The notes under the pieces were generated by a model. The model did not search any database. It was not told where the DNA came from and saw nothing but the letters and a program-made list of their open reading frames with translations. Both the position numbers and the translations under genes were made by a program. A DNA stretch of 64,000 nt, taken from positions 1,240,001-1,304,000 of the forward strand of contig NC_047081.1 of assembly GCF_902459465.1 (NCBI RefSeq), given 5' to 3'. Positions 1 through 64,000 of the stretch are shown piece after piece. The stretch comes from Asterias rubens. Its lineage: Eukaryota. How positions within the stretch are numbered: the first letter of the stretch is position 1; each line of letters begins with the position of its first letter.

Positions 1-179
1 CATCAAGTTTTTCTCAAGGGAAGTGTGTCTTACGGATGACACAAGTCGAAAATGAAACTCTTCCCACATTTTACTTTTGTGGATATTGCTGCAATAACAA
101 CGATGTGGATTTGTGGATTGAGGTTTTCCTGCCAAGACGTTCAATTTTTGTTGATGTTAATGAAATATTGAATACTCAC

Positions 180-278
180 GTTGGCTGTCTCATTAGGGTC
201 AGCACCTTTGGTCAGCAGGAGATTAATGATGGCTACATGACCCTGCTGGGAGGCTTGATGAAGAGGAGTCAGTCCATG
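180..278 (-). CDS. Ank: Ank exon, repeat 23 ([33 protein letters not shown])
   Basis: 99 nt; acceptor ttgcag, donor GTGAGT. Confidence 0.95.
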
Positions 279-3200
279 CTGCAAGAAAAACAGTCCAAAA
301 TTGTTTTAATTTGTGCGTTCTTCAAAACAATTTAGTACATCAAACATCCTTTAATAACTGGGTTGACGACTTTGAGTTTTGTGGGTTTTTTTAAAGCAAA
401 GTATTGGGTTTTGACAAGTTTTTTTTTTTTTTTAATTCTTTAAAAAAGTAGATATATGCAATAAAAGAAACAAGTGAAAATTTCATACCGTTGCGTTTTT
501 TAAGATATTGCAAAAAATCCGAAGCGATAATGTCCCTGCAGGAAGAATAATCCGTAATTGAATAACACAATCTGAGAAGCGTTACTAAAAGTAGCGGCAA
601 TAACTACCTTTGATTAGACGCCTACAGCAGCTTATGATAGTATAAAGGATTTTGTGAAAAATAAAAACTCTTCAATGCGCCGTATTTTTAGTCGCGTGAG
701 GGCGCCCTCAAGAGTATCATTACCACTTCCGGGGGTATATGTGATTTGTCGTGCACAGTTTCAATATGCGTTCTGTCATTTTTGTTGCACCGTAGTTTTA
801 AGTTGCTTTAGAGGTGGGTTGTATTGGCTCCTTCAAATGTCTTATTGTCCGTAATGGATTAGATGTCTGTGTTGTTAATGTGTTCCGGTCTTTCATATCT
901 GTTTTGGGTACAAATGAATATACCCCCGGAAGTGATTGAGAGCGCCCTCACGTGGTCAAAAATATGGCCCATTTCTTATGGCCCCAAATTTTAATCTAAG
1001 AGTATTCTTTCCGCATGGACAAATATCCCTAAGGATTTTTTCGGCGATATCTCAAAAACATGAAAATTGACTTGTTGTTCCCAATCAAGCATACCTTAGT
1101 CTTTTCCTGGATACCAGCACCATTCTGCAGGAGATAGGCAGCAGTCTTCAGGTTGCCGTGATGGCAAGCCACGTGGAGCGGGGTGTAACCAGCCTTGGTA
1201 CGTGGGTCGATTCCAGAGCCGTTCTTAACCAGGATTTTGGCGCAGTCAAGCTGGTCCTCTTGGGCAGCCAGATGGAGGGGTGTCAAGCCGTTCTGCATTG
1301 GGCCAAACAAGATTGGATGAGAACATTAAGTGTCAAGAGGCCGGGGGAGATGTTGAACAAAGAAGAATTTACGAAATGGTGACTTGAACCTGCAACCTCC
1401 GGATTAACGTGTCTGTGTTCAACCAACTGAGCAATCTAACAGTCAGAAGCCCTACAATATATAACTGACATAAACCAGGGATCCCAACCCAAATTATGAT
1501 ACAACCTGGGAAGCGGCAGAATTTTTTTTTTTTTTATATAAGAAAAGGGGTAATCATCAACTACAAAGCTTTAATGTAGCATTCTTCTGTGAATCAGGCT
1601 TAAGGCCACTTTTAAGATACAGGAAAGGGCAACTAAAGAGAAATCTACAAGCTTTCATAAAAACCCAGTTAATTCTCAGGTGTTTGTACCTTAGCAGCGA
1701 TGTCTGGCTTAGCACCACGTTCCAGCAGTAGGGACAGCATGTCAGTGTGACCCTCCTGAGCAGCCAGATGGATTGGGCTGATACCCTGCTTGGTCATGGA
1801 GTTGGAATCAGCACCGTACTCTAGCAGGGTGGTGGCCACGTCAAGCTGGTTCTTCTTGGCAGCAATGTGGAGAGGAGTGAAACCGTTCTGCATGGAGAAG
1901 AAATGGGAGAAGGAGTGAGGATACGCATTCACCAACAATTTGTTACTGAACTAGCTAATTAAACTTTTCAATATGGTTTTCTCAAGCACAATTTTGCTCG
2001 ACATGTTAGGTTTATGTTCTTCTGCCGCGTACCTAACAGACACCTTCATTGTTCCCAATCTGTGATGTCAACTGATGGAAACTCAACTACTTAAAAAAAC
2101 AAACAAAAAATTAACGCGAATGACTCTTAGCCAATGATAGCTCTTCATTGACCTCAGTGAAAGGACTGTTTTGGGCCTGCGATGTCAACTGTAATTTGCA
2201 AAGAAAACCAAGTCCTTTCGGGACATTTGCTAAGAGATTTGCATGAAGGTGTTTAGTGACATACCCTCAAGAAGAACGTTGATCAGGGAGTGTAAGGGTT
2301 GGGTCAGGGATATTCGGACCGAGGGGGGGGGGGGGGGGGTTACGTACCTGTGCCACAGTGTGTGGTGATGCACCCTGGTCAAGCAGGAGCATAGCAACGT
2401 CTGGATTGTCATAATGGGCTGCAATGTGCAGAGGTGTCAAGCCATTCTGTAACAAAAAAAACAGAATTTAGACTTCTACATTGTCAAATATTGAATGGCT
2501 TCATAGTATAATCTATACACAGAAGAACAAAGTAATGCCCTAAAAAAAAAACAGATATTTTATAATCAAAAGGCTCCAACATCAGTAGTTTTCAATGGCT
2601 TTTTCTGGCTTAAACAAGCAACTGTACTTAAAATTTTCGAAAATTGTCGGCGAGCTTGGTATTTTGTTTTCTTCTTTTTTTGTGAGTTAATATATAGATA
2701 TAATATTAAAAAAAAAAAACACACATTTTTTTTCTCTCTTTCTTTTGACCCACCCACAAACAATTTACAATTTTTTATGTATTTATTTTTTTTCACTTTG
2801 AGAAGAAAAACCTGAGGGCCAAGTTGTCAGACTTACCTGTGCTGTAGCGTCAGGCGATGCATAGTTTCTCAATAGTAGGGAAGCCACACCAAGGCGTCCG
2901 TACTTAGCAGCTACGTGCAGCGGAGTAAACTCTTTCTGTAGTGGGAAAAAATCAAGGGGAGGGAGTTCGAGTTAGTAGAGGCCACTACTCGTCATATTTC
3001 CCATGGGTAGAAAGAAAGGTCCAATCTCAACAGATATTAAAGGGTAACATTGCCTTCGGAGTGGGCGCTTTGGGCTTTAAAAGCGTTTGTCATGAAACGA
3101 ATATGGTTGGAAAGTTGTTTTGAAAGTAGAATATAATGGTTCAAACCTATGTCTTTTATAAGCGTGTGAACCCAGGAATCACAACCAAGTTTATGCTACA

Positions 3201-6200
3201 GCCTCGGAAGTGGCAGCCAGGGGATCATCTCTAGGGGGTGCAACTTTTTTTCCTTTTTTTTTCTTCCAGAAACCGAATCATTAACAACAAGGGAAACTGA
3301 CTGGGTAAATGTTCGAATCAAGTTTTTTGTTACTCATATCAATCAGTGTTTGATTACAATACCCTGGCTTTATCCTGCTGATATTGGCACATCCTTTTGT
3401 CAGATCCATCGCAGAATTCATTAACGCTATAATACATCTTAACGAAGAAATTTACAGCAAGAGTTCGTCGTACCTTTGTCTGCATTGACAGGGACGCGCC
3501 GTGCTCCAATAAGACGGCTGCAACATCCTCCATCCCCTCCCTAGAAGCGATGTGAAGCGCTGTGTAGTGATCTCGCGTCTGCGCATCGGGGGACGCACCA
3601 TTCTCTAGCAGCAGGGTGACGATCTCCACGTTGCCCAGGCGGGCGGCGATGTGCAGAGGGGTCTGGTTCTCAGTAGCCTTGGCGTCCACCTTGGCACCGT
3701 TGCGTAGAAGGACGCGGATAATGTCGATTTGGTTTGCGCGAGCTGCGAGATGGAGGGCAGTCTCACCACGCTAGAGAAGGTTAAAGAGAGAAGGGGGATT
3801 AAGAAATAGTAACAAACATAAGAACTTGATAACTTTATGAGTTCGGATATATACTCCGCGGCAGTAGAATAAGTTCTCTAAAAACATTTCCACACAGTAA
3901 GTAAATTATTCTGGTAAGCATAATTTTGTTGTGCTTAGCTACTTGTACAGGTTTAAATGCACAGGTGTGATGTGGCAAAGTCTGCAGCCAAAACAAGCTA
4001 GAAACACTAGGACGAGCTCCGTCTGTGAGCTGAGCACATCCACTTGCCTTACCAAACACACTTCACTTACAGCTTTACGTTCTGTCGAAAGCTACATTTA
4101 TTTCAAGGAAGTTTAGAAACCTGTATAAAGCTTACCACATTGGTTTCGTCCACACTAGCGCCATGGTTGATCAGGTAGCCAACGATGTTAATGTTGCCCA
4201 TGAAAGCAGACACATGAAGTGGAGTCAGTCCAGACTAAAGGATTGAAAAAATCACAAAGAAATATTTAAAAGGGCGGGATTTAAACCAATGACCCCTGGA
4301 TCTAGCCAGGCAGACCACTTAAAGTGTATTTTGACTGGTCTTATGAGTTTTTTTAACTGGCATTTGGCCAGCTAACCAGTGTTAATGGAGAACATTGAAT
4401 TGGCAAGCAAAGCAATGACTGTCCGCCAAAAATGCCCCAATTAAAACCAGAGTGAATGTTTGCTGAATCGCCTATTGACACAAAAGAATATCCTTATCGC
4501 ACAATGTTCTGAAAACAAAGGGTTCTTTCGGCCAGCAAACCACTGAAGGCTGGAATGCTATGAAAGATGAAATAATCATTCTCAAATGAGAAGATTGTTT
4601 TCTTTGTCTGGGTTCTACATGTACGTACCTCTGTTGTTGCATGAATGGAAGCGCCATACTTTAGAAGCAGCTCAATCACCTTGACGCGGTTCTTCTTACA
4701 GGCGATGTGGAGCGGGGTGAATCCATTCTGAAGACAAACAAGATCGGGTTAAATTAAAAAAGTTACCGTTGGGGGTGGGGTGTAAAAACCCTCTTCTCTT
4801 GGAAATGGCAGAGCTGTCAACATTTGCTTCTTGTAATCAGAAAAATTTTGTAAGACAATCAGGGAGATATTTATAATTGCGTTCCTTTTGACCTCCAAGA
4901 ACGCCCTACTTAAAGGACGTCCAGCAGAACGGCCAATTTCATTTTCTTTCAAAGCTCATTATTTTAACCCATTTTTTATGTTATTTATCAGGAAGGTAGT
5001 CGTCAATATAAACAAAGATATTTTAGGGCATTTAAAGTTACAATAGTTTATTTGTTTGTTTAATTTTTTTTTTTAATTTTTTACCACTGTTGGCCATTTT
5101 TTGCTTGTTTCTGCAAAATGATGTTTCCAACAAACGACTCCTTTAGTTTGATCGCATCAAATAAATTGAAAACTCACCAGAGCTCGGGCACTTGGGTTGG
5201 CCTTTCTGTCCAGCAGTAGTTTGGCCACACGGTGGTGACCACAATGACCGGCCACGTGGAGTGGGGTCAGATAGTCCACGGTCACGTCGTCCACTGGGGC
5301 CTTGTGGTAGAGTAGAAGACGAGCACTGTCTACATGGTCACCTTGGGCTGCCATGTGCAGGGGCGCCAGTCCATTCTGTAAAACACAAAAATGATTTTTC
5401 AATGATAATTCAATGCTAGAGTTTGACCAGAGCTTGTTGCCTGCAAATTGCCCCGTAGGACATGGCCTCAAGCCCTTGAGATGTGATATTCTTTGGTTAC
5501 TCAAATCAAGCTATTTAAGTGTACCTTGGTCTTGGCAGAGATTGGTGCGCCCCTCTCAAGGAGCTGGTCAACGCATTGATCATGACCGCTACGGGCAGAG
5601 CAGTGAAGTGGTGTCAGTCCATCCTACAAACAGAGAGAGAAAAAGTTAGGTTATCCTGAGGTTTTCAAAGCAATAAATTATTCCAATACTTTAGGTGTTT
5701 CTAATCAGCAGAGTGTAGGTTCAAGTCCCGGTTGTGTCACTTGTGTTCTTGAGTAAGATACTTTACCGCATTTGGATGGGCCATTAGGCTCCAAAATACT
5801 GCTGCCCGCATTGTGACACTGTCTAGAAAATCCTGTTCTATCACCCCCATTCTGAAACAACTACACTGGCTCCCTATCTCTCAACGAATCATCTTCAAGC
5901 TGATGCTCATTGTCCACAAAGCTCTAAATGGCAAGGCTCCCCACTATATTTCTCAACTGCTTCAAGTTTACACTCCATCAAGGAATCTTCGATCAAGTTC
6001 CATGCTTATCCTCATTGAACCCAAGTCTCGACACTCACGGGGTGACAGGTCTTTTTGTTCAGCCGCGCCACGCATCTGGAACTCTCTACCACTTAATCTT
6101 CGATCTTGTGTTTGTACCGCAAAATTCAAGTCTCTTCTCAAAACTTATCTTATGTCACAGGTTTTCAATGACTAATTTTGTTGTGTCTGTTTTTCTTTGT

Positions 6201-9200
6201 GTTGTGTTTTGTTTTTGTTTTGTTTTTGGTTTTACTGCGCCTTGAACACCCAGCAGGGTGGATATGTGCGCATTACAAGTCTTATTATTATTATTTCATT
6301 TTATCACAGCATGCAACATTTCTCAAAAACTACACAACCTTAGTTAGTAATATTTGAAGGGAAGCTTTCCACTATCATTATCTTCAAACCCTGTAAGTTT
6401 AATGTAAATCTGTGGACATTTTAAAAAAGTACCCGAATCCCTTAACTTACCCTAGTCTTGGCATCGATTCTAGCTCCTCGATCAAGCAGGGTGTTGACCA
6501 TGTTGACGCGGCCCCACTTAGCAGCGACATGCAATGGCGTGATGTTATTTCTGGCTGCATGGTCAACCGACGCGCCCCTTTGCAGGAGAAGGGTGGCTAC
6601 GTTGACGTGACCGTAGTGGGCTGCGATGTGGAGAGGGGTGAATCCACTCTGTGGGGGGGGGGGGATGGTGATAGCAAACAGGGTGAGAATCATTGCCGAC
6701 AAGAAAATCTGACTCTAGGATGACAATTTTAGGAGTGGGCCACGAAATAACCAACGGCACCTACAGCAATTGCCCTGTGCTTTTGCTGTGGTGCCCTTTG
6801 CAAAGTTCCAATACAATTTTACATTTTCCTTAAAGAATGTGCCCCTCACCAGAGGAAAATTGCTGCGCTGCATCAAGAAACGATTCAAGCGCTGTGAAAT
6901 TGGGCCTAAGTTGAACCAAGGTATTCATGCCACCGTGTGCTTGAGGCAGTGCATCATTGTTTCTTCTCTCCACACAGTACAACCCCAAAATAAAGACCCA
7001 ACAAAGCCAATTTGATATTGTGTTTGATAAGCCTCGTAAGTGCTGTCGATCCGAAAAGCGTCCTCACCCAAAGGGGCTGAGAAAATAAACGGATTGTTGG
7101 CCAAACGTATAGGGGGAAAGAATAACACTGTGAGCCTCATTGGGGAATATATGCCCAGTGCGCTTAAGTATTCTAAATCCCTTTAAATCCTTCTACACCA
7201 TTAAAAAGAGGAAACAAACGAAGAACACAGGCCTGTCTATGTGATGTTAGCTTTCTATGCTTTGATTGGTCTGGCGTGATGTAGTTTGTTAGCTTGCATT
7301 CTCGATTAGGAAATGCTTACCTTTGATGTGATGTCTGGGTTATGTCCGCTCTGCAGCAGCAGCAGGGCGGCTTTGGTGTCGTCGCGGCGAGAGCAGATGT
7401 GCAGGGCGGGTAGACGGGTCTTCCCTGCCCGATCATTCTCCAGCAAGACTGCGACGACCTTGTCATGTCCTTGTTGTAGAGCAACTGCGAGGGGCGTGTA
7501 GCCATCCTACAAGTGCCAAAAACATACCCCAAGAGACAAAAAGTTAGATACGACTCTGGTAATATTGTAATTCATCTTCAGATTTATTTTCAGGGCTCGA
7601 ACTTATCACTGGACAACAGGCCTGTAGCCTGAAGCCATCCTTAAATGTCAAACACATACGCACACAAAAATAAAAAGTCCTGATTTCACCTCAAAAGATT
7701 TGCTGGTATTTTTTACGATGTTAGAGCTTGCACAGAATTAATTGTAAGACACCATTAACCTCACACGTTTAAAGGGGAGGTTTTTTTCAGATGCAAAGGC
7801 AGCAAATTTGCAATCTAAGCAGTCTGCTGCCACCTAGAGTCTCAAAATCTACAGGATTCTCATTAAATTTCTTTTACATCCTAAGGCGTAACAACATTTC
7901 CATTATGAGCAAAAAGGAGTCTATGTCTGAATTCAGATAGGAGTTTTTTGGTTTCCCAATAGAAACACATAATTAAACCCTAAAGCATTATTTTCCTGTT
8001 GTTGATGTTTTCCATTTGCTGTTGTAGCAAGAACAAAACAAATTGAAGTAAATCAAGAAGCGGATTATTAAGTTATAATCAGAGGTACCCTCAAATAGAG
8101 ATGTACATTTAAAATCTGACAATTGATACGGTTAACAAACACATCAACACGGATTAAGGAAAATAAATGTCTAGTAGATATATACAAGCATGCAGGTACA
8201 TGTACATGTAGGAAAATGGCTTTGAAACAGTACTGGCAGTTTTGAATGATATTCAAATTATACTCTGAATTAACAAAAACAAATTGAAGAGAAATTAATC
8301 AGAACTTGTGGGAACATTTAATAAAACAACATTATTTTTATCGGTTTTTGTTTTGTTTTGCTATTCCGATATCAGGGAGAATAGGCCACATACAAAAAAA
8401 GAGATAAAAACAAACAAATTCATTAAACAAATTATGTGTGAAACGCTTGCAGACTTTTATTAAAACTTGTTATTGACACATTGCATTCAGGTCTCACTTG
8501 CAGGCAAGAGAATGACTTTAAAAAATATCAAACACAAAAACAATATTAGTGATCTGAAATATGTTCCCCCAAAGAATACCTTAGGTTTTAGGAATCAATT
8601 TTTAAAATAGTTTAGTGTAGATAGAAAAGGTTCCATGTGCACAGAATTTTTTTATTTTAATTTTGCCTTGTTTTTTTCCCAAGAAGTTAATTTTGAAAAA
8701 ATGAATTACCTTTTAAATGTTTGTAACTATTATCTCATGTCAGATTTTAGCAAGTGTCTAACTGGTCTAACTATAGATTTTTAATAATTTATTTTAGGAG
8801 CATGCATTTTTTCAAAATCTCTTTCCTTTATTAGTCATTTTTCATAACCTATGATAAAGACAGAACATAAAGCCAACACCAACTACACAACAAAATAAAT
8901 GATCTCAAGGTCATCAAAAATAAACAGACCAAAAAACAAAAACATAATTTTCAAGGTCACAAAAAACAGTAATTCATTGTTCAATTTTAAATGAAGAAAC
9001 AAGAGAAAAAACAAATCCCTTTTTTCCTCAAAATGAATAAATATATTGAAAATTAAAATTACGTACATGTACAAGTTGGTTTTTACCTGTAGTGGAAACG
9101 CTTTTGCAACCGGATTTCACCTTTAAAAATAATCAGTTTACAATCTGCCAAAACTTAAAGAGGCTTGCGTGTAGTGTTTAATATTTCCCTCTCAAAAGAA

Positions 9201-12200
9201 AAACCATACTAAAAAAATTTTCTGAAACTTTAAAATCTCCCTTTAAGCCAGAAGAACTTAAACCCATCCAAGTTTGATTTTGTTTGGAGTGAGAAAAGAT
9301 TTTCAACTTCCACGCAATCCTCAAAAAAGTGTGTACACAAATTTGTATAAAGGTGAAACAATTTCATTCACTGCAGTAACACACAACAAATTGCCTAATT
9401 TTTTACTACTTGCTCTAAGAAAGTTTGAAAAAACATCACTGACGTTTTTTGAAATGACTAAAGACGCAGAGGGCTTCGAGAAAAGACATACATGTATAAG
9501 AACATTGAAGAGACACAAACAAACAATCATCCAACAAACAAACAAACTAACAGTGACCTCAAAAAGAGCTTTTAATTCAGGCAATCTTACGATTGGACAA
9601 AAGTGCTAGAACAACCATTAACGACGGTAACCAAATTTCTGAAAAAAATTCTAGGAAAATTTTGCTCATGAGGTTCTGGTCATGACCAAATCTCAAATTT
9701 GGTAGCATATTGGAACCAGGGACAGATTTCAATTTTGATCTGAAGCAACTATTGTTGTTGTTGTTGTTGTTATTATGTTCTTCAATTTAAAGAACTGCAA
9801 CCTCAATTTTGATGACATTTGATGACATTTGACCAGAATTTCTTCGCTCAAAAGTATTCTCTTACTTATATTTTTAAAACAACAAAAGAGCGATTAGTAC
9901 TTGTTTTTCCACAAAATCGGAACGCCATGACATTTTGGAAGTTTTTAATTCCAACAACAAACTTTCAAAAGCGACACAGTTGTTCTAAATAGTGCAATCT
10001 ACATTATTAAGGAAAGCAGAATTATGCGAATGGCTTTTTTTCCATCATGCTCTGTAAAAACAAGCGTACTTTCATTACTAAAGGTTAGGTTGGCCAGATC
10101 TCTTAAAATAGGAAGTTAAAAAAAAGGGCAGTTACTTGAAAGGCAAAATTTATTCCCCGGTTTAAAAAAAAAAAAAAACTGTAGGTTTGAAATATAATTA
10201 TAAACATTAGATTTTGGTGTTAAATAAATACCGCAAGGCACTTGTGAACATACGCAATGGGGTAAAGTACTTTTGGGGGAAATTTTTAGAAGTTCAAATT
10301 TAACTCTTTGTTTGTTTTGAGGCATTGCATTGTGATGTATCAATGTGTATTCGGTTTGCGGTTATGCCATGTTTGTACTACTGTGCTTTGTAGATTGATG
10401 TTTTGGGGGAACTAGGTCTTGCCTTTTTTAATTCTACTGCCGCAGGGCAGATTTCAAAACTCAGAGCCAAGTATTCTCAGGAATTCCAAAATCTACTCAT
10501 TGGCAGTATAAAAAAGCAAGACCTAGCACCAAAAATCTACAAGCAAAGATGGTATAAACATGATTCTGCTGCAAACTGCTTACAACTCACATTAAAAAAA
10601 AGACACAGTTCAAATGTCGTTTGAGAAGAATTTGCTTTGAAAACCTTCAGAACACAAATTTGAACTTCAGTTTCATGAATTACAAAACATAATTTTTGCA
10701 TTTTTGTTGTTGCATAATTTCAGACCTGATCTCAAAGATGAACCTAATTATTCAGATACAAATGTACAGCGCATATTTATGTTATTGCTGTGCCCGAAGT
10801 GCTGATTTTAACAAAAGTCTTCTCCACTTAATGATTTGTTTACCCTTTGGCTTTGGTGATAGGAAAATATTTCTCAAGATTGCCTGTTTCATTCTTTGTG
10901 ATTCTTATAATTTTCTCAAGATTTTATTTTGATTATTATTATAATTAGTATTTCCTTCTTTTGTTCTTTCTTTGTTTTTGTTGGGGGGGGGGGGGTGTTT
11001 CCTGACAGCAGGTAGTATATCATTTGAACAAATCTTGCAGTCATACATTATGCATTAACAGACCACGAGCAAAATTTGATGCAAAAGATTATGTTCGTTA
11101 AAAAGTCATCTAAAACGGCCAGTACTGTTACCATGGCAACCACATCTGACTTTCAAAACACACACACAAGAAAACATCATTCACTGCTACTGTTTTTGTT
11201 AATAGTACACGCTACAGTGTAATGTGAAAGACAACAAAGTCACGCCAGAGGAAGAAAAAAAGAAAAAAATACACATGAATTTTTGATCGGGGGATTAAAT
11301 TTATGGTTTGAGTGCTAACTCTTTTGTGTTTGGTGTCCTACCATGCAGATGAGGTGCTAGTTAACGATGGCGACCAATAAGCGTGCATATCTAGGCTAGG
11401 TCAAGTACATGCGACAAACTTGCGTGAGAAACAAAGCTGCTTGCAAAAGTCTCAGCCCCCCCCCTCTTATGGGTTGACCGTTAAAACAGTCATTTCTACC
11501 TTTCAGAGACCATTCATTTCTGTCTAATCACCACAAATTGCCCCCAGATTGCTACTATTGTTCATTTCTTTAATCAAATTTCTTTCATCAGTGTCAAAAG
11601 AAATAAATTGAAACAGAAAATTTAGTTTTATGTTTAAAGATTGGTATACTATTAAATAAACTAAATTGGAAAAACTTCATATCCGGATATGACCCTTACT
11701 TTGAACTCTTTATTATGCCCCAACCCCCAAAACAGCCCTGTGTTGCAGTCACTATGTGGACATTCCTTTGTGCTTTACACTTCAGAAAAATAACACTGTA
11801 AATAACAATGTGTGGACGTGTGTAAGTCTACATAGTGTTTAAAGTTCCTACACTATGTGGACTTCTTTTGCTCTAAAGACCATACTTAGTAGTGTTTAAA
11901 CACCCAGGCCGCCCCTCCCTCCAAATAATCATTAAGAAGTTAGACAGATTGAAGATGCGTTTTAGTGGGACAAAACAAGGGAGTACGGTGAGTGTCAGTC
12001 AAGTTATGCTTCAGAAAAGAGCTTTCTGGATTGGTGTTTAGAAGGGGAAAAAAGTAGAGAAGTCTTCAAGAGCACTGTACACACACAAAAATAACTTGAC
12101 AAACACTCCTCAAAAAATGTTTTACATGTACACCAATTATCTAGGGTCAGGATACACACACAAAAATAGTACACTATACACTGGTGATGTTTTGTTTGTT

Positions 12201-15200
12201 TTCTGTTTTCTACAATCATACACAAGAAGATTATAATATAAATGTACAATCGGAGCTCACGGTTGTCGTGACTTACGTACCTCCTGCTTCGGAGGGTACT
12301 TGGGCCGCGATTGGTGTTGCAAAAGCGTTTCCACGATTTTATAATGGCCCTGCTGGGTGGCGACCTCGAGCGGAACGAATCCGCCCTATGGGGTTTGGGA
12401 TGGGTGGTCGAAGGGGGTAGGTTGTGGTTAATGGTGCAGAGGAAGGGGGGACGGGTGGGTATGCAACGCCAAATGTTTAAACATAATTCATTTTGTTCCC
12501 ACAGCATGCGTGTATAAGAGAAAGACAAGACATTAATAAAGAGTGAAAGGGGAAAGGTATACATATAAACAAATGCAGGTCCAAAATACCACAATCAGAC
12601 GAAACTCGGTGTTGATGAAAAGTTTGAAAATGATATTTTGTCGCAAATTATCCAAAGTTTTTGAAAAAAAGTAACAAATCAAGTTAGCACGTTTTTTGTT
12701 TTCAATCAACTTGTCTCCTCAAACTTGAGGATTGGAATTATCAAAACATTTAATATTAATTTTTAGCAAACAATATACAGTTTAAAAATTATTTTGTTTA
12801 AATTAGAAGATTTTCAGGCACCAAAAGCTTGTTAAAACATATCATTTTTTCAATCTGGAATTAAATTCACAGCAATCTTACCACCCTCAAGTAATAATCC
12901 ACACTGGGTAAAAGTTTAAATAGTTTTGGGATTAATGTTTAGGAACTCTACCACCTGAGCTATCTAGCCCTTTGTGGGCGGTCCCCTATTGTGTCTAAAT
13001 CTTTGTTCAGGGGGTGCCAGTCAGAAGCTGATCTTAGCCTCCTAAATTGTATGCCCCAATCTCCACATAAACGGACAAATATTGCTACTGTTTTGACTGA
13101 TTTTAAAGAAAACTTGTTTTATGTGTACTTGAACTTGCCAACTGGGGCCAATTTCATAGAGCTTCTTCAGCACAAAAACCAGCTAAGCGCAAACCAACTT
13201 TGCTTAGCCGAGAGGGGTTACCAGCCAAAGCACCATGTTATGTACATAGTTTGTGCCTGGTACCCTGCTTATTTGTGCTTAGCAGACATTTTGTGAATCA
13301 GAAATTCTATGAAGTTGGACCAAGATAATTGGGTCCAAGTCACAAAGGGGTTGAAATCTTTATGGGGTTTTGTTCGGGAGGTGGGGAAGGTTAGAGGTGT
13401 TAAGACGTTCTTACCTCCGTCGCAAGGTTCTGGTTGGCGTTATTGTTCAGTAGATATTTGACGACCTCCTCATGGTTCTCCTGGGCGGCCATGTACAGCG
13501 GAGTGAAGCCGCTCTGCGGTTATGAAAAACGGTGAGTTTTAAGTGAGAAACAATCACCGCGAACATCCAGTTGTGACGTCAGAATTTGCTTGGCATCATT
13601 GAACTTTAAAAGTAAAGTCTGTCCCGAGCCAAAATGGCTCATCAGGCCGGTGAATACATAAGATTTCATTGGTATTTAACGACTGAGGACATTTCTATAG
13701 ACCGTATTGAATAACCACTTTTTGCTATAAAAGTCGCCATCTTGTAGGGCAAACTATATGCGCGTCCAAACGCGTACATCATCGAAGCACGCAGTACGCA
13801 ACATTCCCGGTTTATTTCTACAGCACATGCACGCGCGCACACACGCACGCACATGCGCACAGACACCATCTTGTAGGTCAGATATTTGAACAGTGACATC
13901 ATATTCAATACAGTCTATTCCCCCTGGACAGGATGCCAGTCCATCGTAAGTTACTACCCAGCTCTCGCTGCTCTAAAACACAAACGAGAAAACTACATGT
14001 ATCGTAAGAGGAAATCTAGATAGTATTTTAAAAACAAACGGCAAAAACAGCACACCGCATCCCAAACACTGCACAAACAAAACTAGACAATGTAAAAAGG
14101 TAGATACAAAAATGAAAGCTTACCACGGATTTCCGTATTTATTCCCCCTCACAATTCAATAACTAAATGCCGTTTGGAAATATATTATTCTACCCTGTCC
14201 ACAGTTATTATTTGTTAAAACTAACTCATTAGCATAGGGAGCTTTCCCCTTGACATTAGAATAAAATATAACCCGATTATTTCATTATAAGTTTATGATC
14301 TCCTATTAATTAAACATTAACTTGCTGATTTATTATTTCCAAGTTAAAGTTAGTTGACGCTTTACCAAAACATTAGTTACCATCAAGTTCAACTACCACC
14401 TTTGAACCCTCGTACTGTTTACGTTCTAAAATTCCCCCATTAGCATTTTGTAAACTACTTTTGTTACTACTCTCAGAAAAAGGAAAAAAACAGTGCAGAA
14501 TCTAATACATGTTTTAGTTGTTGCAGTACCAGCAACTAAAATATAGAATTTGAACTGCCTCTAGTTACCACGCAATCTAAGTGGTCTAGTGTTATGAAGT
14601 CCCACAATGTAATTCCTAGCCAGTGCCCATTTTCATACAGTTGCTTAGGCATAACAAGTAGCTAAGCAAAACAAAATCATGTTAAGCAGAATAAGGTTAC
14701 CAGCCAAAATACCATGTCACATGTACAACTTGTGACTGGTACCCTGATCCTTTTTGCTTAGCAGGAAATTGTTGAGCAATCTCTGCTAAAAGCAGCACCA
14801 TAAAATTGGACCCTGGTCTTTGCTCTGACTATCTTTGCGAGCAAAATAATTATTTCTTCTAAACTACTTCTACTAGCTGCAGTCCTTTACAGAGCAATGA
14901 CAATGACTCTGTTGAAAAATAATTAGTAAATTACCGCCTAGTTTCGTAAACTCAAGATTGTACACCTCTATGCTAATCAGCGGTTCCTTTCTTCAAATAA
15001 CATCTCAAGTCACATTTATTTTAGGTCGAATAGGATGTACAACTTTGCCCAAGTCAAGACAAGTCACAATATGAATGTTTGAAGAAAATAATAACAAGTT
15101 AAAAGATTATGATTATTTTTTATTTTTTTCTCCTTTTATTTTGTTTCCTCCCCCCCTTTTTTTTTTTTTGGGGGGGTTCAGTACAAGGCAAGTCAAAGGT

Positions 15201-18200
15201 CAAATTTGTCCATGCAATGTCAGAGGTCATTATTTTACCTGATTTATACCTTAGTAAAGTAATGCTGTAGACTATTCAGTTAATCTTCAAGATACCAATT
15301 GATAGTTTGAGCATAATTATGTTCTCATTAATATTCAAATTAATCCCAGATACTACTTAAAACCACTTCAGCTCCGCTCAGTGTCTTGTCACTTCAGAAG
15401 GCAAAAAAGTTGGCAATGAGGTGAAAAAGCTTGTGATAGGCTGCTTTATGATTGGTGCAAAATGAAAAACAGAGGCTCTGATTGGTTGTCGGCTGATGAG
15501 TGGCTCGACCAATCCGCTTGGCTTACCTGTACACCTGGCTGCTTTTGTTTGTTGTTGCGAATCTAAGAGTGTCAAAATCAAGGTTGTGTTTTTTGGTTTC
15601 CAATATTTAAAGACTCTTAATGCGTTTAGATGGCAGCAGACATAATCAGATACTAGACGATTTCGCAAACACTACAAATGCGTAGGTTAGCTATTGAATG
15701 AAGTGCAGACAGGTCTAACAAGAAACCAAAACTTGTAATATGTGCACTTTCCCAGTATTTGCGAAATTATGTACCCACGATATCTACTGCCACCGTGCAT
15801 CCCAAAGTTTCCCACTGTTACACACTCAAAAACTTGTCTAAGCCATTTCCATTCAGAGTTCATCAAATCCTTGGTGTTTCGACGTTTGCCGTGAAATGTT
15901 GCTCGTCCAAAGCAGATGAAAGTTGTAAAAATTATTACCACAAGCAGAAGAATTTGATTAAAAAAAATATGAAAAAATCATCTGAAGATTATCAAAGAAA
16001 TTGCTGTAGTATGAATCAGGCGAGATATTTGGTCAAAGGAAAAAAGTAGATTTTTTTTTATCTAGTACAAGGGCTGACCTGGGGTCGATTTCACAAAGAG
16101 TTAGGACTCATCTTATCGCAAGTTAGGCGAGTAACTCGTCTTAACTTGGGATTTATCTTAAAGTCTGCATGCTACAGTGCAGGGTTGGGACTCGTCCTAA
16201 GTCCGAAGATTAGTCTTAAGTTAGGAAGAGTTTTGTGAAATCACAACAGCACACGCAAAGGCTGTGATACACTTTTCAAGTCTTACATGTATTTAACCAA
16301 AAAGCAGAATACGGACTAAAGCAGGAAGAATATCATGGCCCATGAATAGCTGCATGTCTGGAGTAAATATGCACATTTTTAACTCTCAAATGCTTTAAAG
16401 CATTTCAGCAGAGTATCAATTCCCCTTTACTGAAGCCCCACCCACCCCTTTTCATAGTACCGTCGCATTCAAGAACTCTATTTACCTAGAGTAGGATATA
16501 AGGGTAAAAACATAGAATACGAATGAAGAAAAGAATTCAACGAAGAGTTACCTGAGACTGAACATTGACGTTGGCGCCATGGTCCACTAGGGCCTTCACA
16601 ATTGGCTGTTGACCGGCCAATGAGGCGATGTGCAGGGCGGTGTTCCCTTTCTGAAATGGCGAAAGAAACGTACATGTACTTGAAAGAGCCAGTAAGAGCA
16701 ATTTTAATAAATAGGCCCTACATCACTGTAAGGCCACTTTACAGAAGTGTTACTTGACAAAAGCAGTGGCGTTCCATGGCACGAGTGGTTCAGAGCATCG
16801 AACTCAAGCTCTGGGGTTTCTGATCAGCAGAGTGTGGGATATTCAGCCCTCTGTCCCATGTGCTAGGATTGGTAGTGCTTGTCAAAGTACCCAGAACATT
16901 CATTCAAGGGAATACATAGTGCTAGTCAGAGAAGTGTCTGTGTGTCTTTCAAAAACCCTTTTAAAAAATTTGGACACACAGTTTTTCAATTTCCAGCAAA
17001 ATTTTGACACCCTTTACCAAATCCCGGCTAATAATGTGTTCTTTTCTAAACGGAATCTCTCCTCAAAATAAAGCATGCCCCAGACTAACCCCCAAACAAA
17101 TTCCAATGCATTATTCCCCAGCCAGTTGACCTTTCGATAACACGATCTTCATCAACAAAGTCTAAGTACCACAAGTGTATCCAAAATAATGTTCTTTAGG
17201 GACCAGCAATCCACGTGGCTGTGACTATCCTCTTAGAAGGATATTGTCTTTAAATCAGAATGGTTTAAATAAACAACATAAAAACTGAGTCTGTGTTCAT
17301 AGTGGATTTGTGCGTACATCTAATAAAGACAGAGGTTGTTTTGAACCTCCTCCCCTCATCAACTCAATATCGAGGGGGCATGTCGGTTTTATTATTACCC
17401 CGGTTGTTCCTACTGATGGAAACGACACCATCTTGCCCCCCGAAGGGAAGTCGCGGGGGCTTAGTCCGAGTTGGTGCACGCTTAGCTAATCAAACACGAC
17501 CACCTCCGTAAGCCCCTATGGGTTCCGACTGAATGAACTCACCCGAGAGGGGGAACAGCAATTATTGAAATTGCGTCTGGGTCTGGGGACCCGTGATCTG
17601 AACACCCTGTCTGGTGGCGGGCTCGGAAAGAGAAAAAAGGTGAGACGTCTTGAGACGTTATGAGCTGAATGCAGGATTGCTCTCAGCTGCTGCTTTGTAT
17701 GTTCTTTTTTGCGGTTTTTGTTTTCTTCAATAGAAGGAAAGTTCGTGAGATTTTGCTAGACATGCATTAAATTTCGGTGGCCTAAAACTGTTTTTTTTTT
17801 TTCGTTTTTTTTCTTCCCGTTCTTATTTTTTTCTTGAAAACACAAACAGTTTTAAAGGATGTTTGAAGCAGGCATGGTGTAGAAAATAAAGAGTAACTGT
17901 ATGATTTTTTATCAGTTAAATTTGGGTTGAAAAAAGGGAAGTTTGACTAGATCGGGATTTGAACCAACAACCTCCGGACTAACATTAGGCGCTCTCCCAA
18001 CTAAGCTATCTAGCCCCAATGTTAGCGGTTTGCCTATTTTGTCAATATCTTTGTTTGGGGGTTCCAGGTAGAAGGCACACAGCCTGATAGCCCCAGATCC
18101 AGTTAATTCAGAAGGCATTGGTTGAAATCCAGCTCTACATGTAGTTAAGTGTTCTTTGTTCAACCCCAAATTATCTTTGGTATGATTATTTTTAGTATAA

Positions 18201-19601
18201 TATTTTACCTTGGTGGCGGCGTCAACATTAGCTCCTCTCTTCAATAATTCCTTGACGATGTTCAGGTGTCCTTCTTTGGAGCTCAGATGAAGAGCATTCA
18301 AACCATTCTAAAAGACACAAGAGAAGTGAACATTTTGATTAATTAAATAAGTATTTATTAAAAAGGCAAATTGCATCGAATGATTATATTCTGCAACAAT
18401 GCATGATCGAAATGTATCAATGCAGTCAACAAATCATACACCTTCCATAGACCATGTAGACTGGTCAATAGACCGATACACTAAGCTCCGCCCCATTGCG
18501 TATTGACCAATCACAACACAACGAAGGTCCAACAAATAAGGTCCGACATGCGTGCGCGTATCTTGGCGCGCGCGGCAGAGTTGTGCAGAAAGGCATTGGA
18601 AAGCCCCACGTGTTCTTGCTCACACGTGCGTCGTGGGCAGAGCCTACTGGATCGGTCTATTGTTTAGACTGCAGGACTTGCACTCACAAAGTTGTGGGTT
18701 TGAATCCTACTAAGTATTGCCGTCTAGCTACTGAGTCACGATTTATTGATTAGTGCAATATCATAATCATAGATGTTAAAAACAATGTTAGTATGAGAAA
18801 GAATTGTTGTTGCCAGCCTGGTGCATATCCCCATTGTGAGAGTTTGCAGAGTTCCCTTGGTGGGAAGATCATCTAAACAAAAAAACAAACAAACAAACAA
18901 TTCTGAACCTTGCAGAAGAGCTTGATACATTTAAACTTCCGACTGACAGCATGTCTCATTGTGTTCTTCTTAATTTAAAGCCTGTCTTTTTGGTCCTTCC
19001 ACAACCCAAGTCGCCCTCGGCAAACCCTGGTCGTAAGGGGGTCCAAATCACTACTAACAGCCATTTGAGGGGCCAATCATCAGAATCACCTGCTGTAATA
19101 AGCATCTTAAATTATGCAAGGGCCCTCCGAGCAAACTGATAAGACTTGTCAAAGAAAACGCCGGGAAGTTAGGTAGAATCTCTTGAAAAAATTTATCATG
19201 AAAGGATGTTAAGAATTTTCTGGAATGTTCGAACACATGGAAGGTTACAGCTTGCACAAATGAATACATTTAATATCTTCAAAGCTCTTTTTTGTGTGTG
19301 TTTTCCCGTTTTTTCCCCATTTTTTTTTTGGTTTGTAAATTTATTGTAAGAATCATTGGTGATAACCATTGGCCAATTTCATCACGCTAATTTGAAGAAC
19401 AACAATATTCTGCTAAGCAGGAATTGATCACCAGCAAAAATGTGTATAAAGCGAATACCTGATTCTAAACATGCTAATAAGTATTCGGCCTGAGCAGATT
19501 TCTTGTTTATGTTATAATGTTTCTTTGTTGTGTTTTTTTTTTTTTTTTTCTTAGCCTTCGAGAAAGATTCTGCTAGGATCAAAACTATTTTTTAATACCA
19601 T

Positions 19602-19642
<41 letters not shown>

Positions 19643-22600
19643 AGGAAGGTCCACCACCATCCAGATTTAAGTGACTAATCAATGCCTATTCTTTTTTACC
19701 TTGATCAGTTGTCCTTCCATAGCCAGCGTTTTGCAATTGTGGTACTCCACAATCAATACTCGTTAGTGGTAACCAGTCCTAAACGATCGCAGATCTACGT
19801 GTACTACAAACATGTCAGCCAAACACAATTTTTTAACTGGCTGTGAGACAGACTGTGTATAATACACACACCTTAGCTGTACTGAAGAATGTAACCCTGA
19901 AACCCTGAAGATTTAAGACATGTACACAACTGTACATGTACCTGTATAAATCCATCTGAACTTACAGACATGTCGTCCATGTACAAAATTTAAAGTGACT
20001 GTGAAACAGACTGAGTAGACATACACACCTTAGCTAAATGTATACCCTGTCTCCTGTCTCACTAAAGATTTATGACAAGCACACAATTGTACCTGTATAA
20101 ATCAATCTGAAATTAATGTGATGTAACGTGTCATTGACCTGTGTTGGGAGTGGGGGGGGGGGGGTCTCTAAAGTTTCATTTCATGTCAATAAATGGGTCA
20201 GCTTCAAGTAAACAAGGAATTGGCGCTTACAGATGCGGGGAATTTCACTGGTTAGAAAATAATTCTTGCTTGCCCGTGCGAACTCCACTTTACTAGGCAT
20301 TCTTTGTTCACATAGCTAACGCAGAAATTCTGTATTTAATCTAGCATACCCGTACACGTATGACCAAGGAGTGAAATTGACCAATGGGACGACATTCCAC
20401 AGTTCCTAAAGTCAGCTCAGGCATGTTGTTATATGCCAGCCAAACAACCACATCTTGCACGCTTTGTCGATTAGACAATTTAGTGCACAGCAGTCAAACG
20501 AAGATGGACATCGATCACGTGATGATAGTGGAGGCAAGAATAAACCAACTAGATTTAATTTCTCTTTGGCCCTTTATACCTTCTGCTTGACCATGGAAGG
20601 TATAATCCAATCAGATTGCTTGTCTGATAAGTAAGCGTGCATGGCTAACGTCACAAAGCCGCTATTGCTTATCTACCGACCAATCTGATTGGTCGTGACA
20701 CGATCGACAGGTAAGTTGTCGGGACTTATAGCCGGGGAGCCGAAAACACTTGAATTTTCAAGCGATCAAGTAATTTCAAATCTAAATCATAATCCAGTGT
20801 GGTAAGTTTAGCTTCATGCGAGACTTGAGCAAGTGAAAGAATGTGAGGAGTTCTTGCAAGGACTATCAGCTTGTCTGTTCACGGTGATTTGGAAAATGTA
20901 AAGTGCATTGAAATTATAATTATTGATGATACAAATGAACTGGTTATTGTCCATAAGGCAGTATTACATTTAGTTATGTAATACACTATCACAATTTGTA
21001 AACAACTTATAAATGTTCTGAAAACCGCCTCATAATTTTCATGCTAGAGTTAGAAGTAAGGGTTACGGATTAAGAACAAGAAAATATATACTAGGAGTGT
21101 CGGAACATAGGTGGATCGGAACATTGGAAGCATAATGGACAGAATAGAAGGTGCAAGAAGGGAGAAAAAGTAATATCAAAATTTGCAACAAATATTATAA
21201 AAACTTGATGTATATCCACCTCATCGTAGCACCCATCAATCAGACCTCTCATCAGACACTGGAATATCTCATCCAGAATCTGTTTTTGGCGCTTATTGAA
21301 GTCTGCGTCCAAGCGGAACTTGTTCGGTACCTCCACGGTCATCTTCCCGAGAAGTTTCAGCTCGCGCATTATCTCCATAGTGCTGGCCATTTTTAAAAAC
21401 TCTTATGTTGCGGATTAATTTCCTTGAGTGGTGTCCCCGTGAGTTTCAGAGTTTGCTGTAAGGGCGTCGCTGAATTCCAACTTCCAAGTTATTCCAAGGA
21501 GTCTCTTAACAGAGATATAATGTACGTGTTGTTGATAAAAACAATCCTTCTTTGATATTTTCTGAAGTTCCAAGCTCTGAAAGGCTCTCTTTCCCAATCT
21601 TTAATGTTCTTGTAGTTGATTAAAAATCCTACTTTGATGGTCCTTTTAAAAACTTATCACAGAAAGAAGCTTCCTTCTACAGGTTTGTAGACCGAAAGAA
21701 GTCAACACTTGCAAATGATATTTTCCATGAAAATAAAGAAATGTTTGGTATCTCTGATTGTTTTTTTTTTTTTTCCCAGGACAAATCTTAAAATCTCACT
21801 TTCCGGGAACAGGCTGGTTCGTAAGTGTTTGGCACACACACAAGTCGAGTATCAAAATATATTTGCATCCTATATATACAGGTAATATTGGAGTTTTTTT
21901 CCCGATGTTTGACATCCAATTAGAGAAGGTACAAGTTGCCGTGGCAACCCGTAATAAGGCACAATGTTAGCGAGTTACGGCGTTAGTTGCAATCGAGTCC
22001 GAGTCTGTGTTTCTTCTGATGACATCAGTGTCTGTAAATCTTCCCGGCTGAGTTCCAACTCGCCGAAAAAATGGACGGCGTGCAATTTGTAGAATGTTGA
22101 ACACCTCTATGAGAAAAAGTGCAGGGTGAATCCTCAACAAACAAGTGTTGTTGTTCAGTTCAAAGCAGTCCACACGTGTATTGTTTGCCGCTTGATTCAG
22201 GATTAACTGTAGTCGAGCAAACACGAAGCCTAGACCACACTGATGAATTTTAATCACCGCCTCAAATCAGAAGTGTTAACGACAGTGATACATTTGATCG
22301 AGACTCTAATAAAAAATGAGAGGGGGGGGGGGGTACAGAAAGAAATGATATTTCCTGTGCGTGAATTGTGTCTCAACACGCTCTGCTGACAATAATCCAG
22401 ATGGATTGATCATTCGTTCCGACGTGAATGTTGAAGGGGGAAGCATCAATTCATGAGACGAAGTGTGCTTCTAACCTTATAAAACACATTGAATGCTGAA
22501 CCAGTCGGTCCGTCATGTATTCACATCGTCTTTGTCCCCCTACAGTTTGCATAGGAGATTTTTACGAGAACTTTCTTCGAAGGCCACCCTTTGGAAGGTA

Positions 22601-25600
22601 ATTTCTAATTCAGCGTTCGTTGATTTCAAATTCTTTCGCTTTTCCGTCGTCGGAGCAGAGTAATCTGGATTAACAGAGATAATTTCGCACCCAGTACGTG
22701 GATTATAAAAAAACACTAATCCTCACGGATAATCATTTGCAAAAGGCACACTGTGTAAAACTATTTGTAGACAAAATATCCTGGAAGGCTTTGATTTATA
22801 GTAAGGTGCACCCGAAGACGACACAACAATCCGGCAGGTCAGCCGAGGAAGATGCAGAAGAAGAAAACAAGCGGCTGTTGTTTTTTTTATCCACTGGGTG
22901 ATCGCTCCTCGTTCCTTTCACTCCAAAACATCTGAGGAGAAACAGAGGTCTAAGAATCCCCTTAGGGTAAATGAAGACATCAAAGCAAGGTGGAAGATTT
23001 TTTCTCTCTTTCTCGGTGACCGCAAACGGACAGATGATAAAGAAGGGTTCCAGTAGCACGACTCTCTCACAAACCAACCTGTCCCGACATCTTCTCCCCA
23101 AAATTTCCACTGATTTCAGCTTGAATTCCCATCACGCTGAGCCGTGGAGTCCGCAGAGTAAATACTAATGATTGGATATGTTTACAACCCAAGCCATTCG
23201 GGCGAATTTACTTCCCCAAACCACTGCGCCGAGATTGCTATGCATGTGTGCTGCCTATTGCCGATAGTGTCTAGCGCTCCACTCCTATATTACATTACAC
23301 ACTCATGATAGTGATAGGCAGTCGTCCACACACACACACACACACACACGCCAGTCACAGTGCATCCTGGGTAATTACTCGTTTCCCGTGATTCAGCAAC
23401 TAGGTTCCTCTCCGAAGGTCTAGGGACGGTAGCCTCTCACCGAACGAAAAAAAAAAAAAAAAACCTGGCCCCGGTCGGGAGGGAAATAATTAGTAAGTAT
23501 TGACTTTTCACTCAATCCGTTAATTATCCCCTCACAGCTACTGGTGGTGCAGCTCAACTGGGCCGACCAATGTCATCTCGTAACTGTTCATTTTCAACAA
23601 CGAGGCCTTCCTCCAACTGCATAAACCTTCGGATGAAGCTACGCAAACAATTAGCCTAAACTCCGAAAGCCAATAGGCAGTGTCCTAAATAGACTAGTTG
23701 AGTAACCTCGAACTTCCTTTAGGCGTGGGCGCTCTTGCTGTGCGGGGAAAATTAAAGAACACTCGCTGGATACCTTGGTTTTAATCGCCCTGGCAAACAA
23801 CCAAACTACGTGGGGAATTAAACTTGAAGTGTTTACAATGACCCAAGGCCGTTGCTATTCAAGTGAAAGTTTATGGTACACTAAAATTGACGGTCATTAT
23901 CATTGGCCGTCCCTGGTAATATCCATTCTACGTGTTAATGTCTGTGTAGATTCTGAACGAGGACACGACAGCAGCATATTTTGTACAGCTCTTAAAGGGA
24001 ACTCATACCTTTTGTTTTGGGAACAGTTAGATTTTTAAAATCCTATATATCCAATATACAATATAACTAGCCTGTGAGAATTTTCATTTCAAAAGGTGGT
24101 AGTGTTTAATAATTGAACGGTTCAAAAAACAAACTGCATCTTTAGGCGTATTCCCTATAACAACAGCTATAATGAGGCCAAAATATGCAAATTAAGCAAG
24201 TCAATGATTATTACATAACAGGACTACTATAAGTGCCCATGTAGCCAGAAAATAATCAATGTTCTTCACTGATTGACATATCTAGGGTAAGAGCTTAATT
24301 TGCATAATGGGTGTTGTCAATATTTATGCAAATGAAGTAAAGTAAAGAGCATTGCAACTAGATCAATGTTCATTCGATGTGTCATTTCTGAACACAGTGT
24401 TTTGTTTGAAGAGAACATGTATGTGTGCTTTGATGAAGTAGGGATTGAAATGTTTACTACACTACAAACCTGAGGCCAGCACCTTGAAGCATTGGGCCAG
24501 TAAAAATAAGCTTGTCCAATCGTGATTTTACTGGCCCAACACTAAAAGTGCTGGCCTCAGCCCGACGGTTTCGTCTTTTTCAGTTGACCAATAGACTGCA
24601 TTGCATATGTTGTCACCGTTCAAATACCTGCCCTACAATATTGCGTCTGTAAGCATGTGTGCCGTAGAAATCAAACCGAGAATGCTCCGTGCTTCATTGA
24701 TGTACGCATGTATACGCGCATACGGTTTGACACAAATGTTTGTAAAAATGTTTGTATTGTGATTGCTTTTGTTCAATGTTTGAAACATTTTTATACAAAC
24801 AATACACAACTCGATTGTCAGTTCTCCTTTAAGTGAGGAGTAATAGATTGAAATGAAATGTGCTTAAGTAGATCTAATAAAAAAAACTCTTGCGCTTTTC
24901 AGGAAATCTGACAATTTTGTTTTAAAAACTACACAAAAGCGCTTCACGTTCAGCAAACATTTGAGCTCCTTTTCCTGTAGCCACATCTGGGCTCGATTTC
25001 ACAAAGCGCTACGATTGATCTTAAAGATGGGTATCAATGTTAATTGCTAAGTGTGATGTCACCAACCACCATGGTGATATTGATCACCATGGTGATATTG
25101 ACAGCTCGTCTTAAGAAGAATCTTAGTGCTTTGAGAGATCGAGCCGTGGACATACATTGTTCCCTCAGAATCTGAGGTAAATGGACTACAAAGTTCACCT
25201 AAAATAAAATACTTTGTAATGTTTAGTGTTTATAACTTGTCCCCAGCTATTTTTTTTATGAAATTGATCCATGTGCCCAATTTCATAAAGTCTGAAGGCA
25301 AAATAACTTGCTATGCACAGAAATATCTTGCTTAGCAGAAACAGATTACCAACCAACATTCCATGAAGTTTACATTGTTGTGACTGGTGCCCCACTAAAT
25401 GTTTAGCAAAGAAATTTGCTAAGCACTATGTTACTAAGCACCATTCCTGCTCAGCAGCTTCATGGAAATTCAGCCCCAGTCCATCACTTCACAAAATTAT
25501 AAATTTGTCAGCGTGCACTTTTTTTGTCACGTCTCTTTACAAACGGTCTACATTTATTTTAATTAATCGGCACGCTTTCACTCTGGATTGCTCTCTCTCT

Positions 25601-28600
25601 CTCTGCCGTTTCACACCGGAGGCGGTCGCTGAGGGTATTGATGCGTTTCTACTGGCCAGGCGTAAGGGTCGATGATTACGTTATGACCATCAATTAGAGC
25701 TCTCTCGTTTATTTTGTGAGTTCGTGTACATTGCTTGACTTGAATTGAGCTGCGTGATCCTTGTGGTACTCAAGTGCCTACAGCTACTTGAGCTACAAAA
25801 AAAACCTGTTTAACAGGAATGCTATTTTAACTTTATAATTTGTTCGGTTTATCATATAATTGATTTTGGTTATTTGACATGTCTCAGTTTTTATAATTAC
25901 CGATAACAAAATCAGGACCCAACCTCAAGGTTCAGCTACTTGACACTATAATACATGTGCTTTGAAAACTTGACAATACTTTGAAATCAACTGTGGGAGG
26001 TTTATTATACCTCCATGTTGCAACATAGCAGCTTTATAAAACATAGCTCCCACATATGATGACGTGCATTTAACAGTGTTACACAAATCCTTCTGAAAAG
26101 CACGGGAGAAGGGGTGTTAAAAAAAAATTAAATTTTTCAATTAAAATTTGTCCACTTCGGAAAGAAAAAAACTTCAGCAAAGATCATGTGATGCCGTTCT
26201 CTTCCGAAATAGTAAAAACATTTTTTTTTATTATTAACTTAAGGCAATCCAAAGTCCCTGTTTTTTGGAACTTGACTTTGCATCGAGTGAATAGAACATA
26301 GTTGTGTTGTAGGCATTTGTCTTCTTCCATTAATTTGAAAGAATGGAGGAAGAAACATTTGAAGCTAACCTTCACAATTACTTGTAAGCGCCTTTACATG
26401 ATTTCATTTCCTACATAGCAGCGAGTTCAGAAACTGCATGCTCATGGTGATGATCAAACAATTTTTAGCAGCCCTCAAAAAATGGATCACTTCCCCAAAA
26501 CCTCCCCCCTAACCTACCCCCCCCCCCAACAAACACACCCTTAATTGCGCCTACTTTGTACAACCCCCTCCATTAAAGACTTCCTCTGGCATCATCCAGA
26601 CCTAATTGCGATAATTTCTGTCACTGATCTCGTTTCAAATTAGCTGACCAGGTTTTTCAATAATAAAAAAAGTGTCTCTGTCCCCGAAGGAACTGAAGTG
26701 GCTACCAGAAGGAAATCTCATTATTCTGTTTAAAAGAAACAATCTAAGGACAGATTGTTTCTGACAGGAAATGGATCGTTGAAGGAAAACTTGGGTTCTA
26801 CTTTGCACAAATAAGGGTACAGGTGAGTTCACAATTTAGGACCCCTGGCATATTTGAAGAAGAAAAAAACGCTGCCGAAAATTATCGTTTACAAGCTTTG
26901 CACAAAATGTTTGATCAATATTAAATTCTCTACTGAGTTTAGAAAAAGTAATATACAAACAAAAACTGAAAATTAATGCTAATTTTTGCAAAAAGAAGTG
27001 AAATTGTAGCTTTGTGATGCGTGTCTAATTTGATTTATGCTACATAATATGTATCTGACAAAAATATTACAGAGCTGATGATGTTTTCATCTTGCACAAT
27101 CAGGGAGATATTTACATTCAACTTACTAGGGACAAAGTTCAAAAATTCACAGAGATTTTCTTCTTGTTCATTAGAACATTGAAAGATTTGTTTTATTTTC
27201 AGGAACTTTCTGCAGAACCAAGGAAAGTTGGCAGTTTCACGATTGTTGGTTAAGGGTTTTCACCCACATTATTAAAGTACTGTGTTGAGAAAAGAAAACT
27301 TGTACGCTTTGGATTTCAATTTAGAAAAAAAAAAATTATTATTTCAAAATTTTAAGAAAACGAAGAGTCGGCCCGAATATGTTTTCGCAAATGCATTTGT
27401 CTCATGCCTGCATTCTACGTACAATGTCCAGAAGGCATGTTTTATTTACACTACATCCATTAAGTTAGTCTTTTAAGTGCTTTTCTCTGTTTACTGTATT
27501 TATGTTTCAGCCTTGAAACTTAAAACCTAAATATAAGTTTCACTTTTTATGGATTAAACTTTTCCATAATTATGTTTACAACTGCAGTGAAAGGCTTCAA
27601 GGATTCACATTTGATTTTATTTGTTAGGGTAAAAAATATCCTCTTCTTCTAAAACTACAATACTTTAAGGTACCATTTCCAATAATGTTTTTTAGTATCA
27701 ACCAGTCCTCTTTACCAAGTACTTATTTTAGGGCCAATAATTATTTTTGAGCGTTTACCAAACGCACAACCCTCCCTTTAAACCAAAACATTTTCATTAT
27801 TGTCCATATTCGTTCCTTACAATAAAATAACATACAACCCTTTAATCTATTAGGATATTAGTGTAGAGCAACACATTTTATGTCACTTGTTATGTTTTCC
27901 ACCCCTCCACAAATGCAATGGAACAATCAAAGTTAATTTGCATACTACTGTACATTGCACTGCTGGCAAAGACAACCTGCACATATTAATATCCTTTCAC
28001 CCCTATTAAACAGAATGGAACATTCCAGTCCTGTTCTTTGCAAGCATAGAGTAGATTGATTACCTCATGAGGTAGAAGGGTCACTGAATGAACCAATGAA
28101 ATGAGGGGAAGTAAACCATTCATTGGGTGTGACTGGGAATATTGTAATGAGGTGAGAGCCTGGCAACAGAGGGGGCTATAACACTTGTCAGTTGCTGCAA
28201 CCACCCCAGTAAACTATGCCATACATACAGTGTTAAATGCTAAACATTCCAAAATGCACACAAAATACTCAGAAGTCTTACATCTTTTAACAGTAGCCTA
28301 AATTATTCATTGGTTCTTGAACTTTTATCCTCTGCTCAATTTGATATGGGAGTTCCAGGGCAATGCTAGTTATTCTCCCTAAAAAAAAAAACACAACTGG
28401 AACTCGAACCCCTACTCTGCTGATCAGAAACACCAGCTCGAGTCCAGTGCTCTTAACTGCTAGGCCATGACATGCAACACCCCAACACCCTTAATGAATT
28501 AAAAAATTGTATGAGCCTGCATGAATTTAAGTTCATATTAAGATTGTCCAATGGAAATGCCCTTTTCAAAATGGCCATGCCCTTTCCAAGATGAAACTCC

Positions 28601-31600
28601 ATGTGTACTTACCGCATTACTGGTGTTGATGTCTGTGCTGCCCTTCAAGTAGTCCAAGACCTTCTCTAGGTTGCCAGCTCTTGCTGCTCTTAAGAAGCTG
28701 GCATTACCATCTGATTGCTGCAGAAACAAATGGCAATAAAACACACTCAATTAGCTCAAGGATTTCAGGCTGTGTCAAGCTCGGTTTATACTGAATGCAA
28801 ATGCGAAGTGAGTTTCATCGCCACATGGCTGTTTTTGCAGCAAATGTTTTGCAGGAATTGAACACGGTTCCAAGTTTTGTTTTCCAGATGTGTGACATCA
28901 ACATTCATATCGCATTCGCATTTGCAGGATAAATGAACCAGGCTTCGCCCTTTCGTTACTGAGTTCTTTTGGACGCAAACAACCACTAGTGCAGGGCTTG
29001 AACTTTACACTGGACAGGAGGACCAAGGCTAATGATTTTACTGTCAGGCCAGTAACCCTGTGATTCACAGATTCAAATTTTGGTGAATAAAACCTCAATA
29101 CTTCGAAGTGAAATTAAAGGCAGTGGACACTATTGGTAATTATTCAAAATAATTATTAGCATAAAACCTTTCTTGGTGACGAGTAATGGGGAGAGGTTGA
29201 TGGTATAAAACATTGAGAGAAACGGCTCCCCCTGAAGTGCCATAGTTTTCGAGAAAAAAGTAATTTTCCACGAATTTGATTTCGAGACCTCAGGTTTAGA
29301 ACTTGAGGTCTCGAAATCAACCATCTAAATGCACACAACTTCGTGTGACAGGGGTGTTTTTTCTTTCATTATTATCTCGCAAATTCGATGACCGATTGAG
29401 CTCAAATTTTCACAGGTTTGTTATTTTATGCATATGTTGAGATACACCAACTGTGAAGGCTAGTCTTTGACAATTACCAATAGTGTCCACTGCCTTTAAC
29501 TAAAAATGATTTATAGTACTATCAAAAGCTGCCAAATGTGTTTATGGTAATTCATTTTAAGGGTGATTACCAAACGTATACAGACCCTTTATAGATTTAT
29601 TTCGGACCCTGTCACTGCATCCTAAATGGCCCTTGAAATGGTCCCTTGGAGTATTATATTTTCTAATTGAGGTGACCTTACCACCAAGGGTAACAAGCTT
29701 TGCCACTTACCAAAATGTCAGGGGTGTCATTGAGATAAACAGAAGGCGGGGCCTGGGTCTCCCCTTGGACCCCGTTTACACTAGATCAAGAAAGATCTAG
29801 ATCAATTTTGGCAATGTGGATTAACTGCTAGTGTCAAAATTGCCGGTTCAAGATATGCCAATTTTAATCTCCCTCTCGAGGAGGGTTGAATCAGGCAACT
29901 TGTAGATCAGATCCAGTAAAGTGGATTCGAAATACAAGTGTAAACGCAAAGTTGGCGCTGCTCAAAACCAATTTTGTTATTTTTTAAACCCGTACAAAGT
30001 ATGTATTTTGAACAAAAACCCGTACTAAGTGTGGGAAAAACGTACTAGTTGGCATGTCTGCAAAGGTGGATCAGCCACACCAATTCGATGTGGTCATTTC
30101 CGGTTTCGCTACAAATGGTGCGCATATTTTTGTTTTGCGCGTGTCTAGTCTGTTCTGAGAGCCACTTACCACTGATGTCTGTGCCTCGTCCGGTGACGGA
30201 GTGTTGTCTGCCATAAGTTTCTCTGGTTTCTCCGGCTTGGCCGGCGGAGCCCCGTCAGCATTTTCCTTCTGTAGAAATAAGAAGAGGAGAACGTTTTACA
30301 AGAAGCACCTTAAAGCACATGAATGGGTAGCGTTGGTATTTGCTAAAGACCAGTATCCACACTGTATGTGTTACCAAACATATACAGGAAACCACCAACC
30401 TGTGAAAGTTTTAGCTCAATTGGTCATTGAAGTCACAAGAAATAAGTGGGGGAAAAAACCTTTAAAAATATTTTCACACACGATGAAGACTTTTATTTTA
30501 ATAGACTTTTTATGCTATGCTATGAATCATAATTTTTCAGATTTTTCCAAGGGCAAAAAAAAAATCCTGAATCAGACAAAAGTAGGAAGAAAATCATGGC
30601 ATCCATCTGAATAATTCAAAGCATAACTTATACACTTTGCCTGCAAGAACAGGTGAACAGGTTTCTTGCAGTCTCCCACCATTAACCATTTATTCCATAA
30701 TGATGAATATTGCAATTACCTTCCATGCACTTCTCCTAAAAATTTCATCACAAAATAAAAAGACCGTAATTGTCCTTTGATGCCTTTGAGCAATTTCCAG
30801 GTGTCAATTCTGACAACATAATGTTTTACGCAATACATCTCTTTAAAAAAAAAAATCAACTTTTCTTTCTGTGAAGCCGGCAGCAACAAATTGACTATCT
30901 ATGACAGCGCCAGTGTCATTTTCCTGAAGGAAAGACACCTGGATTTTGACAAAGAAACTTCGTTTTGTGAAGCTGTGATCGATCGATAGTTCAAGAGGTC
31001 CTTTGCGGATGGGTTTCATAGACAAGAACAGATTTATTGTGTGGATGTGTGGTTAACTGAATTTTGATTAAACATCAAAATAAAAGAAAAAAAGAAAACT
31101 GAATCGGTAAATTTTAAATGGTTGAACAAAGACAATTCGAGTGGGAGTTGTACCAACAATCTGTTATTGCTCCTGCATATTTTTTGTTTAGCAGAAAATT
31201 TCTAAGCAATATTTACTACTTAAAGCAGGTAATATTGGGCACTGATTCTAGATGAACTTTCCAAAATAGTGGCCTAGATCTGTGACGGCTAAAAAATAAA
31301 TAAAAAACCAAAACATGGAGAGCCCTAACATTGCAATTGACTATTGAAGAATTGATGTAGTTTGAAGCATCAGCATGACTGTGAAGTTTGAATGGGTCAT
31401 TATTTTATTATTCAGCTGCAAGAACCTAACCGTGGCTTTGTGTTTTACCAAAAACCTGACCGTTACAAATCATCCATAAAGTGACAAGCACCTAGGAGCC
31501 TGGGCGTTTTAGGTGCGTTTTTTTTTATATATTTTTTTTTTAAAGATAATTTCGTAGATCTACGGATAAAGGTACAAGCTACAGTACAGAATTTGAATAG

Positions 31601-34600
31601 TAATCCTACAAATGCTGGATAATCTTGTTAATTCTTTCGTCAATGGATCAAGAATGAGGGTGGGATTACCACCAGATAGATTCAGAGCTTTTCTACGAAG
31701 TGACGGGATAAACTTGAGGTAAGCAGCTCTATGAAAGAGGATCAAGATAAACATGCACTGCTTCCTCCCTACTGTACGAAGCTGTCAAAATCACGCAGCT
31801 TCTGCAATGACTATATAGCCCTTTTCACACGACAGCAATTAAGCATGGGTCTCTTGCTTTATTTTATCATGGTTGTGAAATTTCACAAAAATGCACCTTG
31901 TGTGACAGGACAATCATGTTGATGCTGTCGAGACATGAGGAAAGTTTGACATTTCACAACAGACTTTGTCCTTTCACATGAAAAGCAATTTGAAAAATTT
32001 CACAACCATGCTCAAATTAAGCAAGGGACCCCTGCTAACTTGCTTTCATGTGAAAAGGGTTGATGGCTTCTGGCTTCTTTCAAGATCATGTCTATGCATC
32101 CTCGCCGTCCATAATTCCCATAATGTCCAAAACATTCAATTAAGGCCACCCCCCCAAAAAAAAACATGTTTAGCGCCTGCCTTTTTGAAAAAAAGGAAGG
32201 AAGTTTTTTTTAAGTTTTTTTTTTATGGCTGCCCTTTTTTTAAGACAACCGGCTGGGTTTTAAAAAAACAAATGAAAAAATTGTTTGTCTAAGATTGTAA
32301 AAATGTTTCCTTTTTTAATGACAAAATTTATCATTAAAAGTACGAGACTAGAAAAAAAAACAAAAAAAGAGGCGGCCTCTAAAACGGAAGCAGGCGGGGA
32401 AACCAAACATGTTTTTATTTTATTTGGCCTAAACTGAACATGCCCCTCTCCCGTCTCTGGCACAATTTAATCATGTTCTCATTTACCCAGACCTAGATAT
32501 TAACTCCGCCGAACTCAAGCTGAGCCTCGTAATGTTACTCTCCCAAGAAATAACATCAGTAACCCAAGTCAAGACCCTATTCGGATGTTAAATGGCTGAT
32601 ATTCAACCAGGGCCTTGTGTTAAAGGCAGTGGACACTATTGGTAATTACTCAAAATAATTATCATCATAAAACCTTTATTGATTACGAGTAATGGGGAGA
32701 AGTTGCTGGTATAAAACAAGTGAGAAACAGCTCCCTCTGAATCAACGTAGTTTTCGAGAAAGAAGTAATTTTTCACGAATTTGATTTCGAGACCTCAAGT
32801 TTAGAATTTGAGGTCTCGAAATCAAGCATTAAAAAGCACACAACTTTGTGTGAGTTTTTTCTTTCATTATTATCTCGCAAACTCGACGACCGATTGAGCT
32901 CAAATTTTCACAGGTTTGTTATTTTATGCATATGTTGAGATACACCAAGTGAGAAGACGGTCTTTGACAATTACCAATAGTGTCCACTGTCTTTAAAGAG
33001 ATGCTTTTTAAAAGCACAAAACGTAGCTGGGCACAAATGCTCACTCGAATATGGTTAGCATTTTAGCAGCCATGTGTAAAAAAATTCATTTGCGAATCAA
33101 CATTTTGTGATACACCAAATGAGGACCACTGGCAGGTGGGCATAGCAATGTTCCTCTGATTAGGGGCACTTATATGAGTGAGAGGAATATTTAATTTCCC
33201 CCCTCATTCTTTCCCCCTGGTATTTTGTTGTTGTTGTCAATATTTCTTTCCCAATTGAGCGCACACTTGTTTAACACACCGAGCTAAGGTTCCATGTTTA
33301 AGACTATAGTCAATACTGCGCATTGATTAAAAACCAGGTTGGGTTACCGTTGCCAATTAGTAGTACCAGCTAAAATGTCAGCCGTGTTTTTTACCAGACT
33401 TTCTGATATCATCTTCACATTAAACAGAAACAAAACTGACAGCTGGTTTGTAAACACGATGTATTGAGGCTAATGTACATGTATGGTTGCTAATATACAA
33501 CAAAGTAACACTTTAAAAAAAAAAAAAATTTATGCAAGTCGCCAGACACACAAGGCCTGAAGGCCATTTCAAGGTGTGGGCTACAATTATTTTTTTCCAG
33601 ACGACGCTGCCACCTACTCCTAGTGCTGAAACAGGGTTACCCCTTTCACAGTCCATACGGATGAAGGCTTGGCTATCATCAATTCGAAGCCTGGCTGGTA
33701 GAGCAGAAAGCACTACTTCCCCAATTTTAAGTAGCAAGTGTCACAACTGGGATCCGAACCCACACCCTGCTGATCAAACACCACAGCTTGAATCTGATGC
33801 TCTTAACCGCTTGGCCATGACACGCCACGCCAATTGCCTGAATTTTGCAACCAAAAGATGAAATTCTAATTCAGAAAACCAACGGACCCTTTAATACTGG
33901 TGTAGGTCATAAATAACAGTCAGAAAAAATGTCCAACATGAATCAGAAATTCTACAGTGATTGCTGTCAAGTTCGCAACACGATTTATAATCCTCCAAAG
34001 CCGCCAGACATTTCTAACAATTCTTCACACAATCGCAAACACAAATCCATTCTCCAAATGAGCTACTATTTTTTTGGTGTTCGAGCATTATTGAAAGAGG
34101 TTATTTTTAGACGGTAGGGTTTGGCATAATTCTTTTTTAGTATACAATACACACGCAGCTCCTTGCAGCAATGTTGTTATTTTAAGTGTCTATGCTCATG
34201 AACAGCCAGCATGGACAGGCTGTTTTATTAAGGCTAGGGGTCGATACGATGTGCTGAATGTTTTTTATTTTCTTACAGCAGTTTGTGCCAATCGATAAAC
34301 AGGCATCTAATTCATTGACTGGCTATCATAATGAAGAAATATTACCTTTTTTATTATTATTATTATTAAATCAATGAGATTCGGAAACCTTGGCATCCAG
34401 ATATTGCTGCAACTGGTAACCCATTCATTTCTTGCTTAGCAAACAAAGAAATTTGCTCAGCAGAATTTTCTGCTTAACAGCTCTATGAAAGTGGGCCATG
34501 CTCTACTCCCAAACAACTCTCAAAGTATTGTGAAACCCAGTAACCCGATTCAATTCCGTCTGAGCATGAGATTCAGAAACCTTGGCATCCAGTGGGCGGA

Positions 34601-37600
34601 CACCTCGGCACTGAGAGAACCTTGGCTTGTGGTACCCCTTTTGTAAAAGAAAGCCCAGGTAGAAAGGGTTTCAATTGGGTTTATTGTGTGGGCGTATGTT
34701 ATTCACAAGGTGTGGGTTATTTGTGTACAAGGTCCTGGTGTGTACAGAAAGCCAAGGTCAGTGAAAATGCACTTTCAGCTAAAAGGAAAAACCCAGATCG
34801 GTTTAGGTGCTTAAAGTTAAACTTTGTTCAAATCCTGTAAAAGGGAACCATTTTATATCACAAATTGGTCCAGTTGATTTCTAATTTGTAAAATGAGGAA
34901 TGAACTGCTAATAAAGTTTCAGGGTTAGCCCTTAACTTTTTCAATGACTAGCCAGCAATAACAACACTATGGTCTTACATTGTTGATTTTAATTAAAATA
35001 TTTCTAAACGAATCCCACCTCAAACCTAAATGTTCAGGTCAGGACGGTATCACGCAGTAGTTATAAAAACAAACATTTAACATTCACACAAATCAAAGGC
35101 CAATAATGCAAAAAACCACACTATTAATTGTTTAGATCAACAAAACTCTTCTCAGAGAAAATGTCAAATGTAAAACATTCACACAAATCAAAGGCCAAGG
35201 AAAAAACCACACTATTTATTTAGATCACCATAAACTCTTTTCAGAGAAACATCTTTGCATTTCCGACGCTACCTTTTCTTCCAGCAATGTTTTGGTGACA
35301 GTGAGACAAATACAAAGAAGAATACCCTTCAACGAAAAACCACCTCAGAATTGTTCAGGGTTTTATGCCTATAACAAACATCAGGAGCACTTATTAAATG
35401 TTTCGGGGGGGGGGGGGGCACATTTTAATACAATAACAACAAAAGCAGGGCCAGGTGACAAAGCCTCTTTCCAGAGAAGTGTTTTTGTTTTGGAATCTCT
35501 TCCAGAACTGGCGAGGATAAGGTCATTGACTCAAAACCCCAAGGTCCCAAGGTCTTCTATTCAACTCACTGGTTGAAGATCATAAGAGGGGAGGGGACTG
35601 CAGTTATTTATGCAGTTGGTCCAAGCATGGACCAAGAGAACCACTTCAACCTCTTATAATATAACTGGCCATCTTTTTGCCTTTTTTGTTGTTGCTGAGA
35701 GCAATAGTGAAACTGACAATAGGAATACAGTTTGTAGGACAATCTCTAACGGGATAATTATGGTAAATATTGGGACCACTGAAAATTGTGAATGGCTTTT
35801 CACTATCTTCTCTCAACTCACACGACGGATTAAGCCCAAATTTCCAAAGTTTGTTAATACCATGGAATACTCTACCAACCATGTATGATACATTTAAAGG
35901 GAAGGTATACGTTTGGTAATTACTCAAAACAAATATTAACTTAAAAACTGACTTGGTAACTAGCTTAGGAGAGCTGTTGATAGTATAAAACATTGTGGGA
36001 AACGACTCCCTCTGAAGTAACGTAGTTTTTGAAAAAGAGGTAATTTCTCACTAAAATATTAAAAGACTTCTAGCTAGAAGTCTTTTATTCCTATCTGAGA
36101 GCACACAAATTCGTCCAACAAGGTTGTCTTTCATTATTTTCTCCCAATTTTGATGACCAATGAGCTCAAATTTTCACAGGCTTGTTATTTTATGCATACG
36201 TTGAGATACGGCAAGTGAGAACACTGGTCTTTGACAATTACCAATAGTGTACCTTCCCTTTAAAGGGAAGGTATACCTGACAGCGAAAGGGTGTTATATC
36301 TACATGTTGTGCAACTGATTACATCCACAGGTTAAAAGATCGGCCAGACCAAATAGAAAGTCTGCCCAGACAGTTTCGGATGTCGGGACTAAATTTCCAC
36401 TCCAGCCTCATTTTTCTCCATCTTGTCATGTTCTTTATTGTTACGTGATAAGATGAGTTCGTCAGATTGTGTGAAAACTTTGACACATGAGTATTTTTAA
36501 AAATGCCGCGAGTTGAACAAGCTGTGTAGAAAGTTATTTTTGTTGTCAGGTATGATTTCAGATTTTATTACCAAATGGAATTTTGTAAGGGCGAGGTTTC
36601 AGTATTGGAAACTTTTTTGATTTATCTGGTTTCCGTATAATTTGTAAATTAAATTAAATGCAAAAGATTTTTTGGAGTACAACAAAAATAAGTATTATAA
36701 AATCTCGAGGAAGAAAGTGACAATTTTTCCACACAAAACAGAAGGTATTGTCGGAACTTTTGCCAAAATTGACTCAGGTATTCCTGATCCTGATCAAATA
36801 ACAAGGAAAGAACTTTTCGATAAAACCACATGCGCACTTTGTGATTCACAGCAAAGTTCAGTTCAGCAAATATGTAATTGTAATTTTATTTTTGTTCTTT
36901 TAAAAGGCATTCATCATTAAAAGGTGTTCAGCGCTAGTATTACATTATAAATGCAGTTGTTGTTATTATTATTACACAAACATAACAAGTAAGCTTTTAC
37001 CAATGCCCCTTATTTTTGACCGCGCGGGGGCGCTATAAATAGTATTTTGATCACTTCCGGGGGTACACGCGATTCGCCCTGCACAAATTAATAGGCGTTC
37101 TGTCACTTTTGTTGCGCCGTAGTTTCAATTTGCTTTAGAGGTGGATTATAACGGCTCCTTTTAAAGTCTTATTGTCTGTGATGGATTAGATGTCTGTGGT
37201 TATAATGTGTTCCAATCTTTAAAAACTGTTTTGCGTATGAATGAATATACCCCGGAAGTGATTGAGAGCGCCCTCACGCGGTCAAAAATATGGCCCATTC
37301 AACAAACTCTGCAACAATTTCATGCTCATATACGCTATGTAAATAAACGACCATCTTTCCTCAGTGATTCCAATAGACAAAATTAAACGCATAATTCTTT
37401 GTTCTCTTTTTGAGAGAGAAATATTAAAATCCACAGCACTGGGGCAAGCTAATTGACTTACTTATGCTCTGACCTACATGTTCACGGTCACCTACCAGTA
37501 ATAAATGACTCTGCATATGCACTACATAACGATCGGCCAGCCTTGGAAAATTGGTCATGTCAACATGGAGACATGAAGACCTTGCATTTAATCATGGTCA

Positions 37601-40600
37601 CGACAATATGAACATGATCACTATTCAGACATTGAAGAAGCCTTACAGAACCAACAGGGGGAATGTAGTTGGTGCCCCTTGCTCTAACCGGGTGCCCTTG
37701 ATCAGTGCCCCTTTCTCTAACCGGGCTGCCCCTTCCTCTAACCGGACTTCCCCTTCCTCTGACCTGGCTGCCCCTTCCTCTAACAGGGCTGCACCTTCCG
37801 CTTATTGAGTGCCCCTGCCGGTAACTGGGTGTCCTTGATCAGTGCCCCTTCTTCGAACTGGTTGCACTTGATTTGAGAAAAAATTAGACTGCCCCTTCAA
37901 GAACTAAAAAACATTTTCATGCCCCATGTAGGTCTACTACACCATTATTTATTCACATCAAATAACTGATAAATTTAGGCGGCTACTTTATCAATTTACA
38001 GCAAATTTTTACCTCTTATATTGAATTGTTCCAGTACCAAAAACCCAAGCTGTGGTAGTACCATACCCAGCATAGTTTTCCCAGCGACATTCCGTTCAAT
38101 TCAGCAAGGATTACCCCACAGTCAAGCTGTCAGGGTCAAAGGGAAATACCTTCCACATCCAGGCCAACTTTCCCACAACTGTCAAACTCATGAATGACTT
38201 CGATCAACGTTGTCCGAGTCCAGAGGAGAGAGTTCCCCCTCCAAGCCTTGGGGGATCAGCCCTGGACTAATTTGTAGGAGTCCGTTGTGTGGGAAACGCT
38301 TGCCCTCCTAAACTCGTCGTTGCTTTTTTGCATTCATGTATTTTGGCAGAGGTACAATCGGTGAAAGAGAGGGTTGGGAAAGAATAGCAGGGATTACCCT
38401 TAACTTTTCAATGACTAGCCAGTTAGGCATGTCATTTAACTGGTCCATCAGCTTTTTGACTGGTCCACAGAGTTTGGTGGTAACATTTTTAGAGACAAGC
38501 CAGCAAAAATCTTGCTAAACAGAAACTATTTACCAGCCAAAATTCCATAAGGTTTGCACTGTTGTAACTTGTGCCCCACTCATTTTTTGTTTTACAAAGA
38601 CATTTGCTAAGCAGTATTTTCTGCGCAACAGCTTATAAAATTGGGCACCCAGCTATACCACTACTTGTTTGAGGTAATAAAAGGCATTATGGATTACGTA
38701 GATCTAAAATGTATGTGCGTATTAGTAATGTGCGTTCACACTACACACACATGTCAACCATCTAAGATTAACTGAGCTTTTATTCTCTCTGCATTCTAAA
38801 TACATACACCAGACTTTCTATAAGCAAACCATCTGGCAAACAACCAAATATGGGTAATGCTGACAGAAATAAAATGTTGTCAACTAGCCTGGTCGACATT
38901 TCCGAAGAAGGGTCTACTACAGGCAAGGTTGACAGGCAGAATCAAATCTGGCCTCCGGATCAAAGAATTACTTGGGTGACTACCAATAGGTTCAGCAGGT
39001 GTATCAGTCAATACCAACACATATGGCTAGTCAATATCAGTACCCACACCAAAACAACAACAACGCAACAGTAAAGTGTGCAAACTACAAGATGCCCAAA
39101 CCACACGTGAGTTCTTTTCGCAGAGCCCAAATCAGCAGACATGATGTCACTAAACTTTAACGGCAGTAAAAACTGTCATCATACACGCATCACTCAGTCA
39201 CAACCTTAAATGAAGTAATGTACACTAGTGACAGTAATATCAAAAATGGTAATATCAAGTTCATAGAGCAGTATATTTTATGTATTTTTTAGACAAGTAA
39301 ATCCCTTAGTATCTGTCATAACTATCCTGCAGAATTTCCACTGACAATCAGACTGAAGTTAACTTAGTTAGTGGCAGGGCAAGGAGCAACAATTAAATGT
39401 TTGCTCTTATACAAGATTGAAATGTTAGGCCTTAAAACCGCACAAGTATAACAACTATATTTTCCTTGGAAACAAAAAACCAACAACAACACCTAAAAAG
39501 TCCCTAGAGTGTATGACACAATTTTCAATAGAAAACATGAACGTCTGTATTCGGCAATATCATATTTTTCAAAACATTTATAAGTTAGTGGACTAACTTT
39601 TTGACCCTCATAGTCTTACTTGAAGGCTAAATAACAACACAGTCATAGTGTTTGAGCCATGGGTGTGTATGGGTGTACTTTGGTTACCCTGTTTTAAATT
39701 TGGATGGTTTTATCATCGGTCATTTTCATAGAGAAAGGAACACTGTTTCTAGTTGTATTTTAAGTGAATAATTTGTACACACCAAGTTTTTAAATTTCCA
39801 GCAAATGTGGAGACCCAACCAAATCCTTGCTTAAACCTTAAACACAATAAACATAAAAAAATAAACAGATATACTGATTATCAAATTTAAATATTTATGA
39901 ATCTGTCGCTCTTTACGCATCTTGACATTCATACACTTACCCTAATAAGAGTCATTCTTGTTAATATAAATCCAATTGAAATCCAATGTCAGAGGAGGAG
40001 AGAATCAGTCAGAATCAAGCAGAGAGTGCATTAATAGTTTGTAGTGAACTTCCCAAGCCAAGCAGTTCAATGGTAGTGCCCCAAGACCACTTTACGAAAC
40101 ACTGCACCTATACACCAATAAGCCGCTAAATACTAATAGCGTCCATGTGTGCACTCTTGTATTGTAAAGTGGATTAGCACTATACAATACTGGTCCTGAC
40201 TGCATACAAATGGCTAACCCTGTACACACATGCACGAAGCCTACCAACCACCACATGGCGTTGGTATACTATTATAGTACTCTATGGGCTAGACTTCGTC
40301 TCAAGGACACGACCTTTGACCTTCAGAGGACAGGTGTGTGGCACTACTGGTGATATGATATTGGTTATGATTTTCATAATAAGGCAATCTTTCAACGAGA
40401 CGTCACATTGGGTAATAATAAACCAGGGTGTAACAAGCAAGGACTACCCACTCAGAAAAGCCCCCCCCCCCTCCCTCCGGGCTACTCTAATTTGTTTTGT
40501 TGTTTTTTTAAGAGGGCAGACTACATGTGAAGGCATTTCTTTTGGATTGTTATTGCTGATTTATTTGTGGAGGTGGTTATTAATCTTCTGCCTGCAAATA

Positions 40601-43600
40601 AACATGGAACATCAAAAACAAATACGAGATGAAAGAGTTTAACAGCGAATTGGTCATTTTGGACAAATTTATAATTATCCAAATACAATAATGGGTTTAC
40701 CTGTTTATGTTTGTTGTTTTGTCATTTTAGCCTTGAAGATGTCTCTGCTAGGGTCGACACCTCAGGCCACTTCCTATGTTTTGTAACCCTTTCCCCTTGC
40801 TTTTATTACGAAATATATTACTACCCGTCTTTTTTTTTTTACTTACAGATTTTTTGTTCTCATTTCAATTTCAAAGTTTTTTTTAAATGAAGATACAAAG
40901 TGGATGATGAAGTAAAATAAAAAGAAACGTAAAGGTAGGCCCTACATGCCTATTGTCGACTTAAAACTTGGCATATTGTGTACCACTTAGTCCCCTAACT
41001 TTGTCATAGTTTAGAAGTGCAATTCTCAGTACCTCATTCAACCAATCATTTTGAGTATTACAAAATGGATTTAAAACCCAAATGCAAACACAGACCTCCT
41101 TTTCTCTCTACAGAACGACCCATGAACTAAAGAGAACTAACAGGTTCCAGGGCTGTATGCTTCGTTTTTGAAAGAGCAAGGGCACCAAGGCATTTTCTCT
41201 TTGGCAAAGGGCACCCTATGAGGAAATTGTAAATTCCTACTGGAGCATTTCAAGGGCACCAAGGCAATGGCAAAGGGCAACGGAGGCAATCGCCTTCGTT
41301 GCCTCCGTGAAGTATCAGGCCTGAGGTTCAATGAAATGAGTTCTAAAGACTCTTTGTCAACAAGAAGAAAGTACTTGTCCCGGCCGATTTCCTACCCCCT
41401 GCCCAGGTTACAGTCAAGCAGGACAGTTCTGTTCAGACATAAGAAGTCTCCTAAATTCAAAAATCAACTCTAGTACAACAGAAAGCAAGACCTAGTTCCC
41501 AAAGAACAAACTCTACATAGCAAAGTAGGTATACACAGGGTGTTATCGCAAACTGAATTGATACCTCACCATGCAATGTCTCAAAACCTATATATATCAA
41601 AAAGCATGTACAGAACACCCACCAATCTATTGTGTGAACCCTATGTCAACAACGACAGTAAACTTTGGCTGTTATTTAATTGCACGATGGCTAAACGCCC
41701 AGCAGAAAATATTGACACTTGAGAACCACTCCCTTGTTCATATGGTCTATTTAAGTGGGCAATAAAGCCCTTTTCACACAAAAGCTAAAAAGCTGGTATT
41801 CCTGGCTAAATTTTGTCATGCTTGTGAACTTTTACAATGTGTTAACATACATGTGTATTTGAAGGATTCTGAATGTGGTAAAAACAACCAGGTTTTTATG
41901 CCCAACAATTTGAAATTGACAATCGTTATTGACAGTAACATTTCTCAGATTGCGTATTCCTATGGACCATTCTTCCTGCGTGCAACTTTCACATGTCAGT
42001 TTAATTGTATACATAAATAGGACAAAGAAACGAATGGTTCCAAAAACCAAAGGTTTGCTCTGCCTTGAAGCATCCCTACAAAATTCTCCTCTTCTGAATT
42101 AATCATCCCACGATGGCGCTTCCTGTTTTCCCATCTCTGTATCTAACGCCACCCCCCCCCCTCCCCCACAAGGATCCACAGATGATGCCAAGAAATACTT
42201 CACGCAACATCAACTACAATTAAGCTAACAATCCGAACAACGTCAGTAAAAGAGATCTTCTAATTACAACCCAATTTCACCTGCCTTAGTGATTCCAGTA
42301 ATGTAGCTTTGTCAAGAAGAACGCGTCCTGCATAATTTAGTCAAAACTGACGACCGTCGACCATGATACTTATTCAATGTCTCAGACTTGATTATAAGGT
42401 CTCTTGGGATTTAGGCAAAGGGCGGGCCTAGATAAAACAGTAGGGCCTTCAAGATTCTTTGAAAGGCAATTTCTTTTCTCTCACAATAAGAATCGGGAGG
42501 CAGGATTCATGAAGACATGTATCTGTCACTGAGGCCTAGCTTTACTTGGAGCAAAACTCAATGTGACTCTTTAAAGGAGAGGTATAATAATCACTCTTAA
42601 AAATTTATCCCAAAACGAAACTTGCTTGATAACAAGTACAGCAGCTCTCAATTGTATAAAGCATTTAGAGTATCATTTCACTTCGAAGTAATGTGGTTTA
42701 ATGGAAAAATGTACCAGTTTTTATCTCCCAAAACTTGAATCTGAGAAACCTTCCTGACAGCTGCACAGTAATTGTGTCTTCCAAATGTGTCTTCCTGCTT
42801 GGACACTTTTTTTGCGATATCTCAAAAACGCTACCACCCTTTGAAACAAGAATTTCACCGGTTACCTTTATGGCAGGTCTCAAATTAACCCACTGCACCA
42901 ACAGCAATTGCCGTGGTGCCCCGTGCTTTTGCTATGGTGCCCTATGCTTTTCCTGTGGTGCCTTATGTTTTTCCTGTGCTTTTTTGTAGGCTTACATAGG
43001 ATTAAAAAAAAACAGTGGGTTCCAATCACCAAACGTCTACAATCCCTTTAAAGATTATTTTAATAACGTGTGGAGACTGAGGTATTGGCGAGCATTAAGT
43101 TGACATTTCAGGGTTTGGATGTTTGGCTGTTGAGACACCCCACTGTGAGGATAACATCTTGACATTTCAAGATGATGACGACGATCGGTTTCGCTGACTG
43201 AGATGCGAGCAGATGGTGGAGAGGCAGAGTCGGGCCGCTTTCCCTCGGAGCCTTTGCCTTAAGGGAACCCCTTTGGGAAACGGACCATCTTGTGTGTAGG
43301 TGTCTTTAAGACGGAGGGGATGTTTACAGAAGGGGGCCTGAGAGAAGAGAAGGGGGCCTGAGAGGAATTTAGGAAGGACTTGAAATAACCAACAGCACCC
43401 ATAGCAATTGCCGTGGTGCCCTGTGCTTCTACAGTGGTGCCCTGTGCAATGTTCCTGTACAAATTCCAGTTTTCCTCACAGGCCTCAAAATAACCCACGG
43501 CACCCACAGCGATTACCACGGTGCCCTGTGCCTTTGAGTCGTGCCCTGTGCATCATTCATTATCAAAAAAGTTTAAACATGTTTTGGGTATCCTACTTTT

Positions 43601-46600
43601 TATTTCAATTTATGGAAACTGTACTCCATTCTTACATTCATGAAGACAGCATTGTTGAATGTATGAATTAACTGATGTGGGACAGTCTGATAATCGCTCA
43701 CTTTAGTCTTGTTTCATGTCAGTAGTTGCACTTTTTGTTTTGAATACCATCCAAAAAGGCCACCAGTGCCTTGACAAAAGGCTACCACCCAGTCAGTTTA
43801 TCCAACCAGACTCTGATCAGATTGCAATAAAATACAAGGAGACACTTTTAGAAACCACAACATGGCCAGGGGGGGATTAAGGTGGTGACCTCAACCGAGG
43901 TCGAGCTATGTTGAGTTGCTGACAACAAAACAAAAGTTTGTTGTTTTGACTAGCAAGTACATACATTCTCACAGGTACCGAGTTCAAAAGGCATGTTGGA
44001 GATCAGAAACATTTTTTTTATCACACTCCCAAGATAAAGAGCTGGCGCAGATATTTCAACGCATTCAAATTTAACTACCTTGTGGATAGTGTTTCAGGCC
44101 TCTGGGCCCAATTTTATAGAGCCGCTTAACGGCTGATTTAGTGCTTACTGAGCACGTTTACATTTCATAGCGCTGCTAACCGTAAGCACATAAAAAGGCT
44201 TTATAACCTTCTGGTGCTTACTGTATGTAAATGAATGACAATTTGGTTTGATTTGAACCGGTTTGTTTACAATTAAAAATGTATTCGCAGCCGAATTTAA
44301 AAATTTGTACACATTGCAAATCAATGGTGAATGAGCATGCAGGCCACCTAATTTTCTTACCAACCTATGAAATACAGGCGGTTTGAATCCTACAAGCAGC
44401 TTGTGTACAACAATTTTATAGATGGGATTCGCCTGTGGATTTTTTGCCTAGAAACCGGTGTAAGGGTATAACAAACTATATTCTTTTTCCCGATGCAAAA
44501 CTAACAACTATTGAATTGTTACTTTTCTTGTTTCCTCAGCCAAGCAATACACCATACAGAACCAGAGCGACACTATACTATTTCTATTAATACTTCCTCG
44601 ATTGTTTCCTGTATAGTATGTCAAACAATATCTAGAAATTCCGCTGATTAACTACGTGCAGGCTCTCAGAACAAAAGCATTACCACACTGTAGATGACCT
44701 TAGAGCAATGGATGACAAAAACATCTTGAAACCAAACTCTAGTGATACGCTATAGTTTAGACTACTCTTTGCTTTATCAGAACCAATGTCAAAACAACCC
44801 CCTTCAAAGAACAAAAAGAAAAGTAAGTGAGAAAACAACATTTCTAAAATGCAGTACCATGAGTCATGTACTGCCCATAGAAACCAATCTGTGAGACTGA
44901 GTGAGAATCGTGACTAGTGGAAAGTGGGCAGATTTGGGGGCGTCAATTTACAAATTCATCCCAAAGAAAGAATGCACCACCACAAAACTAGCCCTAGGCC
45001 TGAAAATCCATCTTTAAAGCCATTGGACACTTTTGGTAAACAGTATTGTCCAAGACCCACACTTCGTGTATCACAACTACTATATAAAATAACAAACCTG
45101 TGAAAATTTAGGCTCAATCGGTCATCTGAGTCGGGAGAAAATAACGGGAAAACCCACCCTGGTTTCTGCACGTTTCGCCATGTCATGACATGTGTTTAAA
45201 ATAAATCCGTAATTCTCGATATCGAGAATTGATATTGTTTAAATGTTTTCTCAAAAAGTAAAGCATTTCATGGAATAATATTTCAAGAGAAGTCTTTCAC
45301 CACTACCTTCTGTAACCCTGTAAGTTATTTGTAAATCTGTGAACTTTTTTTTTTTTTCCTGTACCGAAAGGGTCCAATGGCTTTAAAGGTTTTTTCATTT
45401 TGCAAAGGGCACTTACATTTGAAAATCTTTAAGTCCATGGGAAACTTTGAAGGGGCACCGAGGCCAAGACCAGGGGCAACAGAGGCCAAGGCCTCCGTTT
45501 AATTCCAGGCCTGAGGTATATCCCTTCAATCGCACCATAAGCAGAAAGAAACATAATAGAACAAATCTTGGCAGTGCCAACTTTATACTTTACATTTGTA
45601 CCAAGTGATTACTAATGGGTGAATTAATTTTCTGATAGCAAGTTCAAACCATGGCTGGTGTAATAGGACTACCAATGTTGACTGTGACTGCTCTATTTTC
45701 TGACAGCCCTACATGTATGTTGAAATAACCCTATATTCTGAAGAAGAAAAAAATTGTGATTTACATGTCTGGGTTAAAGGAACTTAAGCTTGGGGTTAGA
45801 GTATGGGTGTCAGAACATAGGGGTGTAACTGGCCCAACACTAAACCTACTGGCTTTGGTTCTGTGTAAAAATTAAAGCCCAGCTGGTTTTTTTTAAAGAC
45901 TACTTGACTTTTAAGTGGCAATTTGCGCCACAACATGTACATTATCACCTGCACTCACCTTCCAGGAATTACCCTGATATTTTCAGGGTCACTCCTTTAA
46001 GCAAACAAGATAAGTAAACAATATGACATAGAAAGAGCTGCCAACTTGTGCATTTTGCAATCAGAGAGATTTTGTAGAACAATCAGAGATAAATTTTGAG
46101 TTACATTCAACTTAAATAGGGACAAAGTTTCCATAATCAAAGAGATTTTCCAAATTGTTCATCAGCGCAGGGGAAGGTTGGTTCATTTTTAGGGAACTTT
46201 CCGCAGAATCAAGGAGAATTGGCAGCTCCAGCTGGACACACATTTTAGTAGTTTGGCCAAAGGATGCTGAAATGAAACAAGGTCTTCGGAATGCTTTCTA
46301 TTGGTTTTCAATGCCTTTATGTGAAAGGAGCATTATAATTGATTTGATATTGACGATTTTTGTGAAATTAGTCTTTATTATTATTCATTTGCATATCAGC
46401 TGAAATGTTTGCGTATCTGCTTGCAGTTTGCGCGTATTGCTGATACCCAAGCTTGTGTATCGTAGGGAGAACCTTGCTCCTTATCGCGATCAAACAACAC
46501 ACACCACTTTGAACAGAAACTGCAACTTCTTAACTCCTGCCTGGAGTGGAAAGCATGTGTCATGAATCAGGAATTTAGAGGGGGCTGAGAGTGTCAGGAT

Positions 46601-49600
46601 AATTCCTGCAATCTAGGAGACGAGAGTAGCCATGGACCAGTAAAGCTCCCTATGATCCATCCAATAAACCTTAACCCCCTAAGGTATTATAATGGATTTT
46701 TCAGCAACCTGGAATGTTTACATGTGATAATTTTGCTGGTTAGGGTGCAACCTTGGTACTCTATTTTGTAAGTGAAAATAAACACAGCTGAATTAAAGGG
46801 AAGGTATGTTTGGTAATCACTCCTAAAATTATTGGCAATAACACTATTGGTATAGAAGCCACAGCATCTTTCGAAAGTACAAAGATGTCATTTGTTATGC
46901 CCCCATATTTGATTCTGGGAAGCGTTAGTGCGTGTGGGATATTTCCCCCAGATTGTGTATTCCTAGTAATTATTCTTCCTGCACATAGGCCTACATGCTA
47001 TTATTTGCAGATTTTCGGCAAAATATCTTAAAAACCCGCCATCTTTTGAACTGAAATTTTCACAAGTTATACAGTTATATAGGATTAAAACAATCGAATA
47101 TCATCAAAAATAGAGCAATTGTCGAGGTGACATTGTCGTATCTCTATGGTCGAATACACTTTAATAAAATCCGAGTGCATTCCTAAAAATAGTTCAACAC
47201 CTACACGTACATATTCCCTTTTCATCTATTTTCATCTGAACTATTTGTATTGAAACAAAATCACACCCTTTTAAATCTTTTTCCTGGACAACTGTCACCA
47301 TTACTATAACGGGCTATACACATGCTCACAGCTGCATAAATAAGCAACGTGATAAATATGCAGAGAGCAGTCGTGTGTATGACAATTTATACAGTAGGGA
47401 GGTGGCTGCAGGTTCAAACATGGCTGGCGATACACATTGCACACCAGGCTGGCGATACAACATTGCACACCCAAACTGGCGTGGGTTTTCTTCACAGCAC
47501 CGGACAGATTTTATTTCTTGTATAAACGCTTCAACCATGGCTTTATGTTGTACCATTTTATATACATGTATAGATGTCACTTTGTACTATACAAGCATGA
47601 ATAGCTATAAAATTAATACATTTGCATGTTAGGAGCAAAACACCTTCTCTTGGGGGAGACAAGTATTTATTTTACAAGACCAAGGTCGTGGGTTCGAATT
47701 CCACCCGAGTAATATGCCTGTAATTTTTTTCACAGAACTCGGGAAAGTACTGAGTGTACAATACTAACACACATCGGTACATATTGGTAAGACAAAAATG
47801 AACATTTCTTATCCCGATACAAATATTACATCTAAACTTTCTACTCAGTTTAATGTTTAAAATTTTAAATTGTCGACCAGGTTTTTCAATTTCGAGCCCT
47901 GATGGCGTGTTTGGGGGGCTTCTTTTCCCAGTATTTACATAGCATTATACCTTGATATCATCTCCTTCAAGCAAACATATATGTACAACTCAATAATCGG
48001 AGGCCACATCAATCTACTAACTCTTTACAAAAACAACTTTATCCAACCACACGACAAGAGAAAACCAGACATGAGCTGTCTCTTCAGAACTCGTCGTTGA
48101 TTCTTGAACAAACAGAAACACTTTGCAAAAAGGATGTTTCCAGAAAACAAGCTATTAACAAACAACAGGCCTTGAGGATAGCTTTCAAGTCTCTAGAAAC
48201 TCGGACAGGAGAGACCGGTCAACCTTATTGTTTGGGACAACTTTATTCAATGCTTGGTGAATCACTGGTCCCTGTTTGGTCAACAGGTTCTGGAAGGCCA
48301 TGGGATTAACTTAACAGCTTGAAGAATAGTCTCTTGGATTGGAGTTTCTTCGTATCCTTCATAAATACATGTACATTGTATATCCAAGGTATTATTGGAG
48401 CTCTGAAGGCAAGGCAGTAGACTCTGATACTAAAAAAGCACCTTTGGTTTATGTCTTGATACAAAGTGCACAATTTGTTTTCACTCCAGTTAATTTTCAA
48501 GCAATTCATGCATGATAATTGGCCATCAGAAAAAAGGTGGGCGAATTTTATATACGTACAAGCCTAGGGATGGTCTATAATGTAAACACTGTAATGGCTT
48601 TTATAGCATTTGATTATAATAACTGGTTCTTATAGCCAATTTTACAATGACGATTGAATGCTCTTCAGTGCATTGGTCATTTGGCCACCAATATTTTAAC
48701 TTTTAATCATTCTGAACTTCCTGAAAAGTATACATCCCTGGGCTGCCATGGCTCTCTGAAAACTTTTACTTTCCATTTATGGGTGAGGAGAAGCAATTAC
48801 AGTAAAGCATCTTGCTCAACAAGGACACAAGTGTCATGAACGGGATTCGAACCCACACCCCGATGACTTAACCAGCAGAAATTGATGCTCTAAACCGCCT
48901 GGCCATGACACCCGATCAGATCTTGGACCTCTTTCTCTCTATCACCCTCATTCTCCTTCTGCCATCTCCACCAGCTTACTCTAGTTTTCCAGCCTCACCT
49001 CGACTTAACCATCTTGCACTAATCTTCCTTAACTCATCTTTAATGGATAGCCCGACTCCCTCTCTGTGGGTCTCGACTGTCCTCCTAGGAGCAGAATCCA
49101 AAGAGCAGACGTGACTCATTAATGTATAAGATGCTCTCAAGGTTATTTTGCTCATCCTTTCTCTGCCTAGCCTCGGAAAACGCCCCACGTTATAAACGTA
49201 CGCCTCACTCAGAATGTCAATATCTAATTCATCACCCAACCACAGAGCCTACTAGCTCGCTGAGTAATACAAGAGTCTGAAAACATGAATTCCACAATGC
49301 CGTTGCTCAAAAGGGCATTTTTGTATGAAAACAAAATGAGGAATTTCCAACGGAGTAAATTTGATCTGATTTAAGAGGGAACTCACTAGGGCATCAATTT
49401 CTCAATTCTCGGTCTGCGCTGCAATGTACCTGTAACAGAATACTTGTCACTGAAAATTCTCAGATTGTGTATTCCTAGTAGGGGTTATTCTTCAGATTGT
49501 GTATTCCTAGTAGGGGTTATTCTTCAGATTGTTGGTGATATCTCAAACACGCTACTACCATTTACTTTTATTGTACATTCTACATTACATACGAATGGTT

Positions 49601-52600
49601 CCAAAAACCAAAGGTACATGTGCATGTATACCAGGCTTCAAAATAACTCTCGGCACTGACAGCAATAGACCCATCCAGTAGGCTCCGCCCACGACGCATG
49701 TGTGAGCAAGAACACGTGGGGCTCTCCAATACCTTTCTACACAACTCTGCTGCGCACGCCAAGATATGCGCACGCATGTCGGACCTTATTTGTCGGACCT
49801 TCGTTGCGATGTGATTGGTCAATACGCAATGGGGCGGAGCTTAGTGGATCGGTCTATTGTCGAAGTGCCCTGTGCTTTTGCTGTGGTGCCCTTTGCAAGG
49901 TTCCTGTACCTTTTCCTAATAGGTACGAGGTGCCCCTTACCAGAGGGAAATTATTGTGCCCCATCAAGAGTGAAGTTCAAGGCCTGGAATATATTCCCTT
50001 TAAGTTTTTTGATAAATTGTGGAAATCTGAACCGCGCTTGGTTCACAAGTCGTCGTGTGCCCGGCAAAAGGGCGTAAGGCCTTACGCCCTTTTGCCGGGA
50101 ACATAAAGTAGTTCGTCCCAGTAACAAAAGGACGTAAGCAACAAAATGGCTCCTGACATGAAAAATATGTCATTTTTGTTTGTTCTTTTGCTAGAATTAC
50201 CCTGAAGACATGTTTCCCCATTCCCCATGCAGAATTTAACCTTTCTAGAATGACTTTTGCATGGCAACAAATTTACCAAACTTTCCCGCTCATAATTCTT
50301 GAAACACAAATTTTAACATAAATTGCTTACGTCCTTCTGCCGGGAACTTTCCCTTACGTCCTTTTGCCGGGCACACGACGAAGTATACTCCTCAAGTTGA
50401 TGTTCCATACACATTAAGAAATTCTCATCTCTAAATTGACTACTACCATATTACATCTAAGCTGACAGATGCTGGAGTAATTTTGACGATGCTTTCGGCG
50501 CCAGAAAATTTGTGAAGCATCTGTCACCCCCAAAAAGGTTTCTTAATTTGAAGATTTATGACTAATTGGGGAGATTTCTTTCGAACTGTTTCTTGGGTTT
50601 TTTCGTCGAAGAAAACATTGTCATAACTTGTGAAAAAGCAAACAAATTTGACAAATTTCAAAGAGTCTGTTTAATCTTGTTTTTGTAATAATTTGTATTT
50701 TATTTACTATTATTTGTGATGATTTCAGTTTCATATTTCTGTGTAGAGTTTTGAAAGCTAGATGATTGAAATGAATATTATCTGTAGTCCATGTTTACAG
50801 TTGTAACTAAAAACGGTTTTGGCTGAATTGGCCTTCCACTAATTACTGGCCAGTTTGATTACTGCCACCGAAACGTACCTCTTTGTAAGCAAATGATGTA
50901 GATAAACAAATCTTTTGTGAGGCATAGGTAAATTAACTCCCTGAAAAATTATGCAAGTTTGCCCCAAACAAGGCTAAAAGCCATTCTTATTAATCGGCTA
51001 CAAAAACAAAACATTTAAGATGAAAAAAACAAAACATTTAAGATGAAAAAAACAAAACATTTAAGATGAAAAAAACTCAGGGATGCTGAAGGTAGGAATT
51101 GAAATTCCTCTTAAAACAGTCTAGATTATGGGATGGAGGGAAACATGCACCAAGCAAGGAGTTCCAAGTGATTTGAACGAATAATCAACTCTTTTTCAAA
51201 TCTTCCCTTTAACAAGTGGCTGAAATCTCCTCCGAAGCAATTTTGCCGATAACCATTTCTCCCTTGATCAAAAAATCAATCTAAAAACAGAACAACATTT
51301 AAAAACAGTTGGCTCCACCAGACATGTGGAACTCACTAAAGAGAGTCGAGCCGCTACAGCATGAAATTTTCATTACAAGACACAACCGGTCCAATGGTCC
51401 ATGCATCGATGAAATTAACTCCCTATGATTGAAGTAAAAAACAAAGCGATACACGTCCATTATTCATGGGTATTATATTTCCATAAAATTCATCAAGGAA
51501 GATATTTGAGGACGGGGCAGGAAGATAGAGCTCAGCAGAGCCTTGTCGGTTCTTATTTCATAATCAAGATATTTGTTCAAGCTAGCTCTCACACATGTCT
51601 TGCCATGGAGGTAGAATTCTTGCATACTTTTTATTTTTTAAGCCGACCAACCCGAATAAAATTCATGCAATAACTCTTCCAGTCCAATTCTGCACCTTTG
51701 ACATGTGGACTATACATGTACATTATGCATTTAAAGGAAAAGTATACATTTGGTTATTTTAACCATTTGAATATTTCAATCCTACACAAAACGTAGATTT
51801 ATACAATAAAACTAACATGGGAAAATATCTCAAGACAAGAGCACTTTTGAGATATTGCCGAAAGTCCAGAGCAAATAATGTCCATGATGCAAAAAGTACA
51901 ATCCCTAATAGTTACACAAACTATGAAATGCAATCGAGACAGAATCTCTTTGGGTCGAAACATCAGGCCATTAACTATGTTTTGCAATGACACCATATGT
52001 CCTTTTTGGTTTGAGAGCAATTTTGCGACAGCTAATATTCTACTTTGCTCATTCAGTTCATTTTGAAACATCTGTGAATGCATTAGAGTAGAACGCGGTT
52101 GTTCTTGTTGTTGTCATGGCACATGCTTTGCTTTGGATAAAACTATTCTTTTTTGCACCTGTTCCTCAAAACAAATTCCTTTGTCACTACCAACATCCAA
52201 TTATGGGCTTAATTGTATTTCAAATTTGACGCTTTAGGTGATACAGTGGCAAGCACTGCTTTTAAAGTGTTTGTTGAAATCGGTTTGAGCTGATAAACTT
52301 CCGTGTTTGTTCAGGTTTCAAACAACACCGATTCACCGATCATGTCACATGCGCATGAACCGCTATCATGGTCATGTTCCACCTACGCAGTAACATTACG
52401 CATACCTATGTTTAGCGCGCACCAACAGCACCAGACTATCCAGCAGGTCAGTATCATTTCAGTTACGCCGGGTTCATACTTTGATAACATCGCGTATGTG
52501 TACTTTATTATTTGCAATCAAACTTGCTTACGTGTGAGGTATGAAATGGGCTTTAGAACATTCCAGATGGGAAAACACAAAAAAGTCTACGCCAGTTTTG

Positions 52601-52823
52601 AATCCCCTGGTCTGAGCTCCACAACCCCCTTCAAATAACTAACATGAATCTAAGTATGTTTTTGTTAATAGACCCTCCCCTTATCAAGATAATTTACCGT
52701 TAAAGGTTTCTCATCTTGTAGAAAATACTTTTTGGTATACAAATCATGAAATTAATTTACCTTTCGGATGCTTGCCACATCAAAGTCAAAATCCTCCTCA
52801 GCAACAAGGGGTGAGGTACTCAT
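180..52823 (-). CDS. Ank: Canonical ankyrin gene (ANK1/2/3, unc-44 family), spliced CDS, 5' part: N-terminus plus ankyrin repeats 1-23; continues beyond position 1
   Basis: 18 exons with GT-AG ends, all phase 0, joining into ~811 codons without a stop. Diagnostic motifs [16 protein letters not shown], GxTPLHxAA repeats and LAVALQQGH match the ankyrin membrane-binding domain. Confidence 0.97.
674..973. mobile_element. MITE, family X copy 1
   Basis: Imperfect TIRs (aatgcgccgtattttt.../...aaaaatatggcccatt); similar copy at 37002-37299. Confidence 0.75.
1095..1292 (-). CDS. Ank: Ank exon, repeats 21-22 ([14 protein letters not shown]...AGIQEKTK)
   Basis: 198 nt; acceptor atgcag, donor GTATGC. 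Confidence 0.96.
1690..1887 (-). CDS. Ank: Ank exon, repeats 19-20 ([14 protein letters not shown]...KPDIAAK)
   Basis: 198 nt; acceptor atgcag, donor GTACAA. Confidence 0.96.
2348..2446 (-). CDS. Ank: Ank exon, repeat 18 ([33 protein letters not shown])
   Basis: 99 nt; acceptor ttacag, donor GTACGT. Confidence 0.96.
2837..2935 (-). CDS. Ank: Ank exon, repeat 17 ([33 protein letters not shown])
   Basis: 99 nt; acceptor ctacag, donor GTAAGT; not shown in the ORF track. Confidence 0.95.
3474..3770 (-). CDS. Ank: Ank exon, repeats 14-16 ([14 protein letters not shown]...SLSMQTK)
   Basis: 297 nt; acceptor ctctag, donor GTACGA. Confidence 0.96.
4136..4234 (-). CDS. Ank: Ank exon, repeat 13 ([33 protein letters not shown])
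   Basis: 99 nt; acceptor ctttag, donor GTAAGC. Confidence 0.95.
4629..4727 (-). CDS. Ank: Ank exon, repeat 12 ([33 protein letters not shown])
   Basis: 99 nt; acceptor cttcag, donor GTACGT. Confidence 0.96.
5178..5375 (-). CDS. Ank: Ank exon, repeats 10-11 ([14 protein letters not shown]...NPSARAL)
   Basis: 198 nt; acceptor ttacag, donor GTGAGT. Confidence 0.96.
5525..5623 (-). CDS. Ank: Ank exon, repeat 9 ([33 protein letters not shown])
   Basis: 99 nt; acceptor ttgtag, donor GTACAC. Confidence 0.95.
5821..6295 (+). mobile_element. 5'-truncated L2/CR1-group LINE 3' end
   Basis: ORF tail [20 protein letters not shown]...[14 protein letters not shown]...FKSLLKTYL is typical of the C-terminus of L2-clade ORF2; ends in a (TTA)n tail. 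Confidence 0.88.
6451..6648 (-). CDS. Ank: Ank exon, repeats 7-8 ([14 protein letters not shown]...RIDAKTR)
   Basis: 198 nt; acceptor ccacag, donor GTAAGT. Confidence 0.96.
7068..7076 (-). CDS. Ank: Candidate 9-nt alternative microexon (PLW) between repeats 6 and 7
   Basis: Minus strand tttattttctcAG|CCCCTTTGG|GTGAGG; in frame, 49-nt AG-free zone upstream. Confidence 0.5.
7321..7506 (-). CDS. Ank: Ank exon, repeats 5-6 ([14 protein letters not shown]...NPDITSK)
   Basis: 186 nt; acceptor ttgtag, donor GTAAGC. Confidence 0.96.
11127..11140. promoter_or_regulatory. RFX X-box motif GTTACCATGGCAAC
   Basis: Fits X-box consensus GTNRCC-N2-RGYAAC exactly. Confidence 0.45.
12281..12385 (-). CDS. 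Ank: Candidate alternative exon encoding a duplicate of ankyrin repeat 5 ([35 protein letters not shown])
   Basis: 105 nt, phase 0-0, acceptor cccatAG, donor GAG|GTACGT; 13 of first 22 residues identical to repeat 5; GC-rich codons in an AT-rich intron. Confidence 0.78.
13415..13513 (-). CDS. Ank: Ank exon, repeat 4 ([33 protein letters not shown])
   Basis: 99 nt; acceptor ccgcag, donor GTAAGA. Confidence 0.96.
13696..13919. mobile_element. MITE with ATAGACCGTATTGAATA-type TIRs
   Basis: Inverted termini; internal direct repeat ccatcttgtagg. Confidence 0.65.
15451..15513. promoter_or_regulatory. Cluster of three CCAAT boxes
   Basis: ATTGG at 15451 and 15481, CCAAT at 15509. Confidence 0.35.
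15527..15562 (-). CDS. Ank: Candidate 36-nt cassette exon ([12 protein letters not shown]) between repeats 3 and 4
   Basis: Acceptor ttttgacactcttAG, donor CAG|GTAAGC, in frame, no stop. Confidence 0.33.
16552..16650 (-). CDS. Ank: Ank exon, repeat 3 ([33 protein letters not shown])
   Basis: 99 nt; acceptor tttcag, donor GTAACT. Confidence 0.96.
16765..16880 (+). mobile_element. tRNA-derived SINE, family A
   Basis: Degenerate A/B-box head (catggcacgagtggtt...ctgatcagcagagtgtggg); related copies at 5694, 28399, 33737, 48821. Confidence 0.65.
17543..17621 (-). other. Candidate frame-breaking (poison) exon between repeats 2 and 3
   Basis: Branch-like CTCAC + tract ccttttttctctttccgAG, donor GG|GTGAGT; 79 nt (68 nt if next CAG is used), both give premature stops. 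Confidence 0.38.
17912..18062 (-). mobile_element. tRNA-derived SINE, family B (GGGCTAGATAGCT... head)
   Basis: tRNA-like A/B boxes, not a clean cloverleaf; related partial copies at ~1364-1437, ~12945-13030, ~60421-60486. Confidence 0.6.
18209..18307 (-). CDS. Ank: Ank exon, repeat 2 ([33 protein letters not shown])
   Basis: 99 nt; acceptor ttttag, donor GTAAAA. Confidence 0.96.
18467..18661 (+). mobile_element. ~195-bp MITE with AATAGACC/GGTCTATT termini
   Basis: Short TIRs; near-complete inverted copy at 49664-49858. Confidence 0.8.
21220..21390 (-). CDS. Ank: Candidate alternative first coding exon (57 aa, [12 protein letters not shown]...[20 protein letters not shown])
   Basis: aaaaATGG start context; GC-rich third positions that end abruptly at a phase-0 GAG|GTGGAT donor (weak); joins repeat 2 in frame. 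Confidence 0.55.
21935..21948. promoter_or_regulatory. RFX X-box motif GTTGCCGTGGCAAC
   Basis: Fits X-box consensus; ~545 nt upstream of the ATG at 21390 on the minus strand. Confidence 0.45.
23109..23175 (-). promoter_or_regulatory. Putative internal promoter (Inr-like TCAGT plus CCAAT ~60 nt upstream)
   Basis: Minus-strand TCAGT at 23113-23109, CCAAT at 23175-23171, (CA)n at 23327-23349. Confidence 0.3.
23327..23349. repeat. (CA)n microsatellite
   Basis: Direct observation. Confidence 0.95.
28399..28473 (-). mobile_element. tRNA-derived SINE, family A head
   Basis: Reverse complement of GTCATGGCC...GGTTCGAGT. Confidence 0.65.
28613..28717 (-). CDS. Ank: Ank exon, repeat 1 ([35 protein letters not shown])
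   Basis: 105 nt; acceptor tttctgcag, donor GTAAGT. Confidence 0.96.
29118..29495. mobile_element. TTAA-flanked MITE (Kolobok-like AGG...CCT termini)
   Basis: 24-bp TIR AGGCAGTGGACACTATTGGTAATT, TTAA on both sides. Confidence 0.88.
29773..29946. mobile_element. Small MITE with CGTTTACACT/AGTGTAAACG-type termini
   Basis: Short inverted termini only. Confidence 0.5.
30170..30268 (-). CDS. Ank: Ank N-terminal linker exon ([33 protein letters not shown])
   Basis: 99 nt, phase 0-0; acceptor tttctacag, donor GTAAGT; P/E/K-rich. Confidence 0.8.
32624..32992. mobile_element. TTAA-flanked MITE, same family as 29118
   Basis: Same TIR and internal sequence, TTAA flanks. Confidence 0.88.
33737..33826 (-). 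mobile_element. tRNA-derived SINE, family A head
   Basis: Reverse complement of GTGTCATGGCC...GGGTTCGGATCCC. Confidence 0.65.
35080..35250. repeat. Diverged ~95-bp tandem duplication
   Basis: acattcacacaaatcaaaggccaa...tcagagaaa occurs twice. Confidence 0.7.
35898..36259. mobile_element. TTAA-flanked MITE, related subfamily (AGGGAAGGTATAC terminus)
   Basis: TIR-like ends, TTAA flanks, internal similarity to 29118 and 32624. Confidence 0.82.
37002..37299. mobile_element. MITE, family X copy 2
   Basis: Same internal sequence and termini as 674-973. Confidence 0.75.
37672..37860. repeat. Degenerate ~21-bp minisatellite (gccccttcctctaaccgg-like)
   Basis: Repeated units visible; gives the APSSNR repeats of ORF 37551-37808. 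Confidence 0.7.
42575..43047. mobile_element. Degraded TTAA-flanked MITE
   Basis: AGG.../...CCCT termini with TTAA; internal similarity to 46797 and 62351 copies. Confidence 0.55.
45018..45382. mobile_element. TTAA-flanked MITE (AGCCATTGGAC termini)
   Basis: TIR AGCCATTGGAC.../...GTCCAATGGCT, TTAA flanks. Confidence 0.8.
46797..47160. mobile_element. Degraded TTAA-flanked MITE
   Basis: Left end TTAA-AGGGAAGGTATG; shares the cagattgtgtattcctagta block with 49461. Confidence 0.5.
48821..48911 (-). mobile_element. tRNA-derived SINE, family A head
   Basis: Reverse complement of GTGTCATGGCC...GGGTTCGAATCCC. Confidence 0.65.
49461..49532. repeat. 32-bp tandem duplication
   Basis: cagattgtgtattcctagtaggggttattctt x2 plus partial third unit. 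Confidence 0.9.
49664..49858 (-). mobile_element. Inverted copy of the 18467-18661 MITE
   Basis: Reverse-complement match along its length. Confidence 0.8.
50051..50380. mobile_element. Foldback-like element with ~29-bp TIRs and internal sub-repeats
   Basis: CGTCGTGTGCCCGGCAAAAGG.../...CCTTTTGCCGGGCACACGACG; AAGT on both flanks; 40-bp perfect palindrome at 50060-50099. Confidence 0.8.
51007..51075. repeat. 23-bp tandem repeat x3
   Basis: caaaacatttaagatgaaaaaaa x3. Confidence 0.9.
52761..52823 (-). CDS. Ank: Ank first coding exon, coding part ([21 protein letters not shown])
   Basis: ATG in agaATGA context, 21 codons, donor AAG|GTAAAT in phase 0; ends in basic residues just before the SDxNAS exon, as in other ankyrins. 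Confidence 0.72.
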
Positions 52824-53149
52824 TCTGTCGCCTCAATCAATCAACTAAATCCAACAATTCAACAGTCCACTAATATATCCAAGCTCAACACCTTAGCCGG
52901 TTAATAACATCCACAACACAGTACATCCACAGATGACGAGACAAAATGAACCAAGGAGTCAACAGCTTGAATTCCAGTCACCATCCCATCGTTAAACTCC
53001 CGGTAATATGGTGATCAACATCCCATCATCCCACGGAGGAAGGAAACATCCACAACAGTTAACTTGAATCCACTAGAATCCAGACTATCCACATGTATCC
53101 ACGACAAACAGCAATTTACCAACCCCGTCTGGGTTTACATACACATCCA

Positions 53150-53400
53150 ACGAAGGTTGAGGAAGAGTAGAAAAATGATGGCCGACAATTGTTGATGAGC
53201 GTTCAAGCTCACGCATCAGACACGTGCACATGAGCTTGAGTGCGGGAGAGGAAAGAGAGGCAGAAGCTTTTACATGCAGTAGGCATCAATGCAGCCACTC
53301 CCACCGCATTAAACACACACACACTAGCAAGTACTCACAGAGTTAGTCGTACATGTGTGTATGTATAATTACTTGTACCCATAGTGTTTTATGCGCCTCG
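53150..53400 (-). promoter_or_regulatory. Putative promoter region of the distal first exon
   Basis: Non-repetitive, GC-richer segment upstream of the first exon; E-box CACGTG flanked by an inverted CAAGCTCA/TGAGCTTG pair; short CA repeat. TSS not determinable. Confidence 0.3.
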
Positions 53401-56400
53401 CTTTTTTTTTCTATTCACAAAACCCCAGACTGTGTTGGCCTACATGAGGGCTCACATGTGAGTGAAGCCCAACATTGTCGAACTTTGACAAGAACCAATT
53501 GTTGGCACAATACAAGAGGCCACCAAATGTTAACCATCATGTCAACATTCTTACTGGGTGAGGTTTTTGGTTGTTTTAGGGTGTTTTTTTTTTTTAGCAC
53601 TCTGCTCAAGCATGACCCCCCCCCCCCTTATGCACGCATGCTTCATACATATTCATGAGATGTTGATAATGTGGCATCTCATTAAATGTCAAGAATAAGT
53701 GGAACGAACAGGCCTGTTACCAGAATGCAATAAACATAACATGCTGGTACATACATGTTTTGTAGTCCCCGACGAAACAGACAAAATGCAGACAATATTC
53801 CTTAAAAAAAAATTCAAAACACATTCAAGAAAATAAACAAGGACTGTAAAAAACTCATTTTTAAAGTAATGCCATTATTCTTCCTTGTGAATGCTAGGTT
53901 TTCCTTAACTGTGGTCTGAAATAACTTCTTTTAAAGGGTATTTTTTTATTTTATTTATTTTTTTTTTTTTGCACAAAATATCGAACCTTGACTAGGTCAG
54001 AGATAAGACCTTCAATAAAGTAATGGCACATTAAATTCTGCACTCATAATAAGAAACAATACGCACAAATATAAATGGATGATCCGATTTTCGTATCAAC
54101 AACGATATGATAGTCAGTACAGCTATTACATAAAACCATCATTTATCCATGCACTGAAGATTTACCAAGCCATACCCCTAAATAGGCAAATTTATGCAAA
54201 AATTATGATTACTACCATATCCACTAACCAGGCAAATTTAAGCATGAATTATGCTAGTTAGATGCATAATGTTAACTCAACGATTATTCTTGCATGAAGC
54301 ACAAATTTTATAGGGGTTTTCTGGATGACCTATTTGATGCAATGATAAGCAAAACCCAATGCTTGCCATACACTACAAACACATCACAGACACAAGATCA
54401 ATATTTACTCTAGCCTAATCCCAACCATCTGAAACTGAATTTCATTCATTTCCCTGTGGCATATTTGTTAATAGAGCCACAAAACACATTGCTCTTTGAC
54501 CGATGGGGGGCTTTGGTACGTGCCCAAACTTATCGGCCTCATTTCCTAGAAATTATGTCTGGGTTTATGATCACCCCCAAACATAAATAAGGCTTTTCAA
54601 ACAGATTTATATAGCTTTATGAAAACAAGTTTTTGGCACATGCATATGAGATGTAACAACTGAACAATTTTTTAGATGTGCCCTCTTTTTTTCTTATCAA
54701 AAAGTGATAACAATGTGACAGTGCCATCTACATAAAATATCAGATTGAATGTGTTCTCAAATTTTGGCTGTGTACAAATTATACGGCAGGCTCTGTGGCT
54801 CTGTAAAACGAGTGATGTCATAGGTCACATGGTCTGTTCTCCATTTGGAAAAGACAATAGACTCAAAGGTGTTTAATACAATGACCAGATTAACATTCCT
54901 ATTGGAGTCTCTTTGATGAAAATAAGTACAATTATTGATTAAATCATAAATGAATGAATTCTTCCAACAATGCAAAAATCCAGGGACTGATTTTACAGAG
55001 CTGCTTAGCAGAGATATTGCTTAACAAACTGCTGATAACCAAGATTTGAAAAAAACTACCTATTATTGTTGTTTTTATGTTTTTGTTGTTGTTCTGTGTG
55101 ATTTGTGCAGTTTTTGTTTTTTGGGTTTTTATTTGCTTATAAAAAAGTATACCAAAATGATTTTTTTAAACATTGATACCTATAAGACTTAATTCTTGCT
55201 CATTTTTTTAATAATTTTATATATTGGAGGGGGAAATGAATATTTTGGAAGATCAAAGTTTTGATTAGTGAACTGAAGAAACTAATCTGCCACACCCAGC
55301 ACAGTTGAGCAGCTGTTCTGAATGTCACATGCATCTTCCTTCATCTGCTTCTGCTTTGACAGGTCGTGTGACATTCTCCTTTTATAACGAGATTCCACGA
55401 AAGTATGACACTAGCAGAGTCAATCTCATGTAGATTTATTCGGCCAATTGCAAGCAATACATCAAATACAGACAAGTTACAGAAGGGATTTAAAGCCAGG
55501 GTATACTTATGATAATTGTCAAAGACCAATATCCTTACTTTGTGTACCCCAAAATTAGCATAACTTTGAAAAAAATTGGCTCAAAACAATTGTCCATCAA
55601 GCTGATATGGCAAAACTTTTTTTTGACATCCTAACGATCTAATTAGATTATTCAGTTGTATATTTTCCTAAACGCTGCTTTGGAGTGTCTTACAGAACAG
55701 AAAGAAACAAAATTAATTTTAAATTCTACATTACTTGCATTATGGACTGGTTGAATTATTTTCTTAATCAATTCAGGATTGGAACATAGAAATGGCTGGC
55801 AATTTCAAAAATTTGCATCAGAGATTTCTATTCATTGGAAATAATTACTTGCTCAAACTGTCCCCTGAGGAATGTAATTTTGTTCGTTGGCAGGGAGTGT
55901 TGACTCGGCATAATGTGCAGTAAAACAAACAACTCTGAGCTGAGTGGGATCATGGCCCAATGTTAATGGATACTGGTTTGAGTTTGTTGTCGTGGTCCTT
56001 GACTTTTTCTAATAACTTTCTAAATGAAACTACATATCTTATAACTGCAAAGCAGAAAATACTGTTTGAAAAATTCCTTTGCTAAGCAAAGTTTTGAGTG
56101 GGGTACCAGTCACAACAGTAGGCTATACAAACTTAATGTATCTTTGGCTGGTATTATCTGTTTTTGTTAAGCAATACTTTTCTGTGCTAAGCAAGTGTGC
56201 GCTGACAGGTTTTCTAAAATTGGGTCAAGGCAGACAAAATAATCCATAATATGAACACACAGTCACAATCTAAAAAAAAAAAAACTATTTTCAGTGTCAG
56301 TAGCACTTCTCAGATTCATTTTTTTTTTTTTTTTTTTTTGGGGGGGGGGGGGAACTTGTATTTTTCCATAACAACATTACTTAAAAGATTCTCAAAGTGC

Positions 56401-58277
56401 TTTATACTATCGAAAGCTACTGCACATCTTACCAAGTAAGTTTTTCTTGGCAATAATTTTAAGAGTGATTACCAAACGTTGAAGCCCATTTGTGTCCTGA
56501 CTTATGGCCTTATCTCAAGTCTGTCAGATGAGTCTTCAATCCTGATGGATTCCCCAGGATGAAATTGATTCCCATTTGTATAATCACACATCAGTAATTT
56601 GACAGTTATTGACTGATGGAGGAGACTAACATTACAAGTAGGGTCATTGACTGAATGGACAGAGCTCAAAAGATGAACTTTATACATATTTTATGAACTT
56701 TTTAAGAAACATGTTGAAGTTTGGGCTCAATCGATCATCTAAGTTGAAATAAAATAATGAAAGAAAAAAAAAAACACCCCTGTTGCATAGAACTGTGCGT
56801 TTTTGGATGCTCAGACTGAAGCATTCCTCAGATTCAAATTTCAGGGTAAAAAATTATACCTCTTTCTCATAAGCTGCATTACTTCACTTTGGTGTTGTTT
56901 CTAACAATGTTTTATAACATTGAGCCCTCCAGTGCTTTTTGCAAAGTAAGTTTTCAGGGTCACTCATTTTGAGAATTTGTCCAAGTTTCCGGCTTCCGTA
57001 AGTGCCGATTCTTTGCTTCTGGCAAGCAGCGCCATGAAATTGGCCCGAGGCCAGCATGATAAAACACAGTAGCCAGTCTATCTCTGTATGAATGTAGACT
57101 ACACGATCAATTCCAATATCATAAGCAAAGTACATACAGGAGTAAAGACTACATAAACCAAGCAAATGAATCAATATAGTGATCTTCCAAAGTCCGCTCT
57201 GACCAGGGGTAAACAAACACCACACGCTATTTACTGTCTTCTCAAACTAATGACGAGTAATAAATAATTTGCAGCACTATCCCCCCCCCCCATTCATCAT
57301 ATCCAGACATTCAATTTCCATACCAATTATTTTTTTTCCCTGTTTGTTGTAATTATTGTCATAAAAAGTGGGCCCAACCCTGCAAAGAGCAATTTCATGA
57401 AGCTGCTTACAAAGGCAAAGTATACCTTTAGTTTTTGGAACGGTTTAATTGTTTAAATCCTGTCCTATATAAATGTAGATGTTTACAGTAAAACTAACCT
57501 GTGAAAACTTCATTTCAAAACTGATTATGGGGATTTTAAACTTTGTAATCAAAATACATGTATGATATTACATTTTTATTCAGTTTAGTAGGAATTATTG
57601 ACAAGCAAATTTAACGCATGATGACATTACTGTACAAATATCCTGATATCTTTAACATTTACAACAAGTCCTCATAAATTGACATCCAATCACATCCAAT
57701 TGAAAATATTGATTTAGGAGTCAATTTGAATCCAAACAATTTAATAGTAAACAAATTAACAGTCGGAAAAATACTAAATTCATCTTCAAATGCACTTCAA
57801 GAAATTATGCGAAATTCTTCCCCATAAAACTGAAATTATGGGAAAGAAAACATTAAAACTAATCCATTTACTACTCTTTCTTCTGGTTGCCGAGCAACCG
57901 GGCATCTCATTATAATATTCACTGCCGACCCTCTCGCACAGTAGCATTGTACATGCCTTGAAATGTACAAAATAATACGTGACACCCACTCCCTGTATGT
58001 ACTGTACATATACAAGTCTAGACTACGCTACACATTTAATATTACAGTGGTGAATTGTGAGGCACAGTTGGGTGAATTTTTAACTTTGGGAGCGCCACAG
58101 TTCTTCATCTGTAAGACACATCGTAAGAGATTCCATATGATAGAGTGGCCGATAGTGTTGGAATGATCGTGACAAGTTGACATTTTGTTTCTTTCGGAGG
58201 AAAAAGGCCGGAAATTGCACCCACGGTTTAGTCTTAGATGCTTTGATCTCTACAACTACTTAAACATGTAGATAGAT

Positions 58278-58493
58278 TATTAACAAATATTGCTTGCTGA
58301 GGCAATAATAAAAAGTGCATCTACAAAACGAAAATTGTAAAATATTATCATGGCAGTGTTGAACAATCCAGAATTTGAAAAATGTAAACGAGTAACTAAA
58401 GAAAAGCCAATGTAATTGTAATAAACTTGTTTTTAATTAATTAATTTGATTATTAACAAATATTGCTTGCTGAGGCAATAATCAAAAGTGCAT
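58278..58493. repeat. ~43-bp direct repeat, ~173 bp apart
   Basis: tattaacaaatattgcttgctgaggcaataat(a/c)aaaagtgcat twice. Confidence 0.8.
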
Positions 58494-61400
58494 ACGACTA
58501 AAAACTCAAGCCCAACAGCCCAAAACATGAAAAATGAATAACTATGAAAAGTCCATGTTAAATAGTTTTTAATTAATTAATTGTTTCATTGATGTCAGAA
58601 AAGCATGCTAGTGAACTTAATTTTTGCAATATCTTTTGCCGATGTAACTGTTTTACTACATGTATCTTGCTTTGTATGACAACAAAAAACATTGAGAATA
58701 TCTGCTTTCATCTCAACAGTATTGAGATATTTGGATCAAGTTTTTTCTTTCCAGAAAGTAGATGCTTTGATTACCAAAGTAATGTCTTCAATTTAGTGTC
58801 CTCAGTGCTATACAAGTACATAAAACTTTACAAAGACTTATATAATTTTGGAGAAAAATACAGCATTCTTGTTTTCCAGGCAGACTTTTAAAAAAAGTCT
58901 CGACTCATATAGTCTGAAATTTCTCATTCCTGACATTTAACATTAAAAACAAACTGTATCATCCATCTAAATTCATTCAGAGAAAATAATTATCTCCAAA
59001 ATGTATCAACATCAAAATTATTTTTTGTTAAAAATCAGGTCATTTCCCCAAATAAATTTCGATCTATAATTATTATTTTTCAGAGTACAGTATCACGGCC
59101 GTTTAAAGGCAAGAAAATATGAACACGGAGTCCGGGCCCCTATTTTTCCCTCGCATATAATTAACCACACGGTAGGATCTGCAAATGTCACAGCTTGTGC
59201 AATGAGCAAACATTCACTCTGCATGCGAACCAATACGGCATTGGAAAACTACACGTACAACTCGTACACCTCATAGTGTACAACTCAACGTATTGGACGC
59301 ACACACCCACCTCATTGAATATTCCCAACCTGACTTTTGGTTCTCATTAGCATGGATGTGACCTAACAAGAGAGGGCAGCAGACAACATTTCTAACTCAC
59401 CAGGGAGTGTCTTTATTTTTAGAATCTCTGCATGTGTGGAAGTAGTATTGGATATAAGAGTGAAAGGTTATCGGTGAAATATCGGCTACATATTTGAGTT
59501 ACATTTCCAACAGCTGCTAAATGGCTAAACATACTTAAAACAAGTTTGATTGGTTCATCCATATATATGAATCAAGTTTGTGGTAATTTTACTCAGTTGT
59601 CTAATAGTGTTCTTAAAATACTCCCCCAAAAATATTGTAATTTTTACATTTTGTTTACGCATCATCAATTTTTGGTCTCGCAAGGTTAAAACCAATCAAA
59701 TGGTTCCTAAAACCAAACAAATACCTTCCCTATATAGAAGATACATCTAGCAGTCCACATGTACCAAACATAGTTATTCGAATGCAATTCAGAATGATTT
59801 CCTACCCAGGGTATGAATAATGAAAGAATGAAAAAAAATATGAAAAAAACAAAGTCAGAAAACTCCATCACAGCAACAAACCCCTAAGGAAAGACATCTC
59901 GCATCCGCTTTGGCAATCACCAACTGTCATTCTTGTTGAAAAGAAGTTCTTGACTGCTCGGAAAAGTAGTTGGCAGTCGAGAACAAAAAGCCCTTCAGTT
60001 CCAATGGGAATATTATTCTCTCGTAGAAACTAGTATCAGCTAAACTAGAGGAATTACTGAAAAGGGCATGCTACCGGACTTTTTTGATTTATAACTATCT
60101 TTTTTTTTGAGGCATCTCTATTTTCTATACCATCCGCCCTGGTACTAGTTAAAAAGCAGGACAGTTCATTTCAGAACTGAGAAGTCTCCCGTACCTCTGA
60201 TTATCTACTCCGCAGCAGTAGAATAAAGCAAGACAGTTCCCTAAGAACAACTCTACCTGGCAAGTAGATACACACATGGTGTTACCGCAAACCAAATATA
60301 CATATCTTTCAAATATACATATTTTTTTTTTGCTGTAAATTTCCTGAATTTTGTTTTCATTCTCCTTCTTTTGATTGTGGGTTTCAACAAAGAAGGGAAA
60401 AAAAAGGGGGGGATAATTTTAGATTAGAGTGAGATTTGAACCAACTACCTCCAGATTAACGTGCCCGTTCTCTACCAACTGAGCTAGGTGTTGTTGTGGT
60501 TTAATATTTGATATCCTGTTTTTACAATGTTTTTGTTTCTCTTTGTCTTCTTGGAAGTGTTTTTATTTATTTAATTATTGTCGGTTGATTTGTTTTTATC
60601 AATTTATCAACTTACAATTTTCAAAAAACATTTATTTGTTTTTCAGAAAACTAGGTGTAAATTTCTTTTCTTTTAATTATAATAATAAAAACCATGAGTT
60701 GAAAAAAAAAAAATTAGGCAACTTAATCTTAACCATGTACATCAATTTTAAAGTGAGGCTGGCAGGAAAAATAGTCTGGTTATGTTTTCTAAATGCTGTT
60801 CACTATCATTCATTATAGACAGGAAACCAAGGTTTCCAGACATATCATTCCAAATAGTGGAATGTTAAGTAGACACTTGAAGTAAGTGCCGCTCTTCAAA
60901 AACCTTAAGAAAAAACATTCAAGACCCGAGAAAAACATTCAACTGTTAGTAACATCTCAATTATGTTTAAAGATGCACCTTTTGCAATTTCACTGAAAGG
61001 GTTAGTAGTGCCATCCAAGTCAAAATCTGGCCTTTGACCTTTGTGGCTAAAAATAAAATAAAACCACAACCATAACTTAACAATATTTAGCAAGCATATG
61101 GCGAGTAATTAGGCCTGTGTAACAAAAGTAAACAACTCATATCACGCACCCTCCCGAATGAGATTGAAGCACAAACAAATGGTTTGATACATCAATGATC
61201 CCCCCCCCTCTTTCACCCCACTCCCCCCACTATTTCTTAGCCACTTTTTCCCCACTCCCAAAATTGAAGTTTCTGGTTAAGGCAGTAGAAGGACACAATG
61301 ACACAAAACCTTGGTTTTTTTTAAACAGAATGTCCAAAAGAAACCCAGACACCCCTCTGGCTAACACTATGAAGTACATCACGACACTAACCCGTGTGAA

Positions 61401-61918
61401 TCTAGACTACTAACCCCAAACACAAGCGTTCAATCCACGGAGCCTCATCATCATAAACAAATCAGATCATATTTATTTCATAACAGAACAATTACAATCC
61501 CCTCTCAAATAACCTTGCCTTAGCGCCTCGCCATACGCCAAGAAGATCAGGGTCGTATTTCAGTCGGCATTATCCAACAAGGGACGTGGGGAGTTTTGGA
61601 AGCAACACCGACGCCTATATAGCCTGGGACTTATTGTCATTTGCTATGCAGCACTAGCATGGCATAATAATGAATGAATAGTTGAGGTATGAATGACCTA
61701 TATGCATAATTTATTTGTGATTACAGCATGTCTAAGGAATTGCTTTGCATTGACACAGTAGAGGGAGCATTTTCCAAGAAATAATGCAGGTTTTTTCCTT
61801 CTTGTTTTGACATATTTTATTTATTTATCTTTGTTCTCTTGATGTGGAGTTATATTACTCCATTTATTCAACATTCATCAGCAAAGGCATACATCAAATA
61901 AACACACTATCAAAATAC

Positions 61919-62160
61919 TTTTATTTTATTTTATTTATTTATTTATTTATTAATTTATTACACATTCAACAACACCCACAATAACAAGATGAACAGGAAG
62001 CATGAAGAAATTCAATTTTAGATGTGGATGGAAACCCTCAACAATCAGATATGGACTGGAAACCTTCTCCACATACAAGGGTCCGGTCTCAGGTTGGATT
62101 AAAACTGGGGTCCATAGAGGTGAAAGGCAGGGAAAGAAACCACTGAGCCAACCTGACCCA
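61919..62160 (-). mobile_element. Probable SINE with (AAAT)n tail
   Basis: (ATTT)n run on plus at ~61919-61950 adjoining a GC-richer body with a degenerate tRNA-like end. Confidence 0.4.
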
Positions 62161-62350
62161 ACAAATTGGCTTTTTTGGGGATGCCAATTAGCGTCTTGAA
62201 TCGAGAGTAGACTCATGAAATGCACTTGACATAATGGCACTTAACATCTTGAGAATAAGACTCCTTTAAACTTGCACTTCAAATGAGTGACCTTCATGGT
62301 ACATAAAATATTCACATTATTGCTGGAATTACCATGCATTCTCCCCTTAA

Positions 62351-62752
62351 AGGGAAGATATACGTTTTGGTAATCACTCTTAAAATTAATAGCACTAAAA
62401 GCACGTGATTAGAAGCACACAGTAGTTTTGCGATAGTATAAAGCAATGTGAGGATCATTTCACTTCAAAGTATTGGACTTCGAAGTAACTGGGTCATACA
62501 TTATGTTAAAAAGATATAAGTTTTTATACCCCAAAATTTGAACCTGAGAAACTCTTCTCAGTTTGTGAATTCCTATTAGAGATGACTTTTCATGCATGGA
62601 CATATTCGGTCCGGATTTGCGGCAATATCTCAAAAAACGAGACCACTTATGAAATGAAATTTTCGGATGTTAGATTTACCGTTTACATAGATCTACATTT
62701 TAATGAATAATAAAAACAATCGAACGGTTACAATAAAAGGAATGCTGTGCCT
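62351..62752. mobile_element. Degraded TTAA-flanked MITE
   Basis: TTAA-AGGGAAGATATACG left end, ...GCCT-TTAA right end. Confidence 0.55.
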
Positions 62753-64000
62753 TTAAAAACAAACACATAAAAGCTTCCTTTTATCATGAAGCCAATCCAC
62801 TGATCAGTTGTTCAAGTCGTGCATGGGTGATCAGGCAGTGAATGTACTTTTATTTAATGGGGTTTTACTGCGACTAATCGTTTCTAAATTTGCAGTCACT
62901 TCACATACAATGCATTCGGGGACTCTGGGTTCTCTCCATGCACAAGCTAGCATATGGGGCAGATATGCGCAAATTGAGTGCCATACACGCGAATTGTGGA
63001 CAATTTAAATATATAAAAAAAATATAAAAAAAATAAAAAATTCAAAATAAAACCATTTATAATGCTCTAGATTGCACAGAGAACCTCTTTCTATATCTAA
63101 TTCCTTAGAAGGGAATCATTTCTCAAAATGTTATTCGTTATCGAAGTAAGTTTGTTATGGTCATTGATAGTCCAAAATCTCAATACAGTGTATTACATGA
63201 TTTGGACAAGTCTCAAACAATAAGCAACCCTGGTGCTTCAATCTTGAAAGGGCAAGTGCACCAAAGCGCTTTCTCCTTTGTAAAGGGCACCTCTATCAAT
63301 TTTGATTAGAACGCTACATGTATCATGAGGGCATGGAGAAATGAATCATCAAGCCTGATTCACATTCACAACCTCCCTCAACTCGTCCGCAAAAAAAAAA
63401 ACCGAGAATAAAACAAAGCTCAAGCAATGCCTGGGTAGATTTTAGACTTTTGATTGCTCCAAACTAAGGGCCCCCTTGCCCAGGAAAATATACATTACGT
63501 GAGCGCAGCTTTACGTGAGCGCAGCCCTGCCAGGTAAGCCTTTCGTCTACAGGGCAGCGACATCTCTTGATTAAAATGCTAACTTCTCCTGCCTCTACAA
63601 ACACCCCCCCCCCCCACATTATCAAGTCCCTAGATTTTAACAAACGATACTGCATAGTAAATGTATCTTTATAGATCACCACAATATGTCTTGGTTTTAC
63701 CTCCAGGTCAACTTTTGTTAAGGGCCATTTCAGAGGAGAAAATTTACAGTCAACTAGTTCCAGGCAATTCCAGGCAAAGGGAATGTCAAAAAAATTGTCT
63801 TGGATTCAGTACAAGAACAGGAGAGAAAAATTGCTCTTGAGCAACCAAAATGTTCCTCTTGCATGAATTTTTAAAAGTTGCACAAATTCATTAAAACTGT
63901 AAAAGTTGGACACATTCTTTCAATTCTAAAAGTTGTCTGAATTCTGTAAATCTGTACAAATTCTTTTATAAAAATATTCTCTATATCCCATGACATAATT

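What the first reader, a model, noticed from the sequence alone, without database searches (positions are those of the whole stretch)
9092..9110. Perfect 19-nt antisense partner of the duplicated ankyrin exon, 3.2 kb downstream in the pre-mRNA
Seen: plus 9092-9110 GTGGAAACGCTTTTGCAAC is the exact reverse complement of plus 12316-12334, the middle of the 105-nt exon. In the minus-strand pre-mRNA the two can form a 19-bp helix. A rough estimate for a chance match to that exon within 64 kb is of order 1e-5 to 1e-4. Inference: a long-range RNA pairing that masks the exon (docking/selector-type control as in Dscam) or an ADAR editing-complementary sequence. It abuts a CAG|GTAAAA motif at 9087 and a possible 34-nt pseudo-exon (9087-9120). 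Caveat: 9085-9245 ends in ccctttaa and might be a MITE remnant.
Basis: partly seen in the sequence, partly recalled or inferred. Interest (0 to 1): 0.8.

Follow-up and report, generated by a model that had tools for sequence, protein, structure and literature searches.

The report
Conserved intron partner of ankyrin exon
A 19-letter stretch deep in an intron of a sea star's ankyrin gene is the exact mirror-complement of the middle of an optional exon, and it is kept letter for letter in a distantly related sea star, so it most likely folds back onto the exon in the RNA to decide whether that exon is used.

Summary
Window 9092-9110 is the exact reverse complement of 12316-12334, the centre of the 105-nt optional ankyrin exon. 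The 19-mer occurs nowhere else in the 417.6-Mb genome, and its surroundings are single copy, so it is not a MITE or other repeat.

The decisive evidence is conservation. In Acanthaster planci the orthologous 5.3-kb intron cannot otherwise be aligned, and 4-fold sites of neighbouring exons are only 45% identical. Yet that intron holds the identical 19-mer 2.6 kb downstream of an exon arm that is also identical, again followed by CAG|GTAA.

A scan for conserved complementarity found one more pair in the same intron. This second helix (11129-11106 with 8249-8226) has an 11-bp invariant core plus two compensatory pairs. It interleaves with the first helix and lies near conserved (U)GCAUG motifs. 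Controls gave no such pairs.

Best reading: a selected long-range exon-intron RNA helix, part of a structured intron that controls inclusion of the 25th ankyrin repeat, probably by masking the exon. An ADAR editing-complementary sequence remains a live rival. It is not a Dscam-type docking/selector system.

Not shown: pairing in vivo, the direction of the effect, and editing. Novelty: a new member of a known kind. The scan had noted the exon before (s1-150110), but not this conservation.

The parts
9092..9110 (-). P1: intronic arm of helix 1 (RNA sense GUUGCAAAAGCGUUUCCAC), 3170 nt downstream of the cassette exon's 5' splice site and about 1.6 kb upstream of exon 5
   Evidence: Exact complement of 12316-12334. 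Unique in the genome. Identical 19-mer at L017:4934-4952 in the orthologous A. planci intron. Only significant alignable island in the intron interior.
12316..12334 (-). E: exonic arm of helix 1 (codons V-E-T-L-L-Q of the extra ankyrin repeat)
   Evidence: Identical in A. planci (L017:2319-2337). Also identical in an Echinozoa-type exon on metagenome contig L013, though that contig was found by searching for this 19-mer.
12281..12385 (-). 105-nt cassette exon encoding an extra (25th) ankyrin repeat, a duplicate of repeat 5
   Evidence: Present in annotated isoforms of A. planci, Diadema, Lytechinus and Apostichopus. 98/105 nt identical between the window and A. planci. 12/16 four-fold sites identical, against 45% in constitutive exons.
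9081..9091 (-). Spacer plus 5'-splice-site-like CAG|GUAAAA directly 3' of P1
   Evidence: Window UACAG|GUAAAA; A. planci AAGCAG|GUAACG. CAG|GUAA is kept in both species. The 29-nt block 9110-9083 is 93% identical. No use as a donor was seen in the RNA contigs.
9111..9122 (-). AG|GUG... acceptor-like edge of the possible 34-nt pseudo-exon (40 nt in A. planci)
   Evidence: AGGUG is present upstream of P1 in both species, but at a different distance and with a poor pyrimidine tract in A. planci. Both lengths are 1 mod 3 and would shift the frame. Status uncertain.
11106..11129 (-). A2: 5' arm of a second conserved long-range helix (core ACAGUACUGGC)
   Evidence: (I2). Orthologous core at L017:3695-3705.
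8226..8249 (-). B2: 3' arm of helix 2 (core GCCAGUACUGU), about 720 nt upstream of exon 5
   Evidence: Orthologous core at L017:6664-6674. dG -33.8 (window) and -32.9 (A. planci). Two compensatory pairs beside the core. Formed in the MFE of the whole 6.2-kb segment.
8189..8194 (-). UGCAUG (Rbfox-type hexamer) 33 nt 3' of the B2 core
   Evidence: Counterpart 19 nt 3' of B2 in A. planci (L017:6693). Motif-level evidence only.
11342..11412 (-). Two (U)GCAUG motifs 66 nt apart, about 220-290 nt 5' of A2
   Evidence: Colinear pair 70 nt apart in A. planci (L017:3357, 3426). Motif-level evidence only.
12505..12509 (-). GCAUG in a conserved block (CACGCAUGCU) about 120 nt upstream of the cassette exon
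   Evidence: Same decamer at L017:2125-2134.
13415..13513 (-). Constitutive exon 4 (ankyrin repeat 4), upstream neighbour
   Evidence: Its 3' end is joined directly to exon 5 in the spliced contig of run X17.
7321..7506 (-). Constitutive exon 5 (repeats 5-6), downstream neighbour and paralogue of the cassette exon
   Evidence: Its homologous segment matches the 19-mer at only about 7/19 positions, so P1 is specific for the cassette exon.

Best explanation
9092-9110 is the intronic arm (P1) of a selected, kilobase-range RNA helix with the centre of the optional 105-nt ankyrin exon. In the minus-strand pre-mRNA the order is exon 4, cassette exon (arm E), A2, P1 followed by CAG|GUAA, B2, exon 5. 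E pairs with P1 (19 bp, -31 kcal/mol). A2 pairs with B2 (about 22 bp, -33 kcal/mol). The two helices interleave.

Proposed working: when E:P1 forms, the middle fifth of the exon is double-stranded, and the exon's 3' third with its 5' splice site sits in a 3.2-kb loop. Exon definition then fails and exon 4 is spliced directly to exon 5, giving the 24-repeat ankyrin. When E:P1 is prevented, the exon is recognised and a 25th repeat is inserted. Prevention could come from proteins on the exon, from helicases, or from the rival fold in which A2:B2 closes a loop around P1 and shortens the path from the cassette donor to exon 5. Conserved (U)GCAUG motifs beside A2, beside B2 and upstream of the exon suggest that Rbfox-type factors use these helices as RNA bridges.

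Shown: complementarity, uniqueness, deep conservation of both arms and of helix 2, covariation in helix 2, and predominant skipping in one RNA sample.

Inferred: that the helices form in vivo, that E:P1 represses rather than promotes inclusion, and the roles of the (U)GCAUG motifs and the CAG|GUAA motif.
For: The complement is exact and the borders are sharp. It is unique in 417.6 Mb and not a repeat.

In the A. planci locus L017 the orthologous intron holds the identical 19-mer 2.6 kb downstream of an identical exon arm, with the same helix borders and CAG|GTAA after it. The rest of the intron cannot be aligned. Four-fold sites in 10 constitutive exons are only 45% identical (132/291), so neutral sites are near saturation.

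A scan for k-mers shared by both species whose reverse complement is also shared gave only helix 1 and helix 2 between exon 4 and exon 5. It gave none in the orthologous 7-kb region downstream, and 0 of 256 rewired window pairs at k of 11 or more.

Helix 2 has an 11-bp invariant core and two double compensatory changes (G-C to U-A, U-A to A-U), with similar stability in both species. CAGTACTG occurs in the 64-kb window only at A2 and B2. P1 has no other strong partner: the next best is -16 kcal/mol and is not conserved.

The nested MFE of the 6.2-kb segment forms helix 2. Enforcing helix 1 costs only 7.3 of about 1497 kcal/mol, so the two folds are near-degenerate.

In run X17 a spliced contig at depth 471 joins exon 4 to exon 5, while the cassette exon sits at intron-level depth of about 12. 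The cassette exon is more conserved at 4-fold sites (12/16) than its neighbours.
Against: Helix 1 shows no covariation, because neither arm varies between the two species. Pairing is therefore inferred from complementarity plus conservation and has not been demonstrated. Ten positions of P1 could mutate to G-U wobble without breaking the helix, yet none has. This hints at a constraint beyond simple pairing, such as ADAR specificity or overlapping splice signals.

Only two sea-star genomes could be compared. An Echinozoa-type contig (L013) keeps the exon 19-mer but has no complement of 10 nt or more within 2.3 kb upstream or 4.06 kb downstream, and it has no A2/B2. The module may therefore be asteroid-specific, or the partner may lie beyond the end of that contig.

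The direction of the effect is not shown. Looping could equally bring the cassette donor closer to exon 5 and favour inclusion. The RNA evidence is from assembled contigs of one or two runs, which cannot give inclusion levels or rare junctions. The state of the 19-mer in the close relatives (runs X8, X17, X18) was not visible, because the variant table was truncated.
Confidence: 0.55

Rival explanations
1. ADAR substrate: P1 is an intronic editing-complementary sequence. The 19-bp exon-intron duplex recruits ADAR before splicing and recodes one or more adenosines of the exon arm (possible E to G, T to A, Q to R in IVETLLQ). Any effect on splicing is secondary. This rival is not exclusive of the main reading.
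For: The geometry, an exonic site paired to a conserved island in the downstream intron, is the classic ECS layout. Conserved intronic islands within about 2.5 kb and stems of about 20 paired bases are the criteria used to predict distal ECSs in Drosophila (PMC5319793). P1 is invariant even at 10 positions where wobble would be tolerated, and the exon arm is invariant at all 6 synonymous sites. Both fit the tight structural constraint typical of site-selective editing. The genome encodes an ADAR-type protein with two dsRNA-binding motifs and a deaminase domain in one open frame.
Against: No A-to-G evidence was found. Contigs of the RNA-like run X17 over the intron show no excess of T>C on the plus strand (7 of 54 changes), although contigs hide partial editing and the rows for the arms were not displayed. 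The duplex is short, perfect and closes a 3.2-kb loop, whereas known selective sites usually have longer, imperfect stems. The conserved CAG|GUAA beside P1, the second purely intronic helix and the (U)GCAUG motifs point to splicing control.
Confidence: 0.2
2. P1 belongs to a conserved splicing intermediate site. It could be a frame-shifting poison mini-exon (34 nt here, 40 nt in A. planci). It could instead be a recursive splice site, with a pyrimidine-rich UUUCCAC..CAG acceptor abutting a GUAA donor. Complementarity to the cassette exon would then couple use of this site to use of the exon.
For: CAG|GUAA directly follows P1 in both species, and the 3' half of P1 is pyrimidine-rich (UUUCCAC), as in YnNCAG|GUAAGU ratchet sites (the consensus is from my own knowledge). 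AG|GUG lies 10-15 nt upstream in both species, and both putative exon lengths are 1 mod 3.
Against: No junction at 9087/9086 or 9121/9120 was listed in the RNA-like runs, though the joint table was truncated. The acceptor side has a poor pyrimidine tract in A. planci. The reading frame of the 19-mer differs between the species, so it is not coding. A 4.8-kb intron has no obvious need for recursive splicing. This reading does not by itself explain perfect complementarity to the exon.
Confidence: 0.12
3. No RNA role. The match is a relic of a small inverted duplication of the exon, or the two copies are one DNA-level element (for example a protein-binding site) present in both orientations, or the match is pure chance.
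For: Sharp-edged short inverted copies can arise by template switching (own knowledge). The plus-strand flank of P1 weakly resembles the Echinozoa-type exon flank (ACC-TGTA against ACCTTGTC), which is compatible with an origin as an inverted exon copy. Across a genome of about 6500 windows, a few chance exon-intron 19-mers are expected (estimate).
Against: A neutral relic would not survive 19/19 in an intron whose other sequence is beyond alignment, while 4-fold sites are 45% identical. A chance shared 19-mer between the two introns has an expectation of about 2e-4, before even requiring complementarity to the exon. The 19-mer, allowing 1 mismatch, occurs nowhere else in the genome, which is unlike a general protein-binding motif. 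A second conserved helix with compensatory changes lies in the same intron.
Confidence: 0.08

Closest known systems
Conserved long-range RNA structures that modulate splicing (Drosophila intronic pairs, PMC2724269; human PCCR catalogue, PMC8052449)
   Same: Two complementary boxes kilobases apart in one pre-mRNA, both conserved in an intron that has otherwise diverged, next to an alternative exon. The same catalogue reports lower inclusion for exons placed in a loop by stable pairs.
   Different: One arm here lies inside the regulated exon itself. The helix is perfect and invariant. The organism is an echinoderm, where I found no such case described.
ATE1 competing and ultra-long-range structures (PMC7797038); bidirectional pairing model for duplicated exons (PMC6071210)
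   Same: Several conserved intronic boxes form alternative helices around tandemly duplicated exons. Here helix 1 and helix 2 interleave and are near-isoenergetic. The cassette exon is a tandem duplicate of part of exon 5.
   Different: In ATE1 two boxes compete for the same third box, and the exons are mutually exclusive. Here the helices share no nucleotides, so the competition is topological at most. The exon is a cassette that coexists with exon 5.
Dscam1-type docking site and selector sequences (PMC12962786, PMC6071210)
   Same: Base pairing over kilobases decides which duplicated exon is used, and the key element is extremely conserved.
   Different: There is no exon cluster, there are no multiple selectors, both Dscam arms are intronic, and the choice there is mutually exclusive. 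The defining features were tested here and not met.
Exon masking by an exon-intron stem, for example chicken beta-tropomyosin exon 6B (recalled from memory, not checked here)
   Same: Part of an alternative exon is sequestered in a stem with intronic sequence, and the exon is skipped by default.
   Different: That stem is local, spanning tens to hundreds of nt. This one closes a 3.2-kb loop and is accompanied by a second long-range helix.
Rbfox RNA bridges (ENAH case, as summarised in PMC8052449)
   Same: Distal UGCAUG sites lie next to arms of conserved long-range helices that could bring them near a regulated cassette exon.
   Different: Only hexamer-level evidence is available here. The A2 arm is still 1.1 kb from the exon. 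No binding data exist.
ADAR editing sites with distal intronic ECS (PMC5319793)
   Same: Exon-intron duplex, a conserved intronic island within a few kb, and suppressed synonymous change in the exon arm.
   Different: No editing is shown. The stem is 19 bp and perfect rather than longer and imperfect. A donor-like motif abuts the element.

Membership tests
Conserved long-range RNA structure regulating splicing (PCCR-type) | Two complementary segments of 10 nt or more in the same pre-mRNA, far apart | tested here: met
   19 bp, arms 3205 nt apart, dG -31.2.
Conserved long-range RNA structure regulating splicing (PCCR-type) | Both segments conserved in orthologous genes while the surrounding intron diverges | tested here: met
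   Identical arms in A. planci. The intron is otherwise unalignable, and 4-fold sites are 45% identical. Rewiring control gave 0/256.
Conserved long-range RNA structure regulating splicing (PCCR-type) | Compensatory substitutions that keep pairing | tested here: inconclusive
   Helix 1 has no variation in either arm, so no test is possible. Helix 2, in the same intron, has two double compensatory pairs.
Conserved long-range RNA structure regulating splicing (PCCR-type) | Disrupting and restoring mutations change and rescue exon inclusion | not testable with these tools
   Needs a minigene or morpholino experiment.
Dscam-type docking site / selector system | Cluster of mutually exclusive exons | tested here: not met
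   Annotated isoforms in four echinoderms carry the cassette exon together with exon 5. The exon adds a repeat rather than replacing one.
Dscam-type docking site / selector system | One docking site complementary to several competing selectors, all intronic | tested here: not met
   P1 has a single strong partner, which is exonic. The next best site is -16 kcal/mol and not conserved. The paralogous segment of exon 5 matches only about 7/19.
ADAR editing site with intronic ECS | Exon-intron duplex with a conserved intronic arm within a few kb | tested here: met
   At 19 bp it is at the short end of the roughly 20 paired bases used as a criterion.
ADAR editing site with intronic ECS | A-to-G differences between RNA and DNA at the paired adenosines | tested here: inconclusive
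   Only contigs were available. The variant table was truncated before 9092 and 12316. There was no T>C excess in RNA-like run X17.
ADAR editing site with intronic ECS | Organism encodes an ADAR (dsRBD plus deaminase) | tested here: met
   G000 contig C3 has an open frame with 2 dsrm motifs plus A_deamin, and the rest of the domain lies in the next exon.
MITE or other interspersed repeat | Multiple copies in the genome; terminal inverted repeats | tested here: not met
   The 19-mer occurs only twice. 8950-9300 is single copy.
Recursive splice site / poison exon | Juxtaposed acceptor and donor motifs (YnNCAG|GUAAGU), or an exon bounded by AG and GU that shifts the frame | tested here: inconclusive
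   CAG|GUAA is conserved after a pyrimidine-rich stretch. Putative exons of 34 and 40 nt are both 1 mod 3. The acceptor is weak in A. planci.
Recursive splice site / poison exon | Junction or lariat reads that use the site | tested here: inconclusive
   None was listed in two RNA-like runs, but these are contigs and the joint table was truncated.

The most novel reading that the evidence does not exclude
The intron holds a bistable, interleaved (pseudoknot-topology) pair of kilobase-range helices of equal strength. One helix has an arm inside the exon, next to a U1-type decoy site. The other is flanked by Rbfox-type sites. Together they would form an RNA switch, conserved since the origin of crown sea stars, that sets whether ankyrin's membrane-binding domain has 24 or 25 repeats. 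The same exon-intron duplex may also serve as an ADAR recoding site.
Probability: 0.25. Interest if true: 0.75.

Novelty: new member of a known kind. Interest (0 to 1): 0.6.

Why it matters
Ankyrin's 24-repeat solenoid is treated as a fixed scaffold for membrane partners. Echinoderms can insert a 25th repeat, and this finding gives a concrete, testable cis-element for how that choice is made.

Functional long-range RNA helices have mostly been documented in insects and vertebrates. Here a case outside those groups has a perfectly conserved exon-embedded arm and a second helix with compensatory changes. Echinoderm embryos accept morpholinos and reporter constructs, so disruption and rescue tests are practical.

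The case also shows that a single exact exon-intron complement flagged by eye can be validated by one distant orthologue.

Tried and rejected
1. Chance or repeat: rejected. The only other isolated 18-mer inverted pair in the window (16816/28414) lies in tRNA-SINE-like repeats.

3. Using spurious intronic ORFs as handles to fetch relatives' contigs.

4. Scanning metagenome contigs for the 19-mer gave 9 hits. Eight are unrelated, roughly the chance expectation. One (L013) is an echinoderm contig with the orthologous exon but no partner within reach. Its perfect 19-mer cannot be used as independent evidence, because it was found by that very search.

5. Sea urchin and sea cucumber loci were unreachable. 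The longest isoforms exceed 5000 aa, and the S. purpuratus gene range exceeds 100 kb.

6. A fragment-level protein search for cassette-bearing transcript pieces returned none.

7. Rfam found no family in 7000-13600 apart from a sub-threshold miRNA hit elsewhere in the intron.

8. An alternative partner of P1 at 10834-10810, seen in the nested MFE, is weak (-16 to -18 kcal/mol) and not conserved.

9. Dscam-type membership: rejected (see the membership test).

10. Homology of the P1 flanks to an ancestral exon: only 6 of 8 positions with a gap, too weak to build on.
Full report
OBSERVATION

The plus-strand 19-mer at 9092-9110 (GTGGAAACGCTTTTGCAAC) is the exact reverse complement of 12316-12334. 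No such match appeared in 100 dinucleotide-preserving shuffles, even allowing three mismatches.

The gene is an ankyrin on the minus strand. The exons around the site are:
- exon 4, ankyrin repeat 4, about 13415-13513;
- a 105-nt exon at 12281-12385 that encodes an extra repeat ([35 protein letters not shown]);
- exon 5, repeats 5-6, at 7321-7506.

In the pre-mRNA the exon arm (E) comes first. The intronic arm (P1) lies 3170 nt into the 4774-nt intron that follows the cassette exon. The flanks do not extend the pairing, so the helix is exactly 19 bp, with a duplex dG of -31.2 kcal/mol.

CHANCE OR REPEAT?

Allowing one mismatch, the 19-mer occurs only at these two places in the 417.6-Mb assembly. 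Window 8950-9300 matches only itself.

Inside the window, every other exact inverted match of 18 nt or more is low-complexity or belongs to a repeat family. That includes the 18-mer pair 16816/28414, which sits in tRNA-SINE-like sequence.

Across a whole genome, however, a handful of chance exon-intron 19-mers would be expected, so uniqueness alone does not prove function.

CONSERVATION

I confirmed the second point. Annotated ankyrin isoforms of Acanthaster planci, Diadema, Lytechinus and Apostichopus all carry the exon between repeats 4 and 5, together with exon 5.

The A. planci locus could be fetched (L017). It has the same layout: exon 4, then a 1.2-kb intron, the cassette exon at 2268-2372, a 5.3-kb intron, and exon 5 at 7644.
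- The cassette exon is 98/105 identical to the window's, and the exon arm is identical.
- The downstream intron contains the identical 19-mer complement at 4934-4952, 2.6 kb from the exon.
- The flanks are non-pairing on both sides, as in the window, and CAG|GTAA follows.

Apart from the exon-proximal flanks, this is the only significant alignable island in the intron: 29 nt at 93%, E = 2e-5. Four-fold degenerate sites in ten constitutive exons of the same gene are only 45% identical (132/291), so neutral sites are close to saturation. A shared 19-mer between two unrelated 5-kb introns has an expectation of about 2e-4. That it is also the exon's complement in both species cannot be chance. P1 is under purifying selection.

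A SECOND HELIX

I searched the exon 4 to exon 5 segment of both species for k-mers shared by both whose reverse complement is also shared. Only two pairs came out. The first is E:P1.

The second is A2 (11129-11106, core ACAGUACUGGC) pairing with B2 (8249-8226, core GCCAGUACUGU). Its counterparts in A. planci are L017 3695-3710 and 6659-6674.
- The 11-bp core is invariant.
- Next to the core, two pairs change on both sides (G-C to U-A, U-A to A-U).
- The helix is about equally stable in both species, -33.8 and -32.9 kcal/mol.
- The octamer CAGTACTG occurs in the 64-kb window only at these two places.

Controls: the orthologous 7-kb region downstream gives no such pair at k of 10 or more, and 256 rewired window pairs give none at k of 11 or more.

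The order E, A2, P1, B2 is the same in both species, so the helices interleave. In a pseudoknot-free fold of the whole 6.2-kb segment, helix 2 forms. Enforcing helix 1 instead costs 7.3 of about 1497 kcal/mol. P1 has no other strong partner in either species.

(U)GCAUG motifs lie at colinear places in both species: about 120-140 nt upstream of the exon, as a pair 220-290 nt 5' of A2, and 19-33 nt 3' of B2. This is hexamer-level evidence only.

RNA EVIDENCE

Only assembled contigs could be laid on the region, and only once.

Run X17 behaves like RNA. A 2-kb contig at depth 471 ends in the last 27 nt of exon 4 joined to exon 5. The introns and the cassette exon are covered colinearly at depth 7-12. 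In that sample the exon is therefore mostly skipped.

No junction at the CAG|GUAA site was listed, and there was no excess of T>C changes. However, the tables were truncated, and contigs hide minor forms. The rows for 9092-9110 and 12316-12334 in the relatives (X8 at about 4.5% divergence, X17, X18) were not displayed.

OUTSIDE THE SEA STARS

A metagenome contig (L013) carries an Echinozoa-type version of the exon with the same 19-mer, although the rest of the exon is only 74% identical. Because it was found by searching for that 19-mer, its perfect match is not independent evidence.

L013 has no complement of 10 nt or more within 2.3 kb upstream or 4.06 kb downstream, and it has no A2/B2. Neither neighbouring exon is on the contig, so a partner further away cannot be excluded. 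Sea urchin and sea cucumber loci could not be fetched.

INTERPRETATION

The best-supported reading is a selected long-range exon-intron helix that belongs to a structured intron controlling inclusion of the 25th repeat. I favour exon masking, with helix 1 leading to skipping, for three reasons:
- 19 central nucleotides of a 105-nt exon would be double-stranded;
- the exon's donor would be looped in;
- skipping predominates in the one informative RNA sample.

Helix 2 may be an alternative or cooperating fold that loops P1 out and shortens the intron. These steps are inference. The sign of the effect could be the opposite.

The main rival is an ADAR editing-complementary sequence. The layout and the absolute invariance of both arms fit it: ten positions in P1 that would tolerate wobble are unchanged. 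The genome also has an ADAR-type gene. But no editing is shown, and the neighbouring donor-like motif, helix 2 and the (U)GCAUG motifs look like splicing control.

A poison mini-exon or recursive site at P1 is possible, because CAG|GUAA is conserved and the putative exon lengths of 34 and 40 nt are both 1 mod 3. It has no support from junctions.

A neutral relic or a DNA-level element is very unlikely, given the conservation.

COMPARISON WITH KNOWN SYSTEMS

It works like the conserved long-range pairings described in Drosophila and human genes (PMC2724269, PMC8052449) and like the multi-box structures around duplicated exons in ATE1 (PMC7797038, PMC6071210). The exon-intron geometry is that of exon-masking stems and of ADAR substrates (PMC5319793).

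It is not a Dscam-type docking/selector system. The exon is a cassette that coexists with its paralogue, there is one partner rather than many, and one arm is exonic.

I found no report of this element. I rate it a new member of a known kind, of solid interest because it is deeply conserved, sharply defined and directly testable in echinoderm embryos.

Noticed in passing
window 11106-11129 and 8226-8249 (minus strand); L017 3695-3710 and 6659-6674: A second conserved long-range helix lies in the same intron. It has an 11-bp invariant core plus two compensatory pairs and interleaves with the reported helix. It is not part of the finding as given, but it is central to the interpretation.
   Followed up: yes
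window 12505-12509, 11408-11412, 11342-11347, 8189-8194 (minus strand): (U)GCAUG (Rbfox-type) motifs lie at colinear positions in the window and in A. planci: upstream of the cassette exon, 5' of A2 and just 3' of B2. This suggests RNA bridges. The evidence is at hexamer level only.
   Followed up: partly
window about 7617-7668 (minus strand): A copy of about 53 nt of exon 5's acceptor region, including AAG|GATGGCTTCA, lies about 130 nt upstream of the true acceptor at 7506. It could be a decoy acceptor.
   Followed up: partly
L013 (metagenome contig JAAUXV010272793.1), exon at 2361-2462 of its reverse complement: An echinoderm contig in a metagenome collection carries an Echinozoa-type version of the cassette exon (DGFLPIDVATQQGHDLVVETLLQHSRPQYPPKSE). 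Its 19-mer is identical to the window's, though the exon is otherwise 74% identical.
   Followed up: partly
window 16816-16833 and 28414-28431: An 18-nt exact inverted match lies between the introns after ankyrin exon 1 and before exon 3. Both arms sit in tRNA-derived SINE-like sequence, so this looks like inverted repeat copies rather than a dedicated helix. Conservation was not checked, because L017 does not reach that far upstream.
   Followed up: partly
G000 contig C3:14796846-14802813 (L019, L020): An ADAR-type gene: two dsRNA-binding motifs and the first half of the deaminase domain in one open frame, with the second half about 4 kb downstream. Four further A_deamin loci lie on C16, C15, C4 and C5.
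   Followed up: partly
window 18479-18625 vs 49700-49846; 29114-29500 vs 32619-32989 and 45084-45109: Inverted copies of interspersed repeat families account for nearly all the other long exact inverted matches in the window.
   Followed up: no
run X17: A run whose kind is listed as unknown behaves like RNA. It has a spliced exon 4 to exon 5 contig at depth 471, and introns at depth 7-12, so it could serve for nascent-RNA analysis if its reads were available.
   Followed up: partly
window 12281-12385 vs L017 2268-2372: The cassette exon is more conserved at the nucleotide level than its constitutive neighbours. It is 93% identical against 81-90%, and 12/16 four-fold sites are identical against 45%. 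Conserved intron flanks extend about 170 nt upstream and 110 nt downstream.
   Followed up: partly

Follow-up and report, generated by a model that had tools for sequence, protein, structure and literature searches.

Across bilaterians, canonical ankyrins are generally regarded as having a constant number of 24 repeats. The inner groove formed by repeats 1-14 is the part of the solenoid that, according to work reportedly published by Wang and colleagues in 2014, binds sodium channels, L1-family adhesion molecules and exchangers.

The closest described genes are the vertebrate ankyrins ANK1, ANK2 and ANK3 (mouse Ank3, PMC4449188), whose repeat domains are built from phase-0 exons of 99 and 198 nt with repeats 5 and 6 joined in a single 186-nt exon, and which possess several alternative first exons and have their largest introns among the first repeats. 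The echinoderm gene analysed here resembles them in each of these respects, and it also shares with vertebrate ankyrins the presence of small optional inserts within the repeat domain. It differs from them in the place and the size of what is inserted. Many vertebrate and arthropod models contain an insert of 8-11 residues where repeat 6 meets repeat 7 (MMVNRTTE or GGLVNDTTK type), whereas the RNA and protein models of the echinoderm gene contain no insert there, and nothing homologous to this VN.TT insert turned up when the intron between repeats 6 and 7 was searched. Conversely, none of the vertebrate, arthropod and other non-echinoderm models that were fetched has a whole extra repeat between repeats 4 and 5, and in the mouse heart study (PMC4449188) repeat exons are skipped, rather than a repeat being added.

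With regard to control at the RNA level, conserved long-range pairings have been associated with alternative splicing (PMC8052449, PMC2724269), and long AG-free zones have been associated with regulated exons (PMC1431707). Ankyrin is not mentioned in three reports on long-range pairings (PMC2724269, PMC8052449, PMC7797038), and a literature search found no published description of the extra-repeat exon with which the present work is concerned. This exon is real, spliced and old, and the complementarity between its core and a distant element of the downstream intron exists and is conserved.

The ankyrin gene and the alternative elements among its first repeats

The window, which is the whole 64-kb stretch of DNA that was analysed, contains the 5' half of the single canonical ankyrin gene of a sea star, on the minus strand. 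Repeats 1-23 were found in sequence order, with repeat 24 lying beyond window position 1, and they are encoded in exons of 99, 186, 198 and 297 nt that are all in phase 0. The first-pass annotation had claimed that the junctions fall in phase 0 at repeat boundaries, and this is true of every one of the 16 exons that encode R1 to R23, each of which is bounded by ag and gt, as it is of the same exons in Acanthaster. Such a layout of repeat exons is ordinary for ankyrins. The ZU5-UPA-death domain module that follows the repeats in canonical ankyrins falls outside the window; the orthologous proteins, of which that of Acanthaster is 91% identical across the repeats, carry PF00791, PF17809 and PF00531. 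The repeat exons are the following.

28613 to 28717, minus strand: ANK repeat 1 exon, from a scan for the LRAARAGN motif and splice sites; 85-94% identity to echinoderm repeat 1
18209 to 18307, minus strand: ANK repeat 2 exon, from repeat match, splice sites and Acanthaster comparison
16552 to 16650, minus strand: ANK repeat 3 exon, from repeat match, splice sites and Acanthaster comparison
13415 to 13513, minus strand: ANK repeat 4 exon, whose 3' end is the loose end of skipping and inclusion RNA contigs alike
7321 to 7506, minus strand: constitutive exon of ANK repeats 5+6, 186 nt, equal in size to mouse Ank3 exon 6 (PMC4449188)
180 to 6648, minus strand: constitutive exons of repeats 7-23, with introns of less than 1 kb between them
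6648-6451, 5623-5525, 5375-5178, 4727-4629, 4234-4136 and 3770-3474, minus strand: the first six of the repeat 7-23 exons
2935-2837, 2446-2348, 1887-1690, 1292-1095 and 278-180, minus strand: the last five of the repeat 7-23 exons

The introns from R1 to R7 measure, in order, 10.3, 1.6, 3.0, 5.9 and 0.67 kb, while every intron among R7-R23 is shorter than 1 kb, in agreement with the earlier description of these as short. The clustering of alternative elements within the large R1-R7 introns was upheld as well, the elements in question being the extra-repeat exon, a putative 5' exon without repeat 1 and a probable 36-nt microexon. Apart from the extra-repeat exon, which is treated separately below, the elements considered outside these repeat exons are the following.

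52761 to 52823, minus strand: putative first coding exon, with an ATG at 52823, 21 codons and the donor gtaaat, from a reading of the sequence
30170 to 30268, minus strand: 99-nt phase-0 5' exon (KENADG..KPEKPEK..SPDE..) upstream of repeat 1, from tblastn, bounded by ag and gtaagt
21220 to 21390, minus strand: alternative 5' exon of 57 codons from its ATG, joining repeat 2 directly with repeat 1 omitted, from an ORF and GT donor
15527 to 15562, minus strand: candidate 36-nt phase-0 microexon of 12 codons at the repeat 3/4 junction, conserved in Acanthaster
7068 to 7076, minus strand: 9-nt microexon candidate of the first-pass annotation (Pro-Leu-Trp), unsupported

The product of the putative first coding exon bears a loose resemblance, in the form of an acidic EED..K motif, to the N-termini of Diadema and Apostichopus, and the 99-nt exon at 30268-30170 was identified by tblastn with the N-termini of these same two genera. 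This 99-nt exon is absent from the list of elements drawn up in the first pass. The alternative start that had been proposed to replace repeat 1 is borne out by sequence comparison: its ORF at 21390-21220 closes on a GT donor and is homologous to the Lytechinus N-terminus, in that its last 33 residues have 48% identity (E 8e-9) to the residues directly before repeat 2 in the ankyrin-2-like isoforms of L. pictus and L. variegatus. In Acanthaster, the sequence preceding repeat 2, where this alternative 5' exon would fall, is interrupted by three N gaps.

The 36-nt insert reappeared at 15562-15527 as an in-frame candidate, located independently of the earlier coordinates, whose length, frame and splice sites at both ends are kept in Acanthaster. 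It is one of two collinear conserved blocks outside the exons in the comparison of the window with Acanthaster, and is probably a microexon at the repeat 3/4 junction; the acceptor (cactcttag) is conserved, the donor reads CAG/gtaag in one species versus gtgag in the other (a slash marks a splice boundary), the middle codons differ between the species, and the element was not found among the fetched protein models. The 9-nt microexon proposed at 7076-7068 is not supported: a mechanical scan for ag..gt pairs yields 27 such candidates in its intron, the element is not conserved in Acanthaster, and 20 of 20 junction reads and one RNA contig join 7321 straight to 6648. The poison exon that had also been proposed could not be located.

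The extra-repeat cassette exon

The element on which the analysis centres is a copy of repeat 5 that is inserted between repeats 4 and 5 and thereby supplies a 25th ANK repeat.

12281 to 12385, minus strand: cassette exon of 105 nt and 35 codons, a diverged copy of repeat 5, from RNA contigs, protein models and Acanthaster

The duplication of repeat 5 had been reported in the first pass, and the extra copy was found again, flanked by ag and gtacgt. It is present in a single copy in the genome, and its identity to repeat 5 at 46 of 93 nt marks it, on sequence comparison, as a half-exon duplicate of that repeat. An RNA contig from run X14 joins repeat 4, the extra exon and the exon of repeats 5 and 6 with exactly the predicted junctions, while a contig from run X10 carries the extra exon with at least 43 nt of the downstream intron retained. 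Since the extra exon and the exon of repeats 5 and 6 occur together in one mRNA in the X14 contig, the alternative is one of inclusion versus skipping and not of mutual exclusion, so that the “exon choice” claimed for this locus does not describe it. Exon-skipping contigs are about 20-50 times deeper, which places inclusion at roughly 2-5% of skipping depth, although contig depths in related organisms are a poor measure of inclusion level. The RNA comparison covered four runs over one 6-kb stretch, and in the runs examined only a small fraction of mRNAs carries the extra exon.

The exon is not hidden from annotation, for pipelines already predict it, and it is part of NCBI isoform models in five further genera of echinoderms. 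The insert is present in models from Acanthaster planci, Lytechinus pictus, L. variegatus, Diadema, Apostichopus japonicus and the crinoid Anneissia japonica, in the last of which the exon core differs (HVIVALLLE). In the NCBI models of other echinoderms that were fetched it is part of every isoform, and the form with the insert may therefore be the major one outside this species. The extra exon is thus a genuine, anciently conserved, echinoderm-wide cassette exon, and its age, judged by the distribution from crinoid to sea star, is more than 450 million years. In an AlphaFold model with a mean pLDDT of 88.7 the insert appears as a pair of helices (pLDDT 81-91) stacked in the solenoid and followed by a low-confidence loop, so that the exon is predicted to fold as a true extra ANK repeat.

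The nucleotide sequence of the exon is conserved to a greater degree than that of its neighbours. It is identical to Acanthaster at 98 of 105 nt, that is, at 93%, as opposed to 79-89% for the constitutive exons, and synonymous change affects 5 of its 34 codons versus 318 of 698 constitutive codons (15% versus 46%, Fisher p = 3e-4). Synonymous change in the extra exon is thus suppressed, a pattern that points to constraint at the RNA level.

Exon-intron complementarity and its interpretation

The features that bear on how inclusion of the exon might be controlled are the following.

12316 to 12334, minus strand: exonic helix arm (codes VETLLQ+1), inside a 50-nt stretch identical in Acanthaster
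9092 to 9110, minus strand: intronic helix arm, 3.2 kb downstream of the exon, a perfect complement
12388 to 12604, minus strand: AG-free C/U-rich zone of 217 nt upstream of the extra exon, the longest AG-free run on either strand
12505 to 12509, minus strand: GCAUG (Rbfox-type core), located 124 nt before the exon within a conserved ACGCATGCT block, from sequence conservation
9083 to 9089, minus strand: conserved CAG/GTAA, 2-3 nt downstream of the intronic arm, from the Acanthaster alignment

An antisense partner had been proposed for the duplicated repeat, and the match of 12334-12316 with 9110-9092 was verified as perfect over 19 nt. The 19-mer is unique to these two sites across the 417.6-Mb genome, the energy of the helix is -31.2 kcal/mol, and the complementarity of 19/19 compares with maxima of 15-17/19 in shuffled sequences even when G-U pairs are counted. 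Ungapped pair counts of this kind were used because an RNAduplex scan of the exon against 120-nt intron tiles proved uninformative, with every tile reaching -35 to -59 kcal/mol from large interior loops. In Acanthaster planci both arms are identical (L003:6319-6337 and 8934-8952, without a single substitution separating the two sea stars), the distance from the exon to the downstream partner is 2.6 kb, and the partner forms the sole conserved island in an otherwise unalignable intron; apart from the helix arms, the alignment of the window with Acanthaster consists of exons only, plus one block in the R3-R4 intron. The identity of both arms despite the unalignable intron around them makes it very likely that RNA structure is involved. 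The same identity means that there is no covariation, and the case for pairing is therefore made from complementarity and conservation. The earlier proposal of RNA-structure-guided exon choice consequently survives with respect to the conserved helix and the very likely role of structure, but not with respect to choice, since there is a single helix at a cassette exon.

The exonic arm lies within a 22-nt block that is also invariant in a third, distant echinoderm contig (L012, 6.5 kb), which is one of nine matches returned by a metagenome scan with the 19-mer. The other eight of the nine have unrelated flanks and look like chance. In L012, neither the 4.06 kb downstream nor the 2.36 kb upstream contains a partner above background, so that something other than pairing could account for the constraint on the exonic core. 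The comparison of loci covered Acanthaster (from its longest isoform) and L012, while urchins, the sea cucumber and the crinoid were compared through their protein models. The switch helix would date to crown sea stars or earlier, and is possibly pan-echinoderm. The local fold of the intronic arm is no better than that of shuffles (z 0.25), and Rfam gives no match around it. A snoRNA-like reading of the intronic element was dropped because neither species has well-placed C/D boxes.

The AG-free zone had been reported in the first pass, and at 217 nt it is indeed the longest AG-free run in the window; the next-longest run is 146 nt, the zones of constitutive exons measure 24-88 nt, and the zone in Acanthaster measures 197 nt. 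Candidate branch points lie near the 5' end of the zone and at -46, and since the TTAAC only 46 nt upstream of the acceptor is plausible, the length of the zone need not imply a distant branch point. The GCAUG is conserved in three species, at -140 in Acanthaster and about 30 nt before the exon in L012.

The best explanation of the locus as a whole, to which a probability of about 0.55 may be assigned, is that it contains an ancient cassette exon and two more alternative elements, and that the cassette exon is under RNA-level control by the helix. Use of the extra-repeat exon would be set at the RNA level by pairing of the exon core, as a 19-bp perfect helix, with the intronic element 3.2 kb downstream, which would loop out the 5' splice site of the exon and mask the exon core, while the acceptor would lie behind a 200-nt AG-free C/U-rich tract that carries the conserved GCAUG. 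The helix, together with the AG-free tract and its GCAUG, would keep the exon skipped by default, and cell-specific factors would release it. On this explanation the helix would form in vivo and change splicing. A more specific proposal, which is a serious possibility but a tentative one, is that the helix is a switch between a solenoid of 24 repeats and one of 25, read together with the GCAUG and the motif that resembles a 5' splice site, and that partner binding is re-tuned as a consequence.

The suppression of synonymous change across the exon stretch and the conservation of an intronic complement kilobases away could also be produced if the intronic 19-mer directed A-to-I recoding of the extra exon by ADAR, with any effect on splicing being secondary. 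GluA2/GluK2-type editing sites show this same classical signature, and conserved editing sites with such exon conservation and intronic complements were reportedly described by Hoopengardner and colleagues in 2003. There are five adenosines within the exonic arm, and the candidates for editing would be those in the Glu, Thr and Gln codons of VETLLQ. Nevertheless, 19 perfect base pairs are short and unusually perfect for a site-selective substrate, and both the length of the AG-free zone and the presence of the GCAUG speak for regulation of splicing; among the minority of RNA differences that were listed, none at the exon is A>G (T>C on the plus strand). Recoding is an unlikely basis for the conservation.

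Another interpretation takes the intronic element itself as the target, with the exon pairing serving to decide its use. The CAG/GTAA at 9083-9089 resembles, in its sequence, a 5' splice site or a recursive splice site, and the recursive-site-like motif UUUCCACUACAG/GUAAAA is conserved in Acanthaster. The element might therefore be a splice-site decoy or a recursive splice site in which the arm and CAG/GTAA (9089-9083) constitute a zero-length or short frame-shifting pseudo-exon (34 nt, or 40 nt in Acanthaster). Both CAG/GTAA and an upstream A(A/G)G/GTG are conserved around the partner, the spacings of 34 and 40 nt taken from the alignment are both of the form 3n+1, and the retention of downstream intron in the X10 contig could be counted in favour of such a site. 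The interval 9000-9200, however, has neither RNA coverage nor a junction in the four runs, the motif is short, interspecies indels mark the block as non-coding, and an intron of only 4.8 kb does not need recursive splicing. This interpretation is quite improbable.

The complementarity might, alternatively, have no function in RNA, having arisen as a templated inverted insertion that was fixed in the asteroid ancestor and kept by chance or for a reason at the level of DNA. The match is sharply bounded with dissimilar flanks, and the lack of a partner in the searched span of L012 would fit such an origin. Neutral intron sequence is saturated between the two sea stars, however, as is evident from the unalignable introns and from the synonymous change at 46% of conserved codons, so that a 19-mer under no constraint would have diverged. 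This exact 19-mer would arise in a 5-kb intron with a chance of about 2e-8, and an origin of this kind is very hard to credit. The Dscam-like choice between duplicated repeat-5 exons, with combinatorial diversification of the groove, that was the model of the first-pass annotation can be set aside almost entirely: the extra exon does duplicate repeat 5, the conserved complementary element does sit between both copies, and exon duplication can give rise to competing structures (PMC6071210), but the copies co-occur in one contig, repeat 5 is kept in all insert-bearing protein models and shares its exon with repeat 6, so that its skipping would delete two repeats, and the partner shows no complementarity with the corresponding segment of repeat 5, which leaves no docking/selector competition, nor is there a second selector/docking pair above shuffled background.

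Significance and comparison with known systems

The optional 25th repeat between repeats 4 and 5 would alter the register of the first binding site. If the helix is the switch proposed above, repeats 1-4 would move one repeat out of step with the remainder of the groove, and binding of channels and adhesion molecules would thereby be re-tuned. The addition of a repeat would in this way be a different route to partner tuning from the small inserts of vertebrates. All the ingredients, from the cassette exon and its long-range pairing to the AG-free zone and the alternative first exons, are of known kinds. The long-range helix is unusually clean, with 19/19 pairs and identity in two lineages whose introns cannot be aligned, and the locus would offer a compact and testable case of exon control by RNA structure outside insects and mammals.

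The docking-selector systems of Dscam1, 14-3-3zeta and srp (PMC4691838, PMC8042237) resemble this locus in having duplicated exons and an intronic element that is complementary at a variant exon. They differ from it in that the sea star exons are not mutually exclusive, in that there is one pair only and hence no competition, and in that the pairing arm lies inside the exon, not in the upstream intron. Exons with long AG-exclusion zones (Gooding et al. 2006, PMC1431707) share with the extra-repeat exon a pyrimidine- or C-rich AG-free zone of about 200 nt, an alternative exon and conservation between species, but here a good candidate branch point lies just 46 nt upstream. ADAR sites with an intronic complementary sequence are alike in the kilobase span of the exon-intron duplex and in the suppression of synonymous change around the paired segment, and are unlike it in that the sea star duplex is short and perfect. 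With the long-range structures described for cassette exons (Raker et al. 2009, PMC2724269; Kalmykova et al. 2021, PMC8052449; ATE1, PMC7797038), the sea star helix differs in that its arm is the coding core of the exon and in that it is perfect at 19/19 and unchanged between two deeply diverged species, with no compensatory substitution, but it has in common with them that conserved boxes lie kilobases apart, that one arm is at or in the regulated exon, and that the conservation stands out within a diverged intron.

The ankyrin gene and its alternative exons

A scan for the ANK motif, together with a profile derived from the repeats of the window itself, identifies a single canonical ankyrin gene. 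It lies on the minus strand, and its closest named ortholog is the ankyrin-2-like protein of Acanthaster planci (91% identity across the repeats). The exon map bears out what the first-pass annotation had described, namely phase-0 junctions at repeat boundaries, large introns among repeats 1-7 and short ones among repeats 7-23: all repeat exons are flanked by ag and gt, are in phase 0 and end exactly between repeats, and the introns measure 10.3, 1.6, 3.0, 5.9 and 0.67 kb among repeats 1-7 and less than 1 kb each among repeats 7-23. Repeats 5 and 6 share a 186-nt exon (the R5/6 exon), as they do in mouse Ank3 (PMC4449188), and the layout as a whole is ordinary for ankyrins. The alternative exons considered are the following.

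30268-30170, minus strand: further 99-nt 5' exon, homologous to N-terminal exons of Diadema and Apostichopus
21390-21220, minus strand: alternative first exon lacking repeat 1, by homology to Lytechinus isoforms
15562-15527, minus strand: candidate 36-nt exon; length, frame and both splice sites conserved in Acanthaster
12385-12281, minus strand: extra-repeat exon, a 105-nt open frame between ccccatag and gtacgtaagt

The alternative start proposed to replace repeat 1 is, judged by homology, a conserved 5' exon without repeat 1: its last 33 residues match (48% identity, E 8e-9) those directly ahead of repeat 2 in Lytechinus isoforms that lack repeat 1, and Lytechinus has additional coding sequence ahead of the homologue. 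Acanthaster DF978489.1 has three assembly gaps upstream of repeat 2, in the region of this exon. The 99-nt exon, missing from the first-pass list, is in phase 0, encodes KENADG..KPEKPEK..SPDE and precedes the repeat-1 exon by 1.4 kb. The proposed 36-nt insert is probably genuine, given its conserved features, and its middle codons differ in Acanthaster; a representative ankyrin model (P0087) has a 25-residue insert at the same position, the repeat 3/4 junction. A proposed 9-nt insert (7076-7068) was rejected on conservation and on RNA. Many vertebrate and arthropod models (P0037, P0041, P0052, P0096 and others) carry an 8-11-residue insert at the repeat 6/7 junction, of the type MMVNRTTE in vertebrates and GGLVNDTTK in arthropods; none was found in echinoderm models or sea-star RNA.

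Splicing, age and fold of the extra-repeat exon

The extra-repeat exon, single-copy in the genome, specifies a diverged copy of repeat 5, matching the first half of the R5/6 exon at 46 of 93 nt. Four RNA runs were aligned to 6600-12599. A contig from run X14 spans 12387-12280, and its loose ends match the repeat-4 exon (3' end) and the R5/6 exon (5' end); it therefore reads from repeat 4 through the extra exon into repeats 5/6 with exact junctions. The suspected duplication of repeat 5 is real. A contig from run X10 contains the exon and extends at least 43 nt into the intron that follows. Contig depth, a rough measure taken in coded relatives, is 197.7 for the skipping form (repeat 4 joined to R5/6) against 3.7 in X10, and 82.6 for the main contig against 4.7 in X14, which points to inclusion at a few per cent in the sampled runs. 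Several organisms have RNA-type runs that contain 31-mers of the exon.

Insert between repeats 4 and 5 in NCBI echinoderm models (representative ankyrins)
Acanthaster planci: present, 97% identical
Lytechinus pictus, L. variegatus: present
Diadema setosum, D. antillarum: present
Apostichopus japonicus: present
Anneissia japonica (crinoid): present, 45-residue version

The exon is ancient; the insert is absent from all of the approximately 170 non-echinoderm ankyrin models fetched, vertebrate and arthropod ones among them. AlphaFold, applied to the N-terminal repeats of Apostichopus (mean pLDDT 88.7), predicts for it a normal helix pair stacked within the solenoid (pLDDT 81-91); a proline-rich loop of low confidence comes next, at the would-be hairpin position. 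Since the insert is modelled as a stacked helix pair, the exon is predicted to contribute a 25th ANK repeat. On Acanthaster DF978489.1 NCBI models the gene in pieces, with repeats 1-3 in a 144-residue model of their own and each of the 25 ankyrin-2-like isoforms beginning at a Met within repeat 4.

The exon-intron helix and its possible roles

12334-12316, minus strand: exonic arm of a 19-bp helix
9110-9092, minus strand: intronic arm, 3.2 kb downstream in the same intron

The antisense partner reported for the duplicated exon is confirmed as a perfect 19-mer reverse complement, and the 19-mer has no further occurrence in the 417.6-Mb assembly with one mismatch allowed. The helix energy is -31.2 kcal/mol, and the flanks are unpaired. 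In the Acanthaster ortholog (L003) the exon is identical at 98/105 positions and the same intronic 19-mer lies 2.6 kb downstream; over the stretch spanning repeats 4 to 7/8 the alignment is confined to the four exons and the partner block. Apart from the partner block, the 36-nt microexon is the one collinear non-exon match anywhere in the shared region. Nucleotide identity is 79-89% for the constitutive exons, where 318 of 698 codons with a conserved amino acid differ synonymously; the extra-repeat exon reaches 93%, with 5 of 34 such codons changed (Fisher p = 3e-4), and includes a 50-nt unchanged stretch. The neighbouring R5/6 exon (7506-7321, minus strand) is the constitutive exon with the highest nucleotide identity (89% vs 79-88% for the others), and the 40 nt upstream of it are also alignable with Acanthaster. 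Window intervals 14615-14770 and 13146-13260 both match L003 31171-31329, non-collinearly (67-75% identity), and probably represent a shared interspersed repeat family.

Scanning metagenome contigs for the 19-mer yielded one echinoderm contig, L012 (JAAUXV010272793.1, echinoderm genomic DNA within a 'metagenome' collection), with an urchin/cucumber-type extra-repeat exon; the longest block invariant across it and both sea stars, 22 nt, coincides with the helix arm. In L012 no partner rises above background in the 4.06 kb downstream or the 2.36 kb upstream. Eight other metagenome matches have unrelated flanks and are probably chance. Within sea stars the pairing is well supported by comparison. 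As both arms are unchanged between the species, covariation is absent. The partner region has no Rfam match and no significant local fold.

The AG-free zone noted upstream of the exon holds up: at 217 nt it exceeds every other AG-free run in the window, whichever strand is read (197 nt in Acanthaster). It is rich in C and U and contains ACGCATGCT (GCAUG core), a conserved element placed at -124 in the window, at -140 in Acanthaster and near the exon in L012. TTAAC at -46 is a candidate branch point, so that a distant one is not required.

These results support the reading of a cassette exon that is regulated and has a conserved long-range helix between exon and intron, and we put the probability that the helix controls splicing at roughly 0.55. 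That it serves A-to-I editing is unlikely, though the comparative signature would be the same as for splicing control. Less likely still, the helix may gate an adjacent splice-site-like motif: a conserved CAG/GTAA 2-3 nt past the intronic arm and a conserved A(A/G)G/GTG ahead of it resemble a recursive or decoy splice site, and CAG/GTAA has zero coverage in the four RNA runs over 6600-12599. Reads from X22, X23 and X10 pile up at 6771-6863, 10316-10351, 11732-11869 and 9527-9552; nearly all continue into unrelated sequence, and they look like dispersed-repeat fragments expressed elsewhere, not ankyrin exons.

Comparison with known systems

The ingredients of the extra-repeat exon are all of known kinds, and gene-prediction pipelines already include it. 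A literature search found no published description of it, and the conserved helix and 24/25-repeat switch appear unreported for ankyrins. The RNA-structure-guided exon choice proposed in the first-pass annotation, which would be Dscam-like, is contradicted on three counts: one mRNA carries both copies of repeat 5, the locus has a single complementary pair, and the intronic partner shows no match to the repeat-5 homologue.
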